The position numbers were made by a program, and so were the translations under genes. The notes beneath the pieces are model-generated. The model was not told the DNA's origin. It worked only from the letters and a program-made list of their open reading frames with translations, and did no database searches. From positions 8,917 through 72,916 of the forward strand of contig JBAWVX010000001.1 of the NCBI GenBank assembly GCA_037147075.1: a stretch of DNA of 64,000 nt, given 5' to 3'. The stretch is from a bacterium. GTDB lineage: Bacteria > Verrucomicrobiota > Verrucomicrobiia > Chthoniobacterales > Terrimicrobiaceae. Positions 1 to 64,000 of this stretch are shown here, in pieces. The first letter of the stretch is position 1, and the number at the start of each line of letters is the position of its first letter.

Positions 1-809
<809 letters not shown>

Positions 810-845
810 CATCAACATCCAACCCGAGACAATCTGACGAAATAA

Positions 846-3800
846 ATGAAAGATCTAAATTTTAACGAATCCGTTGGTGAAGTCAAACCTATTGGTTTTG
901 ATGAGGTGGCAATTACAGTAGCATCCCCTGACTCCATGCGCGGTTGGAGCAAGGGTGAGGTCAAAAATCCCGAGACCATCAACTATCGCACATTCAAACC
1001 GGAAAAAGGCGGACTGTTCTGCGAGCGAATTTTTGGCCCAACCCGTGACTGGGAGTGCTCTTGCGGAAAATACAAACGCATTAAGCACAAGGGGGTTATC
1101 TGTGACCGCTGTGGCGTTGAGGTGACCCTTTCTCGCGTTCGGCGTGAACGAATGGGTCACATCGATCTCGCTGTGCCCGTTTCGCACATCTGGTTCTACA
1201 AGTGCATGCCTTCGAGGTTGGGTTTGATGCTTGATATGACTTCCCGTGCTTTGGAGCGCGTTATTTATTACGAGGACTTCATTGTGATCGACCCAGGCAG
1301 CACTCCTCTTGAGAAGTGTCAACTCCTGACGGAAGCAGAATACCGCGATGCAGAAGAGCAATATGGCGAGGAATTTACTGCTGGCATGGGTGCGGAAGCC
1401 ATTCAAAAAATTCTTGCATCCATGGACCTGGCTGCCCTTCAGCAGGAAATTGAGGAAACCATGGGCTCGACCCGCAGCAAGCAACTCCGTAAGAAACTGG
1501 CCAAACGTCTGAAGCTTGTTCAGGGTTTTGCTGAGTCGAACACGCGACCTGAATGGATGATTTTGAATGTTCTTCCCGTGATTCCACCCGATCTACGTCC
1601 GCTGGTCCCGCTGGAGGGCGGTCGTTTTGCAACTTCCGATCTGAATGACCTTTACCGGCGTGTCATCAACCGCAACAATCGTCTCAGGACCTTGTTGCAG
1701 CTCAAAACTCCTGAAGTCATCATCCGAAACGAGAAGCGTATGCTTCAAGAGTCGGTGGACGCTCTTTTTGACAATGGTCGCCATGGTCGCGCCGTCACTG
1801 GAGCGGCTAACCGTCCTCTCAAGTCTCTCAGCGACATGCTTAAAGGTAAGGGCGGGCGCTTCCGTCAAAACCTGCTTGGCAAGCGCGTCGATTATTCTGG
1901 TCGCTCAGTCATCGTTATCGGACCCGAACTCAAGCTCAATCAGTGTGGCTTGCCAAAGAAGATGGCCCTCGTCCTTTTCGAGCCATTCATCATTCGTCGC
2001 CTCAAGGAACTCGGATATGTTCACACTGTCCGTAGTGCCAAAAAACTGATTGAACGGCAAACCCCTGAGGTCTGGGATATCCTCGAGGAAGTGACGAAAG
2101 GCCATCCGGTTATGCTTAACCGCGCTCCGACCTTGCACCGTCTCTCGATTCAAGCGTTTGAGCCGATTTTGATTGAAGGCGAGGCGATTCGTGTCCACCC
2201 TCTCGTTTGCACGGCTTACAACGCAGACTTCGACGGTGACCAAATGGCCGTTCACGTTCCGCTTTCCGTTGAGGCGCAAATGGAAGCCCGGATGCTTATG
2301 TTGGCTCCGAATAACATTTTCTCGCCTTCCAGCGGCAAACCTATTACGACGCCTTCACAAGACATTCCTCTCGGTTGCTACTACCTCACTCAGAAACCAC
2401 GCGGTGAGGATGCAGATAAAACCAAGCGCATGCCTTTGTTTGAAACGGCTGACGAAGTGGAGCTTGCCCTCTCTGAGCGAGCCATTCGGACTCAAACTCG
2501 TATTCTCTTTAAAAATCCTGATTTTGGCATCGAAACAGTCTACGGTGATCCTTCCAAATCGGTGATCGAGACCACTGCCGGTCGCGTCATTTTCAATCGA
2601 ATCTGGCCTAAGGCCCTCGGGTTTTACAACAAAGTCTGCGGCAAGAAGCAGCTCTCCGATATCATCTGGCGTTGCTACAAAACCAGTGGTCAACAGGTTA
2701 CTGTGGAGACACTTGATCGTCTCAAAGAGCTTGGCTTTCGCGAGGCCACACGTGCAGGCGTTTCGATTGGCATCAATGACATGATGGTGCCAAAAGAGAA
2801 AGTGCAGCTCCTTGAAAAAGCCTACCGCGAAATCGCTGAGGTCGAAAAACAATACCGTCGAGGCATTATCACCGACGGTGAACGTAAAAACAAGGTGCAG
2901 GACATTTGGACTCACACCGGTGAGGAGATTGCAAATGCTCTTTTCCGCACTTTGGAATATAACGACAATCGTCGCGATATGAACCCCGTGTTCATGATGG
3001 TTGATTCCGGTGCCCGTGGTAACCGCACGCAGGTCAAGCAGCTTGCCGGTATGCGCGGTCAGATGGCCAAGCCCTCCGGTGAGATCATCGAGCAGCCGAT
3101 CACAGCCAATTTCCGCGAAGGACTGACCGTTCTCGAGTATTTCATCTCGGCCCACGGTGCACGCAAAGGTCTAGCTGACACAGCCCTCAAGACAGCAGAT
3201 TCGGGATACCTGACCCGCAAACTCGTGGATGCCGCGCAGGACGTTATTATCACGATTGATGATTGTCACACAGCCAATGGCATTGTGGTTCGCCCGATCT
3301 ACGAGGGCGACGAAGAAGTTGTCAGTCTCTCCACCCGTATTATCGGCCGCACAAGTTGCGAAACTGTGAAAGATCCCATCACAGGCAAAGCTGTTGTTAA
3401 AAAGGACCAGCTCGTCGATGAGGAAACCGCTGCGGCTCTGGAAAAAATCGGTCACGAGCAGCTTAAAATCCGCTCGGCTCTCACCTGCGAATCCCAGCGC
3501 GGCATTTGCATCAAGTGTTATGGCCGCAGCCTTGCGACCGGTGGAATGATCAAGATTGGCGAAGCCGTTGGTATCATTGCCGCCCAGTCGATTGGCGAAC
3601 CCGGCACCCAGCTCACGATGCGAACCTTCCATGTCGGTGGTGCTGCGAGCCAGACATTCAAGCAGCCTATCATCAAGGCCAAGAACGACGGCACGATACG
3701 CTTCAACGAACTCAAAGTCGTGGAAACCGTGGACAACACCTTCGTCGTGCTCAACAAAAACGGGACTGTCACGCTGCATGCGAAGGATGGCCGCGAACTG

Positions 3801-4955
3801 GAAAGCTACAACATCGTAGTGGGTTCCGTCATTTCCGTGGCCGATGGCAGCAGCGTCAAAAAAGGCGTAACGCTCGTGCAGTGGGATCCCTACAATGTTC
3901 CGATCATCACCGAGAAGGCCGGTCGCATCGAATTCCGCGACATGATTCCCGGTGTCACAATCCGCCAAGAGGTGGACGAGTCAACGGGCGTGCGTGGTAA
4001 TGTTGTGATCGAACACAAGGAGGATCTCCACCCGCAAATCATTATCGTGGATGAGGCAAAAAGTCTTCTTGCCAGCTACTCGATTCCTGCTGGAGCCCAC
4101 ATCGAGGTGAAGGAAGGAGCCAAGGTTCCTGCTGGACAGCGTGTGGCCAGAACACCTCGCAAAATCGGCAAGACAAAAGACATCACCGGTGGCCTTCCAC
4201 GCGTCGCGGAGCTGTTCGAAGCCCGTCGTCCGAAGGACGCCTGCGACATCGCCAAAATTGACGGTGTTGTTGAAATCGGGGGCACAGTCCGTGCCAAGCG
4301 TCGCTTGATTGTTAAAGATACCGAGACTGGCGCCGAAGAGGAGCATCTCATCCCTCTCAACAAGCATATCATCGTCTTCAAGGGCGATCTCGTTAAAAAA
4401 GGTCAGCAACTCACCGAGGGCCCAGTCGTTCCTCATGAAATTCTTGACATCTGCGGACCTCAAGAACTCCAAGAGCACCTCCTCAACGAGGTGCAGGAGG
4501 TCTACCGCTTGCAGGGCGTCGAAATCAACGACAAGCACATCGAGATCATCGTTCGTCAAATGCTGCGGAAGGTGAAAATCACCGAGCAGGGCGATACCAG
4601 CCTCCTCTGGGGCGATCAAGTAGACCGCCTCGCTTTCGAAAAGGAAAATGAAGAGGTCATCGCTAAAGGCGGCAAACCAGCCGAAGCAAGTCCCGTTCTT
4701 TTGGGAATAACAAAGACCGCACTCGAGACCGACAGCTTTATTTCTGCAGCATCATTCCAAGACACCACGCGCGTCTTGACTGAAGCCGCAACTCTTGGCA
4801 GAGTCGACCGTCTTCGTGGTTTCAAAGAGAACGTTATCATGGGCCACCTGATACCCGCAGGCACCGGCTTTGAAACAAACCGCAAAATTGAAATCACACA
4901 AGTCGGCGACACTTTCGGAGCCGATAAAAAAGAATCACAAAAAGCCGCAAGCTAA
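846..4955 (+). CDS. rpoC: DNA-directed RNA polymerase subunit beta-prime
   Basis: 1369-aa ORF with Zn-finger [23 protein letters not shown] and catalytic [12 protein letters not shown] motif. Sits directly after rpoB. Confidence 0.98.
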
Positions 4956-4970
4956 TCCACCACCCATATC

Positions 4971-5720
4971 ATGTCAGAAGCCATAGCAAACCAACCTAGC
5001 GTCGAACTCATGACGGAACTTCTCGAGGCCGGCGTTCATTACGGGCACCAGACCAAGCGATGGAATCCCAAAATGCGCGATTACATCCTCGAAGAAAAAA
5101 ATTCGATCTACATCATCGACCTCGGGCTCACTGTCGAGCAAATCGAGAGCGCGACAAATTATCTCCGCGACCTCGTCCGAAATGGTGGGAAAGTTCTTTT
5201 TGTTGGAACCAAAAAACAAGCCCAAGGCGCCATTTCGGAGGCGGCCGAGGCCACAGGACAATTCTACGTCAACCAGCGTTGGCTGGGGGGGACCCTCACA
5301 AACCTCACCACCATCCGTCGCAGTGTAGCCCGTCTTAAAGAAATTCAAGCGCTTGAGAAATCTCCGGCCTTTTCCAAGATCAACAAAGCCGAGGCCTCTT
5401 CCATCCGTCGAGAAGGTGCCAAGCTCCTCCACAACCTTGGTGGCATTGCCGAGATGTCCAAACTCCCAGACGTCATGATCGTCATTGACACCGTGCGTGA
5501 GGAAATTGCCGTGGCCGAAGCCAATCGCCTCGGTATCCCGGTCATCGCCATCGTCGACACGAACAGCAACCCGGAGAAAATCGCCTATCCGATCGCCGGA
5601 AACGACGATGCCATCCGCTCGATTCGCGTGGTTCTGTCCAAACTCGTCGAAGCCATCCTTGAAGGCAAAGGCTCTGGAGCCAAAGCCCGCAAACCCGAAC
5701 TCGCCGCCGTCTCCGAGTAA
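4971..5720 (+). CDS. rpsB: 30S ribosomal protein S2
   Basis: 249 aa with [13 protein letters not shown] and IVDTNSNP blocks typical of uS2. Followed by tsf. Confidence 0.96.
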
Positions 5721-5755
5721 ACAGCAATAGATCCGACCGATCTTAAAAAATTACC

Positions 5756-6355
5756 ATGTCCGAAATTTCAGCAAACTTAGTGAAAGAACTCCGCGAAAAA
5801 ACCAACGCGGGGATGATGGATTGCAAAAAAGCCCTCACCGAAGCCGGTGGCGATATCGCCGCAGCCGAGGAACTCCTGCGCAAAAAAGGTATCGCCAGCG
5901 CCGGCAAGAAGGCCTCCCGCACTGCGAAGGAAGGCACCATCGCCTCCTACATCCACCTCGCCGGCAAAGTGGGCGTTCTTGTCGAAATCAACTGCGAAAC
6001 CGACTTTGTCGCTAAAAACGAAATCTTCCGCGAGTTCGTCAAGGATGTGACTCTTCACATCGCCGCTTCGCACCCGCTCTATGTGAGCCGCGAGCAGGTT
6101 CCGGCCGATCTCATCGCCCGCGAACGCGACATCGCCGCCGCACAGGTTCAAGGCAAGCCGGCCAACATCGTGGAAAAAATCGTCGACGGCAAAATCGACA
6201 AATTCTACGGCACCATCTGCCTCCTCGAGCAACCCTTCATCAAAAATCCCGAGACGACAATCAAGGACCTCGTCTCGAGCAAAATCGCGGAACTCGGCGA
6301 AAATATCATCATTCGCCGCTTCACCCGCTACACCGTCGGCGAGGATATCGCCTGA
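5756..6355 (+). CDS. tsf: translation elongation factor Ts (short form)
   Basis: 199 aa with N-terminal [35 protein letters not shown] (UBA-like EF-Ts signature). Classical rpsB-tsf pairing. Confidence 0.95.
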
Positions 6356-6373
6356 TATTCCAGCTTGAAATTC

Positions 6374-6407
6374 GAGCCACGGTCTTCGGGCCGTGGCTCT
6401 TTTTTTT
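6374..6407 (+). terminator. Rho-independent terminator after tsf
   Basis: Perfect 9-bp stem GAGCCACGG (6374-6382) / CCGTGGCTC (6391-6399), 8-nt loop, then a run of 8 T (6400-6407). Begins 19 nt after the tsf stop. Confidence 0.75.
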
Positions 6408-6472
6408 GCCCGCAAATCCAGCTTCGAGCCGGATTGCGCCGCAGGGCCGAGACGGGTTACTCTCTGAACCGA

Positions 6473-7285
6473 ATGGATATTCGATTCACCAAAATGAACG
6501 GCGCGGGAAACGACTTCGTTGTCCTCGACAATCGCACACGGAGCCTTTCGCTGGACGGCGCAGCCATAGCGCGTCTGTGCGACCGCCACAGAGGAATCGG
6601 CGCGGATGGATTGCTGGCTGTGGAGCCGGCCGATGGCCAAGCGGATTTCCGCATGCGCTACTACAACAGCGACGGGGGAGAGGCCGAGATGTGTGGCAAC
6701 GGGGCGCGTTGCTTCGCAAGATTCGCCGCACGCCTCATGCCTGAAAAAACGGCCTCAGTCAGCTTCGAAACCCAGGCCGGCCTCATCACCGCCGCTCTCG
6801 AAGGGGATTTGGTGACGCTCGATATGGGGCGCCCGCAGGATCATCGCGAGGTGCAGTCACTCGAACTCGAGGGCTTCGCTCATCAGGTGCATTTCATCAA
6901 TACCGGCGTGCCCCATGCGGTCATCTTTGTTCCTGATGTCGAAAAAATCGATGTCCAATCGCTTGGTTCCGCTCTCCGTTGGCATGAGGCTTTCCGTCCC
7001 AAGGGCACGAACGCCAATTTCGCAGAGGTCGTCGGGGAGGACCTGCTCGTTCTGCGAACCTATGAACGCGGTGTCGAGGGCGAGACCCTGGCCTGCGGGA
7101 CCGGCGTCTGTGCCACCGCACTCCTTCACGCCGCGCAAACTGGGGCGGCATCCCCGATCCATGTCAAAGTTCGCGGTGGCGACACCCTGCGCGTCGATTT
7201 CGAAAAAAATACCGACGGCACATTCGCCGGAGCACGCCTCACCGGACCGGCGGATTTTGTTTTCGAGGGTGCCATTTCCCTGTAA
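6473..7285 (+). CDS. dapF: diaminopimelate epimerase
   Basis: Start placed at ATG 6473 (MDIRFTKMNGAGNDFVV); the upstream part of ORF 6365-7285 covers the tsf terminator. Two catalytic Cys blocks, MCGNGARC and LACGTGVCA. Confidence 0.92.
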   Translation: MDIRFTKMNGAGNDFVVLDNRTRSLSLDGAAIARLCDRHRGIGADGLLAVEPADGQADFRMRYYNSDGGEAEMCGNGARCFARFAARLMPEKTASVSFETQAGLITAALEGDLVTLDMGRPQDHREVQSLELEGFAHQVHFINTGVPHAVIFVPDVEKIDVQSLGSALRWHEAFRPKGTNANFAEVVGEDLLVLRTYERGVEGETLACGTGVCATALLHAAQTGAASPIHVKVRGGDTLRVDFEKNTDGTFAGARLTGPADFVFEGAISL

Positions 7286-7296
7286 CCATTCGAGCC

Positions 7297-8172
7297 ATGA
7301 CATTCGCAGGAGCACACACGGCCCTCGTCACGCCATTCCGTGACGGCCAATTCGACACCCAAGCCTTTCGCCAACTCATCGAGGAGCAAATTGCCGGCGG
7401 CATATCCGGCATTATTCCGGTTGGAACCACTGGAGAATCGCCCACGCTGGACCATGATGAGCATCTCAAGGTCATTGAGGTTGCCATTCAGGCTGCCAAC
7501 AAACGGTGTCTCGTCATTGCAGGCACAGGCTCGAATTCCACAGCCGAGGCCATCTCGCTCACGCAGGCGGCCGAGAAGGCTGGAGCGGATGCCGCCCTGC
7601 TCGTGGCTCCCTACTACAACAAGCCCAGCCAGGAAGGGCTCTACCGGCACTTCAAAGCCATTGCCGAAGCGGTCAAAATCCCGCTCGTCCTCTACAGCAT
7701 TCCCGGGCGTTGCGGCATCGAGATCGGCGTGGAGACCACGGCACGACTCGCCCGCGATTTCAAAAATATCGTCGCCATCAAGGAGGCCGGCGGGTCCGTC
7801 GAGCGGGTCAACCAGCTCGTTAATGCGCTCCCCGCCGGTTTTGAGATCCTCTCAGGGGATGATTCCCTCACTCTTCCCTTCCTGTCCGTGGGCGCTGTGG
7901 GCGTCATTAGCGTGGCTTCAAACATCATTCCCGCCGAAGTCTCGAGCATGGTCCGCCACTACCTCGCCGGCGAATCGTCGAAGGCCCTCTCCATACACAA
8001 AAAATACTATCCGCTCTTCAAGGATCTCTTCATCGAACCCAATCCCGTGCCCGCCAAGTTCGCTCTCGCCCGCCTCGGCAAAATGACAAGCGATGTGCGC
8101 CTGCCGCTTTGCGAGATGACGCCGGCCAATACCCAACGCCTCACGGAAACCCTCTCCCGCCTCGGTCTATGA
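7297..8172 (+). CDS. dapA: 4-hydroxy-tetrahydrodipicolinate synthase
   Basis: 291 aa with TALVTPF, GTTGESPTL, and active-site Lys context IVAIKEAGG. Confidence 0.94.
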   Translation: MTFAGAHTALVTPFRDGQFDTQAFRQLIEEQIAGGISGIIPVGTTGESPTLDHDEHLKVIEVAIQAANKRCLVIAGTGSNSTAEAISLTQAAEKAGADAALLVAPYYNKPSQEGLYRHFKAIAEAVKIPLVLYSIPGRCGIEIGVETTARLARDFKNIVAIKEAGGSVERVNQLVNALPAGFEILSGDDSLTLPFLSVGAVGVISVASNIIPAEVSSMVRHYLAGESSKALSIHKKYYPLFKDLFIEPNPVPAKFALARLGKMTSDVRLPLCEMTPANTQRLTETLSRLGL

Positions 8173-8909
8173 ATCCCACCCGTGTCATCATCAATGGATC
8201 CCGTGGACGCATGGGCCAGGCCCTTGTCGCCTGTGCCAACTCCGATGCCGCCTTCACCCTCGCCGCCGCCACTGATATCGGTGACGACCTCTCGGCTGCA
8301 CTCCCGTCGTGCGATGCGGTGATTGATTTTACTCACGCCACATCCACCATCTCCATTGCCGAAGCCTGCGCGGCGGCTGGAAAAATCCTTGTGATCGGCA
8401 CCACCGGCCACCATGTCGACGACCGCAACCGGATCAAGGAGCTGTCCCAAACCATTCCGATTGTCTTCGCGCCGAACTTCAGTGTGGGCGTGAACACCCT
8501 CTTTTGGCTGACCCGCAAGGCGGCGGAAATTCTCGGCCCCGACTTCGATCTCGAGGTTGTGGAAATGCACCACCGCCTCAAAAAGGACTCCCCGAGCGGA
8601 ACGGCGCGCCGACTGGCGGAAATTCTCGCCGATGTCCGTCAGCTCGAATACAGCAAGGATGTCATGCACGGCCGCGAAGGCATGGTGGGCGAGCGGACGA
8701 ATGGGGAAATCGGCATGCACGCGATTCGAGGCGGGGATGTCGTGGGCGACCATACGGTCATCTTTGCGAATATCGGCGAACGCGTCGAACTGACCCACAA
8801 GGCATCCAGCCGCGATACCTTCGCCAAGGGCGCTCTGCGCGCCGCCCGCTGGGCTCAAGGCCAAAAGCCGGGGCTCTACGACATGCAGGATGTCCTGGGC
8901 TTGAAATGA
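8169..8909 (+). CDS. dapB: 4-hydroxy-tetrahydrodipicolinate reductase
   Basis: ATG 8169 overlaps the dapA stop (ATGA). MNPTRVIINGSRGRMGQ dinucleotide fold and EMHHRLKKDSPSGTA signature. Confidence 0.92.
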   Translation: MNPTRVIINGSRGRMGQALVACANSDAAFTLAAATDIGDDLSAALPSCDAVIDFTHATSTISIAEACAAAGKILVIGTTGHHVDDRNRIKELSQTIPIVFAPNFSVGVNTLFWLTRKAAEILGPDFDLEVVEMHHRLKKDSPSGTARRLAEILADVRQLEYSKDVMHGREGMVGERTNGEIGMHAIRGGDVVGDHTVIFANIGERVELTHKASSRDTFAKGALRAARWAQGQKPGLYDMQDVLGLK

Positions 8910-9403
8910 GGGTTGGCATCGCGCTCGGTTCGAATCTGCACGGGCGTCTCCAGCTTCTCCAATCGGCCCGCTCTCATCTGCGGGCGCTCCACGAGGATCG
9001 CGGGCCGTTTTTGTGCTCCCGCATTTATGAAACCGAACCGGTAGATTGCCCTCCCGGCTCCCCGTTGTTTCTGAATGCGGTCATCGAAATCGCCTGCACC
9101 ATTCCACCGCTTGATCTCCTTGCCGCCCTGCAAAGCATCGAGCAAAAGCTCGGACGGCCACACCAGCACGCCTTCCACGCCCCGCGAACGATCGACCTGG
9201 ATATTCTCTACTACGACAACCTTCACTTCACGCTGCCGGAGCTGACCCTTCCCCATCCGCGCATTCAGGACCGCCCCTTCGTGCTTTGCCCGCTGGCCGA
9301 TATCTGCCCCGACCGCATTCTGCCGGGCTGGGAGACGAGCATCGCCGCCCGTCTGGCTTCCTTTCCCGCAGCGGAACTCCCGCACGCGATGGCTGTCTTT
9401 TGA
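8906..9403 (+). CDS. folK: 2-amino-4-hydroxy-6-hydroxymethyldihydropteridine diphosphokinase (HPPK)
   Basis: ATG 8906 overlaps the dapB stop (ATGA). About 165 aa with IALGSNLHGR, RTIDLDILYY and LTLPHPR blocks. The longer ORF 8504-9403 is an out-of-frame read-through of dapB. Confidence 0.85.
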   Translation: MRVGIALGSNLHGRLQLLQSARSHLRALHEDRGPFLCSRIYETEPVDCPPGSPLFLNAVIEIACTIPPLDLLAALQSIEQKLGRPHQHAFHAPRTIDLDILYYDNLHFTLPELTLPHPRIQDRPFVLCPLADICPDRILPGWETSIAARLASFPAAELPHAMAVF

Positions 9404-9412
9404 AATTCGCCC

Positions 9413-10219
9413 GTGTCCATTCCATGCTCCGAGGCTAAACTCCAGAAACCCGTGAAACCCTCACCTGCATCATTCCGCGCCGCGAAAGCCGCCGGTCGCC
9501 GTCTCGCTACTCTCACCGCTTATGATTACCCCACAGCGCGTCTTTTGGACCACTGCGGCCTCGATCTCCTGCTGGTCGGCGATTCCTTGGGAATGGTCGT
9601 TCTTGGACATCCCGACACGACGCGCGTGACTATGGCCGACATGCTCCACCACACACGGGCAGTGGCGCGCGGGGCTTCAAAAACACTCGTCGCCAGCGAC
9701 CTCCCGGCGGGCAGTTGCGCGACGCCAGCCTTGGCTGTCCAAAATTCCCGCCAGCTTCGCGAAGCCGGCGCGGATCTGGTCAAGATCGAGGGCGGCAGCG
9801 AGTGCCTGCCTGCCATCGAGGCCATCCTTGCCGATGGCATCCCGCTCATTGGCCATCTCGGGATGCTGCCCCAGCGCGTCATCGAGGAGGGGGGCTATCA
9901 CATCAAGGGAAAATCCACCCTCGAGGCGGATCGTCTTCTCTCCGATGCCACCGCCATCGACAACGCGGGAGCCAGCGCGATCGTGTTGGAACTGGTTCAC
10001 GCCCCACTCGCCGCTGCGATTTCCAAAAAAATATCCTGCCCGACCATCGGCATCGGGAGTGGCAAGGAATGCGATGGCGGCATCCTTGTGCTGCACGATC
10101 TCATCGGGCTCTTCCCGTGGTTCCGTCCGAAGTTTGCCACCCCTCGCGCCGATGTCGCCACATCGATTCAGCGCGCTGCCCGCGAATACGCCGAGGAGAT
10201 CAAAAATCCAACGCTCTGA
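9413..10219 (+). CDS. panB: 3-methyl-2-oxobutanoate hydroxymethyltransferase
   Basis: 268 aa with LTAYDYPTA, LLVGDSLGMVVLGH, VKIEGG and GHLGMLPQ blocks. Confidence 0.94.
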   Translation: MSIPCSEAKLQKPVKPSPASFRAAKAAGRRLATLTAYDYPTARLLDHCGLDLLLVGDSLGMVVLGHPDTTRVTMADMLHHTRAVARGASKTLVASDLPAGSCATPALAVQNSRQLREAGADLVKIEGGSECLPAIEAILADGIPLIGHLGMLPQRVIEEGGYHIKGKSTLEADRLLSDATAIDNAGASAIVLELVHAPLAAAISKKISCPTIGIGSGKECDGGILVLHDLIGLFPWFRPKFATPRADVATSIQRAAREYAEEIKNPTL

Positions 10220-10461
10220 ACGGCCGCCGCAAGCCGACCGGTTCAGGATTTAGACCAGCAAGGGGCGTCCGGCTCCACGATGGCTGTTGCGGCTTGAAAG
10301 ATGGCCTTTTTTTCAATGCTGCTTGGAATCCGTGTAGCTGAGATGGAGCCTGCCTGCGAGCGATTCCACAGGAAGTAGTCCCGAGCGTTTCAACTCATGT
10401 AAAACCTCGTCCTGGTGACACGTGGCCGAGCCGGAGATCGAGTTGGCCATGATTTGCTGGA

Positions 10462-12333
10462 TTATTCCTTGGGAAGGAGGTCGCGTTCCTCTGGGCGGAG
10501 TTTGCTTTTGTTGATTGTTCTTACGAGCTCATCGGCTTTTGCCTTGTTTCCGAGGCTGTAAAGAACGGCAGCCCGGACAACCTTCCAAGCTGCGGGAGCG
10601 GAAATCCAGGAAATGCTTTTTTCACTGTAGAGGTCATCGGCACCAGCAGGGTCTCCTGCTTTCAGCATTCCCAAAGCCGCGATGCTCAATGTGGCCAGCG
10701 AGGTGGGCGAGTTTTTGTAAATTTCCATCGCGACGGCCGCATTCGTTGCAGGCTTGTCGTTGGTCAACAGTCGCAAATATGTCAAATCCGTTTTTGCTTC
10801 GGTGAGCATCGGGAAGGATTCCGTGAATTTTTCGTAAAGCGGAACAAGCTCGGCAGCGGGAGTGTTGGCGGGCCAACAGCGAATCAGTCCCAGATAACCC
10901 TCGAGAGCCGTTTCCTTGCGCTGCGAAAGCACCGTATAGGCTTTGATGGCCTGTTCGCGTTCACCGATGCGAAGCGCGTAGGCGGCTATGAAGGCAATCA
11001 CCTCAGGCTTTTCATAGGCGAGGCCGAGCTGCATCTCACGCCAGCTGTCCTCCGCCCGCGTCTGGTCTCCTGATTTTTCGGCGGCTCTTGCCAGAAAAAG
11101 AAGCCGGATGCTGTCGGAGAGCCCGATGATTGTTTCTGCATCGAGCATGGCAAAGATGTCATTCCAGCGTTGCTGGCCGGCCAGGGCGTCCAGGTAGAGC
11201 AAAAGCCAGTCGGATTGTGAGATTGCACGCTCGCGTCCGATGAATTCGACGGCTTCCTCGTAGTAAAGCCGCCGGTTCAACCAGCGCGCATAGGCCAACG
11301 CCTCTTCTGGATGGGCGTTTGATCTCTCCTTTGACATCTGGGCCAACAAGGCTGGCTTGTCGGATGGATTTTCAAGAATTCTCAAATCCAATGCTAGAAG
11401 GAGGTCGTCCGGGGTGTGCAGAGGATGAGTCACTAATTTCTCCGCCACCTTGTCGCTTTTCAGTGTGGCATCGTCCCGCTGGGCGAGGGCCTGTGCGCCC
11501 ATGAGGCGCAGAGCCGAGATTCCCGTGGCGGAACTTTTGTCCTGGAGTTGCAGGAGAATCTGGCGGCTGGCGTGAACGTCCACTTTGAGCGTCATCCCGG
11601 CTGTTGCGAGCAAGAGTTTCTCGCCGTCCTCGGGCGAAAAGGTGGGGAGCAGATTCCTGACCAGATCCAGAGCGCCCTTGAGGTTTCCCTCTTTTTCCAT
11701 AAGGCGAATCTGAATGATGGTCTTGCGAACGGAATTATCGTTTTGGAGTTGATCCAAGGCTGCTTTTGTTACAACGGCGTCGTTGGCTTTGAGAGCCTGT
11801 TCGGCCAGTGTGATCAACTCTTCTGGAGTAGCGTGCTTTTCAAACATCAGGCCTTGAAGCGCACTCAGAGCCGCAGCATCGCCCATCACCGCATTGAAGA
11901 CCCGCACCTTGCGAAAAACTTGTTCATCATTTGGTGCCATGAGGATCGCCCTCCTCATGAGTGATAAAGATCTCGATGTGTCTCCTTGGTTTGCAGCGAA
12001 CTCGGACTGCGCCAAAAGTTTCATCGCCCTCCAGACTTTAACCCGGTGATAGGCCGATGGAGCGGCGAGCCAGATCAACAAGCCCACGGCGAGTGTTCCG
12101 AGCAAAATATGGAACCGGATATCCAAAAGAAGACGCTTGATCGTGGTCCCTCCGTGTGAAGTTTTGGGAGGTTCCATCTCATAGTCCGGCAGCTCGTATG
12201 AGGCGAGGTCCGTCGAGTCAGGAACATTTTTAACCGACGCAGAAACTCCTCTTCTCAGCTCCTTGCCGTATCCAGGCACCGCCTCCTGTTGACGAGCGAT
12301 CGTTTTCGTTTTTCTTTCTGGTGGGCGATTCAT
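10462..12333 (-). CDS. membrane-anchored TPR-like repeat protein, last gene of the exosortase operon
   Basis: 623 aa with one N-terminal TM (LGTLAVGLLIWLAAP) followed by an all-helical repeat region. Its ATG lies 2 nt after the exosortase stop. Confidence 0.7.
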   Translation of the reverse strand: MNRPPERKTKTIARQQEAVPGYGKELRRGVSASVKNVPDSTDLASYELPDYEMEPPKTSHGGTTIKRLLLDIRFHILLGTLAVGLLIWLAAPSAYHRVKVWRAMKLLAQSEFAANQGDTSRSLSLMRRAILMAPNDEQVFRKVRVFNAVMGDAAALSALQGLMFEKHATPEELITLAEQALKANDAVVTKAALDQLQNDNSVRKTIIQIRLMEKEGNLKGALDLVRNLLPTFSPEDGEKLLLATAGMTLKVDVHASRQILLQLQDKSSATGISALRLMGAQALAQRDDATLKSDKVAEKLVTHPLHTPDDLLLALDLRILENPSDKPALLAQMSKERSNAHPEEALAYARWLNRRLYYEEAVEFIGRERAISQSDWLLLYLDALAGQQRWNDIFAMLDAETIIGLSDSIRLLFLARAAEKSGDQTRAEDSWREMQLGLAYEKPEVIAFIAAYALRIGEREQAIKAYTVLSQRKETALEGYLGLIRCWPANTPAAELVPLYEKFTESFPMLTEAKTDLTYLRLLTNDKPATNAAVAMEIYKNSPTSLATLSIAALGMLKAGDPAGADDLYSEKSISWISAPAAWKVVRAAVLYSLGNKAKADELVRTINKSKLRPEERDLLPKE

Positions 12334-12335
12334 TG

Positions 12336-13928
12336 TTACCCCTCTTGAGCTTTTTCCAGCGCGAGCGTCATAAAAGAAGTGAGACTGTTCGCAGCAGAAG
12401 AGACATCACTCGTGCCCCACACAGCGGCCTCCAATGCTGTTTGCCCACGGTTTCTAATTCCTTTTTTCACAATTTCCCAGCGACCTTTCAGAGTGTATTC
12501 CCCGCTGCCCATGTCGTCCTCTCCTGACACACTATGAGATTCCGAAACACCATCTGCAACAATCGAGTGGAACACCAGAACCGGGCGCCCGGCGTCGCGG
12601 AATAAAAACACGCGAAATCGAAAGCTCTGACCTCCCGGGTGCAGCGTTACAGACGGAAGTTGCTTCTCAAGCTTCATTCCGATGCTCGCGAGACACGTCC
12701 GGGGGTCGTGAATATTAAGAGCTTGAATCGCCGTCCGGCCAGCGGGCCAGCGAAGATAAAAGTATTGCCAATTCCTGCCGTGGGAATCGATGAATCGCTC
12801 CGAGAATCCCTCGGGGTGAAAGAGAATCCGCCGTGTGCGGTCGGATATGGAAACGGGTTTGGTTCCGTCGGTGCCCGGTTTCATGGACCACATCTTGACC
12901 GATGAAGCGGGGGACTCGTGGCTCCGATACCACAGCTCGGTCCCGGTTAATGAGGCAAGAGAAAGAAGAGCAGCGATCGCGCACGCCCAGGCCACAGAGA
13001 GCGGAATCGAGTGGGACTTTTGGATTTGAGAATTTTTCTTTATCCAAGCGTCAGGGTGTCGTCCTTTTTTGCAAAAAAATTGGTATCCATACGCAAACAA
13101 AAAAACCGCACCCAGAGTCGACGCCAAAATTGTGTGCCCGGCTAAGTCGTGCCATTTTTCCACAGCCGCCATGCCTTCCGTTGAAGCCACGATCGAAAGG
13201 AGCGTGGCTCGAATAAAATTTCCTGCCAGGGCTACGAGAATCGATACGGCAACGAGCACAACCCTCACCACGGATTTCAAGCGAAACATCTCTCCGAGGA
13301 AGAGGGATGCCATGATGCCGCTTTGAAGCGATCTCACACCGCTGCAGGCCTCCTCGATGCCGATTGTCCCTGTGGGCAGGGAAATGAGGTTGCCGCGGCG
13401 CATCGATTCATAACCCAGCCAATGCAGGGCCTCGAGAGTGGCCATCGCGTTTTTTTCCATGAGGAAACCCATCAGAGCCTCCTCTGTGTTCCGTGGCCAT
13501 GGGATGGCGATTAAAAAAAAGGAAACGGGAAAGAGGAAATGCCTTGCCCAAACCGGACCTCCCAGTGCCTGGAGCAGTATCAACGTCAGAACCACCGCCG
13601 AGATGGCTCCGAGGAATCCAGGCACACGCCATTCCGGATTGGCCTCATAAAAGGGTTGAACGGCCAGAAGGAAGAACAGGCAGGGCAGCGCAGCAACGCC
13701 CCAAGCCAGTTTGCTCGTCGGGTCTCTTCTGACCGGCTGGTCCTCCCAGCGTTTCAGAAAGAGGCCCGCACACAGGAGCGGAACGAGAAATCCATAACTG
13801 TATTGCGGGTCGATCTCCCATTCATTCCAGAGCATGCGAATGGCCAGCCACCAGACCAATGCCACCGCAACAAGGACCACGCCAAAACTCGGAAAGGGCG
13901 TTAATCGGCCGGGGGGGATCTTTTCCAA
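12336..13928 (-). CDS. exosortase (EpsH family) with extra C-terminal EpsI-like domain
   Basis: 530 aa, polytopic N-terminal half with exosortase Cys motif GIEEACSGVRSLQSG. About 230 extra C-terminal residues (one more TM plus a soluble domain). TTG start 16 nt after the sugar-transferase stop. A PEP-CTERM cargo gene lies at 28071-28973. Confidence 0.85.
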   Translation of the reverse strand: MEKIPPGRLTPFPSFGVVLVAVALVWWLAIRMLWNEWEIDPQYSYGFLVPLLCAGLFLKRWEDQPVRRDPTSKLAWGVAALPCLFFLLAVQPFYEANPEWRVPGFLGAISAVVLTLILLQALGGPVWARHFLFPVSFFLIAIPWPRNTEEALMGFLMEKNAMATLEALHWLGYESMRRGNLISLPTGTIGIEEACSGVRSLQSGIMASLFLGEMFRLKSVVRVVLVAVSILVALAGNFIRATLLSIVASTEGMAAVEKWHDLAGHTILASTLGAVFLFAYGYQFFCKKGRHPDAWIKKNSQIQKSHSIPLSVAWACAIAALLSLASLTGTELWYRSHESPASSVKMWSMKPGTDGTKPVSISDRTRRILFHPEGFSERFIDSHGRNWQYFYLRWPAGRTAIQALNIHDPRTCLASIGMKLEKQLPSVTLHPGGQSFRFRVFLFRDAGRPVLVFHSIVADGVSESHSVSGEDDMGSGEYTLKGRWEIVKKGIRNRGQTALEAAVWGTSDVSSAANSLTSFMTLALEKAQEG

Positions 13929-13944
13929 GGTATCGGTTTCTAAT

Positions 13945-15420
13945 TCATCTGCCTTTCCCGAAGATCATCACGTGCAGCGTCTTCAGAATCACAGTGGCAT
14001 CCAGGACAAGCGAAAAATGGCGGATATAATAGAGATCATACATGAGCTTTTCGAGAGTGTCTTCCACGCCTGCTCCGTAGGAGTAGTTCACTTGGGCCCA
14101 TCCTGTAATGCCGGGGCGAACGAGATGCCGGAAATGGTAGTAGGGAATGATTTCCTCGTATTGTTCGACGCACTTGATCCATTCGGCTCGCGGCCCGATC
14201 AAGCTCATTTCGCCGCGTAGCACATTCCAAAGTTGAGGAAGCTCGTCCAAGCGAGTGATTCGCAGCCAGTGGCCCAATGGCGTTACGCGTGGATCGCCTT
14301 GGACGGTGTAAAGGCCTTTAAACTCACTCCCGACTTCCATGGTCCGAAATTTGTAAAGTGTGAACAGGTTCCCATGCTGCCCCACCCGGGTTTGGCTGAA
14401 TATAACAGGGCCCCGGCCTTCCAGCTTAATGACCAAGGCCACGAGAGCCATGACAGGCGACATGATCACAAGCGCCACGCAAGAGAGGACCACGTCAAAA
14501 ACGCGTTTTAGCGAGGCGAAAGCCGAGTGTTGCACCAACTGAAAGCCAGAGTCCAAAGGCCAGGTCCTGCTCAGCAGGTCGGGAGGCATCTTTTGCCAGT
14601 AGGCTTCGAAAAAAGAGTGCATCGTGTAGACCGGTAATTCTTGAAAGTGCACGGCGACCAGGGAATTCAAAATGGTGTTGTCAAGTTGGTCGGGGGGGGC
14701 CGCAATGACTATCGCTTCGTGCTCCGTATCGGGATTATCCTGCAGGTTCTTGAGAACATCCCCTGCAAGAGCGCAATACACCGGACTGCCAGGTCCTGCC
14801 ACGCACCTTCCGACCTCTGCGTCTCCCGCCGCAAAAAAGTGGAGGTTTTGCTTTTGGCCATTGGTCAGGTAGTTTTTGTAAAACCTTTCCCCGGATTCCG
14901 CGTCGCTGATGACCAAAAGACGCCGCTTTTTTCGCAGCAGGGGAGAGTCGTAAATCAAACGGCGTTGAAAAAGTGAAGCAAAGCTGAAGAGCAAAAATGT
15001 GATGCTGAAGATCGAGCGGCTGGATGCGACAACTCCGCCAAAGGAAGCCACCAGATAGACGGCAAAGGCCGAAGAGAGAAAGGCCGCAAGGCAGGCGATG
15101 AGGTGCTCGCTGGAATATCCCATGGATTTCATTTCCGAGCGCGGGTTGTAGGCGCCGATGAGGCTGAGTGAAAAAACCGATATGGCGGTGGGAATGAGGA
15201 CTTCCGGCCAGCCGTATTGATTGAAATTGCCTGATAATTCCGATAACCCGATATAAATACCAGCCCAAGCCAGGCAATCGAAAGTCAAGATCGCCATCAT
15301 GACGATCCTTTCACGGGACGAACCACGGGCTACTTTCAGACCAGCGGGGAATAAAGAAACCGTTTTTCGCAGAACAGGATGTGGTTCGCGACCCGGCGCT
15401 TCGATGGTAGTTGTGGCCAT
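13945..15420 (-). CDS. exopolysaccharide-priming polyprenyl glycosylphosphotransferase (bacterial sugar transferase family)
   Basis: C-terminal LKRVFDVVLS..IFSQTRVG..FTLYKFRTM..RITRLDELPQLWNVLRGEMSLIGPR sugar-transferase domain preceded by TM helices. Start taken as ATG 15420 (MATTTIEAPG). The ORF is open to a TTG at 15594, so the 5' end is uncertain. Confidence 0.88.
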   Translation of the reverse strand: MATTTIEAPGREPHPVLRKTVSLFPAGLKVARGSSRERIVMMAILTFDCLAWAGIYIGLSELSGNFNQYGWPEVLIPTAISVFSLSLIGAYNPRSEMKSMGYSSEHLIACLAAFLSSAFAVYLVASFGGVVASSRSIFSITFLLFSFASLFQRRLIYDSPLLRKKRRLLVISDAESGERFYKNYLTNGQKQNLHFFAAGDAEVGRCVAGPGSPVYCALAGDVLKNLQDNPDTEHEAIVIAAPPDQLDNTILNSLVAVHFQELPVYTMHSFFEAYWQKMPPDLLSRTWPLDSGFQLVQHSAFASLKRVFDVVLSCVALVIMSPVMALVALVIKLEGRGPVIFSQTRVGQHGNLFTLYKFRTMEVGSEFKGLYTVQGDPRVTPLGHWLRITRLDELPQLWNVLRGEMSLIGPRAEWIKCVEQYEEIIPYYHFRHLVRPGITGWAQVNYSYGAGVEDTLEKLMYDLYYIRHFSLVLDATVILKTLHVMIFGKGR

Positions 15421-15670
15421 GAACTTTGCAGATTCGGAGGTGGATGACAACTTAATCAGAAAACCTGCGGAGTAAAGTTTTTCCGAGCCCACCCGTGTCA
15501 GCGCGGAAACTTTCGCTCTCATCCTGCTCCAAGCCCAATAAAATCCGCCCAACCCAATCATCTGGTGCCCTGAACGAGGGCCGAATCTTGTCAATGGCAG
15601 GCAGAGCGTTTATAAAGAAGTCAGCTTCATCTCGTCAAAAACACAAGCCCTCCTCGCCACGTCATCCACC

Positions 15671-16558
15671 ATGCAAATGCAAAACCTCACTTCGCGCAAA
15701 GGCATCATTCTGGCCGGCGGCTCTGGCACCCGGCTTTATCCACTGACGATCGCCTTGAGCAAGCAACTCATGCCGGTTTACGACAAACCGATGGTCTACT
15801 ATCCCTTGTCGGTTCTTATGCTGGCGGGGATTCGGGACATTTTGCTGATCTCGACACCCGAGGATCTTCCTCTATTTCAGAGGTTGCTGGGAGATGGCAA
15901 CCAATTTGGAATCACCCTAGAATACGCTGTGCAACCACGTCCGGAGGGGCTTGCCCAGGCATTCCACATCGGAGCCGATTTTATTGGCAACTCTCCATCG
16001 GCCCTCGTTCTGGGGGACAATATTTTCTATGGTGAGAATTTCGTCGAGGCCATCCAGAGTGCCGGTGATCGCAGCCATGGCGCCACGATTTTTGGTTATC
16101 ATGTCGCGGAGCCGACCGCCTATGGAGTCGTCGAATTCGCCCCGGACGGCCAAGTTCTTTCTATTGAAGAAAAGCCTGCCAAGCCCAAGTCGAACTTTGC
16201 GGTTCCGGGTCTTTATTTTTACGATGATCGCGTGGTCTCACTGGCTCGCGGTTTGAAACCCTCAGCTCGTGGCGAACTGGAGATCACGGATCTCAACCGG
16301 ATTTATCTTGAAGAGGGAACACTCCGGGTCGAACTGCTCGGACGAGGCACTGCTTGGCTCGATACCGGCACCCATGAATCCCTGATGGAAGCTGCGGAAT
16401 TCGTGAGCGTGATCGAGCGCCGCCAAGGCCTCAAAATCGCCTGCCTCGAGGAAATTGCCCTGCACAACCAATGGATCGACCAAGCCGGACTCGAAGCCCA
16501 GATCGCAAGGCTCGGCAAGTCGAGCTACGGGGCCTACCTGCGACGACTCGCGAAGTAG
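15671..16558 (+). CDS. rfbA: glucose-1-phosphate thymidylyltransferase
   Basis: 295 aa with [26 protein letters not shown] and [11 protein letters not shown] blocks. Divergent from the sugar transferase. Confidence 0.95.
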
Positions 16559-16607
16559 AGCCACTCGACTTGCTTCCATTGGGTTCCCAATTCATATTTT
16601 AGGAATC

Positions 16608-17138
16608 ATGCGGATCACGCTTCCCGGCACGCTATTGGCTTTCGCCCTTTCCATCCTTTTATGTGGTTGCGAATCGGTCTCGTCGACCTCGCAATTCTAC
16701 CGACCAGTCACGGCAAGGGTCTATCCCCCCAAGCCCAAGGACTACAACGTGCCCATCTTTTCCAAGCCCCCCGACAGGCCCTACACCGAGATCGGGAGAC
16801 TCTCTTTCACTGCGACGGCTGGTTACGATTTCATGATCAAAGCCATTCAATACAACGCCCGGATTCACGGTGGCGATGCGGCCATTATGCTCCACGAAAA
16901 CACCGAGCAGCGACCTTACAATTACTATGTTCCGGGCTACACATCCTATGTGCCCGTGACGACATACAGCTTCGGTGCGGCCAACTCCGCAATCTGTGGG
17001 CCTGGAGGACCGGGCCGCCGCACGGAATATGGCACCAGCACATCCACGACTTATCTGCCGGCCTTCAACCCCGGTTACATCAGTGTCGGAATGCTCACCC
17101 TGCACTCCATCGACGCGTTGATCATTCGCTACAAGTAA
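16608..17138 (+). CDS. lipoprotein of unknown function
   Basis: Start at ATG 16608 gives MRITLPGTLLAFALSILLCGCESV (signal peptide plus lipobox LLCGC). The upstream part of ORF 16455-17138 overlaps the rfbA 3' end. Confidence 0.65.
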   Translation: MRITLPGTLLAFALSILLCGCESVSSTSQFYRPVTARVYPPKPKDYNVPIFSKPPDRPYTEIGRLSFTATAGYDFMIKAIQYNARIHGGDAAIMLHENTEQRPYNYYVPGYTSYVPVTTYSFGAANSAICGPGGPGRRTEYGTSTSTTYLPAFNPGYISVGMLTLHSIDALIIRYK

Positions 17139-17190
17139 CACCTCCTCATCTTCGGCTGTCGAAAGATTCGACACCTCTTCATCTTCGGCT
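17138..17190. repeat. two direct 20-mers between the lipoprotein gene and the antiporter gene
   Basis: ACACCTCCTCATCTTCGGCT (17138-17157) and ACACCTCTTCATCTTCGGCT (17171-17190). One mismatch, 33-nt period, 39 nt upstream of ATG 17229. Confidence 0.8.
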
Positions 17191-17228
17191 CGCAAAAAGC
17201 CAAGTGTTCCGCGAGGATTGCTCGAGGG

Positions 17229-18947
17229 ATGCAGATTTTTCACCACGCGGGTTTTTGTTTGGTCGCCTCGAGCGGGGTTCCGCCCATGTTTTCTCTCCTG
17301 GCCTTCATGCTCGTTGGGGTGGTGTTGGCCTCGCTCGTGCTTCTCAAATTGCGCCAATCCTTGCTTGTGGCGTATTTTCTCTGTGGTTTGGCGATTGCCA
17401 ATACCGGGCTGCTGGAGGCTGTGGCCGGTCCCCAGACAAGGGAGGCCGTGTCTTCGATGTCGGATATCGGGGTCATGCTCCTGCTCTTTGTTCTGGGAAT
17501 GGAATTCTCCCTCGGCGAGCTGCGCCATCTCCGCCGCTACGCTTTTATCGGCGGTGGAATTCAAGTCGCTCTCACAATGCTTGCAGCGGGTTTCGCAGCT
17601 AGAACCCTTTTCGCTCTCGACTGGCCCCATGTGGCCGTCGTGGCTGTGGCCTGCGCCCTGAGTTCCACGGCGATCAGCGTGAAGCTCTACCATGACATGG
17701 GCGTCTCGGCGAGTTCAGGAGCCCGCCTGGCGCTGGGTGTGGCGATTTTTCAGGACATTTTCATCATCCTCTTTCTCGTGATCATGCCCGCGCTTTTCGT
17801 GCCGGCTGCTCATGGCGGGGGCCTGGCGCCTGTCCTTGGCCTGACACTGGGAAAAGGTGTCGCCTTCGTCGCCATGGCGGTCGCTTTGGCGAAGTATGTT
17901 ATTCCCCGATTGCTTCGTTCTGTTGCCGATACCCGGAGCCGTGAGCTCTTCACGCTCACCGTGGCCGGTCTGTGCGTTGGCGTGGCCTTTCTCGCCGCGA
18001 TCATGGGCCTGAGTCTCGTCTTAGGCGCATTCGTCGCTGGATTGGCTGTCAGCGAGTGCATCTACAAGCACCGCATCCTGTCTGATATTGCGCCGATCAA
18101 GGATTTGTTCCTCACGATTTTCTTCGTCTCGGTCGGTCTCGGAATCGACCTGCGCTCGGCGATGGAATCCTGGCAAACCATCCTCTGTCTGGCAGCCGCC
18201 CTCATTTTTGGGAAAACACTTCTTGTTGGCGCGATCGCCCGTTTCCTCGGCCTGAGTTGGAGGGCTGCGGCTTTCGCGGGAATAGGGCTCGGCAGCGCGG
18301 GTGAGTTCTCCCTCGTCCTTCTCGCCAAAACCTCAAGTCTGGCTTCTTGGCCCTCCTCGCTGGACGATACCCTCACCGCATCCATGGCACTCTCCATGGC
18401 TTTGGTGCCTGTTCTCATCAGATTCGCCCAACCAGTCGGGAACTGGCTGGATAGACACGCGGCCGGTCCACACGGACATTCCTCCGCTCCGTTGCCGCCT
18501 GCCCAGCGTGTGCGGGGATTGGCCGACCATGCCATCATTTGCGGATACGGTCCGGTCGGACGCGGACTGGCCACCGCTCTCGCCGATGAGGGTATTGCCT
18601 GCCTGGTTATAGACCTCAACGCGGAAGCAATTCGCGAGTTGCAAAGCGACGGTCAGGCGGCTCTGTTCGCCGACGCTCGGCAACCCGAGGTCTGGGACCT
18701 CTGCGGGGTTCCTCTGGCACGCCTCGTTGCCTTCACTTTTCCCGCGACTCCAGAGATCGCAGGTGCCATTCAGTTTGTTCGGGAACGAAACCCAGCCGTC
18801 ACCATCCTGGCTCGCACCAAATTCAGCTCCGAATCCGAAAAACTCCGGACAGTCGGAGTGGACGTCGTCATCTTGGATGAAGCCGAGAGCGGTCGCGCGG
18901 TCATACGCGAGGCCCTCGGCGCATTCAACCACGCCGAGGAGGAGTGA
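17229..18947 (+). CDS. CPA2-family cation:proton antiporter with C-terminal RCK/TrkA-N domain (KefB/KefC-like)
   Basis: 572 aa with about 12 TM helices, then AIICGYGPVGRGLATAL Rossmann motif. The start could instead be ATG 17286 (MFSLLAFML). Confidence 0.85.
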   Translation: MQIFHHAGFCLVASSGVPPMFSLLAFMLVGVVLASLVLLKLRQSLLVAYFLCGLAIANTGLLEAVAGPQTREAVSSMSDIGVMLLLFVLGMEFSLGELRHLRRYAFIGGGIQVALTMLAAGFAARTLFALDWPHVAVVAVACALSSTAISVKLYHDMGVSASSGARLALGVAIFQDIFIILFLVIMPALFVPAAHGGGLAPVLGLTLGKGVAFVAMAVALAKYVIPRLLRSVADTRSRELFTLTVAGLCVGVAFLAAIMGLSLVLGAFVAGLAVSECIYKHRILSDIAPIKDLFLTIFFVSVGLGIDLRSAMESWQTILCLAAALIFGKTLLVGAIARFLGLSWRAAAFAGIGLGSAGEFSLVLLAKTSSLASWPSSLDDTLTASMALSMALVPVLIRFAQPVGNWLDRHAAGPHGHSSAPLPPAQRVRGLADHAIICGYGPVGRGLATALADEGIACLVIDLNAEAIRELQSDGQAALFADARQPEVWDLCGVPLARLVAFTFPATPEIAGAIQFVRERNPAVTILARTKFSSESEKLRTVGVDVVILDEAESGRAVIREALGAFNHAEEE

Positions 18948-18991
18948 TTCAGTTCGCGCCTCACGGCCGTGCACGCGGGAGAAGCCGTGAA

Positions 18992-19984
18992 TTATAAATC
19001 GCATGCGGCATCGATCGCTTCGAATTCCTCCGGGCTGATCCCGGCGTTTTGAAGAGCAGCGATGTTTTCGCGGATTTGATCAAGACGGCTGGCTCCGATG
19101 AGCACAGAGGTGACAGAGGGGCGATTAAGCAACCAGATGATGGCGAGTTGAGCCAAAGACTGACCACGACTTTCTGCGAGGGATGTCAACGCCCGGACGC
19201 GCCGCATTTTTTCCTCGGTGAGGTGGTCGGGTTTTAAAAAACCGTGCGGTTTGCTGGCCCGCGAGCATTTTTGAATGCCCTTCAGATAGCGATTCGTGAG
19301 CAGACCTTGGGCGAGCGGACTGAAGGCGATGCATCCCGCTCCGACATCAAGCAAGACTTTCGATAGACCGTCCTCCACCCAGCGATTGAACATATTGTAG
19401 GAAGGCTGATGGATCAGCAGCGGCACACCGGCGGCGGCGAGCAACTCGGCGGCGCGACGGGTCATGTCGGCCGGGTAGTTGGAAATCCCGGCGTAGAGCG
19501 CTTTTCCCGAGCGCACGGCTTGCACGAGTGCTCCCATGGTCTCCTCGAGCGGAGTCTCCATGTCGGGGCGGTGACTGTAAAAAACATCCACATAATCGAG
19601 GCCGAGGCGCTTTAGACTTTGATCGAGGCTGGAGAGAAGCGATTTTCTGGAGCCCCAGTCGCCGTAGGGTCCGGGCCACATGCGGTAGCCCGCCTTCGTG
19701 GAGATCACCATTTCATCGCGGTATGCGGAGAGATCCTTTTTCAAAATCCTCCCGAAAGTTTCTTCCGCGCTGCCCGACACAGGCCCGTAGTTGTTGGCGA
19801 GGTCGAAGTGCGTGATGCCCATGTCGAACGAACCGAGGATCATTTCCCGGCAGTTTTCGAAAACATCGACGCTGCCGAAATTATGCCACAGCCCGAGCGA
19901 GAGGGCGGGGAGAAGCAGCCCGCTCCTGCCGCACCGGCGGTATGGCATTTGATCGTATCGCGTGGAGGCGGGGATGTGGTTCAC
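18992..19984 (-). CDS. aldo-keto reductase, YghZ/Gpr-like
   Basis: Close to E. coli YghZ as I recall it (YRRCGRSGLLLPALSLGLWHNFG, GITHFDLANNYGP, LIHQPSYNMFNRW). Start placed at GTG 19984, which overlaps the upstream stop (GTGA) and reproduces the YghZ N-terminal length. The ORF is open to GTG 20011. Confidence 0.9.
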   Translation of the reverse strand: MNHIPASTRYDQMPYRRCGRSGLLLPALSLGLWHNFGSVDVFENCREMILGSFDMGITHFDLANNYGPVSGSAEETFGRILKKDLSAYRDEMVISTKAGYRMWPGPYGDWGSRKSLLSSLDQSLKRLGLDYVDVFYSHRPDMETPLEETMGALVQAVRSGKALYAGISNYPADMTRRAAELLAAAGVPLLIHQPSYNMFNRWVEDGLSKVLLDVGAGCIAFSPLAQGLLTNRYLKGIQKCSRASKPHGFLKPDHLTEEKMRRVRALTSLAESRGQSLAQLAIIWLLNRPSVTSVLIGASRLDQIRENIAALQNAGISPEEFEAIDAACDL

Positions 19985-21126
19985 AAGAGCGGCTTCTCGA
20001 AGAGACCCCACTCGCGGTCCGGCTCGCCGCCGACAATCTGGCAGACATCGATAATTTCGGCATTGGTGTCCTCAAGCCAGCCGAGCGTGGCGTCGGTGTG
20101 GTGCTTCTTGGCTTCCGAGAATTGTTCATGCACCAGCCAGGCGTGAAGACCCCTGTCCCGAAACTCCGGAATGACGCCGAGAACAGTCTGGCGGCAGGTT
20201 TTGATCTTCCGCGTTTTCATCAGGAAGAAAATATGGAGCAGCCGGAGCCAGTGGGGCGTGTTCTTGGCGGCGGTGAGGATTTCGTTGAAATTCGGCAGGG
20301 TGATGGCCACACCGGCATCGCGTCCCTTGGATTCGCCGATGAGCAAGAGCCTCGGATCGGCGATGGCGCGGATGTCCTCCGCCGAGTCGAGCAAATCCTC
20401 CATGCCGATCGGAACGAATCCCCAGTTTCTCTCCAGCGTGGCATTGTAAACCTCGCGCACGATTTTCAACTCCTCCTCGAGGCGCTTGAGTTGAAAGGGG
20501 CGGGTGGTGAGGTTGGCCCGTTTCTTGAGCCGTTCGACAATTCGCACAAACCTCTCCGGCGGGTTCAGTCGGTGCAGTGGAAGGTTCAGAGCATAGAGGG
20601 TTCGGACTTTTTGAAATCCCAAGCTCTCGACCAACGGAGCGTAGTAGGCGGGATTCCAAGGCAGGCCGATGACGGGTTGTTTCTCGAAGCCGTTGAGAAG
20701 AATCCCGCAATCGTCATTGATGCTGGGATTGTAGGGGCCTCGAATGGTCTCCAACCCCGCCTCGCGCAGGACCCTGGCGGCTTTTTCGAAGAGGGCTTGG
20801 ACAACAGCCGGCTCGTTGACGCAATCGAAGAAACCGAAAAATCCGGTTTTGTCCTTGTGATAGTCATTATGCGAACGGTTCACAACCGCCGCGATGCGGC
20901 CTATGGGACGCCCGCCGCGCTCGGCGATGAAGGCCGTGATCGTGCCGTGGCGGCGGTGAAAAGTGGAGCCGGGCGCGAGAAACTTCGCAACGCTACCGGG
21001 AAACGGCGGCACGAAGGCCGGATCCGTTTTGTGAATGATCTCCGCCGTTCTCTCGAACCGCGTCCTCTGAGACGGAGTCCGGCAGACGGAAATCGAAAAT
21101 GTTTTTGCGTCGTCCTGGATTGACAT
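19981..21126 (-). CDS. GNAT-fold N-acyltransferase-like protein (about 380 aa, function unknown)
   Basis: MSIQDDAKTFSISV..DPAFVPPF..GFFGFFDCV..GPYNPSINDDCGILLNGF..WNPAYYAPLVESLGFQK. This matches an uncharacterised long-GNAT family as I recall it. The first 116-120 codons of ORF 19981-21483 overlap the upstream gene and were dropped. ATG 21138 is an alternative start. Confidence 0.7.
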   Translation of the reverse strand: MSIQDDAKTFSISVCRTPSQRTRFERTAEIIHKTDPAFVPPFPGSVAKFLAPGSTFHRRHGTITAFIAERGGRPIGRIAAVVNRSHNDYHKDKTGFFGFFDCVNEPAVVQALFEKAARVLREAGLETIRGPYNPSINDDCGILLNGFEKQPVIGLPWNPAYYAPLVESLGFQKVRTLYALNLPLHRLNPPERFVRIVERLKKRANLTTRPFQLKRLEEELKIVREVYNATLERNWGFVPIGMEDLLDSAEDIRAIADPRLLLIGESKGRDAGVAITLPNFNEILTAAKNTPHWLRLLHIFFLMKTRKIKTCRQTVLGVIPEFRDRGLHAWLVHEQFSEAKKHHTDATLGWLEDTNAEIIDVCQIVGGEPDREWGLFEKPLL

Positions 21127-22333
21127 AGGCAGGGTCATCAAAAGTTCCCAATTCGCGGGCAAGTTTCTCGAAAATCTCAAGCACACGGTCGAGGTCGTCA
21201 TCCGTGTGGGTGGCCATGAAGCTGGTGCGAACGATGGCCTCGCCATAGCGCACGGCGGGGTAGATTGCGGGAGTGGCGAAGACGCCCTCCTCGAAGAGTC
21301 GTTGGGTGAAAACGAATGCCTTCGCCTCGCTGCCAATGAGGATTGGCACGATGGGCGTCTTGGTTTCGCCGATATTGAATCCGATGCGCTTGAAGCCCTC
21401 GTGCATCTTGCGGGTATTCCGCCATAGCTGCTCGATGCGCCACTCCTCCTCTTGCATGAGCTGGAGGGCTTTTTTGACACCACCCACGACGGCTGGAGCG
21501 AGGGCTGCGGTAAAAATCAAACACCGGGCGCGGTGTTTCAGATACTCGACCATCTGGGCATTGCCCGCGATGAAGCCCCCCATGGATCCGAGGGATTTCG
21601 AGAAGGTTCCCATGGTGATGTCCACCTGGTCTTGGAGGCCGAAATGATCCGATGTGCCGCGGCCTTGGCGACCGAGCACGCCGAGCGAGTGGGCCTCGTC
21701 CACATACACAAAAGCCCCGTGTCGCTTAGCGGTCGGGACGATTTCCGGCAGGTTCGCGATGTCTCCCGACATGCTGAAAACGCCGTCCAAGATCACCAGA
21801 CGGCCCGACTCCTCCGGCAGGCGTTTCAGGCGGTTCTCGAGTGAGGTCGCTGAGTTGTGACGAAAGGGGATGAGCTTTGCCGGCGCAAATTGGCATCCAT
21901 CGATAATGCTCGCGTGGTTCTCGCGGTCGCAGAGGATTGAATCCCCCTCCTCCGTGAGAGCGATGAGGGCGCCCTGGTTCGCAAAAAATCCGGTGGAGAA
22001 AAGAATTGCCGCCTCGCAGCCGAGGAAATCCGCCAGTGCCTCCTCAAGTTCCACATGCAGCTTGATGGTTCCATTCAGGAGCCTCGACCCCGTGCACCCG
22101 GCGCCGTAGAGCCGGGTCGCCTCGCAGGCGGCTTCCACCACGCGGGGATCCTGGGCCAGTCCAAGATAGTTGTTCGAGCCGATCATGATTTTGCGATCTC
22201 CGTCGCAAATGACATAATTCCCATGGGGCTCTTCGATGGACCGGAAGTAAGGATAGAAACCCTGAGCGCGCGCATCCGCGCTGTCCCTGTAGTCCCTGCA
22301 TTTCTGAAAGAGGTCTCTCGGTCCGTTAGCCAT
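20993..22333 (-). CDS. PLP-dependent alpha-oxoamine synthase, serine palmitoyltransferase-like
   Basis: FRHNSATSLENRLKRLPEESGRLVILDGVFSMSGDIANL, VDEAHSLGVLGRQGRG and PLP-lysine block GTFSKSLGSMGGF. The block pattern is closest to bacterial Spt as I remember it, but KBL or BioF cannot be excluded. ATG 22333; GTG 22360 also possible. Confidence 0.85.
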   Translation of the reverse strand: MANGPRDLFQKCRDYRDSADARAQGFYPYFRSIEEPHGNYVICDGDRKIMIGSNNYLGLAQDPRVVEAACEATRLYGAGCTGSRLLNGTIKLHVELEEALADFLGCEAAILFSTGFFANQGALIALTEEGDSILCDRENHASIIDGCQFAPAKLIPFRHNSATSLENRLKRLPEESGRLVILDGVFSMSGDIANLPEIVPTAKRHGAFVYVDEAHSLGVLGRQGRGTSDHFGLQDQVDITMGTFSKSLGSMGGFIAGNAQMVEYLKHRARCLIFTAALAPAVVGGVKKALQLMQEEEWRIEQLWRNTRKMHEGFKRIGFNIGETKTPIVPILIGSEAKAFVFTQRLFEEGVFATPAIYPAVRYGEAIVRTSFMATHTDDDLDRVLEIFEKLARELGTFDDPAYVNPGRRKNIFDFRLPDSVSEDAVRENGGDHSQNGSGLRAAVSR

Positions 22334-22454
22334 CAATTTGAACGTTGTGAAGCTTTGCACCTGCGTGGGAGAAGTAAATCATTTTCCCGTATCGTCAGGA
22401 GTGTCGAAACATTACGCTGCCTGCGGTTTCTCAGGTGCGAAAACTTCGTCTTGG

Positions 22455-23828
22455 TCATTTCAACGCATAAGAGCGCCCTCTTTCCGGAACGATCACCTCC
22501 GTCCCGCCAAGCTCACGGAAAAGTGACAACTGGAACCAGTCCAAAGCGGGGCGGTCACCATGAACGAGAATGATTTTCGAGGGGCGCAGAAGGATCGCAT
22601 AATTGCGAAGGGTTTCGCGGTTGGCATGTGCGCTGAAGCTGAACTCCCTCACATCACAACGCAACGGCACAGCCGGATGGTCCTTATCCAGCATGATCAC
22701 ATCTCCCGTAGAAGCTTTGCGGATGCGGCCTGATGGAGAGTCGGGATCGGAATAACCCACAAAAAACAAATGCTGCGAGGCGTCACCGAGAATTCGCCGC
22801 GCGAAAATATTCGAAAGCGTGTGCTCGCTCATCATGCCGCTGGATAGGGCATAAATCGCTTTCTTGCGTGGTTGGACGTTCAAAATTTCTCGCCCCGAAA
22901 GCACATAGGGGGCCAATTCCTGGAGGAGCTGCAACTCAGGGTGGTTGCGGACCGAGGTCTCAGCCATGGCATCGTAGGCTGTCGTCACCTTTACGCTCAG
23001 ACCTCCCACGTAGATCGGAATGCTCCCAATCTCGCCCCTTAGGCGCATCTGCCACAGCAGGGCCAGGATTTCCTGGGTCTTGCCAAGGGCGAAGACGGGA
23101 ATCGTGACTGTTCCCCCATCGGCGAGAACCTCTCGAACCGCCTGGGAGAAGCGTTCCTCTTCGTTGGCTCTGGAGAAACCCACCGGCGTCGGCGAGTCGC
23201 CCCGGGTGGTCTCCATGAGGAGGTAGTCGACGCCATCCTCAGGGAAGTCCGCGCCGCTCATGATCGTTTGGTTTTCAAAATTCACATCCCCCGTGTAGAA
23301 AAACGACCGCCCCTCGTATCGGATCAGCACGCCGACCGAACCGAGGATGTGTCCGGAGTGGTAGAATTCAAAGGTGACCTCGTGGTCATCGTTGCTGGCA
23401 TCACCGGCAAGATTCAGTCGTTGTCGCAGTCGGCAACGCACCCAGGCTTGTTGGCATAAATCGACTCCACGGTGGGTGTAGAGCGGGTATTCCATGAGCT
23501 GAAGCTCCTCGCGTTGGCGGGTCATCACGTTCACCGAATTGTGCAGCATGATGTCCGCAATGTTGGCCGTAGCCTCAGTCAGGAAAACAGCGCACTGCGG
23601 CTCGCGTCGCGTGAGAACTGGAAGCGAGCCAATGTGGTCTTGGTGGGCATGTGTGATGATGATGGCATCCACAGTGCCTTGAGGGATGGCATCAAAACAT
23701 GGAGTCGAACCGAGCCCATCGACTTTGGGGTCAGCCCCCGCATCGAGGATAATGTTTTTGCCACCGACTCGAAGCCAGTAGCTATTCGACCCTATACCTA
23801 GGTGTCTGGTGAGGTTGACGAAATCCAT
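22455..23828 (-). CDS. MBL-fold metallo-hydrolase of the beta-CASP type
   Basis: 457 aa with IIITHAHQDHIGSLP (HxHxDH) motif. The later HSGHILGS, ETTRG and FSAHA blocks resemble beta-CASP RNA/DNA-processing nucleases. Confidence 0.8.
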   Translation of the reverse strand: MDFVNLTRHLGIGSNSYWLRVGGKNIILDAGADPKVDGLGSTPCFDAIPQGTVDAIIITHAHQDHIGSLPVLTRREPQCAVFLTEATANIADIMLHNSVNVMTRQREELQLMEYPLYTHRGVDLCQQAWVRCRLRQRLNLAGDASNDDHEVTFEFYHSGHILGSVGVLIRYEGRSFFYTGDVNFENQTIMSGADFPEDGVDYLLMETTRGDSPTPVGFSRANEEERFSQAVREVLADGGTVTIPVFALGKTQEILALLWQMRLRGEIGSIPIYVGGLSVKVTTAYDAMAETSVRNHPELQLLQELAPYVLSGREILNVQPRKKAIYALSSGMMSEHTLSNIFARRILGDASQHLFFVGYSDPDSPSGRIRKASTGDVIMLDKDHPAVPLRCDVREFSFSAHANRETLRNYAILLRPSKIILVHGDRPALDWFQLSLFRELGGTEVIVPERGRSYALK

Positions 23829-23886
23829 GCCTCTTCAGGGTGGGGGAGTCAGGCAAGTTCCTCAATGCAAAAAAATCAACGACTGA

Positions 23887-24300
23887 CTACAAGCGACCTT
23901 CGTCCGCGTCGATGTAATCGAACATCGTCTGGATATCGTTGCGGTCCGCTAAGCCGCTTTCGATTTTTCGGCTGGCAAGCCTTTCGCTGAGGTCATCGTT
24001 CCAACCTCGTTTGGTCATGAAACTGTTCCAGATTTCAATTTGTTCCTCCGTCGGGCGTTGGCCTTTCTGAAAGCACCACCCGAGCAGATCCTCATCGGAA
24101 TCTCCCGCCAAGACCCGCTTTTTCAAATCCGAGTAATTCACCGAGAGAAATGAGGTTATCCGCACATCGAAGCCTTGGCCGAGATTTGCATGCAAGTCGG
24201 CGTGCAATTCCCCCGACGCCATGAGGCGAATCTTATCCACCATTCGCCCAAAATAAACGATTCCGCCGACATGTTCCCTGGGAGATCGAGGATATTTCAT
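23887..24300 (-). CDS. DUF5069-like small protein
   Basis: MKYPRSPREHVGGIVYFGRMVDKIRL.. resembles the DUF5069 family as I recall it. The ORF is open to ATG 24312. Confidence 0.65.
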   Translation of the reverse strand: MKYPRSPREHVGGIVYFGRMVDKIRLMASGELHADLHANLGQGFDVRITSFLSVNYSDLKKRVLAGDSDEDLLGWCFQKGQRPTEEQIEIWNSFMTKRGWNDDLSERLASRKIESGLADRNDIQTMFDYIDADEGRL

Positions 24301-24550
24301 ATTGCCCCCCATGGTGTCAGCTTAGCACCGTCTCGGAAAGACGAAAGTGGACCGCTTTGAAATGTTGAAGCCCGTCGCAACGAATGTTGCAACGGGCTTC
24401 TGTTCCCCCCAGAACAACCTCATAATAGTCGATCTCCAATTTCGCGCAACATTTTTTTCACGCGCGCCAAACAGCAAGCAGGATATTTTTCAAGCCATGG
24501 GAATCCGCTTTCAGCGTTTTTCGAGTCTCTCGCGGTGGAATTCCAAACTG

Positions 24551-24738
24551 TTTTTTGGACGAGAGATTTTTGGGCAGGATGTTTAGGATTACGAGGGTTG
24601 ATTGCCGCCAGTGTCGTGTTTGTGGCTGGGACGACTTGCAGAGAATGTTGCTCTATCAGATTGGAAAAAAGCAAAAATCCCACAAGCCTGCTTCCAGAGT
24701 TTTTTCCCTGCCCCATTCGCAGCGCGAATGCCTCCGTG
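24551..24738. repeat. 188-nt composite repeat, left copy (GACAGGATG-type head + 76-nt conserved tail)
   Basis: Head 24551-24598 is related to 25549-25596 and 26681-26728. Tail 24663-24738 matches 26792-26868 with one substitution and one T indel. Confidence 0.85.
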
Positions 24739-24812
24739 CCCTGCAAATATCCTCTGTGCTCTGTGTCCCCAGTGGTTAGACAAGATGCTGTTCTATAGAA
24801 CTATAAAACCTG

Positions 24813-25271
24813 TCAGTTACAAGCCTGTGTGGGAAACTGGGCCCAATCTTCGAATTCAAAAACTCCAAACACCGAGAAATCCATTGTGTTCGCCGTGGCG
24901 AGGCGCTCGATGCCACGCTCGTGGTAGGTGGCGGCGAGGTAGGTATCGAGAATGCGTTTGCGGCCGAGACAGAATTTTTCCATCCAGGTCCATGCCTGCT
25001 CCCAAGCGCGTCCACCGGGATGGCATTGAACGATCTCTGCGGACTCCCACCAGAAGCGGGATCTTTCCAAGGCCTGATTCATGGTCAGCGGCACCTTGAA
25101 ACGGCGCGGGTCAGTTGCCACATGCACAAATTCCTGCAGCACCTGTGGGGAAATTGCGAAGAGAACATGGCCTGACTGGCATGACGTGTGAATGAAGGCG
25201 CGGAGGGCTTCGTGGCCTGCTGCCTCCTTGATCTCGTGCGTTAGGAGCACCGTTGTGTCGAGTCCGATCAT
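24813..25271 (-). CDS. vapC: PIN-domain ribonuclease toxin (VapC-like)
   Basis: 152 aa. MIGLDTTVL (first acidic residue), QEF, ILDTYLAA and TANTMDF blocks are spaced as in PIN domains. The start overlaps the antitoxin stop by 4 nt. Confidence 0.8.
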   Translation of the reverse strand: MIGLDTTVLLTHEIKEAAGHEALRAFIHTSCQSGHVLFAISPQVLQEFVHVATDPRRFKVPLTMNQALERSRFWWESAEIVQCHPGGRAWEQAWTWMEKFCLGRKRILDTYLAATYHERGIERLATANTMDFSVFGVFEFEDWAQFPTQACN

Positions 25272-25507
25272 TGCCTGTCGAAAAAATCTTCCAACAAATC
25301 CTCACGCCCGGCCCAGGGGGTCAAAATCTGCCCCACGCTGGCTGCGGGGCCTGCCTCGGCGAGGGATGACTGTTTTTTGACAAGCGTTCTTCGATAAGCC
25401 TCCATGGCCTCGCGGATCAATTCGGAGGTCGAACGCCTCGCCTTGCGAGCTACTTTTTGAAACTCTCGGTAAACCGGATCATCTAAGTGAACTGTCACGG
25501 CTTTCAT
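25268..25507 (-). CDS. ribbon-helix-helix (CopG-like) antitoxin
   Basis: MKAVTVHLDDPVYREFQKVARKARRSTSELIREAMEAYRR is a typical RHH N-terminus. Immediately upstream of, and overlapping, vapC. ATG 25519 is an alternative start. Confidence 0.75.
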   Translation of the reverse strand: MKAVTVHLDDPVYREFQKVARKARRSTSELIREAMEAYRRTLVKKQSSLAEAGPAASVGQILTPWAGREDLLEDFFDRQ

Positions 25508-25548
25508 ATGTCGCAACATATGTCCATGTGTTATTTAACTCAACACGG

Positions 25549-25596
25549 TTTTTTTGACGGAAGATTTTTTGACAGGATGACAGGATGTTCCGGATT
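25549..25596. repeat. 48-nt GACAGGATG-type repeat head, middle copy
   Basis: TTTTTTTGACGGAAGATTTTTTGACAGGATGACAGGATGTTCCGGATT is 43/48 identical to 26681-26728. Lies 70 nt upstream of the rpn start. Confidence 0.85.
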
Positions 25597-25665
25597 GGTT
25601 GGGTTCCGGGGCCTTGAGCTATTTTCTGCTTTCCACACTTTGCGTTCCCGACTTTGTTTGTTTCC

Positions 25666-26679
25666 ATGCCCGATGGTCCGATCCACCAACCGCATGGCAA
25701 GCTCGTCAAGTCGACTTTTTCGGATCCCGACAATGCGCGTGGTTTTTTTCAAGCCCATCTTCCGGGCCAGCTTGCCGACCGTATTGAGTGGAGCACGCTG
25801 AGTTTGGTCAGTGGCAGTTTTATCGATCCGGAATTCTCCGCCAGTTCGAGCGACCTCCTTTTTAGCGCTCAAATCGATGACTGCCCCGCCTTCCTTTACA
25901 TCCTCTTCGAGCATCAAAATGCCGAGGACCCGCTCATCGGCCTTTGCCTGCTTGCCTATATGGTGCGCATCTGGAACGATCATCTGCGCAGCAATCCAGG
26001 CTCCGCAAAACTCCCGCCGATCGTGCCATTGGTGTTGGCCCAGGACAACAAACCTTGGAAAAGTTCCACACGCTTCGCCGACCTCATCGAGGCGCCCGCA
26101 GGGGTGGGGGAGGCGGTCGGCAAGCACATTCCCGACTTTGAGTTCCAGCTTGTGGAGTTGTTTCGCATGCCGTTCGAGAAGATTCTGGGCACGCCGATGG
26201 GGATCCTTGCGTTGCGCGCGTTGAAAGCCGAGAAGCTGCAAGCCCTGCTGGAAGACCCTGTGTGGGACGAGGGCTTGTTGATCCAGTTGCCAGCGGCCTC
26301 TTTTGAGATGCTGATGCGCTACATTCTCGACCGAGACCTTGACAAGCCCGCCTTTCGCAGGAAAATTCAAACTCTTAGCAACTCCAAACTGAGTCAAAAC
26401 GCCATGTCACTCGCCGAACAATTCCGTCAAGAAGGGCGCGAAGAAACGCGCTCACTCGCCGAACAATTTCGCCGGGAGGGGCGGCAAGAAGGTCGTCAAG
26501 AGGGGCTGATTTTTTCCAAGCAGCAGGACATTCTTGAGGCCTTGGAGATCCGCTTGGAGCGAGTTCCCGAGGGCTTGCGCGAGGCGGTCGAGGCGATCTC
26601 TGACTCCTCCAAACTCAGCCGCCTTCATCGGGCCGCCATTACCTGCGCGGACCTGGAGTCTTTCGCGGCCCAGCTCTGA
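25666..26679 (+). CDS. Rpn-family recombination-promoting nuclease / putative transposase (PD-(D/E)XK)
   Basis: MPDGPIHQPHGKLVKSTFSDPDNARGFFQAHLP..SDLLFSAQI..AFLYILFEHQNAEDP..LPPIVPLVLAQDNKPW matches the Rpn/YhgA-like pattern. C-terminal EQFRQEGR repeats are encoded by a 45-nt tandem duplication. Confidence 0.8.
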   Translation: MPDGPIHQPHGKLVKSTFSDPDNARGFFQAHLPGQLADRIEWSTLSLVSGSFIDPEFSASSSDLLFSAQIDDCPAFLYILFEHQNAEDPLIGLCLLAYMVRIWNDHLRSNPGSAKLPPIVPLVLAQDNKPWKSSTRFADLIEAPAGVGEAVGKHIPDFEFQLVELFRMPFEKILGTPMGILALRALKAEKLQALLEDPVWDEGLLIQLPAASFEMLMRYILDRDLDKPAFRRKIQTLSNSKLSQNAMSLAEQFRQEGREETRSLAEQFRREGRQEGRQEGLIFSKQQDILEALEIRLERVPEGLREAVEAISDSSKLSRLHRAAITCADLESFAAQL

Positions 26680-26680
26680 G

Positions 26681-26868
26681 GATTTTTGACGGAAGATTTT
26701 TGGACAGGATGAGAGGATGTTCCGGATGACCAGGAGGGAAAGTAACCACCTGGATGGGCACCGGTGATCCCAGCGAGCTGTGATTAGCAGAGGAAAAAAG
26801 CAAAAATCCCACAAGCCTGCTTCCAGAGTTTTTTTCCCTGCCCCATTCGCGGCGCGAATGCCTCCGTG
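26681..26868. repeat. 188-nt composite repeat, right copy
   Basis: Head 26681-26728 starts 2 nt after the rpn stop. Tail 26792-26868 is about 97% identical to 24663-24738. Confidence 0.85.
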
Positions 26869-27182
26869 TTTTGGTCTGTTGGTGTTGATTAGGATTTATA
26901 AAATCGTTCGAGCGGAAATTTTTCTCGGGGACCGCGCCCGCGCTTGGGCGCAGCCTGGTGCGCCCCGCGCCCGACATGGAGAGGTTTAGTCGCCTTCGGT
27001 CGCATTTTTTCGATTTGACCCGCGAGGGCGCGTGCCAGAACACCCGAGGGCGGGTGTGCTCCCCTGGACCATGTGCACAGTGCTGGAAGCAGTCGAGAGA
27101 AGGTTCAAAGCCTACGGGCTTTGGTATTACAGGAAAGGACTGGAGCGGTGGCGGGGATCGGCTCGATGGGGGTTCAAAAATC

Positions 27183-27896
27183 TCAGCGCAGGAGGCCGTA
27201 TTTCACGATGCAGCGGAGGGCGCTGAGACCGTCTTTCCAGCCGATTTTTTTGCCTTCGGCATAGGTGCGGCCGTGGTAGGAGATGGCGACCTCGTAGATG
27301 CGGGCACCGGTGCCGGCGAGCTTGGCAACGATCTCGGGTTCGATGCCGAAGCGGTTTTCCTCGATGGTGACGGATTGGATCAACTCACGCTTGAAAACTT
27401 TGTAGCAGGCCTCCATGTCGGTGAGGTTGAGATTGGTCGTCATGTTTGACAGGAGTGTGAGGAATTGATTTCCGAGCGAGTGCCAGAAATAGAGCACGCG
27501 GTGCTCGTGCGAGCCGATGAAGCGCGAGCCGAAGACGGCGTCCGCTTTGGCGCTTAAAATGGGCTTGAGCAGCGCGGCGTAGTCGGCGGGATCGTATTCG
27601 AGATCGGCATCCTGGATGAGGACGATGTCCGCAGAGGCTTTGCTGATGCCGGTTCGCAGGGCCGCACCTTTGCCTTGATTGCGCTCGTGGCGGTGGAGAT
27701 GGATTCGCGGATCAGACTCTGCAATTTTTGTCAAGACCTCGAACGTGCCATCTGTGGAACAATCATCCACCACCACGACTTCGGCCACGTCTCCTTGTTC
27801 GAGCACCAGCCGCAGAACGGCCTCCACGGTGGCCTTCTCATTGAAGACTGGCATGATCACAGAGACCTGGGGAGTGGCGGGCGGAGATGGGCTCAT
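27183..27896 (-). CDS. family 2 glycosyltransferase (polyprenyl-phosphate sugar synthase-like)
   Basis: 237 aa with VSVIMPVFNE, VVVVDDCSTDGT, NQGKGAALRTG and IQDADLEYDP (DxD) blocks. Confidence 0.88.
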   Translation of the reverse strand: MSPSPPATPQVSVIMPVFNEKATVEAVLRLVLEQGDVAEVVVVDDCSTDGTFEVLTKIAESDPRIHLHRHERNQGKGAALRTGISKASADIVLIQDADLEYDPADYAALLKPILSAKADAVFGSRFIGSHEHRVLYFWHSLGNQFLTLLSNMTTNLNLTDMEACYKVFKRELIQSVTIEENRFGIEPEIVAKLAGTGARIYEVAISYHGRTYAEGKKIGWKDGLSALRCIVKYGLLR

Positions 27897-28070
27897 AGGC
27901 CTTCAGCTTAGGCTTGCGGCGGACTCAGCAGAAATCCGATCCGATCGAATGTGACGAAATTGTCACAAAACTTTCTTTGGCTCTTCCGGGGCTTTTGTCG
28001 ATACAACCACCGACGGCATGAAGTCTCTGGCTCCATTCCGACATATACAACAACACATCTACTCAAAATC

Positions 28071-28973
28071 ATGATCAAACATAAACTCTCACTGTTTGCT
28101 TTGGTTGCCTTGGGCGTTGTGGCTTTTGCCACACCATCCCAAGCGGCCACTTACAGCGCAGGCGATCTCATCCTCGGTTTCCGGGTCACCGGCGGCACAG
28201 GTGCAGGGTCCGACTTGCTCGTTAACCTCGGTGCATCCACATCCTATCGTGACCTCAATGGCTCCAACCTTTGGAATATCACGAATATCGGAACTGACCT
28301 TGTTGCCACCTACGGCTCCAACTGGTATGATCGCACTGACCTCAGCTTCGGTATCGCGGGCGTCTACACCAATATTTCCGACGTAAATGGTGGAACGAAT
28401 AATAATGGTGATCCTGGCCAAACTCTCTACTTCACCAAATCCCGCACAGCTGCTGGAACTGTTGGTAGCGCGAGCAGCTCAGTCGCGAGCAACTACAGTA
28501 ATACAAACATGTCAACAGCCTCTGCGGGTATGCAGTCCCTCGGAGCCACCACATACGCTGGAGCAACGGCATCTTCTAACAATTCGAAGGTTGCCATTGT
28601 CTCTTCCTCAGGTGGAAGCAGCTGGACGACTTACACGAGCGGCGCATCTGACTTCGGCGTCATTTCAGGCGGTGTAGAGCAGGTCTTTGCTAGCGGAAGC
28701 TGGCAGGGTGGAACATTTGGTGCGGCCTCTAACGTGGAGGGGGCTTTGGACCTCTATCGCTATCTCCAGACAACCACTGGAGCCAGCCCATCAGGCACCG
28801 CAAAAACCGGTCTCTACCTTGGTTCTGTCGTGATTGATCAAACTGGTAACCTGAATGCGATCGTCAACTCCGCAGCTGTTCCTGAGCCATCCACATTTGC
28901 TATGGCAGGAATCGCCGCAATTGCGGCAGGCTTCGTTGCATACCGTCGCAAAAAAGTCTCCTCATCAAAATAA
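28071..28973 (+). CDS. PEP-CTERM sorting-domain secreted protein
   Basis: ATG 28071 gives signal peptide MIKHKLSLFALVALGVVAFATPSQA. The C-terminus VPEPSTFAMAGIAAIAAGFVAYRRKK has the PEP motif, a TM helix and a basic tail. Confidence 0.9.
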   Translation: MIKHKLSLFALVALGVVAFATPSQAATYSAGDLILGFRVTGGTGAGSDLLVNLGASTSYRDLNGSNLWNITNIGTDLVATYGSNWYDRTDLSFGIAGVYTNISDVNGGTNNNGDPGQTLYFTKSRTAAGTVGSASSSVASNYSNTNMSTASAGMQSLGATTYAGATASSNNSKVAIVSSSGGSSWTTYTSGASDFGVISGGVEQVFASGSWQGGTFGAASNVEGALDLYRYLQTTTGASPSGTAKTGLYLGSVVIDQTGNLNAIVNSAAVPEPSTFAMAGIAAIAAGFVAYRRKKVSSSK

Positions 28974-29015
28974 ACCTACCATTATAAACTAAACTTAAAA
29001 AATAAATCTAATAAT

Positions 29016-30239
29016 ATGAAAATCAATTCCTTGCTCATGGCTTCTGCTGTTGCCCTCGCTTCTGCGAGTTTGGTGAAAGCAGATGTCACCATCAACATTA
29101 CGGGAGCTACTGCTTTCCGTTCAGCCGCTTCGACCGCTATCAAAAACGCCTTTACCAGTGTAAACTACGCCTACAATGGTTCATCGCATACATCTGCTAC
29201 CTATCAGATTTATAAGGGCTCATTCCCAGGCGTTTCCGGTAACACGACGATCCGGACGAATTGGTCTGGCTCTGTTGAAGGTGTCCGCGACCTTGCACAG
29301 CAAAACAACATTAGTTTTCTGCCCACATCCACGACGTTGTCCTCTGCTGGCACATCCAACGCTTCAACTTCTGGCTTGGACAGCGCGAAAGCAAATATGG
29401 CATTCAGCGATATCTATGCGGCATCCACGCCGTATGATAATGGTAGCGTCACCGGAACTGTTGCTGGCATCATTGCTTTCCGCTTTGTGGCGAATCCCAG
29501 TGCAAATGGAACCCTAACCAATATAACGGCTCAACAATTCCGCGGATTGGCTACTAATGGAAACGTAAAAGCTTACGTCTTCACTGGAAACTCTTCCCAT
29601 ACAACTGATGTCTATTTGACAGGTCGGAATGATGGATCTGGAACCCGCGTGACTGTGCTTTCCGAGACTGGCCATGGATACTCCCAGCTCGTTCAACAAT
29701 ACAAGGCTACTACCACAGGTTCTGGCAATAGCACGGTTCTTACGACTCTCCAACTTTGGCCAACTGCTGACGGCACAAACGTCTCCAACATCTATAATAC
29801 AGATGCTGCTGGCAACGGAGGGTATTCGAGCGGAGGCACTGTTGCAACCGCTCTCTCTGGAACATCAAGCTCCGTTCAAGTCAAAGGTGCAACTGGATCA
29901 AACATTGGCTCTACGAAGCCCGTTTTCTTGGTCGGTTACCTCGGAACCAACGATAGTAACACCGCAGTTACTAATGGTGCTATAGCCCTTAGCTACAACG
30001 GCGTTTCTTTGGCCGTGAACTCTGGTGGCATCACGAATCCCGGGGTTATTCAATATGGTGCTTACACTCTCTGGGCCAATGAACAGCTTTACTGGCTTAC
30101 AGGCACGGACACGGGTGACTTGGGCACTGTGAAGACGGCCATTCTGTCTGGAATTCCTTCGAATCTCGGCAACGCTGGGCTTGATATCAGCACAATGGTC
30201 GTCAGCCGTTCCTCGGACGGTGGTCTCGTTGGCGAATAA
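29016..30239 (+). CDS. secreted protein, possibly PstS-like periplasmic-binding fold
   Basis: 407 aa with signal peptide MKINSLLMASAVALASASLVKA. NITGATAFR, NITAQQFRGL and GRNDGSGTR are spaced roughly as in PBP-like (PstS family) domains. The functional call is weak. Confidence 0.45.
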   Translation: MKINSLLMASAVALASASLVKADVTINITGATAFRSAASTAIKNAFTSVNYAYNGSSHTSATYQIYKGSFPGVSGNTTIRTNWSGSVEGVRDLAQQNNISFLPTSTTLSSAGTSNASTSGLDSAKANMAFSDIYAASTPYDNGSVTGTVAGIIAFRFVANPSANGTLTNITAQQFRGLATNGNVKAYVFTGNSSHTTDVYLTGRNDGSGTRVTVLSETGHGYSQLVQQYKATTTGSGNSTVLTTLQLWPTADGTNVSNIYNTDAAGNGGYSSGGTVATALSGTSSSVQVKGATGSNIGSTKPVFLVGYLGTNDSNTAVTNGAIALSYNGVSLAVNSGGITNPGVIQYGAYTLWANEQLYWLTGTDTGDLGTVKTAILSGIPSNLGNAGLDISTMVVSRSSDGGLVGE

Positions 30240-30322
30240 TTGAAAAATAAACTGGCGATTGGGCAAATCGCCTAGCAAAGACTGGCGCCGAAAGTTTCTT
30301 TCGGCGCCAGTTCTCTTTAAAT

Positions 30323-31018
30323 ATGGAATCTAGAACTATTCGCGGAATTATTCTATCACTTTGTGTGTTTGGGCTTATTGCTGTTTCTGCATTTGTGCTC
30401 ACTTTACAAGCTCCCACGGGACCACTCACTTCGCATACAGATTCTCAAAATAATCCAGTTATCTCAAGCCAATCCGCGTCTTTTCAGATTCGCTCCACAA
30501 TAAAAGATGCGGAGAAACCGGTCGCTCCGCTCCAACTGAATCAAGACCCTCGCGCTCTGTCAAAGAACGAAGATTTAGACTTTCGCCATAGTCAAGATTC
30601 AAAATTTGCGAGCCATGGCACAAACTACTCAAAGCCAATACATAAAAATCAAATCTCAAACGATCTTCCTTTGAAATCCATGAGCCCTCAGAGCGAATCT
30701 TCGCGTGCTGTCATCAACCAGCAGTCAACCTTGGTTTTATCTGAAGTTGTCAATGTGCCGGTTGGCAGCACAATTCCTGCAGCCTTGGCGCAAGTGGATG
30801 GCAAATCCAATTTAGACGTGGTTTCGCAAACGGAGGTCCAGGAGATTGCTGACAGTTTTTTTCAGGCCGTTGATGCAGAGACACGGGCTGGGGTTTCGCC
30901 TGAAGCCGCTTGGCGGAAGCAACAGCAACTGGCTGATGAGCTCTTCAGGGCTCGCTACGGTTGGGAAGCCTTTATTGCCGAGAGTGCGAGGGCGAACCAA
31001 CAAGCCCGAGCTCAGTAA
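30323..31018 (+). CDS. membrane-anchored hypothetical protein
   Basis: 231 aa with N-terminal TM GIILSLCVFGLIAVSAFVLTL, then a Ser/Gln-rich region. No recognisable family. Confidence 0.55.
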   Translation: MESRTIRGIILSLCVFGLIAVSAFVLTLQAPTGPLTSHTDSQNNPVISSQSASFQIRSTIKDAEKPVAPLQLNQDPRALSKNEDLDFRHSQDSKFASHGTNYSKPIHKNQISNDLPLKSMSPQSESSRAVINQQSTLVLSEVVNVPVGSTIPAALAQVDGKSNLDVVSQTEVQEIADSFFQAVDAETRAGVSPEAAWRKQQQLADELFRARYGWEAFIAESARANQQARAQ

Positions 31019-31043
31019 AAAACTTTTCAGAATTAACGCTTTA

Positions 31044-31074
31044 CTGACAATCCTCTCCATCCTGTCGTCCTGTC
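31044..31074. repeat. inverted copy of the GACAGGATG-type repeat
   Basis: CTGACAATCCTCTCCATCCTGTCGTCCTGTC is the reverse complement of GACAGGACGACAGGATGGAGAGGATTGTCAG. Lies between two convergent genes. Confidence 0.7.
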
Positions 31075-31085
31075 GGAGCCTCAAG

Positions 31086-31937
31086 TTAATATTTTGGCTG
31101 TGGGGGAGCCTTATCGTCTTCGGTGTTCAATGCCGCTTGTCGATCCAAGCCGGTTTCAGCAAGGGCTTGGGAAATTTCCGCCTCGGTCAGGCCGGAGAAT
31201 AGGTTCCGAAGAGTCACCCGTGCCGTGACCTCTCCTTGAACATTTGCCCGGAAAAGCCATTTGAGCGCCTCAACTTTGCTCTTGGGAAGTGTATCACCCA
31301 TCAGATAAATGTGGGCGAGGTGGACTTGGGCTCGCGGCATCCCTTTTTCGGCAGCTTTCTGAAAGTATTCTGTTCCTTTTTTGCGATCGAAAGGCACTCC
31401 CAAACCATTATAGTAAATTCCGCCAACGGCATTTTCTGCCAAAGGGTTCCCTTTTTCAGCCGCACGCTCGTAATACTTCAGCGCCTCCTTGTAGTCCACG
31501 GGGATACCCTTGTCTCCAAAGTAATAACACTCCGCGAGCGTGATTTGTGCCTTCTCCATATCTGAATCCGCCGCCTTTTTCATGTAGGAGAGCGCGACAT
31601 CTGTCTTTCCCTCGCTCTGATCCATCACGATCTTGGCGTAGTTGAAAGCGGCAGTGGGTGAACCCTCGTCTGCAGCTTCCTTAAGGAAGCGGAGCCCTTC
31701 TTGTTCATTCGCTGGAACTCCTCTCCCTGTGTAGAGCATGTAGCCAAGACTGGCCTTAGCCTGCAAATGATTTTGTTCGGCAGCCGCTCGCATGAGCTCG
31801 TATGCACGCTCCAGGTCGCGTTGGGCAGGGTCTCCCTTCATAATGGCCTTGGCGGCCTGATAATTCTGCTCGGCTTGCGATTCGTCGCAGACCCCATAGC
31901 ATATCGATGTCATCCCGAGAATGAAAAAAACGACCAT
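31086..31937 (-). CDS. Sel1-repeat (SLR/TPR-like) secreted protein
   Basis: Repeated Sel1 units (GYMLYTGRGVPANEQEGLRFLKEAADEG; YFGDKGIPVDYKEALKYYERAAEKG; YYNGLGVPFDRKKGTEYFQKAAEKG). Start placed at ATG 31937 (MVVFFILGMTSICYG). The ORF is open to 32186, but that extension looks non-protein-like. Confidence 0.8.
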   Translation of the reverse strand: MVVFFILGMTSICYGVCDESQAEQNYQAAKAIMKGDPAQRDLERAYELMRAAAEQNHLQAKASLGYMLYTGRGVPANEQEGLRFLKEAADEGSPTAAFNYAKIVMDQSEGKTDVALSYMKKAADSDMEKAQITLAECYYFGDKGIPVDYKEALKYYERAAEKGNPLAENAVGGIYYNGLGVPFDRKKGTEYFQKAAEKGMPRAQVHLAHIYLMGDTLPKSKVEALKWLFRANVQGEVTARVTLRNLFSGLTEAEISQALAETGLDRQAALNTEDDKAPPQPKY

Positions 31938-32419
31938 GCGCAAGAGATGGGAAGACCAACTCGGCCTCGGGTTTAACCCGAATCCAGCAGGACTCACCGA
32001 AGAGCGCGCAATCAGGCGGCTGGGCAGCCGCGCGGTAGACTTGCCGTAGGCAGACCAAAAGGCGAGATGAGCGGGAGCGAACGAGTCAAAGAACACGGAG
32101 TATGATCTGTTTGTGATGTGTGATTTTTTCAAAGATTTATTCGATATCAAACAAAAGCCAAAGCCTTTCCGGGTCATCCTCTCCATACGGTCCTCGTGTC
32201 TAAAAATTCCTCTACTGGTTCAATGTTGGTGCCTACTTTGAAGTCACGCATGCCGACATAAATGCTTGAAGGGCGCCTCGGTTCTGAAAGAGTCTCTGTT
32301 TCGTATCGAATGTGGGTTTCATTGGACTGAATAGAACAAACACAAGAAGTAATTTAGCACAAATAAAAAATGAAAAAGAAAGTTGACTTCTTCAAAGATT
32401 CCGCTGCCCTTTTGAGCGA

Positions 32420-35400
32420 CTAAGTTTGTTCTTCGTCGCTTTGATGGTCGTCACTATCTCCGCCACCATAGCCCAAGACTTCCACCGTAATAACCGAAGG
32501 CGTTTCTTCGACTTGCTGGCTGGGTGTCCGAGCTTGGTTGCTAACGGAATTGGCGGCAGAGTTGGCTGCTGCAGTGCTGGATGATCCTGAGGTGAGACCG
32601 CCAATATTTGGGGCCGCAACAGTCGGAGTCGAGGGGACCCCCGCTGTGGTGCCACCAGCGGAAATGTTATCGGCATTCAGAATCGAAACAGCGGCGATGA
32701 CAATATCTCCAGTGGAGCGAATGCCCGCTTCGCCCGCATCGACGGTGCCACCTGGCGCAATCAGGTTCACATTGCCCGGTTCTACTCCCTCCACAGAGGC
32801 CAAGACACCGATGCCGCCGCCAGTGGCAAGACCACCCAAATCCGTTTGGATATCTGCACTGGTGGTGTCGATCAAGACGCGAGTGGGGGGAGCTGTGACG
32901 ACTGTCTTCGCGGCTGAGCCTGCGGCGATGTCCCCTTCGGAAGACCAGATAGTGAGGTCTCCTCCGCGCAGGGTGAAGATACGACACTGGCCGATATCTA
33001 CATCGTTTTTGGTGAAGACGGAGACGGCGCCACCATATTCGGTCACTATTCCTGGCGGTGTGAGCGGATTTCCTGAAATGCTGGCGGCCATGGTGAGACC
33101 ACCGCCGGGTGACGCCAGGGTGATACCGCCGCCCTCTGTCGTGCGGATATCCCGAGAACGCGTAAAGATGTCGCCGGTCTGGGTTGCGGAGCCAAAGAGT
33201 GCCGTGATGGCCTCAAACCCTGCTGAGTAGCTTCCTGTTTGCGTGTATTCCTTTGCCGCTTCGGACAAAGAGGTGAAAAAGAGAGGAAGTTGATTAAGGT
33301 AATCTTGCTCGCTCGAGGGCGCAGAAGGCCCGAAAGAGTTCTTGGCAAGCGAGCTGCCCGCCAGACCGATAGCCGGGCCATCCTCTTTTCCACCCACGCC
33401 AGCCATCACGACCAACTGGGCCCCGCTGAAGGGCAGGTAAGGATTTCGGCTGTTTCCGATACTCGTAATGCCCGCTCCGCGTCCATCGGCAAGATTTTCT
33501 CCATTTCCGAGATCCAATGTCCTCCCTGCGAGAACTTCGAGGTAGCCAGAGCCCGAAATTTGGAGATCCCCCGCTAGAGCCGAGATTTTCTTGCCAGTCA
33601 CCGTCGTGCCACGAACTGTTAAATCCACATTTCCGAGGTTTAAATCAGACGCGGTGGTGCGGAGAAGGGAACTCTCACTATATGGAATGATATCTCGACC
33701 AGCGGAGATAATTGAAATATCGCTTGGACGGCTATTTTGAAGATAAAGCGCCACATCCGTGATATCGCGGGAGGCTGAGATACGACTTTGCTTTGCCGAA
33801 TACAAGGTCAGGCCGCTGATGTCGCTACCCAACGCATAGAGGTAAGCTGGAACGGAATCCGCCGAGTGGAGGATGCTCTCAGCGTGCCGGATTTTCTTTT
33901 TCGCTACAGCCGCCTCCACGCCAGCGTAAGAGCCCGTTTCGACAAAGTAATTATCCACAGGATCAAGGAGCAGGTTAGTCGGCGTTGATCTCAAACCTGC
34001 GAGGTTTCTGCCGTAGATGCTCTGTAAAGAATAGGGGCTAAACAAAGATGGAAGAAGGGCGGGATCTGCATCCGAGAGGTTCAGAGAGGCACTACTGAAT
34101 CCTGTCAGAGTCTTGGCCGAGTTCCGCCCGAGGGCATTCAAGCCCGAAATTGCTCCTGCCGCCAGAATCTCAAGACCGCCCTTTGCATTTGGATAGAGGC
34201 TCGCCTCCCCTGTGATATTAATACTGCCTCCAAATGATACGCTCTTGAGTGAAGGTGGAAGAGTGCCGCCTACAGTCGAAAACACCGTCATGGATCCTAT
34301 GTTTCCTTCGGCTAGGCGGATCCATGGCTGGGCAGCGGAAGGATTGGTGGAGCGGAAGAGATTTTGATTTCCGAGCCAAAAGGCTAGAATGCTTTGACCG
34401 CTAATACCAGTTTCGGAATCAGAACTCACTGCAGGTGAATCAAAAGTCGTGAAGCGATGTGTGATGCTTCCTCCAAGGGATTGGACATTCAGGCTCGAAT
34501 CGCTTGAATAGGTGTTGAAGTAGGTTTTATACCAGAACTTGTTTTGGAGTCCTTGTGGCAGCCAGAAGGCGTTGACTACCGGACCGAGCAGGATGTCCTT
34601 GCGAGCGGAAACATCGAAAGAGCTCTTTCCTGCATAGAGAGTCGTGGGGAGCCATGTCAGTTCGTCGCCATTTGACTTGGGAGATCGACTGGAGTTTGTC
34701 ACGATAGAACCAGCGGCAAAAATCTCTCCTGATCCCCGCTCGACGTAGTAAACCCCACCGCTGAGATCTCTGCCTGCGCGAACGGACAGATCTCCACCAC
34801 CGAGTTCCAGGAATTTGGTTGGATCGGGAGCAACTCTGTTGCCGCCAGAGAGACCGGCTGCTCTGGCGTTTGTCGGTATGAGAGCGTCCATATTAATGAT
34901 ATCCAAACCAGCATTCATCCGCAAGTTGCCTCCACCCAGTGTTCCAACTCCCTCGAAAAAGTTGCTGAAATCAATCCACCATGCCGTTGAGGCGGAAGCA
35001 TCAGTAATCGTTGCATCTCCGGCATCTACTCCTCCGACACCGAATTTTCCCGTTTCATCGACGTATCCCCGCCTGTAGAGCCAATTGCCTGGTAATTGCT
35101 TGGAGGAGTCGATGGTATCTACGGAGTTGACTACCGAGTAACGCCCGATTGTCCCAGCGGCATTCAAGAAAATATTTCCACCAGCCATCGACCATTGCGG
35201 TTGGTAATTTTGTTGAACTGGACCAAGTTGGGAAGTCTGAGACGGATTTCCGTTTTCAGCGACCACGACTGGGGTTACAAAGTCATCGGAAGAGTAAATG
35301 GAGTTGGGATTGGCAATTTTCGACCCAGCGGTATAGATCGAGGCGAATGGGTTCAGCAGCTTGATATCCCTGCCTGCGGCCAGATCGATGTTGCCTGTCC

Positions 35401-38400
35401 CTGTTCTGATGACTTGGAACCTTGTGAGATTTGATGTGCCGATAGCGCCTGCCGTTGTGTTTTGACTGCCTGACGGGTTGTAGGTTTTCCCAATGCGAAT
35501 GGATCCCTTTGTGGAATCCAGACCAGTTGATGATAAGACTTGAAGAACATTGGCAGCTCCAAGATCCGCCCCGGCTACAATACGGAATGACCAGGACTGT
35601 GTGTTCGTGGGCAGGTTGTTGTTGATGGCTGCCAGCGGGGAGAGCCACATTGAGGAGTATCCATTTGCGGCCGAGGGTGTCACAGCCGTGAAGCTGTCAC
35701 TGAGAGTGTTCCAGAAGACGACATTTCCCGGTGCGCGAAGAGTTAAGACGCCTGGAGCTGACTTGGGACCGAAGCGGAAGTCCGCAAGGTTCCAGTCGAG
35801 GCTCCAATTGGATGTGGATGTTCCGAGCGTAATGTCACCGTTCGCCGTGGTATTGATGATCTCGGCTCCTGGGGCAATGACAAGAATGGAAGAGAGGTTC
35901 TTCGGATCGCCCGTGCCGAGTAGGGCATCTCGCATGGCTGTATAGCCTGCCGTCGCGGATCCTGCGCTTCCTAAAAATTGCAAGCCATTGTCGTAGACTT
36001 GCCGTTGGGTGCTGCCAGCTGACGGGAGGGAGGAAAAGCTCGAGCGTGATCCCGTGATCTGTCCCGTGGCTCCGGTGACCGTGAAGACTTTGTAACCTTC
36101 AACTAAAATGCTGGATGCATCCAAGATATCGCCTTGAATTTGTGAGATAGAGACCCCAAGGCCAGCTCCAAAAGATTTCTGAGGTGCCCTGAGCTGGACT
36201 GTTCCGGTGAACTGCCCGTTGAAGGCACTCGATCCAACATCTGTGTAAGAACCGGAAATGTAATCTTCAACGGAGAGAATCATCTTCGAATCAGGCTGGA
36301 TGTCCAAGAGAGCCGTGGAGCTGAAAGATCCATCACTCTTCGAGGTGCCAGCGGACAAGGAGATGGAACCGCCTTTTCCTGCACTGTCGAAATGCTCGGC
36401 TGCAACTGTGAGCACGGAGTGCGGAAGAAGCGTAATGTTTTCCCGCGCTGAGAGGGCGATCTTCCCTCCAGTCGTTCCATGGGCATCAATCTGCCCTGCT
36501 ACGGAGATACTTCCCGAGTCGGCAGAGAGCGAGAAGGATTTGGCTTTCGAAATCCCCTCCACTAACACATCGCCAGTTCGAACCCGAAGATTGCGCTCGA
36601 GGTTGAATCCGCCGCTGTCAAGAATTTGGCTTAAATCTTGGAAAGAAGTCAGTGCAAGGGTGTCCAGAAGGAAGATACCGGAGTTGAAGTTCTCGAGAGA
36701 ACCGCCAGATAAAGTTCCCGCCGACTGGAAGGCTCCTGACGAAGAGATGGCCAGTCTTCCGGCGTTGCCTCCAAGCGGATGGGAGGCCACGGAAACTTGG
36801 CTCCCAGCCAAGAAGCTCACGCTACCTGCTTTTGCTGTCACATTTATCTCACCCGCATCGGTGTAGCGGGTTAAGTCATAAAATGTTTGCTTTGTCCCTG
36901 AAACATCGATGGTCCCACCAATGGAGGCGCCTCCATTGGTCGCGATGATTGATACAAGACCGCTTGGAAGTCGGATCGAGGAGTTTTGAACCACAGACGA
37001 ACCTTGGAGCGTGAGGCTGGCTCCCAATTCATTCGGAGTGGTGGAGGATGCACCAGTGGGTTGGATGTTGAGTTGTCCTGCTGCGATGATCGACTGCTTA
37101 GCCGCACGACTCCCTGTCAAGAGGGGTGTGGCTATCTCGAGATCGCCGGCAGTGAAGAATGTTCCCGTTCCGATGAAGGTGACACCAGAAGTTGCTTCGA
37201 GATGTGTTGTCTGGTAGCCGCCAATACTGAAGTTATTTTTGTCGAGAGTCAGGCTTTTTGACGCAATCTCAAAAGTTCCTGCCATGCCAGATGTCGAGTG
37301 CTTGAGTCCTGTGGAGGAAGTCGGATTTCCAAAGACGACCTCATTTGCAACCAAGCTCACCGTTCCTGATCCTTGGTTATAGCCACGGATGCTTAATTCT
37401 TGATCTGTTGTGGTGGAATCGTCTCCTCCTGCTTGGAGTGTCAACTTTTGCAAGGAATCCGAACCCATTGTTCCAGAGCCATAGATATCGATAACGCTGT
37501 AACTTGCTAAAAGCAGATTTTTCGACGACATCGCATCGGCCAAAAGATTGTCGCTAAGTGTCAGATGTGGTGCAACAAACGAGCCTGGTAGGGCGCCAAC
37601 TTGTGGGGCAAGCAGGATGCTCACTTGTCCGCTAATCATACTGAGATTTTCAGCTCGGAGATGACTGGTGGAATCGATCGAAGTTGCATACGTTGAGTCA
37701 AGAAGCACAGTCGCTCCTGAAACCGTCGACCCAGCGCCGAGGAAAAGGTTCGGTGATTTTGATCCCGTCAAGCCGCTTCTTGACGATGTAAAAAGAGGGT
37801 TGCTGCTTACCGCGAGGGCTACTCCATCGCCAGTGAGCGAAATCGGCAAAGAATTTTGCGAAAGACCACTTGAGAGAATTGAGGAACCATCTGCCAGTGA
37901 GAGGCTTTCTTTCGAAACGAGGATAATTTCAGGCCCTGAAAGAGGTTCTCCAGGATTTGAAACATTGATTGAATTGGAGCGAACCTCGACCTGGCTCACT
38001 GAAGAGGAGGATTGTCTTAAACCGCCTATAAGGATGCTCGAAGCTCCCCAGTTGGAGAGGATTCCTGAATTCAGCGAAACTCCAGTGGTCCCTCCCAATG
38101 AGGAACCTCCTGTAATGTTGATTTCGGCGAAACTCGCAATGTCAATTGCAGACCCTCGACCGGAAGAAAAAGGAGTCGTGAGAATCTGGCTGTTCATGCG
38201 CAAAGCCGAGTTCGCGCTGACAGCCAAATAGCCTGAATCTATTGGGAGTTCTTGGACATTATCTTGGTTGAGACGCGACGCTGCCTCTTTCATAAAAGTG
38301 GAGGCCTTAAATACTGTGTAGGAAGCTCGAGAGGCGATCACTTCAGGAGTGGCGATCTCGTAGAGGCTGCGCACAGCCGTGATTTCTTGAGCTTTGTTGA

Positions 38401-41400
38401 ATTGATTGAATCTGTATCCCGTGACGAAACTTGACCCCTCTTCCAGAGTGGTTCCTCCCGTCCGAACATTCAAGTTGGTGAGTTCCGTCGCTGGAGTTAC
38501 CAAGAAAGCGCCCGGAATCAGTGCATAGGCTTTGGGAAGAAGAGTGTAGCTTCCCTCGGCCAGCGTCGAACCTTTGCCTATGTAGATTTTGTCGCCAACT
38601 CCTAGGCTATTTGAGATAAATCCTGGATTTCCTGTGAGCAGGTTTGCGCTGGAGCTTGTATTGAAAGCACCTGCTGGAACCACGCTTGAGCTGAATGCGG
38701 GAAGAATAGCATAAGATTCGGGAACGAGTGCCCAGTAGCGACTGGCACTTGGCCGCTTGGCAGGGTCCGGGTCTCCATCTACGGAGACGCGAGCTGACCA
38801 TGTTTTGCCTCCGTATGTCACCAACTGCCCAGCAGTGTAAGAAGCCGAAGGCGTCCAATCGCCACTGGCGGTTCCAAGAATGTTAATTGTTCCGCCGATG
38901 CCGCTGTTCCAGCGATAAGCCAAGAGGTCTCCACCGCCACGCAGGTCGATTTGAGCACCTGTATTCATCAAAACACTTTCTCCACCAAATCGGATGGCTT
39001 TAGATGGCAGACCTGAGGCAGTCACGTTCATACCTCTCGGATCGATCCAAGCCAGTCCATCTGAACTCACACCATAAGGAATTTGCATCCCTAGACCAGT
39101 CAGAGGATCAATAGCAGAAACAGATGTCGAGCTGCCATTCTCCAAAGAAACCAACTGAGCCGTCGGGATTATCATCGAAGGTCCTCCAACTACATCGGTT
39201 GGTTGAGTAAACCCGATATCTGTTAGGTTAAAGTCTGTTCCATCCCATCCGAGGTAAATTGACCCAAGTGGAGCTCTTAATGTTCCTCCTTGGAAGATAT
39301 TTGAGGCAAAGATCGAAAGAGTTCCCCCTGCTGAAAGAGGTGGAGCTTGGGTGCCGGAACCATTGATGCGAATGGTGCTTTTCGAACCCGTTGGATCATA
39401 AGCGATGATTTTAAAGTCCGCCAGTGTGGTTGGATAGATTTGGGCAGCAGTTAAAGTCAGGTCCCCAACCATGCTTAGCGTTCCGCTGCCTCGAATATCG
39501 CCATTGTTTGCTGCTAAAGAAGCTTTCCCGATGTTCTGAAGAGACAGGGTTCCCACATCAATCCAAGAGGCGCTGAGCGCGATACTGCCAGGACCATAGC
39601 TGGGTTTGGGGTAGTAGGATTTATCTGAACCACCCACGGGATACTGTTGGAAGGCGTAAAAGGTGTCTGATGGCAAACGTGGAGTGGCAAGCTTTTGACC
39701 TATGGCAATATATGGTGCATTTACAGAAACCGTAGAGTCTGCTTTGATAACCCCCCCGCCCGCCAATCTCACCATCCCGTTTGCAGTGAGGGAAATTGGG
39801 CCACGGAATTCCACATTTCCTCCATAAGGAATGGGATCGCCTCCTGAATAATATTTGTAGCCTAAGTCCAGTGAGGCAAAACTACCGGACGAAAATTGGG
39901 AAATTGAGAAGTAACCGATTCCAGGATTTGGACTTCCCGACTTGAAGAGTGGCTCCAAGTCAGGTGGCTTGAGAAACAGTTCCATTTCTCGGCCAGCGAG
40001 AGGATGTTTCGCAAACTGGGAGGCATCTCCCTCTTGAGCCACGATGAGATTGATATCGGCGCCGGTTCGTGAGGAGTCTGGAGGATAGAACTTTCCAGAG
40101 GAGATAGAAAGTTTCCCGCCAGTCGCCGTGGGTCCTCCGGCAAATCCTTTGAGAAGTCCATCGTTGTAAAGCATCTCGGAGCCCTCAAGTTCGATAGAAC
40201 CGCCATTGCTGTCGATTTGTGTTGGAACCCCAATTCTTCCCCATGGAGTCTGAGTTAAAGCAACTTGGTTCTTTTTGATTGTGGAAATCTCCTCTCCTCT
40301 AACAACGGAATAGGGATTCAAATCAACAGATGCTGAGGAACCGGATGCATCTAAAACAGCGCCTTTTTGAATGATAATATTGCCAGTCACTAAAATACTT
40401 CCACCGTCTAGCAATGTTCCTGTATTTCTCTTGAAGGAATCAAATTTCTTTAGAAAAAGTCCTGAGACATCGATTTTCGAAGAACTTCCGATAAATGTCG
40501 TTGGCAGGGCAAAAGAGGCCTTGTCAGCGAGGCTACCCAGAGCCTTGTAGGAGCCACCACCTGATATTGAGACTTTGCCGCCGTGGTTCACAATCGATCC
40601 AAGGACAGCCACCGTCTCCCCACTCAGTGAAACAGTTGCTCCGGGATCTGTGATAATCGATGCTCCGGTGCCAAGAACCACCAGACCAATAGCCTCGACT
40701 TTATCTTGAGTCAGCGGATCGTCTGCTCCAAGCCCTTGGAGACTCAGGCTCGTGGAGGTGCGTTCACCTTGGGGTTTTAAAATGGGGTCAAAGGCTAACT
40801 CCGGACTATTACTCCGAGCCAAAGATATCGCGCGCGGCTCAATTTGGGTTCCGTCGGCGACGATCACTGCAGGGGCATTTGAACCATCAGCCAAAGATTT
40901 TCCAATACCTCTAACCGTGAAACTTGTGAATCCTCCTTTTTGGAAAAATGAAGGGTCCATGAGAAATGCTTCCGGATTGCTGCGCTGGTTGGCAATTTCC
41001 ACAAGCGAAGATTGTAGCGTCAACGATCCGCCTGAGGCGACTGCATATGCCTCAAGGTGACCATCTAAACGGAGAGTGCCTCCTATTGTCGTTTTTAACG
41101 ATGGGTCCCTGCCAGCAAGCAGTGAGATCGAACCGGCCGTTCCATAAGTGAATCCTCCTTTTGCTTTTGCTTTGGCTCCCGCAGAGGCAAGGAGCGAGCT
41201 TCCTTTACTCAAGGAAACATTGTAACCCTCCAAGCTGATTGCTCCGCCATTGATTGAGCGACGATTGTCAAACGCGACTTGGGAAGTGATCCTCTCGTCC
41301 ACTAAAATTCCTGAAACATCGAGAATTCCGTTTGATGCGATGGTGATATCTCCGCGTCCCAGGACCACTGCAGGGGCCGCATTTAACGGTAAAGTATCAG

Positions 41401-44086
41401 TTTCTTTGAGTCGCTGATATTCGAATGGAGAGAAATTGTAGGCTTTAAGTGAGATATTGCCTCCAGGCGCAGTCAAGGTTCCCTTGATACGTGTATTTGA
41501 GGAACTGACGACGAGTGCCCCGCCAGCAGGAACACTGATCTCAGTTTCCGAGGGAATCTCAAACTCGCCGTCCGGATTGTAAATCACCAGTTTGCCAAAT
41601 CCTGAATCAAGTGAGGCGTAAATATCTTGTCCGATTGTAAACTGTGCCGTGGAAGAGCCAGACAGACCAACAGGAACGAAATTGACCAAAGTATACGGCG
41701 GGGCTCCTTCATGAGGTGAAGATTTTGAGAGCACTATAGAAGGATGATAGGGAGAGACTTGAATGAAGCGGATGTCGCTTTCGGAACGAGCTATTCTTTC
41801 CTCGGAGGTGAAGGATAGGTTTAAAGTGGATCCGACTGGTGGAGTGTCAAGCTGCCGTGGTCCTGTCACTGTTTGTCCCAGAAGCTTTCCAGAGATGGAT
41901 AGTGCAGAGGCTGTTAAGCTCAGACTCCCGCCGGGGGCTCCTTCCCGGTATGTCGATTCGCTAAACGCTCCTGTTGGAAGCAGCGGCTTCTTGAAATTTT
42001 CTTTGATACCCCATTTGGAGGAGGATTGAGTTGCCTCATCGGAAAGAATTCCATCGTAAGTTACATTCGGTGTCGCTTTCGATATGTTTACTATGTTTTC
42101 TCCACGAAGTAGCTGCGTTGTTTTGACAAGCCCTCCCTCGTTCTGGTAAAATCCACCTGAAACATCCAAAACGGCATCTTTTTGAACAGCAATCGAATCT
42201 CCAGCTTGAAGCAACAATTCACCACCTTTTGCCGTGAGCTGGGAAACGTCTCGTTCGACCAAACCTGCGATGCCGTTGAGATCGCCCAGGGGAGTTCCTA
42301 CCCACTGACGTCCAGAGTAAATGCCTGAATTTCTCAAGTCCACCCTTAACTGTTTACCTCGAATGCCAGTGCCTCTTTGAACAGGAGAGTCGGCGAGTTC
42401 ATTCCCACCGAGTTTGACATCAACTAGGTTTTTTGCGATTGGCACAAATGCTCCCGCTGTGCCGCTCACATCGACGATAGCCCCAGAATCAACATAAATC
42501 TGTCCTGTTGTAAACTGGAATCGTTGCACACCCGATTGAACATTTGAGCCCAAATCTGCTTGGATTTTGTTTGGTGCTGAATAAACAGTTCGGTCGGAAT
42601 CTTGGTCTTTATATGGCCAAATACCTGCTTTCAGAGATATCTTTCCGGATGTTGCAGAAAGATAGGCATCTGGAGCCAAATAAATTCCGAGACCAAGAAG
42701 GTTTACTGCCGATACTTCGGGTAGGCTTGTTCCTGGGATCAGTTTTTTATCAGCGAGGTCTGGTGCGATTTGTGTGATGGAGTTTTTTGCCAAATTCACG
42801 GTTCCCGTAAATTGCGAAAAGAAGATTGGAAGCCCTGTCTTGTCGAATTCTGGGTTCGCAGCGGATCCATAACTGGCTAGCAGATCAATTCGCCCATTTA
42901 AGCTGACGGATGTTGAGGAGGAAAGAATCCCTTGCTGATTGATAGCTTTTCCAACGGCTAGAACGCTTCCCGTTTGAGATTCAAGAAGACCGGCGTTGGT
43001 AATCGTTCCGGCGTAGGTTCCGACATCACCGACCCAAACATCAAGTCCTCTCAAACTGGGGTCGCCGCTGTCGTGTGCTTGGATTCCCACTTGCAGACCG
43101 GCTGCGAGGATGGTTTGGCCAGCTGGAGTTGAGATTTGGCCTTCGTTGCGGACGTTGGCACCTACGAGCATGATGCGGCCGCCGTTTCCATCGGCACTGG
43201 TGGGGGTTTGGAGGAGGGCGCCGCGTTCGACGATGACATCGCCGTATTTGGCTCCGGCGGGAAGGGGATCGGGCGTGAAGTCGGGGGTGCCATCGGAGCC
43301 ACCGGGAACACTCAGGCCGGAAAAGAGAAATTGGGCGTCTTTATTGTTGAGGAGGCCGTTTTTGATGAGGTTGTCGTTGATCGGGAGGGCGGAGGCGACG
43401 AGGGTGCGTGTGTTGACTTGGGAGCCGGCTCCGAAAAGGATGCCGTTTTGGTTGATAATGTAGACTTGGCCTTGGGCGTTGATTTTGCCTCGGATTTCGG
43501 AGGGTTTGGCGGCGGGGTCGAGGACTTTGTTGAAGGCGATCCATTTGCCGGAGTCGGCGCCGCCAGCGGATTGGTCGAAATTGACGGTGGTTTGACTGCC
43601 GACGTTGAAGGTTTCCCAGTGGAGGAGGGCTTGGGCGGCGGTTTGGGTGATGTTGACGTTGCTTCCGGCGGCGGTGGGGGCGTTGGCGCCTTCCCATTTG
43701 GCGTTGGCACCGGTGAGGACTTTGAGACCGCCATTGACGAGACCATTCGGAATCGAATTGGCTCCAGCGGCGGCGCGGGCGGCGGCTTGGAGGGCTCGCA
43801 TGTCGTTGACGGCCTTTGTGGTGCGGGCGAGGCGGTCTTCGGCACGGACTTTGGCGGCCTCGGCTGCGGCGGCACCGGCGTTGGCGCGGGCTTCGGAGTT
43901 CCGCTTCGCGTTGCCAGCGCTGGCTCCTCCGCGCAGGATGTCACCCGCTTGGAGTCCACCGGTGGGCATAGTGGCCAGGAAGGAGGCGAGGAGGGTGCAT
44001 GTGAGGACGGCACGCGAACGCCTGCGTGCTGCGAGGAACTCGAAGGCGCGGAGATGGTAGCGTGTGCGGTGGCCGGTTTTCAACAT
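32420..44086 (-). CDS. giant (3888 aa) TpsA-type filamentous-haemagglutinin-family exoprotein
   Basis: N-terminal signal region, then a TPS (haemagglutination activity) domain: NITQTAAQALLHWETFNVGSQTTVNFDQ..KWIAFNKV..IRGKINAQGQVYIINQNGILFGAGSQVN (about residues 112-300). Thousands of residues of G/S/T/N/A-rich beta-helix-like sequence with only 2 Cys. C-terminal block IFTLRGGDLTIWSSEGDIAAGSAAKT..LIAPGGTVDAGEAGIRS is typical of FhaB-like proteins. A TpsB partner lies at 52683-54335. Confidence 0.93.
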   Translation of the reverse strand: MLKTGHRTRYHLRAFEFLAARRRSRAVLTCTLLASFLATMPTGGLQAGDILRGGASAGNAKRNSEARANAGAAAAEAAKVRAEDRLARTTKAVNDMRALQAAARAAAGANSIPNGLVNGGLKVLTGANAKWEGANAPTAAGSNVNITQTAAQALLHWETFNVGSQTTVNFDQSAGGADSGKWIAFNKVLDPAAKPSEIRGKINAQGQVYIINQNGILFGAGSQVNTRTLVASALPINDNLIKNGLLNNKDAQFLFSGLSVPGGSDGTPDFTPDPLPAGAKYGDVIVERGALLQTPTSADGNGGRIMLVGANVRNEGQISTPAGQTILAAGLQVGIQAHDSGDPSLRGLDVWVGDVGTYAGTITNAGLLESQTGSVLAVGKAINQQGILSSSTSVSLNGRIDLLASYGSAANPEFDKTGLPIFFSQFTGTVNLAKNSITQIAPDLADKKLIPGTSLPEVSAVNLLGLGIYLAPDAYLSATSGKISLKAGIWPYKDQDSDRTVYSAPNKIQADLGSNVQSGVQRFQFTTGQIYVDSGAIVDVSGTAGAFVPIAKNLVDVKLGGNELADSPVQRGTGIRGKQLRVDLRNSGIYSGRQWVGTPLGDLNGIAGLVERDVSQLTAKGGELLLQAGDSIAVQKDAVLDVSGGFYQNEGGLVKTTQLLRGENIVNISKATPNVTYDGILSDEATQSSSKWGIKENFKKPLLPTGAFSESTYREGAPGGSLSLTASALSISGKLLGQTVTGPRQLDTPPVGSTLNLSFTSEERIARSESDIRFIQVSPYHPSIVLSKSSPHEGAPPYTLVNFVPVGLSGSSTAQFTIGQDIYASLDSGFGKLVIYNPDGEFEIPSETEISVPAGGALVVSSSNTRIKGTLTAPGGNISLKAYNFSPFEYQRLKETDTLPLNAAPAVVLGRGDITIASNGILDVSGILVDERITSQVAFDNRRSINGGAISLEGYNVSLSKGSSLLASAGAKAKAKGGFTYGTAGSISLLAGRDPSLKTTIGGTLRLDGHLEAYAVASGGSLTLQSSLVEIANQRSNPEAFLMDPSFFQKGGFTSFTVRGIGKSLADGSNAPAVIVADGTQIEPRAISLARSNSPELAFDPILKPQGERTSTSLSLQGLGADDPLTQDKVEAIGLVVLGTGASIITDPGATVSLSGETVAVLGSIVNHGGKVSISGGGSYKALGSLADKASFALPTTFIGSSSKIDVSGLFLKKFDSFKRNTGTLLDGGSILVTGNIIIQKGAVLDASGSSASVDLNPYSVVRGEEISTIKKNQVALTQTPWGRIGVPTQIDSNGGSIELEGSEMLYNDGLLKGFAGGPTATGGKLSISSGKFYPPDSSRTGADINLIVAQEGDASQFAKHPLAGREMELFLKPPDLEPLFKSGSPNPGIGYFSISQFSSGSFASLDLGYKYYSGGDPIPYGGNVEFRGPISLTANGMVRLAGGGVIKADSTVSVNAPYIAIGQKLATPRLPSDTFYAFQQYPVGGSDKSYYPKPSYGPGSIALSASWIDVGTLSLQNIGKASLAANNGDIRGSGTLSMVGDLTLTAAQIYPTTLADFKIIAYDPTGSKSTIRINGSGTQAPPLSAGGTLSIFASNIFQGGTLRAPLGSIYLGWDGTDFNLTDIGFTQPTDVVGGPSMIIPTAQLVSLENGSSTSVSAIDPLTGLGMQIPYGVSSDGLAWIDPRGMNVTASGLPSKAIRFGGESVLMNTGAQIDLRGGGDLLAYRWNSGIGGTINILGTASGDWTPSASYTAGQLVTYGGKTWSARVSVDGDPDPAKRPSASRYWALVPESYAILPAFSSSVVPAGAFNTSSSANLLTGNPGFISNSLGVGDKIYIGKGSTLAEGSYTLLPKAYALIPGAFLVTPATELTNLNVRTGGTTLEEGSSFVTGYRFNQFNKAQEITAVRSLYEIATPEVIASRASYTVFKASTFMKEAASRLNQDNVQELPIDSGYLAVSANSALRMNSQILTTPFSSGRGSAIDIASFAEINITGGSSLGGTTGVSLNSGILSNWGASSILIGGLRQSSSSVSQVEVRSNSINVSNPGEPLSGPEIILVSKESLSLADGSSILSSGLSQNSLPISLTGDGVALAVSSNPLFTSSRSGLTGSKSPNLFLGAGSTVSGATVLLDSTYATSIDSTSHLRAENLSMISGQVSILLAPQVGALPGSFVAPHLTLSDNLLADAMSSKNLLLASYSVIDIYGSGTMGSDSLQKLTLQAGGDDSTTTDQELSIRGYNQGSGTVSLVANEVVFGNPTSSTGLKHSTSGMAGTFEIASKSLTLDKNNFSIGGYQTTHLEATSGVTFIGTGTFFTAGDLEIATPLLTGSRAAKQSIIAAGQLNIQPTGASSTTPNELGASLTLQGSSVVQNSSIRLPSGLVSIIATNGGASIGGTIDVSGTKQTFYDLTRYTDAGEINVTAKAGSVSFLAGSQVSVASHPLGGNAGRLAISSSGAFQSAGTLSGGSLENFNSGIFLLDTLALTSFQDLSQILDSGGFNLERNLRVRTGDVLVEGISKAKSFSLSADSGSISVAGQIDAHGTTGGKIALSARENITLLPHSVLTVAAEHFDSAGKGGSISLSAGTSKSDGSFSSTALLDIQPDSKMILSVEDYISGSYTDVGSSAFNGQFTGTVQLRAPQKSFGAGLGVSISQIQGDILDASSILVEGYKVFTVTGATGQITGSRSSFSSLPSAGSTQRQVYDNGLQFLGSAGSATAGYTAMRDALLGTGDPKNLSSILVIAPGAEIINTTANGDITLGTSTSNWSLDWNLADFRFGPKSAPGVLTLRAPGNVVFWNTLSDSFTAVTPSAANGYSSMWLSPLAAINNNLPTNTQSWSFRIVAGADLGAANVLQVLSSTGLDSTKGSIRIGKTYNPSGSQNTTAGAIGTSNLTRFQVIRTGTGNIDLAAGRDIKLLNPFASIYTAGSKIANPNSIYSSDDFVTPVVVAENGNPSQTSQLGPVQQNYQPQWSMAGGNIFLNAAGTIGRYSVVNSVDTIDSSKQLPGNWLYRRGYVDETGKFGVGGVDAGDATITDASASTAWWIDFSNFFEGVGTLGGGNLRMNAGLDIINMDALIPTNARAAGLSGGNRVAPDPTKFLELGGGDLSVRAGRDLSGGVYYVERGSGEIFAAGSIVTNSSRSPKSNGDELTWLPTTLYAGKSSFDVSARKDILLGPVVNAFWLPQGLQNKFWYKTYFNTYSSDSSLNVQSLGGSITHRFTTFDSPAVSSDSETGISGQSILAFWLGNQNLFRSTNPSAAQPWIRLAEGNIGSMTVFSTVGGTLPPSLKSVSFGGSINITGEASLYPNAKGGLEILAAGAISGLNALGRNSAKTLTGFSSASLNLSDADPALLPSLFSPYSLQSIYGRNLAGLRSTPTNLLLDPVDNYFVETGSYAGVEAAVAKKKIRHAESILHSADSVPAYLYALGSDISGLTLYSAKQSRISASRDITDVALYLQNSRPSDISIISAGRDIIPYSESSLLRTTASDLNLGNVDLTVRGTTVTGKKISALAGDLQISGSGYLEVLAGRTLDLGNGENLADGRGAGITSIGNSRNPYLPFSGAQLVVMAGVGGKEDGPAIGLAGSSLAKNSFGPSAPSSEQDYLNQLPLFFTSLSEAAKEYTQTGSYSAGFEAITALFGSATQTGDIFTRSRDIRTTEGGGITLASPGGGLTMAASISGNPLTPPGIVTEYGGAVSVFTKNDVDIGQCRIFTLRGGDLTIWSSEGDIAAGSAAKTVVTAPPTRVLIDTTSADIQTDLGGLATGGGIGVLASVEGVEPGNVNLIAPGGTVDAGEAGIRSTGDIVIAAVSILNADNISAGGTTAGVPSTPTVAAPNIGGLTSGSSSTAAANSAANSVSNQARTPSQQVEETPSVITVEVLGYGGGDSDDHQSDEEQT

Positions 44087-44131
44087 GGTTGTGAGATTTT
44101 TGGCAGAACTAACAGAATTTTAGGAAGTTTA

Positions 44132-44284
44132 GACAGGATGATCCGCCTACGGAAAGGCAACTCCGGCGGGACGGGTCAGGATTTTCAGGAGTGACAGGAT
44201 GGGCATGGTTTGTTTATATGCTTCAGCTTTTCTAGAGTTAAAACCTGTATTCCTCCTCTGTGTTCTCTGTGTCCTCCGTGGTTA
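44132..44284. repeat. intergenic repeat cluster upstream of tpsA
   Basis: GACAGGATGA (44132-44141), GTCAGGATTTTCAGGAGTGACAGGATGGG (44175-44203) and CCTCTGTGTTCTCTGTGTCCTCCGTGGTTA (44254-44284). The last resembles CCTCTGTGCTCTGTGTCCCCAGTGGTTA at 24751-24778. Confidence 0.7.
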
Positions 44285-44315
44285 ATAATTCTTTCGTGTG
44301 AATGACTAATTTCGG

Positions 44316-44380
44316 CGGTTTTTGGGTTTTGTTGAGGTTTGGTTTTGTGACGATTTTGTGACTTGCAAAATTATTTTTTC
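44316..44380. repeat. 65-nt gene-3'-flank repeat, copy downstream of the DUF1016 gene
   Basis: About 90% identical to 45611-45675, with a 31-nt perfect core TTTGGTTTTGTGACGATTTTGTGACTTGCAA (44338-44368 = 45634-45664). Both copies include the AAAAAATAA end of the preceding minus-strand gene. Confidence 0.85.
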
Positions 44381-45396
44381 TCTTCGGCTTCTTGGAGGGT
44401 TAATTCGATTTCGCGCCGAAGTTCTTCGCGATTTGGAAGGTAAAGCTGGTATTTTTGGACAAAAAGTTGGCTGTTCATTTGATAGGTGGCGTATTCAACG
44501 AGGAGTTCGTCTTTATTGCGTGTCAAAATGATGCCAATAGGAGGATTGTCGCCATCGGTATTTTCCTCATTCGCGAAATAGCCGAGATACGTATTCATCT
44601 GGCCTATGTCTTGATGTTGGACATCTTCCAACTTCAAGTCGATGAGAACAAAGCAACGAAGGATGCGGTGGTAGAAGACGAGATCGACGCGGTAGTGAAT
44701 GTTATTGATTGGAATCCGGTATTGCCTGCCGACGAATGTGAAGCCTTTTCCGAGTTCCAAGAGAAAGGGTTGGAGATGGTCGCAAAGGAGCGTTTCTAGA
44801 TCGCTCTCATTGATAACATACGGCTCTGGAATCTTAAGAAATTCAAAAACGAAAGGATCCCGCAGGATGTCAGCAGGATTCTGGACTGGTCTTCCTTCTT
44901 GGGCAAGGTGGAGAATTTGTTCCTTGTCCTTACCAGATGCAATGCGGAGAAAAAGGGATGATTTTTTTTGACGCTGAAGGTCTGGCACTGACCATCGTTC
45001 ACTGATGGCTTGTTGCTCGTAAAAACTGCGCTCTAGGCGGTCTTCGATGCGCAGGAGTTCGACATAATGGGACCAGCTCAATAGGTCAGAAGGTTTCTGA
45101 CTTATTGGGTAATTCAAATATAGAAGCCTCATGTAGATGAGGTTACTTCTGCTGAAGCCTTTTCCGTGTATCCTCCCGAGATCCTCACTGAGATTCTGAA
45201 TGAGAGCTTTGCCATACTCGGCTCGTATCTTACCGGCTTGCTCGAATTCGACGATATCGTGTCCAATTTTCCAGTAGGTTTCCAAAAGTTGTGCATTGGC
45301 CACCTTGTGGACGCGCACGCGAGCCGCCGTATAAGTCTCGGAAATACTGCCCAAGAGGTCTTGGTAGCGAGAGTCGAGTGTTATTTCGGAAGGCAT
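44371..45396 (-). CDS. DUF1016 / YhcG-like PD-(D/E)XK nuclease domain protein
   Basis: 341 aa. N-terminal YQDLLGSISETYTAARVRVHKVANAQLLETYWKIGHDIVE and C-terminal nuclease core RVDLVFYHRILRCFVLIDLKLEDVQHQDIGQMNTYL (D..D/ExK pattern) are typical of DUF1016. Visibly more AT-rich than its neighbours. Confidence 0.85.
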   Translation of the reverse strand: MPSEITLDSRYQDLLGSISETYTAARVRVHKVANAQLLETYWKIGHDIVEFEQAGKIRAEYGKALIQNLSEDLGRIHGKGFSRSNLIYMRLLYLNYPISQKPSDLLSWSHYVELLRIEDRLERSFYEQQAISERWSVPDLQRQKKSSLFLRIASGKDKEQILHLAQEGRPVQNPADILRDPFVFEFLKIPEPYVINESDLETLLCDHLQPFLLELGKGFTFVGRQYRIPINNIHYRVDLVFYHRILRCFVLIDLKLEDVQHQDIGQMNTYLGYFANEENTDGDNPPIGIILTRNKDELLVEYATYQMNSQLFVQKYQLYLPNREELRREIELTLQEAEEKK

Positions 45397-45432
45397 GGAA
45401 ATCGGATGGAGCGAAGCGGAATCAATTCAGTT

Positions 45433-45489
45433 TTAAGTCGCGGTGGGTGGAGCGGGGGTTGGTGAGGTGCGGTGGCCGGTTTTCAACAT
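45433..45489 (-). other. orphan duplicate of the tpsA start (18-codon ORF MLKTGHRTSPTPAPPTAT)
   Basis: The first 23 coding nt plus 2 upstream nt are identical to the real tpsA 5' end (MLKTGHRT). Lies 36 nt upstream of the DUF1016 start. Confidence 0.6.
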
Positions 45490-45507
45490 GGGGTGGTTTG
45501 AGTTTTA

Positions 45508-45581
45508 AGATTTAAGACTTAAGTTTTAAGTGGCGGTGGGTGGATCGGGATGACCTAATTGACTTTGGTGACCTTATTGAC
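45508..45581. repeat. leader repeat set upstream of the orphan tpsA start
   Basis: AAGATTTAAG (45508-45517), TTTTAAGTGGCGG (45524-45536), and 13-mers TGACCTAATTGAC (45551-45563) and TGACCTTATTGAC (45569-45581), 18 nt apart. The same set occurs at 46549-46609. Confidence 0.8.
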
Positions 45582-45610
45582 GGTGGGTGGGTCGTGAAGG
45601 GTTATGATCG

Positions 45611-45675
45611 GCTGGTTTGGGGTTTGGTTGAGATTTGGTTTTGTGACGATTTTGTGACTTGCAATTTTATTTTTT
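45611..45675. repeat. 65-nt gene-3'-flank repeat, copy downstream of the PPIase gene
   Basis: See 44316-44380. Contains two GTCACAAAA half-sites on the minus strand. Confidence 0.85.
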
Positions 45676-46545
45676 GTCGTCTGGTTTGAGGAGGGCGGGT
45701 AAGGCGATTTCGTCGAGGGTTATGGGGGCTTGGGCTTGGAGGCGCTGGAGGTAGGCTTGGCGGTTTAGGTTCTGGCGTTCGGTGCGGAGGGCGCGGATGA
45801 TTTGGGGTTTGATCTCTTCGAGGGTTGCGGTTCGGGGTTCCTGGATGTCGAGGATTTTGACGAAATAGAGTCCATCGCCGAGTTCGATGGGGCCGGCGGT
45901 GGCACCTTTGGCTAGGCCGGTGAGGGCTTTGCGGATGGCGGGTTGGATGGAGTCTTCGGGGAGGAGGCCGATCTCGCCTCCGTTGGCGGCGCTGCGGGGT
46001 TCGTCGCTGTTGGTTTTGGCCAGGGCGGCGAAGTCGCCGGATTTCACTTGTTTCGTGAGGGCGTCTGCTTTGGCTTTGGCCTTGGCGGGGTCGCTGCCGT
46101 TGGCGATGAAGATTTGGGCGAGGCGGTATTGCTTGGGAAGGTTGAGTTCGGCTTTGCGGGATTCGTAGACTTCCTTGACTTCGGAATCCGAGGGGAAGTC
46201 GGCTGGAACTTTGGTGACGGATTCGAGGTAGCTCTCGGAGATGGCGGCGTCGCGCACGCGGGCGAGGAGGGCTTGGGTTTCGGGCTTGTCGTCCCAGTCG
46301 GCGGCGGTGGCTTCTTTGAGGAGGACTTGCTGGAGAATGAGGGTTCGGACTGCTTGGCTGAGGGCGGCGGGGTTTTGCTTGAGTGCGGCGCGATCGGCTT
46401 CGCTGAGGCTGGAGAGGTAGGGCTGGATTTGCGCGACGGTGATGTCGCGGTCGCCAGCGCGTGCGATGACGGTGTCGGCTGCGTGTGCTGAGAGCGTCAT
46501 CGAAGCGGCGGCGAAGAGGGCGAGGGTGGTGGGGCGAAGTGGCAT
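45667..46545 (-). CDS. periplasmic parvulin-type peptidyl-prolyl isomerase (SurA/PpiD-like chaperone)
   Basis: 292 aa with signal peptide MPLRPTTLALFAAASMTLSAHA. Parvulin domain YRLAQIFI..VKSGDFAALAKTNSDEPRSAANGGEIGLL..GPIELGDGLYFVKI. Confidence 0.85.
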   Translation of the reverse strand: MPLRPTTLALFAAASMTLSAHAADTVIARAGDRDITVAQIQPYLSSLSEADRAALKQNPAALSQAVRTLILQQVLLKEATAADWDDKPETQALLARVRDAAISESYLESVTKVPADFPSDSEVKEVYESRKAELNLPKQYRLAQIFIANGSDPAKAKAKADALTKQVKSGDFAALAKTNSDEPRSAANGGEIGLLPEDSIQPAIRKALTGLAKGATAGPIELGDGLYFVKILDIQEPRTATLEEIKPQIIRALRTERQNLNRQAYLQRLQAQAPITLDEIALPALLKPDDKK

Positions 46546-46548
46546 GTG

Positions 46549-46609
46549 AAGATTTAAGTTTTTAAGTGGCGGGTTTGGTGACCTTATTGACTGGGTTGAC
46601 CTTGTTGAC
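46549..46609. repeat. leader repeat set upstream of the PPIase gene
   Basis: AAGATTTAAG (46549-46558), TTTTAAGTGGCGG (46560-46572), TGACCTTATTGAC (46579-46591) and TGACCTTGTTGAC (46597-46609), 18-nt period. An 18-nt perfect match TTTGGTGACCTTATTGAC is shared with 45564-45581. Confidence 0.8.
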
Positions 46610-46664
46610 GGGGACCTTTTTCCTGGGTAGTCCGTGGATTTTCATCCTTCTGAGTTCATCCTTT

Positions 46665-47300
46665 TTACTTTTTGACCGCGTTGGCGGGGATGCGGGAGTC
46701 GGTGAGTTTGTCGGCGAGATCTTGGACGAGGTTTTGGAATTTCACACGTTGAGTGGCGGTGAAGGGTTCGCGAGCGAGGATGGCGTCGCCGAGGCCGAAT
46801 TTATGGTAGCGGTCGAGGATTTCCATGCCGGCTTGATACATCTCGATGTTTTTTTGTTGCTCTTCTTGGACTTTGCGTTCGAGTTCGATCCGTTTGGCGT
46901 CGAGTTGTTGGCGTTGTCCCTCGCGCTTGGATGCGAGTTTGGCGACTTCACCGTAGGATTTTTTCCATTTGGCCAGAGCGGCATTGAGTTCCACAATCGA
47001 GCCGTCGCGGTCGGCGATTTTTTTGTTGAGATCGGCGATCATATTGGTGGAGGTGTTCCTCTCGTTGGCAAGGTCCTTGGTGAGGGCGTCGGCTTTGGCT
47101 GCGAGTTCTGTGGCCTTGGCCTCGGCGGCGTATTGGGCCGCCTGGGCATTCGCCAGATCGGTTTGGGCCGCTCGGAGTTTGAGCATGGAGTCCTTGAGGG
47201 CTTCACGGAACTTTGCAGTGGGGTCTTCTTCGGCGGCGCGCAAGGCAGGCGCGAGAAGAACAGCGGCTGCGACCAAGAGGGCGTAGGTTTTGATTTTCAT
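46665..47300 (-). CDS. secreted coiled-coil protein (possibly DUF3450/TtpB-like TonB-system accessory protein)
   Basis: 211 aa with signal peptide MKIKTYALLVAAAVLLAPALRA, then heptad-rich A/K/E/Q sequence. The family assignment is only an impression. Confidence 0.6.
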   Translation of the reverse strand: MKIKTYALLVAAAVLLAPALRAAEEDPTAKFREALKDSMLKLRAAQTDLANAQAAQYAAEAKATELAAKADALTKDLANERNTSTNMIADLNKKIADRDGSIVELNAALAKWKKSYGEVAKLASKREGQRQQLDAKRIELERKVQEEQQKNIEMYQAGMEILDRYHKFGLGDAILAREPFTATQRVKFQNLVQDLADKLTDSRIPANAVKK

Positions 47301-47307
47301 GTGGCTG

Positions 47308-49602
47308 TTAGAATTTGGAGTTGATCTCGAAGTAGAAGATGTTCGTGTCGTATTGTGGACCAGTGAGGCTGTCCGAGCCCATCCAGCGGGCGCCTATGTA
47401 GACGTTCTCGGAGAGGGAGAGGAAGCCGGCGACGGTGAATCCTTGCATGTTGGTGCCGCCACCGCCGAAATCGGAGTCGGTGAAACCGTCCACGACCGAG
47501 TCGGAACCGATCCAGCGGTAGCCCACGGAGAGGAGCCAGTCCCAGCGTTTGGCCAGAGCCTGAGTGCCCACACGAAGGTCAACGAACCATCCGTAGGGGC
47601 TGCCATCGAACACGCCGATGTCGGTGAGGTTGTTGGAATCAATCGCACTGCGGTTGTTCACAGCGATTGCATTGATGTCTTGCTTGTTGAAAGCGAGGTT
47701 TTGCACATACTCACCGACCAGCGAGACGCGCACGGGCTCGAAGCCATCGTAGTCAATCTGGGAGGTGAGGGCGAGTTCGGTGAATTTGGTGGCGAGGCCG
47801 TAGTATTGCCACTGGTTGATTGCGCCGTAGTCGTTGCTGGCATCCGGCGTGATGTTTCGGATGGCCATGTAGGTGTTGCCCTTTTGGGCGAACGAGGGGC
47901 GGCTGTTATCCGTGTTGCTCGCATCGTTCGCAGTGAGCGGAGTGTAAGGATCGGAGAGTTTGCCTTCGATATTATAGAAGTAGTAGAGGGCTGCAGCGGT
48001 CTTCCACTTGATGTCGTCGCCGATCTTCCACTCGAAGCCGGCTTGTCCACCGAAGAGGTATTTGTCGTAGCTGGCGAATTTTGCTGGCTGGTTGGAGGAG
48101 AAGTTGAAGTCGGTATTGTAGACAACAAACGCGCCGCCCGTGCCGAAGAGGGAGAAGTTTTCGGTGAGGTTGGCCTTGGTCGTGAGGGCGGTGCCGTCGA
48201 AGCCGAGGTCGTCATCCCACGTCAGACGGGTGCTGAAGAAAGGATTTTCAAAGCGACCGACCCATGCGGTGGACTTCACGGCGTCCGTGATGTTGAAGTC
48301 ATAGCGCAGGAAGGCGCGGTCGAGCCAGATGGCGTATTTGCTGAAGTTGCCGCCTTGGCCTTGGGTGGCGGAGTTGGCGACGCCCATGCCTTGGTTGGTG
48401 GAGACGGGCGTGTTGTTGCTGCCGGTGGCGACGCGGAAGCCCGAAGAGAAGTTCTCGCTCATGGCGAAGTCCATGCCGAAGCGGGCACGGAGGAGATACT
48501 GGTTGCGGTTCTGGTCAACATTCAGCTGAGGCGCGAACTGGGTGCCGGTGGTGTCGAAGGGAGCGCCGGTGTTGATGGCGTTGAAATTCGGGAAGGCCCC
48601 GGAGGCATCGTTGCCGGTTGGGAAGAAGGTGCCTGAATAGCGGACTCGCAGATCGAAGGCGGCTTTGCCGTTTTCCACCCATTTTGGGAGGCGGAGAGCT
48701 GCATTGATTTCGCGCGGTGTGCGGTCTGTGGCGAGTTCGAGTTTGATTTCCTCCTTGATCTGGTCCTTCACCGGCTGGGGTATGTGGGTCACACGGATGT
48801 CCTCGGGTGAGGATGGCGGGAGGTTGGAGCCTGCCGGAGCCGATGAGGCTGCTACCTGAACTGCGGCAGCCTGCGCTATGGCAACCATATCGGTTTGACT
48901 CTGTGCGCGAACGGCTTCCGCCTCGGCTTCCGCTTGGCGGATCATCTCGTTTGCTTCCTCCTGGCTCAGGATGCCGCGTTTCACGAGTTTCTGGATGAGG
49001 TTGACCGTGACATTGGCCGTGGGAGTGCTTGGGCTGGTGGGCAGCGGAGATTCCACGGTGGTTGCTTGTCCAGATGCGGTGGCGGATGGATTGCTGGCCT
49101 CCGAATGGGATTCACGGATTGTTGACTTGAGTGGCTTCACCTCTGGCGAGGGAGTTGGTTTTGGTGCCGAGGCGGCAGTGGCCTCATCCATTTTTGGGGA
49201 TGGTGCTGGAGTCGGTGAAGCCGCTGGCGCTGCGACGTCCACTGGTCCAGACAAGGAAAGTGCAACTGTTTGCTCGGCGGGTTGGACAGGTGTCGATGAA
49301 ACAGCTGCTGTGGGAGTGGAGGAACTCTCTGTTGAGGTGCTGGCAGGCGTTTGCGGAGTGGCCGTGGGGGTTGGGGATGACGAGGCTTGCGGCGCAGGGG
49401 AATCCGGGGCTTTCGTCGGTGGGGTATTTTTGTAGAGCGAATTCCACTGACCGGAGTCGGGCTGGGTGGAATTTTGGGCATATTCAAAAACCATTTTGTT
49501 TTTCGCTGGTTCTTTGATGCTATAGTCCTGTGCGCCGAGCGGCGTGACAGCCGCCAAGAGCGTGGCTGTCGAGAGATGGCGGATGGTTATGGGCAGTCTC
49601 AT
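47308..49602 (-). CDS. porin-like outer-membrane beta-barrel with long Pro/Thr/Ser-rich N-terminal region
   Basis: Start at ATG 49602 (MRLPITIRHLSTATLLAAVTPLGAQ signal). About 250 aa of PT/S-rich low complexity, then a helix LIQKLVKRGILSQEEANEMIRQAEAEAEA. Alternating beta-strand pattern follows, ending in aromatic NIFYFEINSKF. The upstream 61 codons of the listed ORF overlap tonB. Confidence 0.75.
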   Translation of the reverse strand: MRLPITIRHLSTATLLAAVTPLGAQDYSIKEPAKNKMVFEYAQNSTQPDSGQWNSLYKNTPPTKAPDSPAPQASSSPTPTATPQTPASTSTESSSTPTAAVSSTPVQPAEQTVALSLSGPVDVAAPAASPTPAPSPKMDEATAASAPKPTPSPEVKPLKSTIRESHSEASNPSATASGQATTVESPLPTSPSTPTANVTVNLIQKLVKRGILSQEEANEMIRQAEAEAEAVRAQSQTDMVAIAQAAAVQVAASSAPAGSNLPPSSPEDIRVTHIPQPVKDQIKEEIKLELATDRTPREINAALRLPKWVENGKAAFDLRVRYSGTFFPTGNDASGAFPNFNAINTGAPFDTTGTQFAPQLNVDQNRNQYLLRARFGMDFAMSENFSSGFRVATGSNNTPVSTNQGMGVANSATQGQGGNFSKYAIWLDRAFLRYDFNITDAVKSTAWVGRFENPFFSTRLTWDDDLGFDGTALTTKANLTENFSLFGTGGAFVVYNTDFNFSSNQPAKFASYDKYLFGGQAGFEWKIGDDIKWKTAAALYYFYNIEGKLSDPYTPLTANDASNTDNSRPSFAQKGNTYMAIRNITPDASNDYGAINQWQYYGLATKFTELALTSQIDYDGFEPVRVSLVGEYVQNLAFNKQDINAIAVNNRSAIDSNNLTDIGVFDGSPYGWFVDLRVGTQALAKRWDWLLSVGYRWIGSDSVVDGFTDSDFGGGGTNMQGFTVAGFLSLSENVYIGARWMGSDSLTGPQYDTNIFYFEINSKF

Positions 49603-49607
49603 GGGTA

Positions 49608-50306
49608 TTAGTTGGGTCGAGTGGCTTTCAATCGCATGACGATGGGCATCGGCATGCCTTCCGGTGGGGGAGCCTGCATTTGCAGACCGGTGAGGATTTC
49701 GTTGCGTAGGGCGGCATCTGTGGCGGGGTCGCCACTGGAGCCGGAGATGGTGGCACGGGTCACGCGTCCGGTTGCGTCCAGCCAAATGCGGGCGGTGACA
49801 TTGAGAGCCGCAGACTTTGTTTTTTTATGGTTGCGGAGAGCTTGGACGACGGAGCCTTGGACTTGCGAGGCATAACCTCCATATTTGGAACCCTTGCCGC
49901 CTTTTCCTGTGCCCGTGCCACCAATCATGCCGCCTCCACCTCCTTTGGCGAGGCCGAAGGCATCAGGGCCGTTGCCCTCGATATTCGTGCCAAGAGGAGC
50001 AGGTTCAGGCGCGCCTTGCGGCTCAGGTTGCGGAGCTTCCTCTGGTGTGAATTTTTCTTCCTTTGGCGTATCCGGTTCTGGTGGTTGCTCCTTTGGTGGT
50101 GGCGGAGGAGGTGGTGGTGGCGGAGGAGGTGGTGGCGGAGGAGGCAGGGAAATCATGACCGGACCAGAAGATTTTTTGGCTGGAGCTGACTTCGGTGCGC
50201 CCATGAAGAAAACTCCCAACACCACGATGAGGGCACCACCACCAAGAATGATCTTGATTTTGTGCTTCGCAAAGAAACTGGGCTCGTCTTCCTCTTCGTC
50301 CGGCAT
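49608..50306 (-). CDS. tonB: energy transducer TonB
   Basis: 232 aa with N-terminal TM IKIILGGGALIVVLGVFFMG, a run of 17 Pro, then (EP/KP)-rich spacer. C-terminal TonB-like domain YASQVQGSVVQAL..ARIWLDATGRVTRATISGSSGDPATDAAL. Confidence 0.85.
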   Translation of the reverse strand: MPDEEEDEPSFFAKHKIKIILGGGALIVVLGVFFMGAPKSAPAKKSSGPVMISLPPPPPPPPPPPPPPPPPKEQPPEPDTPKEEKFTPEEAPQPEPQGAPEPAPLGTNIEGNGPDAFGLAKGGGGGMIGGTGTGKGGKGSKYGGYASQVQGSVVQALRNHKKTKSAALNVTARIWLDATGRVTRATISGSSGDPATDAALRNEILTGLQMQAPPPEGMPMPIVMRLKATRPN

Positions 50307-50315
50307 GGTGTGTGG

Positions 50316-50714
50316 TTATTTCGGGCCTTGCGTGGCGAGACCGATTTGTTTGATGTCGAGGCGTCCCAGCACGTCGAGAACTTCCATGACCATCATGTAT
50401 TGCGTGGCGCGGTCTCCGCGGACCACCACGGGGAATTCCGGGATCTTTGATTTGTGCTCACTGAGCTTGGCCTCGAGTTCGGCGATCGTGACGGGCACGG
50501 TATCCAGGAAGAGTTTGCCTTCGTTGTTAACAGTGATCGATTTGCCTTTCGGCCCACCGAGAGCGGGAGCTTTGCTGCCTTTGGGCAGATCGACCTTAAC
50601 TCCCTGAACCCCCGCCGTGGTCATGATGATAAAAATCAGGAGCAGCACGAGGTAGAGGTCCACCATCGGGGTGACGTTGATGTCGTCGTAGGATTTGTCG
50701 TCGCCGGCGTCCAT
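50316..50714 (-). CDS. exbD: biopolymer transport protein ExbD/TolR
   Basis: 132 aa with DINVTPMVDLYLVLLLIFII TM and periplasmic domain LFLDTVPVTIAELEAKL..VVVRGDRATQYMMVMEVLDVL. Confidence 0.9.
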   Translation of the reverse strand: MDAGDDKSYDDINVTPMVDLYLVLLLIFIIMTTAGVQGVKVDLPKGSKAPALGGPKGKSITVNNEGKLFLDTVPVTIAELEAKLSEHKSKIPEFPVVVRGDRATQYMMVMEVLDVLGRLDIKQIGLATQGPK

Positions 50715-50720
50715 GATGCG

Positions 50721-52673
50721 TTATTTGTGTTTGACAAGGCGGTCCATGATGGCCGCGTTCTCGTCGCCTTTGGTTTCTTCGTAGCGGGCGGCCTCCTCCG
50801 GGGTGCGGATTTGGCGGATCGGAACGGTGAGGGCGCCATCGCCGGGAGTTGGGTAGAACTCGGCGACTTTGGCGATGAATTCATCGATGAATACCTGCAT
50901 CGCCGACACTGTGTTTTTGATGCTGGTATTCAAGAAGCTATACATAAACAGAGCAGGAATCGCGACGAGCAAGCCAACCGTCGTCGCCAAAAGCGCGCTC
51001 GCGATACCCGGAGCGATCGAGTTCACATCCACCTCGCCGGATTTCGCGATGATGGCGAAGGTGATCATAACGCCCACAACGGTTCCGAGCAGACCCACAT
51101 AGGGTCCGCCGGCGATACTGACCGTGAGGTAAACGAGGCCGTTGCCGAGGCGGTGTTGTTCGTGCACAAGGGCTGCGTCCAACGCGGCCCGGATGGCTTG
51201 AATGGATCTGGCCGAAAGCCCCTGACCTTTGTTTTTGCCAAAGCCAAGGCGGTGGCGGATTTCCTCCGAGCCAACGTGGTAGATGTGGTAGAGCGGGGAG
51301 TCCGCAAGGAGTTTGAGGGCTTTCTTGGTCGTCTTGCCGCCGAATGTTTTGGCGGACTCGGGATTATCGAGGTTGATCGCGGTGAGGTCGGTCGAGACAT
51401 CTTTCCAGAGGCGTTGAAATGCCACGTTACCTTTTTTGATCTTGCCCAGGCTGATGAATTTCATGACTGCAACGGACCAGCCGGCAATCATCATGATGAC
51501 GCAAAGTCCGATAGCCATCCAGCCGTCGAACATCATGTTGTGCGCAATGTCACCGAATAGGGCGAGGTGCTCCATGACCCCGCTGTGGCCTCCGCCAGCG
51601 CCGCCTTCGCCCTCGCCGAGAGCGACGAGTTTGCCGCTGGCATCGTTGCCAGCTTGGCCGGTGTAGGCCAGTTGAACCCAGCCTGCGGGGCGGGCGGTTT
51701 TTGAGAGGCTGAACTCATCGATTTCGCCAACGAGTCCGTTTTTGCCATCGGATTCGGCACCTAGCGTCGCGTCGCCCGCGATTGCAGGAAGAGCGGCTGC
51801 CACGGAGGAGTATTCCTTGCCATCCACATACAGCTTTGTTGTGGATCCATCGGAGACCACGGCAAGATGTTTCCAGACATTAGGTGCGACGGGGTCTGCT
51901 GGTGAGGATTTGGAAGTGCCGGAAGCGGACTTGATCACAACAACCGGAGCGCCGGATTGGAAAACAACTTGGAATCGGCCCGAGTCGTCTCCCCAATCAA
52001 AGAGGACGCCTTTTTCGCTCAAGGTGGATTGTTTTACCCATGCCGAGAGGGTGAACGGTTGACCGGCATCGGCGCGCAGAGTGGCGGATCCGGGAATTTT
52101 GGCTGCGGTGTTTCCGAGAAGCCGGAGGCCAGGCCCGATGAGAGCGCCTTCGGAGAGGGTGCCACCGGAGGTTGCATTGTTGGCGTTTTTCGTGACGTCT
52201 TTGGGCGTTGCCGCTGTGAAGTTGTAAGTCAGGATGGTGTCGGCATCGTAGGCCGCGAGAGGATCAGCAGCTTGATCGGCCGTAATTTTGGGGTTTCCGC
52301 TGTAGAGCCAGATTTTGGTTTGAGCACCGGGCTTGATATCGGGAATTTTCACCCAGACGAAGCCCTCGTTCATCAAGGCATCCCATTTTTCCACGCGTGA
52401 ATCGAGAGGGGTCTTGTCATCTTCTGTCACAAAGCGAATGTCGGTGCCGTCCTCTTTGGCTGTGGAAAAGTCGAAGTTTCCCTGGTGCAGGCGCAGCAGG
52501 ATGGTGGCGGTGCCGATGGGTTCGGTGATTTCGAATCCGGTCTTGCTGGTATCGATGGTTATGGATTTGCGCGCGGTCCATTCTTTGTTCCACCAAGCAT
52601 GGGATGTCGCTTGGACGGATAGAAGAGCCGTGGCGGCGAGAAGAGTTGTTCGGATGAATGCGGTTTTTTTCAT
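50721..52673 (-). CDS. DUF2341 + LamG/ConA-like + MotA/TolQ/ExbB proton-channel fusion protein
   Basis: 650 aa with signal peptide, then WWNKEWTARKSITIDTS..GTDIRFVTEDDKTPLDSRVEKW..VWVKIPDIKPG..IWLYSGNP (DUF2341-like). LamG-like FTLSAWVK..LYVDGKEY..GEIDEFSLS follows, then ExbB channel GGPYVGLLGTVVGVMITF..IAPGIASALLATTVGLLVAIPALF. Confidence 0.85.
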   Translation of the reverse strand: MKKTAFIRTTLLAATALLSVQATSHAWWNKEWTARKSITIDTSKTGFEITEPIGTATILLRLHQGNFDFSTAKEDGTDIRFVTEDDKTPLDSRVEKWDALMNEGFVWVKIPDIKPGAQTKIWLYSGNPKITADQAADPLAAYDADTILTYNFTAATPKDVTKNANNATSGGTLSEGALIGPGLRLLGNTAAKIPGSATLRADAGQPFTLSAWVKQSTLSEKGVLFDWGDDSGRFQVVFQSGAPVVVIKSASGTSKSSPADPVAPNVWKHLAVVSDGSTTKLYVDGKEYSSVAAALPAIAGDATLGAESDGKNGLVGEIDEFSLSKTARPAGWVQLAYTGQAGNDASGKLVALGEGEGGAGGGHSGVMEHLALFGDIAHNMMFDGWMAIGLCVIMMIAGWSVAVMKFISLGKIKKGNVAFQRLWKDVSTDLTAINLDNPESAKTFGGKTTKKALKLLADSPLYHIYHVGSEEIRHRLGFGKNKGQGLSARSIQAIRAALDAALVHEQHRLGNGLVYLTVSIAGGPYVGLLGTVVGVMITFAIIAKSGEVDVNSIAPGIASALLATTVGLLVAIPALFMYSFLNTSIKNTVSAMQVFIDEFIAKVAEFYPTPGDGALTVPIRQIRTPEEAARYEETKGDENAAIMDRLVKHK

Positions 52674-52682
52674 ATCGTGCTG

Positions 52683-54335
52683 TTACAGTTCTGCGGAGAT
52701 GCTGAAGGAAAAGAGTGGGTGGTAGGCTTCGGAAGGCGACTGGGTGATCTGTGGGATGCCGATGAAGAAATCTCCATTGACATGATTAAGCAGTCGCAGG
52801 CTGGTTCCGAAACCGTAGCTCCAGAGATTGAAGGTGGAGGTTTGCTCGGGCAGGGGATCGTTCAGCATCGCGTAGCCGGCATCGATGAAGACGAAAAACC
52901 TCCATTCATTGCCTTTCGGAAGCCAGCCTAGGAGTGACGGCGTGCGGAATTCCAGTGTTCCAGCGATGGCATTGTCGCCAGTGACCACCGACTCGAGGTA
53001 GCCACGCACGGTGGATTGCCCGCCGAGGCTGTATTGCTCTGTGTCCACGAGCGGATTCGCCGTCGCCTGGCCCTGGACCTCGCCAAAGAGTTGGAAATCC
53101 CAAGGCAACTTTTGGGTGTGGGAGAGGCTGCCGCGCAGGTAGAAAAAGTTTGCGTTGGCGTTGTAGCGACGATTGTCAAAATCAATCGCCTCCTGGGCAC
53201 CTGTTCCACGGAAGCAGAATGTGACTCCGGCGCTCAACTCCGTCTCGTAGTGTTTGCCGATCGAGCTGGCATTGTAATTGAGGGAGACTGGCCAATAGGT
53301 GAGGGGACTCGAGATGGTTTGGTTGCCGACCACGAGGTCCTGAGAGAAGTCTTTATAATCGATTCCTAGGCTGGCGGAGTGGTAGAAGCCGGTCTTAGCT
53401 GGGAGATTGAAAAGGAAGCGGCCTCCGTAGATTTCTCCATTGCCGAGCGAGTCGGTGCCGCCCAGAGTGGAAACCTCGCTGTTCTGACGCGTGGCTTGCA
53501 ACATGAGCGACAGCCAGTCGATGGCTGGTGTGCGGGCGATGTAATATCCCGAGTAAATGAGAGCGTCGCTCGGCCGCTGAGGCGCGATTTGAAATCCCAC
53601 GCCGATCGTGTGGCCCAGTTGCCAAAGATTATCGTAGCGAGCCGAGGCATCGAGACGGAGAGGAGTCGTATTGGGACTGTATCGGTTGTTCAGCTCGACA
53701 CTTCCGTGCAGCGGAAATTTGTCTTTCACTGTCAGGTCGACATCCACCGTTCCAGGGGTTTTACCGACGGCCAGGCTTGGGGTCACTTGGAGGTCGGCCG
53801 TTTGATTCAGCGCAATAATGTCCCGCTGCACATCGTTGAAATTCGGCACGGTGCCCTCCGCGAGTGCTGGTGCCATTTTTTTGATTTTATCGACATCGAA
53901 AAACCGGGAGCCTTTGACGCGCAGGCGACCGACAGTGGCCTCCGTGACTTGGAGGACTATCACGCCGGTGTTGATTCCTTGCGGCGGCACGGAGACTGAA
54001 ACCGTTTGGTAGCCGGCTTCATGGTATGCCTCCTCCAATGCCCCGCGTGCATTCTCGACATCCTCTGGTGTGCGACCTGGGCCGAGGTGTTTGTAGACTG
54101 CTTTGTCAACTGACGCAGTCGGTAGCTTTGTCGCTCCCACTACGCGGAATTCGCGAATCAAAAACGTTTGAGGAGGCTCCGGGTCGACAACAGGAGGTGG
54201 AGCTTCGCTCAAGGAAGCGTCTGGCTCTTGGGCGGACGAGTGGCTCGATATCATGATGCACACGGTCAGAATCCCGTGAATCAAGAGATATCTGAGTTGC
54301 GTGGTTTGGATGAGCCGGATCATTGGTCTGTGCAT
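52683..54335 (-). CDS. TpsB transporter (ShlB/FhaC/HecB family, POTRA + 16-strand barrel)
   Basis: Start at ATG 54335/54323 gives signal MHRPMIRLIQTTQLRYLLIHGILTVCIMISSHSSAQ. POTRA region FLIREFRVVGATKLP..VLQVTEATVGRLRVKGSRFF and barrel LSLGGQSTVRGY ending in F. The first 179 codons of ORF 52683-54872 were dropped. Confidence 0.88.
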   Translation of the reverse strand: MHRPMIRLIQTTQLRYLLIHGILTVCIMISSHSSAQEPDASLSEAPPPVVDPEPPQTFLIREFRVVGATKLPTASVDKAVYKHLGPGRTPEDVENARGALEEAYHEAGYQTVSVSVPPQGINTGVIVLQVTEATVGRLRVKGSRFFDVDKIKKMAPALAEGTVPNFNDVQRDIIALNQTADLQVTPSLAVGKTPGTVDVDLTVKDKFPLHGSVELNNRYSPNTTPLRLDASARYDNLWQLGHTIGVGFQIAPQRPSDALIYSGYYIARTPAIDWLSLMLQATRQNSEVSTLGGTDSLGNGEIYGGRFLFNLPAKTGFYHSASLGIDYKDFSQDLVVGNQTISSPLTYWPVSLNYNASSIGKHYETELSAGVTFCFRGTGAQEAIDFDNRRYNANANFFYLRGSLSHTQKLPWDFQLFGEVQGQATANPLVDTEQYSLGGQSTVRGYLESVVTGDNAIAGTLEFRTPSLLGWLPKGNEWRFFVFIDAGYAMLNDPLPEQTSTFNLWSYGFGTSLRLLNHVNGDFFIGIPQITQSPSEAYHPLFSFSISAEL

Positions 54336-54574
54336 TCGATCTTTTTTGATGAGATTTCGCAAACGGAGGATTGTTACGATTCTGTTACACGCCAATCGAG
54401 CGAAATCCCTGGCAGCTGGCCGAGCAAGCCTCTCGAGGTCGGTGGTTGAGCGGTCCAGCCGATGGGGATTTTTTTGATAAGCCGGGTTGATTTTCTTCTC
54501 AACAGCGCATGGAAGGGGAGTGCTTTTCATACAAGCCATGGCCTGGGAAAAGCCCCCAGCTTTCGGCGCACAGG

Positions 54575-54904
54575 CTAGAGGCGGGCGGGAGCGAAAATTG
54601 AAGGGCCTGCATCCTCGACAACGGCGAGTTGATCGAGACCTGCCGCGATGTCGAAATACTCCACAAGCTCGACAGGAATTTTCGACGGCGACGACACAGG
54701 AAGCGAGAGACTGAATCCAAGGATAATGAGGATTAATGCAGCCGCCCCGACCCAGGGGAGAAGAAATGGAGGAATAATCGTTTCGCGCGAGAGATTCCTG
54801 ACTGATCTCATCACATTTCTTGCAAAGAACGGAGAGACCAAGGGACGTGAGGCATTCCCGAGAAGATTCCACAAGGCTTCATTTTCTGAGAATTCCTCAT
54901 TCAT
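54575..54904 (-). CDS. small single-pass membrane protein (anti-sigma-factor-like N-terminus), hypothetical
   Basis: 109 aa. ATG 54904 lies 42 nt after the rpoD stop. WNLLGNASRPLVSPFFARNVMRSVR followed by TM IIPPFLLPWVGAAALILIILGFSL. Competes with the spurious 5' extension of the tpsB ORF in another frame. Confidence 0.5.
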   Translation of the reverse strand: MNEEFSENEALWNLLGNASRPLVSPFFARNVMRSVRNLSRETIIPPFLLPWVGAAALILIILGFSLSLPVSSPSKIPVELVEYFDIAAGLDQLAVVEDAGPSIFAPARL

Positions 54905-54946
54905 GTCTCATCAAACCCGCCTCAGTAGCTAAAGTTGCGCCAAATC

Positions 54947-57127
<2,181 letters not shown>

Positions 57128-57138
57128 TCTGCTTTCCG

Positions 57139-58932
57139 TTAGGCTTGGACAAAGGGCCGTCGAACATCAGCCACACGGATCGTCAGGTCAAGGATTTGTT
57201 TTTGGATTCTTTGCCTCTCCGCTGTCGAAATTTGACTCTCCGCGATGCGGCTTTTGAGGCCTTCGATCTCGCGGGTGAGTTGCTGGACTTGCAGCCCTTG
57301 AATCACCTTTTTGGCCCGTTCCAAAGGCTCCTCTGTGGAGCGGTTCAGATCGATTGCCGAGATCAATCGCTCCTCGGATCCTGTCATTTGCGCCAAGAGC
57401 GTGGATGGGGGAGGGCTGCCATCTTCATACTCCGAGCGTGCGAGTTTTTTAACGATCTCGAAACCGGCTTCGTGGTCCATGGCGGGACTTTGGTCGCGAA
57501 TCCATTCTCTCACTTCCCTGCTCGTCAAGGCAAGTCGGCAGAGCATCTGCATTCCCTCGGAGAGTTGCATCACGTCGCCAGCCTGATCCGGTGTCACGGG
57601 TTCGTCGCCGCGTTCGATTGGCGGAGTCTTCATAGCCACCCGAATCGTCGACTGGGGGAGGCCCAATCGGGAGGCGACGCGGCCTAGGATTGTCTCGCGA
57701 AGCACGGCGTCCTGGATGAGAGCCAATGACGGTGCAATGCGGCTCACAAGACGGGATTTTCCAGTGCTGTCGTTGAGTTCGCCAGAGGTGAAAGCCTCGT
57801 TCACACTGTATTCGAAATAGTCGGTGGCCTGGCTCACGACTTCCAGAAATGCCTGGGGGCCGGATCGACGGATGAGCGAGTCGGGGTCCTCGCCCTGAGG
57901 AAGCGCTACCATCTTAACAATCAAACCCTGCGAGAGCAGTGCTGGAAGCGAGCGTGCGGCGGCTTTTTTTCCCGCAGCATCGGAATCGAAACACAAGAGA
58001 ACGGTTTCGACATAGCGTTTCAAGAGCCGGGCCTGATCGCCTGTGAAAGCGGTGCCTTGTGGGGCAATCACATTCCTCACCCCGGCTTCGAAGGCGGAGA
58101 TCAAATCCAACTGCCCCTCGCAAACAATGGCGGCGTTCTTGTCTATGAGATCGCGCTTGGTTTTGTCGAGTCCATAAAGAACGCGGCCCTTGCTGAAAAG
58201 CGGGGTCTCGGGCGAGTTGACATACTTTGCGGCCTTGGCATCGGCTTCGAGGATGCGTCCGCTGAAGGCGATGACCTCGCCGTAGTCGTTGCGGATTGGA
58301 AACATGATCCGGTTGCGGAACCGGCTGTAGATGGCACTGCCGGAGCGTGACGGTTCATCCTTCGAGGAGGCGAGGCCGCTTTGGATGATTTCCTCGGCGG
58401 AGAATTTGCGAAGGCGGAGGTGTGCGAGCAGGGCGTCCCAGGAGTCGGGTGCGAATCCAAGCTGCCAGGATTTCGCGATGCCCGAATTGATGTCGCGCGA
58501 TTTCAGGTAGTCTCGCGCCGGCGCGGCGTCCGGCGACTTGAGGAGCTGATCGTGAAACCATGCGGACGCCTCGGCGTGGAGTGCGAGAAGGCGTTGCCGC
58601 AGGCCGTGCTTCTGGTGGTCCTCCGCCGAAGCGGTTTCCTCTACGATCGGAATGCCGGCGCGCTGGGCCAGGCGGCGCACTGCCGAGGGAAAATCGAGGT
58701 GCTCGTATTCCATGACGAACCGGAGCACGCCACCGCCCGCGCCGCATCCGAAGCAGTGGTAGTTCTGCCGCGCCGGGTTCACATGAAACGATGGGGACTT
58801 CTCCCGATGGAAGGGACACAGCGCGCGAAAGCTCGTTCCAGCCCGCTTCAGCGGGAAATAGGAGCCAATCAGGTCCACGATGTCGTTCGCCTCGCTGACG
58901 CGCTGGATTGTTTCTTCGGAGATCAGTCCCAC
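57139..58932 (-). CDS. dnaG: DNA primase
   Basis: Zn-ribbon [29 protein letters not shown] and [31 protein letters not shown]. Start placed at GTG 58932 ([12 protein letters not shown]). The rest of ORF 57139-59184 overlaps the divergent nfeD-like gene. Confidence 0.9.
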
Positions 58933-58984
58933 GGCGGGAAAATACCTTGCCGGGCACTGGGGCGCGAGGGAGATTTCCAACGCT

Positions 58985-60379
58985 ATGAAGTCCGTTTTTT
59001 TGAGCCTTTTTTTCCTCGTCTCTCTGCTCCCACTGCGGGCGGCGGAGAAATCCCTGTCCACCGGGTCCGTGGTGGTGCTTCCGCTCAGGGGGGCTGTGAG
59101 TGAAGCCCAGTTTTTCTTTTTGCGCAGGGCGCTGAAAAATGCCGAAGCCGTCGCTGCGGCAGCCGTCGTTCTGGATATGGACACTCCCGGCGGGGATCTG
59201 AAGGCGACCGAGAAGATTATTCAAATGTTCGCCGGCAGTCCGATTCCCGCTTACACCTATGTGAATGCGAATGCCGGCTCGGCGGGCGCGCTCATAGCTC
59301 TCGGGACGAAAAAAGTTTTCATGGCCCCGGTCAGCGCCATAGGAGCCGCTGCTCCGGTTGCTGGAAGCGGTCAGGAAATTCCGGAAACAATGAATGCCAA
59401 AATCGTTTCCTATTACTCCGGATACTTCCGCAGCGTGGCCCAAAAAAACGGCTACCATCCCGAGTTGGTGGACGGCTTCATGAATCTGGACAAGGAGGTG
59501 AAGATCGGCGGCGAGGTCATCAATCCCAAGGGGGCCTTGCTCACACTGAGTGCTCAGGAGGCCGTTCGGGAAATCGGCGGCAAGCCGCTCCTGGCGTCTG
59601 GTATTGTGCCGGATATCGCGGCGCTGGCAACGGCCTGTGGCCTCCCGGCGGAACGGATCGTGCGCTTGGAGCCATCCGGCTTTGAAAATCTCGCCCAATG
59701 GATCACCCTGCTCGCTCCATTTTTTCTGCTGGCGGGAATCATGGGGGCGTATCTGGAAATCAAGGCGCCGGGTTTCGGTGTGGCCGGCATCCTCTCTGCC
59801 GTATGCTTCCTTCTGTTCTTTGGCGGGCACTATATTGCGGGCCTCACGGGGCTGGAAATGATCGCTCTTTTTGTGATGGGTGCGGTTTGTATTTTAATCG
59901 AGGTCGTTTTCTTTCCCGGTGTTTTCTTTCTGGCACTAGGCGGCGTCTTGATGGTGCTGGCAGCGATCTTTTTCTCAATGGCGGATCTCTACCCGGCCCA
60001 GCCGCTCATTTTTTCTTTCGAGCTTCTCCAAGTTCCGATGCGGAATTTGATCATCGCATTTATCGGCAGCGCGGTCGGCATTGCCCTTCTGGCGCGGTTT
60101 CTGCCAAACATCCCGCTCTTTCGCGGTCTCTTTTTGTCGTCCAGGACGCCTGCCGGTCCATCCATCGCGTCGGTCGTCACCGAACTCGGCGCTGCAGCCA
60201 AAGTGGGCGTCGGTGAGACCGGTCGGGCCCTCTCCATTCTGCGTCCCTCGGGGCGCGCGGAGATCAGTGGTGCCGTCTTTGATGTCATGACCAACGGCGA
60301 GTTTCTGGAGGCAGGAACAAAAATCCAAGTCCTCGTGGTCAATGGTCAGAACATCATTGTCGGTCGCCAGTCTGATTGA
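58985..60379 (+). CDS. NfeD-family membrane protein with ClpP-class serine-protease domain
   Basis: ATG 58985 gives signal MKSVFLSLFFLVSLLPLRA. Protease-like VVLDMDTPGGDL..NANAGSAGALIALG, four TM helices, and C-terminal OB-fold GETGRALSILRPSGRAEISGAVFDVMTNGEFLEAGTKIQVL. Confidence 0.85.
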   Translation: MKSVFLSLFFLVSLLPLRAAEKSLSTGSVVVLPLRGAVSEAQFFFLRRALKNAEAVAAAAVVLDMDTPGGDLKATEKIIQMFAGSPIPAYTYVNANAGSAGALIALGTKKVFMAPVSAIGAAAPVAGSGQEIPETMNAKIVSYYSGYFRSVAQKNGYHPELVDGFMNLDKEVKIGGEVINPKGALLTLSAQEAVREIGGKPLLASGIVPDIAALATACGLPAERIVRLEPSGFENLAQWITLLAPFFLLAGIMGAYLEIKAPGFGVAGILSAVCFLLFFGGHYIAGLTGLEMIALFVMGAVCILIEVVFFPGVFFLALGGVLMVLAAIFFSMADLYPAQPLIFSFELLQVPMRNLIIAFIGSAVGIALLARFLPNIPLFRGLFLSSRTPAGPSIASVVTELGAAAKVGVGETGRALSILRPSGRAEISGAVFDVMTNGEFLEAGTKIQVLVVNGQNIIVGRQSD

Positions 60380-61550
60380 CCCAGGCCAGAGCGGATTTTG
60401 CCGCCCGTGATCCCGTGGCGAAGCATCCCTGCAAGAGATAGCCTCCCGTGGGAGCCTCCCAGTCTATCATTTCACCCGCGACAAACAGCCCGGGCACTTT
60501 CTTCACCATGAGGGTGTCATCGATTTCCTGCCAGCAAACCCCGCCGGCGCTGGAGATCGCTTCAGCCAACGGGCGAGGTCTTTTGAGGGCAAGGGTGCAG
60601 CATTTTGCCTCGCACGCGATTGATCGGACTTCGCCCCATTCGCTTCTGGCGAGAAGAGCGTATCCGGCATCCGAGAGCTTCCATCTCTGGCGCGCCTCGG
60701 CAGCGAAGTTCCGGCGCACCGATTCCATTTTGGCGACAAGTTGCTCCTGCGTGTGGGCGGGTTTGAGGTCGATTTGGACGGCGGGGGCGGTCATGCCGCG
60801 AAGCGTTCGACCCAAGGTGTAAATCGGTCCGCCTTCGACGCCGTAGCGGGTGATGAGCAACTCGCCCGTGACGGTGTGTCCGTTGGCTTGGACAGTCACA
60901 TTTTTCAGCGGCTTGCCCTCGGCGATGGCGAGAAACCCAGGGTCCCAGTCGCATTCCCAGCCGCAGTTGGCGGCGCTCAGGGGGTTGGTTCCAATACCCA
61001 GACTGGAAAAAAGCTTCACCCACTCGCCATCCGAACCGGTTCGTGGCCACGAGCCGCCTCCCATCGCGAGGATAACGGCATTGGCTTGTGGGGTCGCCCC
61101 ATTGGAAAAGCCAAGTTCGATGGGGTCGCTTGGATTTATGGAGACGAGCCGGTGGTTCATTTCGAAGCGCACGCCAAATTTTCGCAGCCTTGCGACCCAG
61201 GCTCGAAGTAGTGCGGCGGCTTTAAGGGTTTTGAGGTAAACCCGGCCGCTTCCCGCTGCAAAGGTTTCGGCTCCCAGGCTCTTCGCCCATTCGCGAAGCT
61301 CCTGTGGAGGGAATTCGGACAGAAGAGACGGCCAGAAATCTTTCTCCGAGGTGGTGCTGGAGTAGCGCTTCGCAAAATTTTCCAACGATTCCGAGTGGGT
61401 GAGGTTCAGTCCGCCTTTTCCAGCCACAAGGAACTTCCTTCCCACCGATGGCTTGGCATCGAAGAGGGTCACTTCCACCTCTCCAGTGGAGGCGGACTCC
61501 GCTGCCCGCAGTCCAGCTGGTCCGCCGCCGATGATGGCTATCCGTTTCAC
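60354..61550 (-). CDS. FAD-dependent flavoprotein of the HI0933/BaiN-like family
   Basis: 398 aa. A GTG start overlaps the recF stop. KRIAIIGGGPAGLRAAE dinucleotide motif and C-terminal PGLFVAGEMIDWEAPTGGYLLQ, typical of this family. Confidence 0.8.
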   Translation of the reverse strand: MKRIAIIGGGPAGLRAAESASTGEVEVTLFDAKPSVGRKFLVAGKGGLNLTHSESLENFAKRYSSTTSEKDFWPSLLSEFPPQELREWAKSLGAETFAAGSGRVYLKTLKAAALLRAWVARLRKFGVRFEMNHRLVSINPSDPIELGFSNGATPQANAVILAMGGGSWPRTGSDGEWVKLFSSLGIGTNPLSAANCGWECDWDPGFLAIAEGKPLKNVTVQANGHTVTGELLITRYGVEGGPIYTLGRTLRGMTAPAVQIDLKPAHTQEQLVAKMESVRRNFAAEARQRWKLSDAGYALLARSEWGEVRSIACEAKCCTLALKRPRPLAEAISSAGGVCWQEIDDTLMVKKVPGLFVAGEMIDWEAPTGGYLLQGCFATGSRAAKSALAWVNQTGDRQ

Positions 61551-62602
61551 TTGGGATTTGCCGGAGTGAGAATTTTCCCGGCAAGGTTGAAAACCGTCAT
61601 TTCCGCTTCATCACTCGCCCAATCGAGGAATGTGGTGGTGATGAGGGTCTGCGCGCCCACGGGCAGGGCCTCGAGGAGACGGTTCCTGCGGGCGGTGTCG
61701 AGTTCGCCGAAAATGTCGTCGAGCAGTAGCACGGGCGACTTGTTGTGTGTGGACTCGATATGACGCGCCTGGGCGATTTTGAGGGCGAGGGCAATCGTCC
61801 GCTGTTGCCCTTCGGAGGCGAACGAGGCCGCCTTGAGCGAATTCAATGTCAGGTCGACATCGTCCCGGTGTGGTCCGCAAACCGTTTGCCGGAGGCGCTC
61901 TTCTTCCTGACGGGATGCCGCCAGCGATTCGGAAAAGGATTCCCCACAGCCTGGCCTGTAGCTGATTTCCAGATGGTCGCTGGCCGAGCTGATGTCCAAA
62001 CAAGCTGCTGCCGCCAGCGGGGAGAGGGATGAGGTGAGTTGCGACCTCGAGGCGATCAGCACCTCGCCCGCATCGACGAGTGGTTGATCAAAAGCGGCAA
62101 TCTCCCTTCTGGGGCGGCCTTCCTTGAGCAGGGCGTTTCGCGCGCGCAGGGCGCGTTCGTAATCGCGCAAGGCCTTGCGGTAGCCCGGCACGGATTGTGT
62201 TCCGAGGAAGTCCAGAAATCTCCGCCGGGCGGAGGCCGAACCCTTCACCAACTCGAGGTCGGCATTTGAAAACCAGGTTAGGCGTGCTGTGGAGAGGTAG
62301 TCTTCAGATTTCTGCTGCGGCTTGGAATCGAGAAAAATGGTCCTTCCATCCGGCGTGTGGCGGTATTGCAGGCGCGTATCGCCATAAATCCCTTCGATGG
62401 AAAAGCCCTCCGCGCCACTCTGAATCAAATCCGTCGCCGTCGTCGTGCGCGGGGATTGCAGGCGGAGCAACACGCACGCGGCCTCAAGAAGGGAGGTTTT
62501 GCCCTGGGCGTTTTCTCCGACGATGCAGGTGCGGCGGGGAGTCGGAAAAAACTCCAGATTTTCGAAGCAGCGGAAATGGTGAAGCCTGACTTCCCGGATC
62601 AC
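61547..62602 (-). CDS. recF: DNA replication and repair protein RecF
   Basis: Start at GTG 62602 overlaps the rluD stop (GTGA), giving (M)IREVRLHHFRCFENLEFFPTPRRTCIVGENAQGKTSLLEA (Walker A). Signature SEGQQRTIALALK and Walker B VLLLDDIFGELD. Confidence 0.9.
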   Translation of the reverse strand: MIREVRLHHFRCFENLEFFPTPRRTCIVGENAQGKTSLLEAACVLLRLQSPRTTTATDLIQSGAEGFSIEGIYGDTRLQYRHTPDGRTIFLDSKPQQKSEDYLSTARLTWFSNADLELVKGSASARRRFLDFLGTQSVPGYRKALRDYERALRARNALLKEGRPRREIAAFDQPLVDAGEVLIASRSQLTSSLSPLAAAACLDISSASDHLEISYRPGCGESFSESLAASRQEEERLRQTVCGPHRDDVDLTLNSLKAASFASEGQQRTIALALKIAQARHIESTHNKSPVLLLDDIFGELDTARRNRLLEALPVGAQTLITTTFLDWASDEAEMTVFNLAGKILTPANPK

Positions 62603-63531
62603 TCGAACTTCTCCATTCGGTAGGCCTCGCGCCCTCTCGCGGCCTCCAGCGCCCATGAGGGAAAATCCGCCGAGAGCGTTGCAGTGAAATGAACTCGCTT
62701 GCCTGTGTGCGGATGCTTGAAAGCCAGTTTCCAGGCATGGAGGAAATGCCTTTCTTGAGAGCCTCTCCGGCCATACTGCGGGTCGCCGGTCACGGGATGG
62801 CCGAGGTGTTTCAAATGCACACGGATTTGGTGGGTTCGGCCCGTGCGCGGGCGGCATTCGATCAGCGACTTGCCATCCTGGTTCGCCAGCACCCGATAGT
62901 GTGTGAGGGCATCGCGTCCGCGCTCCACGACCGCCATTTTCTGGCGGTGAATCGGATGCCTTCCGATCGCCGCTTCAATCTTTCCGTGAGGCATGCGGGG
63001 AGTTCCATCGGCAAGGGCCAAATAGGATTTTTCAACCTCGCGCGAGGCGAATTGCGCCGAGAGCGAGTTGTGGGCAGCCTCTGTTTTAGCCACCACGAGA
63101 CAGCCGGAGGTTTCCTTGTCCAAGCGATGCACGATGCCGGGGCGGCCCTCTCCTCCCACAACTTCCAGCCCGCCGCAATGGTGAAGCAGTCCGTTGGCCA
63201 GAGTGCCCTCTCGATTGCCCGCCCCCGGGTGCACAACCAGGCCCGGTGGCTTGTTCAAGACGATGAGCATGTCGTCCTCGAAAATCACATCGAGTGACAT
63301 TTCTTGGGCCGCCAGGGGCGATGGGGACGTTTCCTGGGGAATCTCAAAAACCACCTCGTCTCCAGGTCTCAGGGGATAGGAAGGCTTCGAAGGCATGTTA
63401 TTCACCATCGCATGTCCGTTGCGAATGAAGTCTTGGAGTCGGGAGCGCGAGAATTCTGGAGAGGCGCTGCCTAAAAATTTATCCAAACGCTGACCCGCCA
63501 GTTCCGGCGTAATAAAAAAATGAAGTGGCAT
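62599..63531 (-). CDS. rluD: RluA-family 23S rRNA pseudouridine synthase (RluD-like)
   Basis: 310 aa with S4 domain (RLDKFL), catalytic HRLDKETSGCLVVAK, and RTGRTHQIRVHL. Confidence 0.9.
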   Translation of the reverse strand: MPLHFFITPELAGQRLDKFLGSASPEFSRSRLQDFIRNGHAMVNNMPSKPSYPLRPGDEVVFEIPQETSPSPLAAQEMSLDVIFEDDMLIVLNKPPGLVVHPGAGNREGTLANGLLHHCGGLEVVGGEGRPGIVHRLDKETSGCLVVAKTEAAHNSLSAQFASREVEKSYLALADGTPRMPHGKIEAAIGRHPIHRQKMAVVERGRDALTHYRVLANQDGKSLIECRPRTGRTHQIRVHLKHLGHPVTGDPQYGRRGSQERHFLHAWKLAFKHPHTGKRVHFTATLSADFPSWALEAARGREAYRMEKFE

Positions 63532-63636
63532 GCTGTTGGCCCCGGCAAATCAAGGACGGTTTCGACAACGACTTTGGCTGCGCTCTAGCCGCAAGGCAAG
63601 GACATCGAGACTCCGCCATCAAAGGCTCGGGAAGTC

Positions 63637-64000
63637 CTATCGCTGGGCGATTTCACGAAGCATCTGTTCATATCCCTCCCGCTGGATGGCGTATTGCAGC
63701 TCTTGCTCCGCCCCATTGAAGACGAAGAGGGCAATCAGAAGAAGCATCGGGTTTCCAAAAAAGCCTGCCACGGCAAACAAGAATGCTAGGACTTGTCCGG
63801 TTCGAGCAGCCGCCCGTGTCGCCGTGAGGTGACTGAATTTCATGGCCAGCAGTGCGCGGAGAACACGTCCGCCATCCATGGGAAAGGCGGGAATCATATT
63901 GAAAAGAATCAAACCGCAATTCATCGCAAGCAGGTTGTGCAGCATGATCCGCAGTGATGTTTCCGGACCCGCTAGAATGCCACCGGTCAGCGTCAGGATT
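63637..64000 (-). CDS. site-2 protease (M50 family) C-terminal part, 5' end outside window
   Basis: NLLAMNCGLILFNMIPAFPMDGGRVLRALL (NxxPxxPxDGG motif). The reading frame stays open to the window edge upstream of the listed Met. Confidence 0.8.
   Translation of the reverse strand, partial: ILTLTGGILAGPETSLRIMLHNLLAMNCGLILFNMIPAFPMDGGRVLRALLAMKFSHLTATRAAARTGQVLAFLFAVAGFFGNPMLLLIALFVFNGAEQELQYAIQREGYEQMLREIAQR

Follow-up and report, generated by a model that had tools for sequence, protein, structure and literature searches.

A candidate ceramide synthesis gene pair in a Terrimicrobiaceae genome, with an unlinked cerR gene and an adjoining aldo-keto reductase

The spt and bcerS genes described here quite probably encode the enzymes for the first two steps of the known ceramide pathway of bacteria, with the CerR reductase encoded on contig C19 of the same genome and the aldo-keto reductase (AKR) that adjoins bcerS being a passenger. 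Three co-directional ORFs with overlapping ends occupy positions 18992-22360, on the minus strand, of the window (the whole stretch of DNA that was analysed, 64,000 nucleotides). In the proposed scheme, whose order of steps would be that of the Caulobacter work, an Spt-like PLP enzyme would convert serine and a long-chain acyl thioester to 3-ketosphinganine, a tandem-GNAT enzyme of the bCerS family would N-acylate this product to oxo-ceramide, and the keto reduction would be carried out by the CerR-type extended-SDR encoded on C19, not by the adjoining AKR. The latter would be a cytoplasmic enzyme of the Gpr/YghZ type, reducing small reactive aldehydes, and would have been inserted directly after bcerS in a narrow Terrimicrobiaceae lineage. 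The first-pass annotation of this DNA had proposed a non-canonical pathway relying on a different reductase family; its Spt-like synthase and bCerS-type acyltransferase stand, while its AKR as a substitute for CerR is not supported.

Table 1. Features of the spt-bcerS locus (positions in the window)
Feature	Coordinates	Strand	Evidence
Spt-like alpha-oxoamine synthase (serine palmitoyltransferase clade)	20993..22360	-	Pfam, NCBIfam, PDB, tree
bCerS-family (YghO / CC_1154-type) tandem-GNAT N-acyltransferase	19981..21138	-	AF2 model, hhalign, BLASTP, synteny
Aldo-keto reductase, Gpr/YghZ (L-glyceraldehyde-3-phosphate reductase) orthologue	18992..19984	-	Pfam, NCBIfam, identity
Out-of-frame overlap, spt tail / bCerS 5′ end, 146 nt	20993..21138	-	
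Weak sigma-70-like promoter match, 94-nt gap upstream of spt	22378..22407	-	only a pointer

The tight packing of the three genes that had been noticed earlier was confirmed at both junctions. The 3′ end of the synthase gene runs over the 5′ end of the GNAT-like gene in a different frame, and this 146-nt overlap is also present in 11 of 16 relatives; at one locus (L016) a tandem duplication has removed it. The GTGA stop/start overlap of the GNAT-like and AKR genes is real, since the GTG at 19984, in frame with the AKR, shares nucleotides with the TGA stop at 19983-19981, and the corresponding junction of the L010 and L011 orthologues reads TGATG. The AKR frame is also open from a GTG at 20011, and the start at 19984 is the one that fits the N-termini of E. 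coli Gpr and the L010 and L011 orthologues. For the synthase, the first GTG (22360) gives 455 aa and the ATG at 22333, the likely start, gives 446 aa, the length found in relatives, whereas the GNAT-like protein has 385 aa from the ATG at 21138, with an alternative ATG at 21126. Promoter matches in the spt region were not more numerous than in shuffled sequence, and a promoter and terminator scan of the locus gave nothing exceeding chance. The beta-CASP and DUF5069 genes further upstream were considered as pathway members and rejected, as they are found upstream of spt only in a close relative (L005).

On its sequence, the first gene is an Spt-like alpha-oxoamine synthase (AOS). It matches Pfam Aminotran_1_2 (E 2e-62) and its catalytic domain ends at about residue 405 (about position 21145), followed by a tail of about 50 aa. 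The PLP-binding lysine, catalytic His and Asp-x-x-His blocks of the AOS fold are present, and the motifs quoted in the first-pass annotation (GTFSKSLG, FRHNS, LENRLKRLPEE and GVFSMSGDIANL) were all found and align with the PLP-lysine and neighbouring blocks of the Spt enzymes of S. paucimobilis and S. multivorum; for NHASIIDG, VDEAHSLG and GTFSKSLG the alignment with these two enzymes is column for column. The best PDB match is Sphingobacterium multivorum Spt (48% identity, 400 bits), followed at a distance by E. coli KBL (261), cysteate acyltransferase (239), BioF (about 203-210), ALAS (189) and CqsA (117). In the tree, the Spt sequences of S. multivorum, S. paucimobilis and E. coli BL21 share a clade with the synthase (100/99 support), in agreement with the earlier reading of this enzyme as Spt-like. 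Spt (CFB) was also its best-scoring NCBIfam model, with 495 bits against a cut-off of 640; the Beta (401/500) and Alpha (355/670) Spt equivalog models likewise scored below their cut-offs; the Alpha model does not reach its cut-off in any control genome either, including that of Caulobacter. Because the synthase scores under these equivalog cut-offs, its use of serine is a prediction.

The middle gene is a member of the bCerS/YghO family by homology and not merely an analogue, with N-acylation as its predicted activity. Taken alone, its product had no matches in Pfam or NCBIfam, and searching the PDB with this one sequence was not informative. The GNAT-like fold claimed earlier was established indirectly, as PF00583 is matched by 66 of the 80 members of its family and the AlphaFold (AF2) model (pLDDT 94.8) is that of a tandem GNAT, with tandem GNATs as the top Foldseek matches. 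An NCBIfam scan of the same 80 members yielded just weak generic GNAT matches and no ceramide-synthase model. The homology with E. coli YghO is full-length: the family profile aligned with it over 364 columns (hhalign, probability 100%, E 8e-81), and the protein itself is 25.7% identical to BL21 YghO over 358 aa (BLASTP, E 5e-46), which upholds the proposal of a bCerS-type lipid N-acyltransferase. YghO (ECD_02850) is listed as the orthologue of Caulobacter CC_1154 (= bCerS; PMC9386255) and sits in a BL21 cluster with FAAL, epimerase, ACP and spt genes. In E. coli K-12 this spt cluster is absent, and an IS5 element adjoins yghO. Membership in the bCerS family is based on the match to YghO and on the published orthology with CC_1154. 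The gene is the sole homologue of its family in the genome, and a natural Spt-GNAT fusion (P0165) was also found.

The neighbourhood of bCerS was surveyed in the genomes of 80 species belonging to more than 10 phyla, counting neighbours within 3 kb. Spt and/or CerR were found in 56 of the 80 species loci (both in 37, Spt only in 14 and CerR only in 5), the Spt-bCerS adjacency being conserved over more than 10 phyla, and apart from Spt, bCerS and CerR there was no recurrent neighbour family around the pair in these loci. Within a single order we observed four arrangements: all three genes together (spt-bcerS-cerR), or two of them together and the third elsewhere (spt-cerR, bcerS-cerR or spt-bcerS). 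The present genome (G000) has the last of these, its CerR orthologue lying on contig C19 (11310-12305), unlinked to spt-bcerS. The SDR encoded on C19 belongs to the Epimerase family, with the NAD(P)-binding Rossmann fold of the extended SDRs, and shares 42-55% identity with the CerR proteins encoded directly after bCerS in L016-L027. Its orthologues are restricted to relatives with close Spt and bCerS, and are placed directly after bCerS in one of them (G216) and directly after Spt in another (G005). No obvious signal peptide was seen in the C19 protein; Caulobacter CerR has been reported to be periplasmic.

It is unlikely that the pair makes something other than ceramide, such as a 1-deoxy or a glycine- or alanine-derived N-acyl amino-ketone lipid or signal, with an amino acid other than serine as substrate. 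The scores under every NCBIfam Spt equivalog cut-off would fit such a product, as would the presence of a KS-ACP-DH-AOS megasynthase, instead of Spt, as the partner of distant members of the family. The synthase also lacks the counterpart of Arg378 in the S. paucimobilis enzyme, but so does the genuine Spt of S. multivorum. Against a different product, the synthase is nested in a clade with three characterised Spt enzymes, and the pair co-occurs and co-localises with CerR over phyla, as in the ceramide pathway.

The role of the AKR is best judged from its own relationships and distribution. It belongs to the Aldo_ket_red TIM-barrel family (Pfam, E 7e-70), lacks the extended-SDR Epimerase feature of CerR, and scored 447.3 with NCBIfam PRK09912, whose cut-off is 448. 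Over 322 aa it shares 61% identity with E. coli Gpr/YghZ, and the blocks carrying the catalytic D/Y/K/H motifs (FDLANNYGP, ISTKAGY and FYSHR) are identical in the two proteins. Only two of the 80 species loci (L010 and L011, both near-identical relatives) have an AKR within 3 kb of bCerS. In all three genomes with the AKR at the locus its start overlaps the bCerS stop, and it is therefore almost certainly co-expressed with bCerS. The AKR is missing from G243, G005 and G216, and a 100%-complete genome of the same genus keeps Spt, bCerS and CerR without it. The slot after bcerS is filled by purA and uppS in G243 and by a 2-hydroxyacid dehydrogenase gene in L006, while in L005 no co-directional gene lies downstream of bcerS.

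That the AKR is the pathway ketoreductase in place of CerR, so that the three genes would make a ceramide-like lipid by a non-canonical route, we consider very improbable and reject as an explanation of the locus. Such a route would agree with the tight packing of the three genes and the overlap of the AKR start with the bCerS stop, with the AKR being an NAD(P)H-dependent carbonyl reductase by its Pfam family, and with the slot directly after bCerS being that of CerR in many relatives. However, a CerR orthologue is kept on C19, the close similarity of the AKR is to a housekeeping E. coli enzyme, the adjacency to bCerS is rare, the complete genome of the same genus does without the AKR, and other close relatives hold unrelated housekeeping genes in the slot. 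As the CerR orthologue is present on C19 and the Gpr-like AKR is rarely adjacent, the predicted pathway is canonical, with the genome's own CerR, and the AKR would have no part in it, being most probably a passenger whose translation is coupled to that of bcerS. The AKR may nevertheless have a lineage-specific role, although we see only a slim chance that it was recruited into the spt-bcerS operon in this Terrimicrobiaceae lineage, either to reduce 3-ketosphinganine or oxo-ceramide in the cytoplasm or to detoxify that reactive amino-ketone. If true, such a recruitment would provide a second, cytoplasmic reduction route beside CerR.

Finally, despite equal identities of the synthase to E. coli Kbl and E. 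coli Spt (37% each), its being a housekeeping Kbl or BioF in a coincidental gene arrangement is extremely improbable and was rejected, given that Kbl, BioF and a separate, BioF-like AOS of the genome (contig C2) all fall outside its 100/99 Spt clade (ALAS, CqsA and cysteate acyltransferase were compared by PDB bit score only) and that the adjacency to bCerS is kept in more than 10 phyla.

The canonical reading adds a freshwater lineage of Verrucomicrobiota (Terrimicrobiaceae) to the predicted bacterial sphingolipid producers, and the arrangements reported above indicate that spt, bcerS and cerR are freely rearranged inside one order. The locus also calls for caution in the interpretation of operons, as an oxidoreductase gene that is tightly coupled to its neighbours does not necessarily encode the reductase of the pathway.

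In comparison with the ceramide genes of Caulobacter crescentus (CC_1162, CC_1154 and CC_1164 for Spt, bCerS and CerR) and of E. coli BL21 (spt, yghO and ECD_02852), all three protein families are present in this genome, and CerR is likewise an extended-SDR (Epimerase). The order of Spt followed by bCerS and their tight coupling are shared with many phyla. Unlike in the Caulobacter and BL21 pathways, cerR is unlinked here, and the tail of spt and the start of bcerS share 146 nt; a dedicated ACP and acyl-ACP synthetase (AcpR and AasR) were found neither near the locus nor by tblastn. The Spt resembles the Bacteroidota type (48% identity to S. multivorum) more than the proteobacterial one (37-42%). 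The AKR has the same length and identical catalytic motif blocks as E. coli Gpr (YghZ, AKR14A1; L-glyceraldehyde-3-phosphate / methylglyoxal reductase), but in contrast to Gpr its translation is coupled to that of a ceramide synthase gene, a linkage seen elsewhere only in the two near-identical relatives. Spt-like proteins, frequently clustered with bCerS and CerR, have been described in 22 Verrucomicrobiota MAGs from the Black Sea (PMC11334938); compared with these, the present genome is that of a freshwater member of the Terrimicrobiaceae, and the split between spt-bcerS and cerR and the AKR insertion are its local details.

The alpha-oxoamine synthase (AOS) of the locus, an Aminotran_1_2 protein in Pfam, had as its top NCBIfam model the Bacteroidota-type serine palmitoyltransferase (Spt; 495 bits), followed by BioF/Kbl-related models (386-412 bits), and no equivalog cut-off was reached in this model search. 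Among solved structures the closest was Sphingobacterium multivorum Spt (400 bits, 48% identity), then S. paucimobilis Spt and a Thermus BioF/Kbl enzyme (~310 bits), E. coli KBL (261), cysteate acyltransferase (239), BioF (~203-210), ALAS (189) and CqsA (117). The motifs cited in the first-pass annotation occur in the AOS, where they line up with the PLP-lysine block and its neighbours in the solved Spt structures, and the phylogeny it had proposed agrees: in a maximum-likelihood tree built from 43 AOS sequences (ALAS, CqsA and SulA were compared by bit score only), the synthase falls in a clade (100/99 support) with Spt from S. multivorum, S. paucimobilis and E. coli BL21 and with AOS genes that adjoin the GNAT family across many phyla. 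Placed outside this clade are E. coli Kbl and BioF, the Thermus enzyme and a second AOS of the genome (BioF-like, on contig C2, 41% identical to E. coli BioF).

The middle protein alone matched no Pfam or NCBIfam model. An exhaustive search returned 5376 relatives at E < 0.001, and the C-terminal half matched PF00583 in 66 of 80 diverse family members and PF13480 in 20. The AlphaFold model built on the family alignment was confident (pLDDT 94.8, pTM 0.91), its top structural matches (TM 0.55-0.73) being tandem-GNAT proteins, including a clavulanate-pathway tandem GNAT, MAB_4324, a glucosamine N-acetyltransferase and MshD. The family profile aligned with E. coli K-12 YghO over 364 columns (probability 100%, E 8e-81), and pairwise BLASTP with BL21 YghO gave 25.7% identity over 358 aa (E 5e-46). 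According to Padilla-Gomez et al. (PMC9386255), yghO/ECD_02850 is orthologous to Caulobacter CC_1154, which encodes the N-acyltransferase needed for dihydroceramide synthesis, and in BL21 yghO neighbours genes for a FAAL, an NAD-dependent epimerase/dehydratase, an ACP and spt. On this evidence the middle gene is a member of the bacterial ceramide synthase (bCerS)/YghO family and more than an analogous acyltransferase; the earlier reading of a lipid N-acyltransferase is supported by full-length homology to YghO, with its listed CC_1154 orthologue. A 780-aa metagenome protein, P0165, is a natural fusion of an Spt-like AOS (residues 57-396) and a bCerS-family tandem GNAT (427-755).

Features of the window and of related sequences
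Feature	Sequence	Position	Strand
AOS gene (spt), ORF read from sequence	window	20993-22360	minus
Middle gene (bcerS), 385 aa, ORF read from sequence	window	19981-21138	minus
AKR gene, ORF read from sequence	window	start GTG 19984, end at 18992	minus
spt tail and bcerS 5' end, 146 nt common to both in different frames	window	20993-21138	minus
beta-CASP metallo-beta-lactamase RNase-like gene	window	22455-23828	minus
DUF5069 gene	window	23887-24312	minus
Small ORF of pair	window	24813-25271	minus
Small ORF of pair	window	25268-25519	minus
ORF with PEP-CTERM-like C-terminal end	window	27951-28973	plus
Skewed segment, ~6 kb	window	44001-50000	
CerR homologue, 331 aa, Epimerase family	source genome, contig C19	11310-12305	
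Overlap undone by tandem duplication	locus L016	9760-10110	
KS-ACP-DH-AOS megasynthase, 1324 aa	locus L108 (G264:C1:3919000-3931000)	3645-7619	
bCerS-family gene	locus L108	7628-8737	

The three genes are co-directional, and both junctions are as first described. The in-frame GTG of the aldo-keto reductase (AKR) overlaps the middle-gene stop (GTGA), and this start agrees with where E. coli Gpr begins and with the N-termini of the two closest orthologues, whose equivalent junction reads TGATG. Past the end of the AOS domain, near residue 405, the ORF continues for ~50 codons, hence the out-of-frame overlap with the middle gene. This overlap has exactly the same length in 11 of 16 relatives, including some with as little as 73% Spt and 47% bCerS identity. 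The distal spt tail, NGSGLRAAVSR and stop, is the alternative frame of a conserved bCerS motif, DPAFVPPFPGS. In the related locus L016, where the overlap is undone, the Spt tail still carries a decayed bCerS-like N-terminus in its other frame, and the genuine start of bCerS comes after it.

The first-pass annotation had proposed that the AKR might supply the keto reduction otherwise carried out by the ceramide reductase, CerR. E. coli CerR (ECD_02852) as query retrieved the C19 protein, 42-55% identical to CerR genes directly 3' of bCerS in related Verrucomicrobiota (L016-L027), and in a comparison of 12 genomes from the order and class, orthologues of this protein occurred only in the four with close Spt and bCerS. 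On this gene and its distribution, the genome has all three predicted canonical ceramide genes. These shuffle among arrangements within the order, the CerR orthologue being unlinked in G243 (same genus, 100% complete), directly after bCerS in G216, and directly after Spt in G005, with bCerS on a separate contig.

The AKR itself shares 61% identity with E. coli Gpr/YghZ across 322 aa, including identical catalytic Asp/Tyr/Lys/His blocks, and scored 447.3 bits against NCBIfam PRK09912 (cut-off 448). It is absent from G243, G005 and G216, three genomes that retain Spt, bCerS and CerR, and G264, a class-level relative, has a 65%-identical copy ~1 Mb from the GNAT gene. The slot after bcerS holds purA and uppS in G243, a 2-hydroxyacid dehydrogenase in the related locus L006, no co-directional gene in the close relative L005, and CerR in more distant relatives. 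Most economically, the AKR can be read as a housekeeping reductase that became inserted after bcerS in a single narrow lineage; it is probably co-expressed with bcerS, given the start/stop overlap, and a local accessory role seems very improbable.

We also surveyed 80 loci (one representative genome per species, 3 kb around the GNAT gene) from Verrucomicrobiota, Gemmatimonadota, Acidobacteriota, Nitrospirota, Myxococcota, Bdellovibrionota, Elusimicrobiota, Planctomycetota, Ignavibacteriota and others. Within this distance 37 had both an Spt-like AOS and a CerR homologue, 14 Spt only (with an AKR too in 2), five CerR only and 24 neither. The AKR adjoined the GNAT gene only in two Terrimicrobiaceae MAGs (L010 and L011), whose GNAT gene is ~90% identical to that of the window, and all-against-all clustering of nearby ORFs revealed no further recurrent neighbour family. 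In G264 (locus L108) and three other class-level relatives (G171, G099 and G144), a bCerS-family gene (~31% identical) follows a KS-ACP-DH-AOS megasynthase, without a stand-alone Spt. This arrangement suggests a polyketide-primed amino-ketone that is afterwards N-acylated; no close CerR was found in these genomes.

Elsewhere in the window, the beta-CASP and DUF5069 genes lie directly upstream of spt, an order repeated in L005, and the beta-CASP protein has sub-threshold NCBIfam matches to aCPSF1 and Cas14-type models. The two small ORFs, with a 4-nt overlap, resemble by eye a putative toxin-antitoxin pair (PIN-like and small ribbon-helix-helix-like proteins). Over the skewed segment, GC skew (strongly positive, 0.22-0.28) and AT skew (strongly negative, -0.18 to -0.25) far exceed the values elsewhere in the window. 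The plus-strand ORF has a PEP-CTERM-like sorting signal, VPEPSTFAMAGIAAIAAGFVAYRRKK, at its C-terminal end, such signals being typical of Verrucomicrobiota exoproteins.

In the proposed pathway, Spt would yield 3-ketosphinganine, bCerS would acylate it in the cytoplasm and CerR would reduce the oxo-ceramide, an order taken from studies of Caulobacter (summarised in PMC11087976). The search for homologues of a dedicated AcpR or AasR found none, which, together with the affinity of the synthase to Bacteroidota-type Spt, suggests that the donor may be acyl-CoA. Published work already records Spt-like proteins from 22 Verrucomicrobiota MAGs and describes the clustering of their genes with bCerS and CerR (PMC11334938).

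What the first reader, a model, noticed from the sequence alone, without database searches (positions are those of the whole stretch)
32420..54335. Two-partner secretion pair split by an embedded TonB-ExbB-ExbD motor, extra barrel, coiled-coil protein and PPIase: candidate PMF-coupled giant-adhesin machine
Seen: on the minus strand tpsB (52683-54335) is followed after 9 nt by a DUF2341-LamG-ExbB fusion, then exbD after 6 nt, tonB after 9 nt, a 764-aa porin-like barrel after 5 nt, and a secreted coiled-coil protein after 7 nt. A parvulin PPIase follows after 119 nt. Beyond an apparently secondary DUF1016 insertion comes the 3888-aa tpsA. Established: type Vb (two-partner) secretion is normally a two-gene tpsB/tpsA unit, and its outer-membrane step is regarded as independent of inner-membrane energy. 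TonB-ExbB-ExbD transmits proton-motive force to outer-membrane proteins. Inference: the spacing implies one transcription unit. The motor, second barrel, periplasmic chaperone and coiled-coil spacer may therefore form a dedicated envelope-spanning apparatus that exports, anchors, retracts or moves the giant beta-helical fibre. This is conceptually like PMF-driven movement of giant adhesins in gliding bacteria. I know of no described TPS system with an embedded TonB module.
Basis: partly seen in the sequence, partly recalled or inferred. Interest (0 to 1): 0.85.

Follow-up and report, generated by a model that had tools for sequence, protein, structure and literature searches.

The report
Adhesin secretion genes with own motor
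A giant secreted fibre protein and its outer-membrane exporter sit in one gene block with a private proton-driven TonB-type motor, a porin-like barrel, a long helical protein and a folding helper. The block is real and conserved across bacterial phyla, but it is the same still-unexplained locus already catalogued in Pseudomonas aeruginosa (PdtA/PdtB with ExbB2-ExbD2-TonB4-PA0696 to PA0699).

Summary
The linkage is not chance. In 80 species-level genomes holding a relative of the barrel (Verrucomicrobiota and Alphaproteobacteria), wherever enough flank was present:
- tpsB, the DUF2341-LamG-ExbB fusion and exbD were found in 50/50, and tonB in 49/50.
- The coiled-coil gene was found in 76/76.
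- The PPIase was found in 33/67.
- A tpsA within 10 kb was found in 30/35, always in the same order.

The claim of no precedent is wrong. The same block, in the same order, occurs in a Pseudomonas contig and a Klebsiella plasmid, with the published PA0691-PA0701 layout. Llamas et al. (2009) already noted the tpsB-exbBD-PA0696 association. In the literature I could search, the Ton module's function is still called uncharacterised.

New details:
- The barrel models as a porin-type barrel with a helical periplasmic stalk (OmpM1/DcaP-like), not a plugged TonB-dependent transporter.
- TpsB has no room for an N-terminal plug helix or a TonB box.
- A 17-nt motif precedes both tpsB and tpsA.
- DUF1016 is a secondary insertion.

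Verdict: a new member of a known but mechanistically unexplained kind. PMF-coupled TpsA export or anchoring stays plausible and untested.

The parts
52683..54335 (-). tpsB: Omp85-type TPS transporter (POTRA_2 plus ShlB barrel), first gene of the block
   Evidence: Pfam match. The closest solved relative is CdiB 6WIM, E 6.7e-16. The Pseudomonas L092 TpsB is 37.5% identical, E 1e-105. TpsB sits upstream of the ExbB fusion in 50/50 related loci.
50721..52673 (-). Signal peptide, periplasmic DUF2341 and LamG domains, then a C-terminal ExbB/TolQ-type proton-channel domain
   Evidence: Pfam match. The TolQ and ExbB equivalog models both hit but stay below their cut-offs. It is equally close to solved TolQ and ExbB structures. 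The fusion is present in 50/50 loci.
50316..50714 (-). exbD/tolR-type subunit, with the transmembrane Asp (D19 in INVTPMVDLYLVLLLIF)
   Evidence: Pfam ExbD, E 1.2e-24. TolR and ExbD models hit below cut-off. The sequence is shown.
49608..50306 (-). TonB-like protein: N-terminal transmembrane helix, poly-proline spacer, TonB_2 C-terminal domain
   Evidence: Present in 49/50 loci.
47308..49602 (-). Porin_5 outer-membrane barrel: signal peptide, short conserved N-terminal motif, Pro/Thr-rich linker, long helices, porin-type barrel ending in Phe
   Evidence: Pfam E 7e-175. AF2 model with pLDDT 77.6 and pTM 0.71. Foldseek best hits are OmpM1, MOMP, DcaP and OmpF-type porins.
48775..48795 (-). IRVTHIP, the window's copy of the family motif G-x-[VI]-R-V-[PT]-Y-[VI]-P-E, lying between the stalk helices and the barrel. 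Candidate TonB-contact strand (inference only).
   Evidence: The motif was found in 110/114 close and 76/111 distant family members. It lies in a low-confidence segment of the model with no secondary structure.
46665..47300 (-). Secreted 211-aa helical protein with a conserved C-terminal REPF...LVQDY motif; homologue of the 209-218-aa protein at the PA0697 position
   Evidence: Present in 76/76 loci. Conserved across phyla. Pseudomonas and Klebsiella homologues at E 3e-22 and 3e-20. The AF2 single-sequence model shows two helices of about 65 residues each, pLDDT 70.6.
45667..46545 (-). Periplasmic parvulin-type PPIase, an accessory member
   Evidence: Pfam Rotamase_2/3. Present in 33/67 loci. 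Pseudomonas homologue at E 1e-45.
44371..45396 (-). DUF1016/YhcG PDDEXK nuclease gene: a secondary insertion, not part of the system
   Evidence: Pfam match. Absent in L001, L002 and L004. Flanked by direct repeats 44298-44399/45594-45695 (102 nt, 80%) and 44064-44088/45467-45491 (25 nt, 100%).
32420..44086 (-). tpsA: 3888-aa exoprotein with an N-terminal TPS (NPxG-type) domain and C-terminal DUF3739
   Evidence: A homologous tpsA lies within 10 kb in 30/35 fully flanked loci.
54372..54388 (-). GTAACAGAATCGTAACA: 17-nt two-half-site motif, 36 nt upstream of the tpsB ATG
   Evidence: Three exact matches to GTMACA-N5-GTMACA in 64 kb, against 0.01 expected. Conserved in L001 and L004. A relaxed form lies upstream of tpsB in 18/53 loci, against about 0.01 expected per region.
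44346..44362 (-). GTCACAAAATCGTCACA: the same motif about 260 nt upstream of the tpsA ATG. A duplicate at 45642-45658 lies in the repeated spacer upstream of DUF1016.
   Evidence: The motif lies at the same place in L001, L004 and L041.

Best explanation
What it is (high confidence). This is the verrucomicrobial (Chthoniobacterales/'Spartobacteria') version of a conserved multi-gene system. Its proteobacterial form is the P. aeruginosa phosphate-starvation locus pdtA-phdA-pdtB-exbB2-exbD2-tonB4-PA0696-PA0697-PA0698-PA0699. The conserved core is TpsB, a DUF2341-LamG-ExbB fusion, ExbD, a TonB-like protein, a Porin_5 barrel and a secreted helical-hairpin protein. A parvulin is present in about half of the loci. 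A DUF3739-class TpsA usually lies next to the core, here downstream rather than upstream.

How it most likely works (inferred). The ExbB*/ExbD complex converts proton-motive force into movement of the TonB-like protein. The target of TonB is probably not TpsB, which has no N-terminal extension. The more likely target is the periplasmic N-terminal stalk of the porin-like Porin_5 protein, perhaps through the conserved VRV(T/P)YVPE strand. The helical-hairpin protein would act as a periplasmic spacer or adaptor.

I think the module most likely serves the TpsB/TpsA pathway on the export side. It could assist, gate or arrest passage of the roughly 3900-residue chain, or hold or release its DUF3739 C-terminus. 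The parvulin would act as a periplasmic chaperone.

My estimates: locus identity about 0.9, one functional system about 0.8, export or anchoring role about 0.4. The overall confidence given is a compromise between these.
For: Shown by tools:
- Domains and spacing.
- Conserved order in 80 species. TpsB, the ExbB fusion and ExbD are in 50/50 loci, TonB in 49/50, the coiled-coil gene in 76/76, the PPIase in 33/67 and TpsA in 30/35.
- The block persists where the barrel is only 26-31% identical.
- A Pseudomonas contig (L092) and a K. pneumoniae plasmid (L088) carry TpsB, DUF2341-LamG-ExbB, ExbD, TonB, Porin_5, a 209-218-aa protein, YbjN and a PPIase. In L092 a LysR gene follows directly. In L088 one further hypothetical gene comes first, as PA0700 does in PAO1. 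All seven window module proteins match in order, E 1e-20 to 1e-109.
- The barrel has a porin-type fold with long N-terminal helices.
- The TpsB mature N-terminus is 5-25 unconserved residues. The alignment to CdiB starts at chain residue 32.
- One 17-nt motif lies upstream of both tpsB and tpsA.

From papers:
- PA0690-PA0699 are co-induced by sigma-VreI and phosphate starvation (PMC7035377; PMC2729926).
- PA0696 and PA0698 are among the proteins most enriched under phosphate limitation (PMC9769906).
- In R. palustris and Janthinobacterium, tpsA genes sit at three PUMA3 regulatory clusters and tpsB-exbBD-PA0696 at a fourth.

From my own knowledge: the B. pertussis parvulin Par27 binds unfolded FHA, a precedent for a parvulin serving a TpsA.
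Against: - No experiment links the Ton module to PdtA/TpsA secretion. P. aeruginosa tonB4 (PA0695), PA0696, tpsA and tpsB mutants showed no change in VreI-induced zebrafish virulence. That neither links nor separates them.
- Type Vb secretion is regarded as needing no external energy (PMC9355242 abstract), and FhaC-type systems work without such a module.
- TonB systems canonically energise uptake. The Pho-regulon context and phosphate-related neighbours in some loci fit an uptake role at least as well.
- The proposed TonB-contact motif is an inference from conservation and low model confidence. It was missing from about a third of the distant family members.
- I could not align directly against PAO1 proteins. 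The link runs through a fluorescens-group Pseudomonas contig whose layout is identical to the published one.
Confidence: 0.55

Rival explanations
1. Uptake machine (HxuCBA logic). The surface TpsA captures or liberates a nutrient, most plausibly a phosphorus-containing macromolecule. The Ton-type motor opens or drives the Porin_5 channel to import it.
For: - TonB systems are uptake energisers (established knowledge).
- HxuA/HxuB plus the TonB-dependent HxuC is a precedent for TPS and TonB-dependent uptake in one operon (PMC5422565).
- The Pseudomonas locus belongs to the PhoB/VreI phosphate-starvation regulon, next to the Hxc type II system and the LapA phosphatase.
- Related loci have phosphate-related neighbours: alkaline phosphatase (L003); a PstS-like binding protein, a phosphoesterase and type II secretion genes (L086); a 'phosphate transport regulator'; and PhoU.
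- The barrel has a solute-porin fold.
- The TpsA has a weak CBM_5_12-like segment.
Against: - A porin-type barrel with no plug domain has no known need for, or way of using, TonB energy.
- Phosphate-related neighbours were rare among the 80 genome loci, and none is in this window.
- No substrate is known.
- The always-present partner is TpsB, with tpsA sometimes elsewhere. This fits a secretion platform slightly better.
Confidence: 0.3
2. Tol-Pal-like envelope tether. The motor, the TonB/TolA-like protein, the stalked porin and the helical hairpin form an energised inner-to-outer-membrane connection. It stabilises or locally remodels the envelope where the giant fibre is extruded, without acting on TpsA itself.
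For: - The ExbB and ExbD parts score higher against TolQ/TolR models than against ExbB/ExbD models, though all are below cut-off.
- They are equally close to solved TolQ and ExbB structures.
- The TonB-like protein also hits TolA weakly.
- The gene order motor-motor-TolA-like-outer-membrane protein-coiled-coil protein recalls tolQRA-(tolB)-pal-cpoB (my own knowledge).
- The best structural match of the barrel is OmpM1, an outer-membrane attachment porin with a periplasmic stalk.
Against: - There is no TolB or Pal-like OmpA-domain lipoprotein in the block.
- No peptidoglycan-binding domain was detected in the barrel or the helical protein.
- It does not explain the strict linkage to TpsB.
Confidence: 0.12
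3. Force-generating adhesin machine. The motor retracts or moves the beta-helical fibre for surface motility, like the Agl-Glt or GldLM/SprB systems.
For: There is only an architectural analogy: a TolQR/ExbBD-type motor, a TonB-like periplasmic protein, outer-membrane barrels and a giant surface adhesin encoded together. The TonB-like protein gives a weak sub-threshold hit to GltJ, through its proline-rich region.
Against: - No other gliding component is present.
- The system occurs in many taxa not known to glide, including Pseudomonas, Klebsiella plasmids, Bradyrhizobium and Serratia.
- The GltJ hit is far below its cut-off.
Confidence: 0.05
4. Chance juxtaposition of an ordinary TPS pair and an ordinary TonB system.
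For: None beyond the fact that both gene kinds are common.
Against: TpsB, the ExbB fusion and ExbD were found in 50/50 loci and the coiled-coil gene in 76/76. The order is the same across Verrucomicrobiota, Alpha-, Beta- and Gammaproteobacteria.
Confidence: 0.01

Closest known systems
P. aeruginosa PdtA/PdtB locus with ExbB2-ExbD2-TonB4-PA0696-PA0697-PA0698-PA0699 (sigma-VreI/PhoB regulon)
   Same: The gene families and order are the same: TpsB, DUF2341-LamG-ExbB, ExbD, TonB-like, Porin_5, a roughly 210-aa secreted helical protein and a parvulin PPIase, plus a roughly 4000-aa TpsA with DUF3739. This was shown through a Pseudomonas contig and a Klebsiella plasmid with the published layout and through the papers.
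   Different: - tpsA lies downstream of the module here, not upstream of tpsB.
- There is no phdA/transposase-like gene, no YbjN (PA0698) and no LysR neighbour.
- The barrel carries an extra N-terminal motif and a Pro/Thr-rich linker of about 170 aa.
- A DUF1016 gene is inserted.
- Regulation by phosphate or an ECF sigma factor is unknown here.
- I could not compare directly with PAO1 sequences.
H. influenzae HxuCBA (TPS pair plus a TonB-dependent receptor in one operon)
   Same: A TpsA/TpsB pair is encoded together with an outer-membrane protein that depends on TonB energy (PMC5422565).
   Different: - HxuC is a classical plugged TonB-dependent transporter and uses the cell's general TonB. 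Here the barrel is porin-like and the locus carries its own ExbB/ExbD/TonB.
- HxuA is about 100 kDa, not about 400 kDa.
- The substrate here is unknown.
Canonical two-partner secretion (FhaB/FhaC, CdiA/CdiB)
   Same: The TpsA has an N-terminal TPS domain. The TpsB has POTRA domains and an Omp85/ShlB barrel. CdiB is its closest solved relative.
   Different: - The genes are not adjacent.
- Six to seven conserved extra genes lie between them.
- TpsB appears to lack the N-terminal H1 plug helix and linker.
- TpsA has a DUF3739 C-terminus.
Tol-Pal system
   Same: Both have a TolQ/TolR-like motor, a TolA/TonB-like periplasm-spanning protein, an outer-membrane partner and a secreted coiled-coil protein in one operon (operon comparison from my own knowledge).
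   Different: There is no TolB and no Pal. The scores are below the equivalog cut-offs. The ExbB-like subunit carries a periplasmic lectin-like domain of about 360 aa.
Stalked porins OmpM1 (Veillonella) and DcaP (Acinetobacter)
   Same: These are the best structural matches. Both are porin barrels preceded by a long periplasmic helix.
   Different: - There is no SLH domain.
- Sequence identity is only 11-15%.
- The TM-score normalised to the query is about 0.4, because the query barrel is larger.
- Oligomeric state was not tested.
Myxococcus Agl-Glt gliding machinery (from my own knowledge)
   Same: Both combine a TolQR-type motor, TonB-like periplasmic proteins, outer-membrane barrels and a surface adhesin.
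   Different: There is no homology beyond the motor superfamily. No other Glt components are present. The host range includes non-gliding bacteria.

Membership tests
Two-partner (type Vb) secretion system | TpsA with an N-terminal TPS/haemagglutination-activity domain | tested here: met
   TIGR01901 matches at aa 156-234, E 4.6e-18 against a cut-off of 29.1 bits. Pfam PF05860 was not reported for the window protein but is on record for its orthologues in L001 and L002.
Two-partner (type Vb) secretion system | TpsB with ShlB-type POTRA domain(s) and an Omp85-superfamily barrel | tested here: met
   POTRA_2 at 50.7 bits and ShlB at 65.7 bits, both above their cut-offs. CdiB 6WIM matches at E 6.7e-16.
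Two-partner (type Vb) secretion system | N-terminal H1 helix and linker of TpsB that plug the barrel (FhaC and CdiB structures; my own knowledge) | tested here: inconclusive
   The mature N-terminus is about 22 residues with 9 prolines in the window. It is 5-25 unconserved residues in relatives. The CdiB alignment starts at chain residue 32. No structure was predicted for TpsB.
Two-partner (type Vb) secretion system | TpsB-dependent secretion of TpsA | not testable with these tools
   Papers describe PdtA/PdtB as a functional TPS system. I did not read the primary paper.
TonB-ExbB-ExbD system | ExbB/TolQ-type channel subunit and an ExbD/TolR-type subunit with the transmembrane Asp | tested here: met
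   MotA_ExbB at 94.9 bits and ExbD at 87.2 bits. Asp19 lies in the predicted transmembrane helix. All NCBIfam equivalog scores are below their cut-offs, so this is neither a canonical ExbB nor a canonical TolQ.
TonB-ExbB-ExbD system | TonB: N-terminal transmembrane anchor, proline-rich spacer, C-terminal TonB domain | tested here: met
   TonB_2 at 28.6 bits (cut-off 22) and TIGR01352 at 33.9 bits (cut-off 27.1). The poly-proline run and the transmembrane segment are visible.
TonB-ExbB-ExbD system | A cognate TonB-dependent transporter: 22-strand barrel, plug domain and TonB box | tested here: not met
   No plug or TonB-dependent-receptor Pfam domain was found in the block. The barrel models as a porin-type barrel of about 16-18 strands whose best hits are OmpM1, DcaP and OmpF. 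There is only an inferred contact motif.
Tol-Pal system | TolB and the Pal lipoprotein alongside TolQRA | tested here: not met
   None of the nine proteins has a TolB, OmpA or Pal domain.
PdtAB / TonB4 / PA0696-PA0699 locus type | Gene content and order: tpsB, exbB2, exbD2, tonB4, porin, secreted helical protein, (YbjN), PPIase, with a DUF3739 TpsA | tested here: met
   The order is the same, and all shared proteins are homologous to those of Pseudomonas L092 and Klebsiella L088. YbjN is absent here and in the verrucomicrobial loci, and present in some alphaproteobacterial ones. PAO1 sequences themselves were not available.
PdtAB / TonB4 / PA0696-PA0699 locus type | Induction by phosphate starvation through PhoB and sigma-VreI | not testable with these tools
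   No ECF sigma or anti-sigma pair adjoins the block, and no Pho genes flank it in the window. A conserved 17-nt motif precedes tpsB and tpsA. Its GTnAC half-sites cannot be assigned to a regulator family.

The most novel reading that the evidence does not exclude
The DUF3739 class of two-partner secretion systems is not energy-independent. A dedicated Ton/Tol-like proton-driven motor, acting through a stalked porin and a periplasmic helical hairpin, would gate, power, arrest or release the passage of the roughly 4000-residue TpsA through a TpsB that lacks its own plug helix. That would be the first inner-membrane-energised type V secretion system, conserved from Verrucomicrobiota to Pseudomonas.
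Probability: 0.3. Interest if true: 0.85.

Novelty: new member of a known kind. Interest (0 to 1): 0.5.

Why it matters
The locus type has been in the P. aeruginosa literature since 2009. It is a phosphate-starvation and virulence-associated regulon, yet its TonB4 module is still described as uncharacterised.

This analysis adds four things:
- TpsB is never separated from the motor in the genomes sampled, and the block is ancient and spans phyla.
- The partner barrel is a stalked porin, not a TonB-dependent transporter.
- The helical protein at the PA0697 position is a conserved core member.
- TpsB offers no obvious TonB-contact region, which points to the porin stalk.

This turns a vague gene association into specific experiments that can be done in a tractable organism. 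If the motor proves necessary for TpsA export, retention or release, the textbook view of type V secretion as self-powered would need a qualification. If it proves to be an uptake route, it would be a new class of TonB-coupled porin. The window itself adds only one more, slightly rearranged, copy.

Tried and rejected
- The exact-sequence look-up of the window barrel found nothing on record.
- The first, very diverse barrel alignment (A2) had no stretch conserved enough to scan genomes with. I rebuilt it around the FTDSDF..GGTN motif.
- Cluster-member look-up of ten distant representatives gave no taxonomy or names.
- A profile search of the barrel against PDB sequences found nothing meaningful. 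Fold comparison was needed.
- I tried to test TonB contact by AF2 on a paired alignment of TonB C-terminal domain, linker and barrel N-terminus chimeras.
- I looked for the vreA-vreI-vreR (PUMA3) genes upstream of the R. palustris BisB18 locus and saw only transposase-like remnants. That is an ORF reading only.
- A count of phosphate-related neighbours across the 80 loci found few: alkaline phosphatase in 2 and a secretin in 3. The phosphate link rests on Pseudomonas papers and a handful of loci.
- The promoter and terminator scan was uninformative. There was one promoter-like site, inside tpsA, and terminator-like sites were not above the shuffle expectation.
- Rfam found no family in the window.
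- The fold search with the helical protein gave only generic helical hairpins (HlyD, AhlC, PcsB), all with E > 0.07.
- The Burkholderia chromid hit had no annotation table.
- I considered calling the 17-nt motif a Pho box and rejected that. The GTnAC half-site is internally symmetric, so direct and inverted repeats cannot be told apart.

Full report
**Observation**

On the minus strand of the window the ORF list gives the following genes:

| Gene | Coordinates | Size |
|---|---|---|
| tpsB | 52683-54335 | 550 aa |
| ExbB fusion | 50721-52673 | 650 aa |
| exbD | 50316-50714 | 132 aa |
| tonB | 49608-50306 | 232 aa |
| barrel | 47308-49602 | 764 aa from the ATG |
| secreted helical protein | 46665-47300 | 211 aa |
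| PPIase | 45667-46545 | 292 aa |
| DUF1016 | 44371-45396 | 341 aa |
| tpsA | 32420-44086 | 3888 aa |

The gaps are 9, 6, 9, 5, 7, 119, 270 and 284 nt.

- tpsB: POTRA_2 plus ShlB.
- ExbB fusion: DUF2341, Laminin_G_3 and MotA_ExbB.
- exbD: ExbD.
- tonB: TonB_2 and TIGR01352.
- Barrel: Porin_5, E 7e-175.
- PPIase: parvulin rotamase domains.
- DUF1016 gene: DUF1016_N plus YhcG_C.
- tpsA: the TIGR01901 N-terminal haemagglutinin domain and a C-terminal DUF3739.

ExbD keeps the transmembrane Asp (D19). The ExbB fusion, the barrel, the helical protein and the PPIase all start with signal-peptide-like sequences, and the barrel ends in Phe. Upstream lie a small membrane-protein ORF, rpoD and dnaG. Downstream of tpsA lie a Sel1-repeat gene and a PEP-CTERM protein gene.

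**Is the linkage more than chance?**

The barrel family is sizeable. It has 1829 clusters at 50% identity with E <= 1e-3.

A genome scan with a barrel alignment found at least 562 relatives. The best 80 species were kept:
- Verrucomicrobiota: Chthoniobacterales/Terrimicrobiaceae, Verrucomicrobiales, Opitutaceae and Puniceicoccaceae.
- Alphaproteobacteria: Acidocella, Acetobacteraceae, Zavarzinia, Methylocella, Bradyrhizobium, Rhodopseudomonas palustris BisB18 and Ancylobacter.

The closest relative is 'Spartobacteria bacterium UBA5019', at 92% identity.

I searched the six-frame ORFs of these loci with the window proteins. Among loci with enough flank:

| Gene | Loci with the gene |
|---|---|
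| tpsB | 50/50 |
| DUF2341-ExbB fusion | 50/50 |
| exbD | 50/50 |
| tonB | 49/50 |
| helical protein | 76/76 |
| PPIase | 33/67 |
| tpsA within 10 kb | 30/35 (28 downstream, 2 divergent upstream) |

The order is always the same.

The sample is biased towards closer relatives (41% identity or more). Spot checks further out still found the block:
- 31% identity, metagenome contigs L084 and L086.
- 37% identity, a K. pneumoniae plasmid.
- 26.5% identity, an Aquabacterium plasmid.

The exceptions were a Methylomagnum plasmid, which has the porin next to a TPS pair and phoU but no listed Ton genes (its gene table is incomplete), and an IS-ridden remnant in Leclercia.

The TPS genes and the Ton-type module belong together.

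**It is not unprecedented**

Papers on P. aeruginosa list the following as one co-induced sigma-VreI/phosphate-starvation block (PMC7035377):
- PA0690 pdtA
- PA0691 phdA
- PA0692 pdtB
- PA0693 exbB2
- PA0694 exbD2
- PA0695 tonB4
- PA0696, a 'putative outer membrane porin'
- PA0697, with a signal peptide and colicin-like helical homology
- PA0698, YbjN
- PA0699, a PpiC-type PPIase

Llamas et al. 2009 (PMC2729926) had already pointed out that TPS, ExbBD and PA0696 homologues travel together in Pseudomonas, Burkholderia, R. palustris and Janthinobacterium. They also reported that tpsA, tpsB, tonB (PA0695) and PA0696 mutants did not change VreI-induced virulence in zebrafish.

PA0696 and PA0698 are among the proteins most enriched under phosphate limitation (PMC9769906).

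I could not fetch PAO1 sequences, so I tied the window to this locus indirectly:
- A K. pneumoniae plasmid locus (L088) and a fluorescens-group Pseudomonas contig (L092) both carry TpsB, DUF2341-LamG-ExbB, ExbD, TonB, Porin_5, a 209-218-aa protein, YbjN and a PPIase. L092 has a transposase-like gene upstream. A LysR gene follows the PPIase in both, separated in L088 by one hypothetical gene. This is the PA0691-PA0701 layout.
- Every shared window protein matches its counterpart. For L092 the phmmer E-values are TpsB 2e-104, ExbB fusion 6e-109, ExbD 8e-42, TonB 2e-27, barrel 1e-92, helical protein 3e-22 and PPIase 1e-45.

Full-text searches found no paper that assigns a function to the module. 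The 2017 TPS review lists PdtA only as 'unknown function' and does not mention ExbB.

**Anatomy that bears on mechanism**

(i) The barrel.
- An AF2 model of residues 198-764 has pLDDT 77.6 and pTM 0.71. It has long N-terminal helices, one of about 37 residues, and about 16-18 strands.
- Foldseek places it among porins. The best hits are OmpM1 of Veillonella (an outer-membrane attachment porin with a periplasmic stalk), Campylobacter MOMP, DcaP (a porin with a coiled-coil stalk), OmpF/OmpC, OprB and AlgE.
- It is not a plugged 22-strand TonB-dependent transporter.

(ii) A candidate contact motif in the barrel.
- Between the helices and the barrel lies the motif G-x-[VI]-R-V-[PT]-Y-[VI]-P-E, which reads IRVTHIP in the window.
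- It sits in a low-confidence segment of the model with no secondary structure.
- It is found in 110/114 close and 76/111 distant family members.
- Its position and strand-like character make it a candidate for beta-strand pairing with the TonB C-terminal domain.

(iii) A lineage-specific addition. Verrucomicrobial barrels also carry a short motif right after the signal peptide (K-[ILM]-V-[FI]-[DE]-Y-A) and a Pro/Thr-rich linker. Proteobacterial barrels lack both.

(iv) TpsB.
- It has only 5-25 unconserved residues between the signal peptide and POTRA1.
- Its alignment to solved CdiB begins at chain residue 32.
- It therefore seems to lack the H1 plug helix and linker. It offers no conserved N-terminal TonB box.

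(v) The motor.
- It is as close to TolQ/TolR as to ExbB/ExbD, and below every equivalog cut-off.
- Its periplasmic N-terminus carries about 360 aa of DUF2341 plus LamG.
- A recent survey of MotAB relatives lists such DUF2341 appendages as being of unknown function (PMC12505986).

(vi) The 211-aa protein.
- It is conserved from Verrucomicrobiota to Pseudomonas, with a C-terminal REPF...LVQDY motif.
- A single-sequence AF2 model (pLDDT 70.6) shows two helices of about 65 residues each.
- It has no specific structural relatives.

(vii) A shared upstream motif.
- GTMACA-N5-GTMACA occurs exactly three times in 64 kb, against 0.01 expected, and always on the minus strand.
- The sites are 36 nt upstream of tpsB, about 260 nt upstream of tpsA, and in the duplicated spacer upstream of DUF1016.
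- A relaxed form lies upstream of tpsB in 18/53 loci, against about 0.01 expected per region.
- This argues that tpsB-to-(PPIase) and tpsA are at least two co-regulated units rather than a single transcript.
- The GTnAC half-site is internally symmetric, so I cannot say whether it is a PhoB-type direct repeat or a palindromic operator.

**The DUF1016 gene**

- It is missing between the PPIase and tpsA in L001, L002 and L004.
- It lies in the lowest-GC 2-kb bin within the reported interval, 0.494 at 44001-46000, tied with 0.493 at 40001-42000.
- It is bracketed by a 102-nt repeat at 80% identity (44298-44399 and 45594-45695).
- It is also bracketed by a perfect 25-nt repeat that includes the tpsA start (44064-44088 and 45467-45491).

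**Mechanism**

What the evidence shows:
- A conserved, co-located and apparently co-regulated set of envelope proteins.
- A proton-channel motor with an intact key residue.
- A TonB-like transducer.
- A stalked porin.
- A long periplasmic hairpin.
- A chaperone-type PPIase.
- A TPS pair whose transporter lacks its usual plug region.

What I infer. The motor acts through the TonB-like protein on the porin stalk, and the assembly serves the TpsA pathway. I lean (about 0.4) to an export-side role: assisting, gating or arresting passage of the chain, or retaining or releasing its DUF3739 end. My reasons:
- TpsB is the invariant partner, while tpsA can sit elsewhere, as in R. palustris.
- A periplasmic parvulin is a known type of TpsA chaperone (Par27; my own knowledge).
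- TpsB lacks its own plug.

The main rival (about 0.3) is uptake on the HxuCBA pattern. It is favoured by the canonical role of TonB, the phosphate-starvation regulon, the porin fold and scattered phosphate-related neighbours.

A Tol-Pal-like tether (about 0.12) and a motility or retraction machine (about 0.05) are less likely. Chance juxtaposition is excluded.

**Verdict**

It is, however, another member of a locus type already annotated and discussed in Pseudomonas, not a new kind of system. The open question of what a private Ton-type motor does for a two-partner secretion system is genuine and testable in P. aeruginosa. I score interest 0.5 and novelty 'new member of a known kind'.

Noticed in passing
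window 54372-54388, 44346-44362, 45642-45658 (all minus strand); also 27950-27966 with one mismatch: The 17-nt motif GTMACA-N5-GTMACA occurs only upstream of tpsB, upstream of tpsA and in the duplicated spacer: 3 hits against 0.01 expected. A one-mismatch copy overlaps the start of the PEP-CTERM protein gene at 27951. Relaxed forms lie upstream of tpsB in 18/53 related loci. The regulator is unknown. It looks Pho-box-like in spacing, but the half-site is symmetric.
   Followed up: partly
window 44064-45695: The DUF1016/YhcG nuclease gene is an insertion bracketed by a duplicated PPIase-tpsA spacer: a 102-nt repeat at 80% identity and a 25-nt perfect repeat that includes the tpsA start codon. 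The first 25 nt of tpsA, and its upstream motif, therefore occur twice.
   Followed up: yes
window 49474-49497 (barrel residues 36-43) and the following Pro/Thr-rich stretch to about 49011: Verrucomicrobial Porin_5 proteins carry a conserved K-[ILM]-V-[FI]-[DE]-Y-A motif right after the signal peptide, followed by a low-complexity Pro/Thr/Ser linker of variable length. Proteobacterial members lack both. Its function is unknown. It could be a second tethered contact strand.
   Followed up: partly
window 52683-54335 (TpsB N-terminus, about 54170-54230): TpsB of this locus type has almost no sequence between the signal peptide and POTRA1. It therefore seems to lack the H1 plug helix and linker seen in FhaC and CdiB.
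   Followed up: partly
window 38786-38857 (TpsA residues 1744-1767): TpsA has a weak CBM_5_12-like carbohydrate-binding segment (E 1.9e-4, below the Pfam cut-off). The same weak hit is on record for the orthologue in L002.
   Followed up: no
window 54575-54904, minus strand: A 109-aa ORF with one predicted transmembrane segment lies between rpoD and tpsB and has no family match. The tpsB upstream context differs in the closest relatives, and L001 has an AraC-type regulator there.
   Followed up: no
L003/L013, L079, L086, L089, L091 (related loci): Phosphate-related genes sit next to the cluster in several distant relatives: alkaline phosphatase, a PstS-like binding protein, a phosphoesterase, type II secretion genes, a 'phosphate transport regulator' and phoU. 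This echoes the Pseudomonas Pho regulon. They are rare among the 80 genome loci and absent from this window.
   Followed up: partly
L084, L086, L087 (related loci): In some distant versions a Wza-like Poly_export/SLBB gene follows the module. In L084 it is followed by glycosyltransferase and exosortase (EpsH) genes, which hints at a link with exopolysaccharide or PEP-CTERM export. The window has a PEP-CTERM protein gene 3.4 kb beyond tpsA.
   Followed up: no
window 44001-50000: There is a strong positive GC skew (0.22-0.28) and negative AT skew on the plus strand across the PPIase-to-tonB stretch. It probably reflects the Pro/Thr/Ala-rich low-complexity coding on the minus strand (the barrel linker and the TonB poly-proline run).
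   Followed up: no
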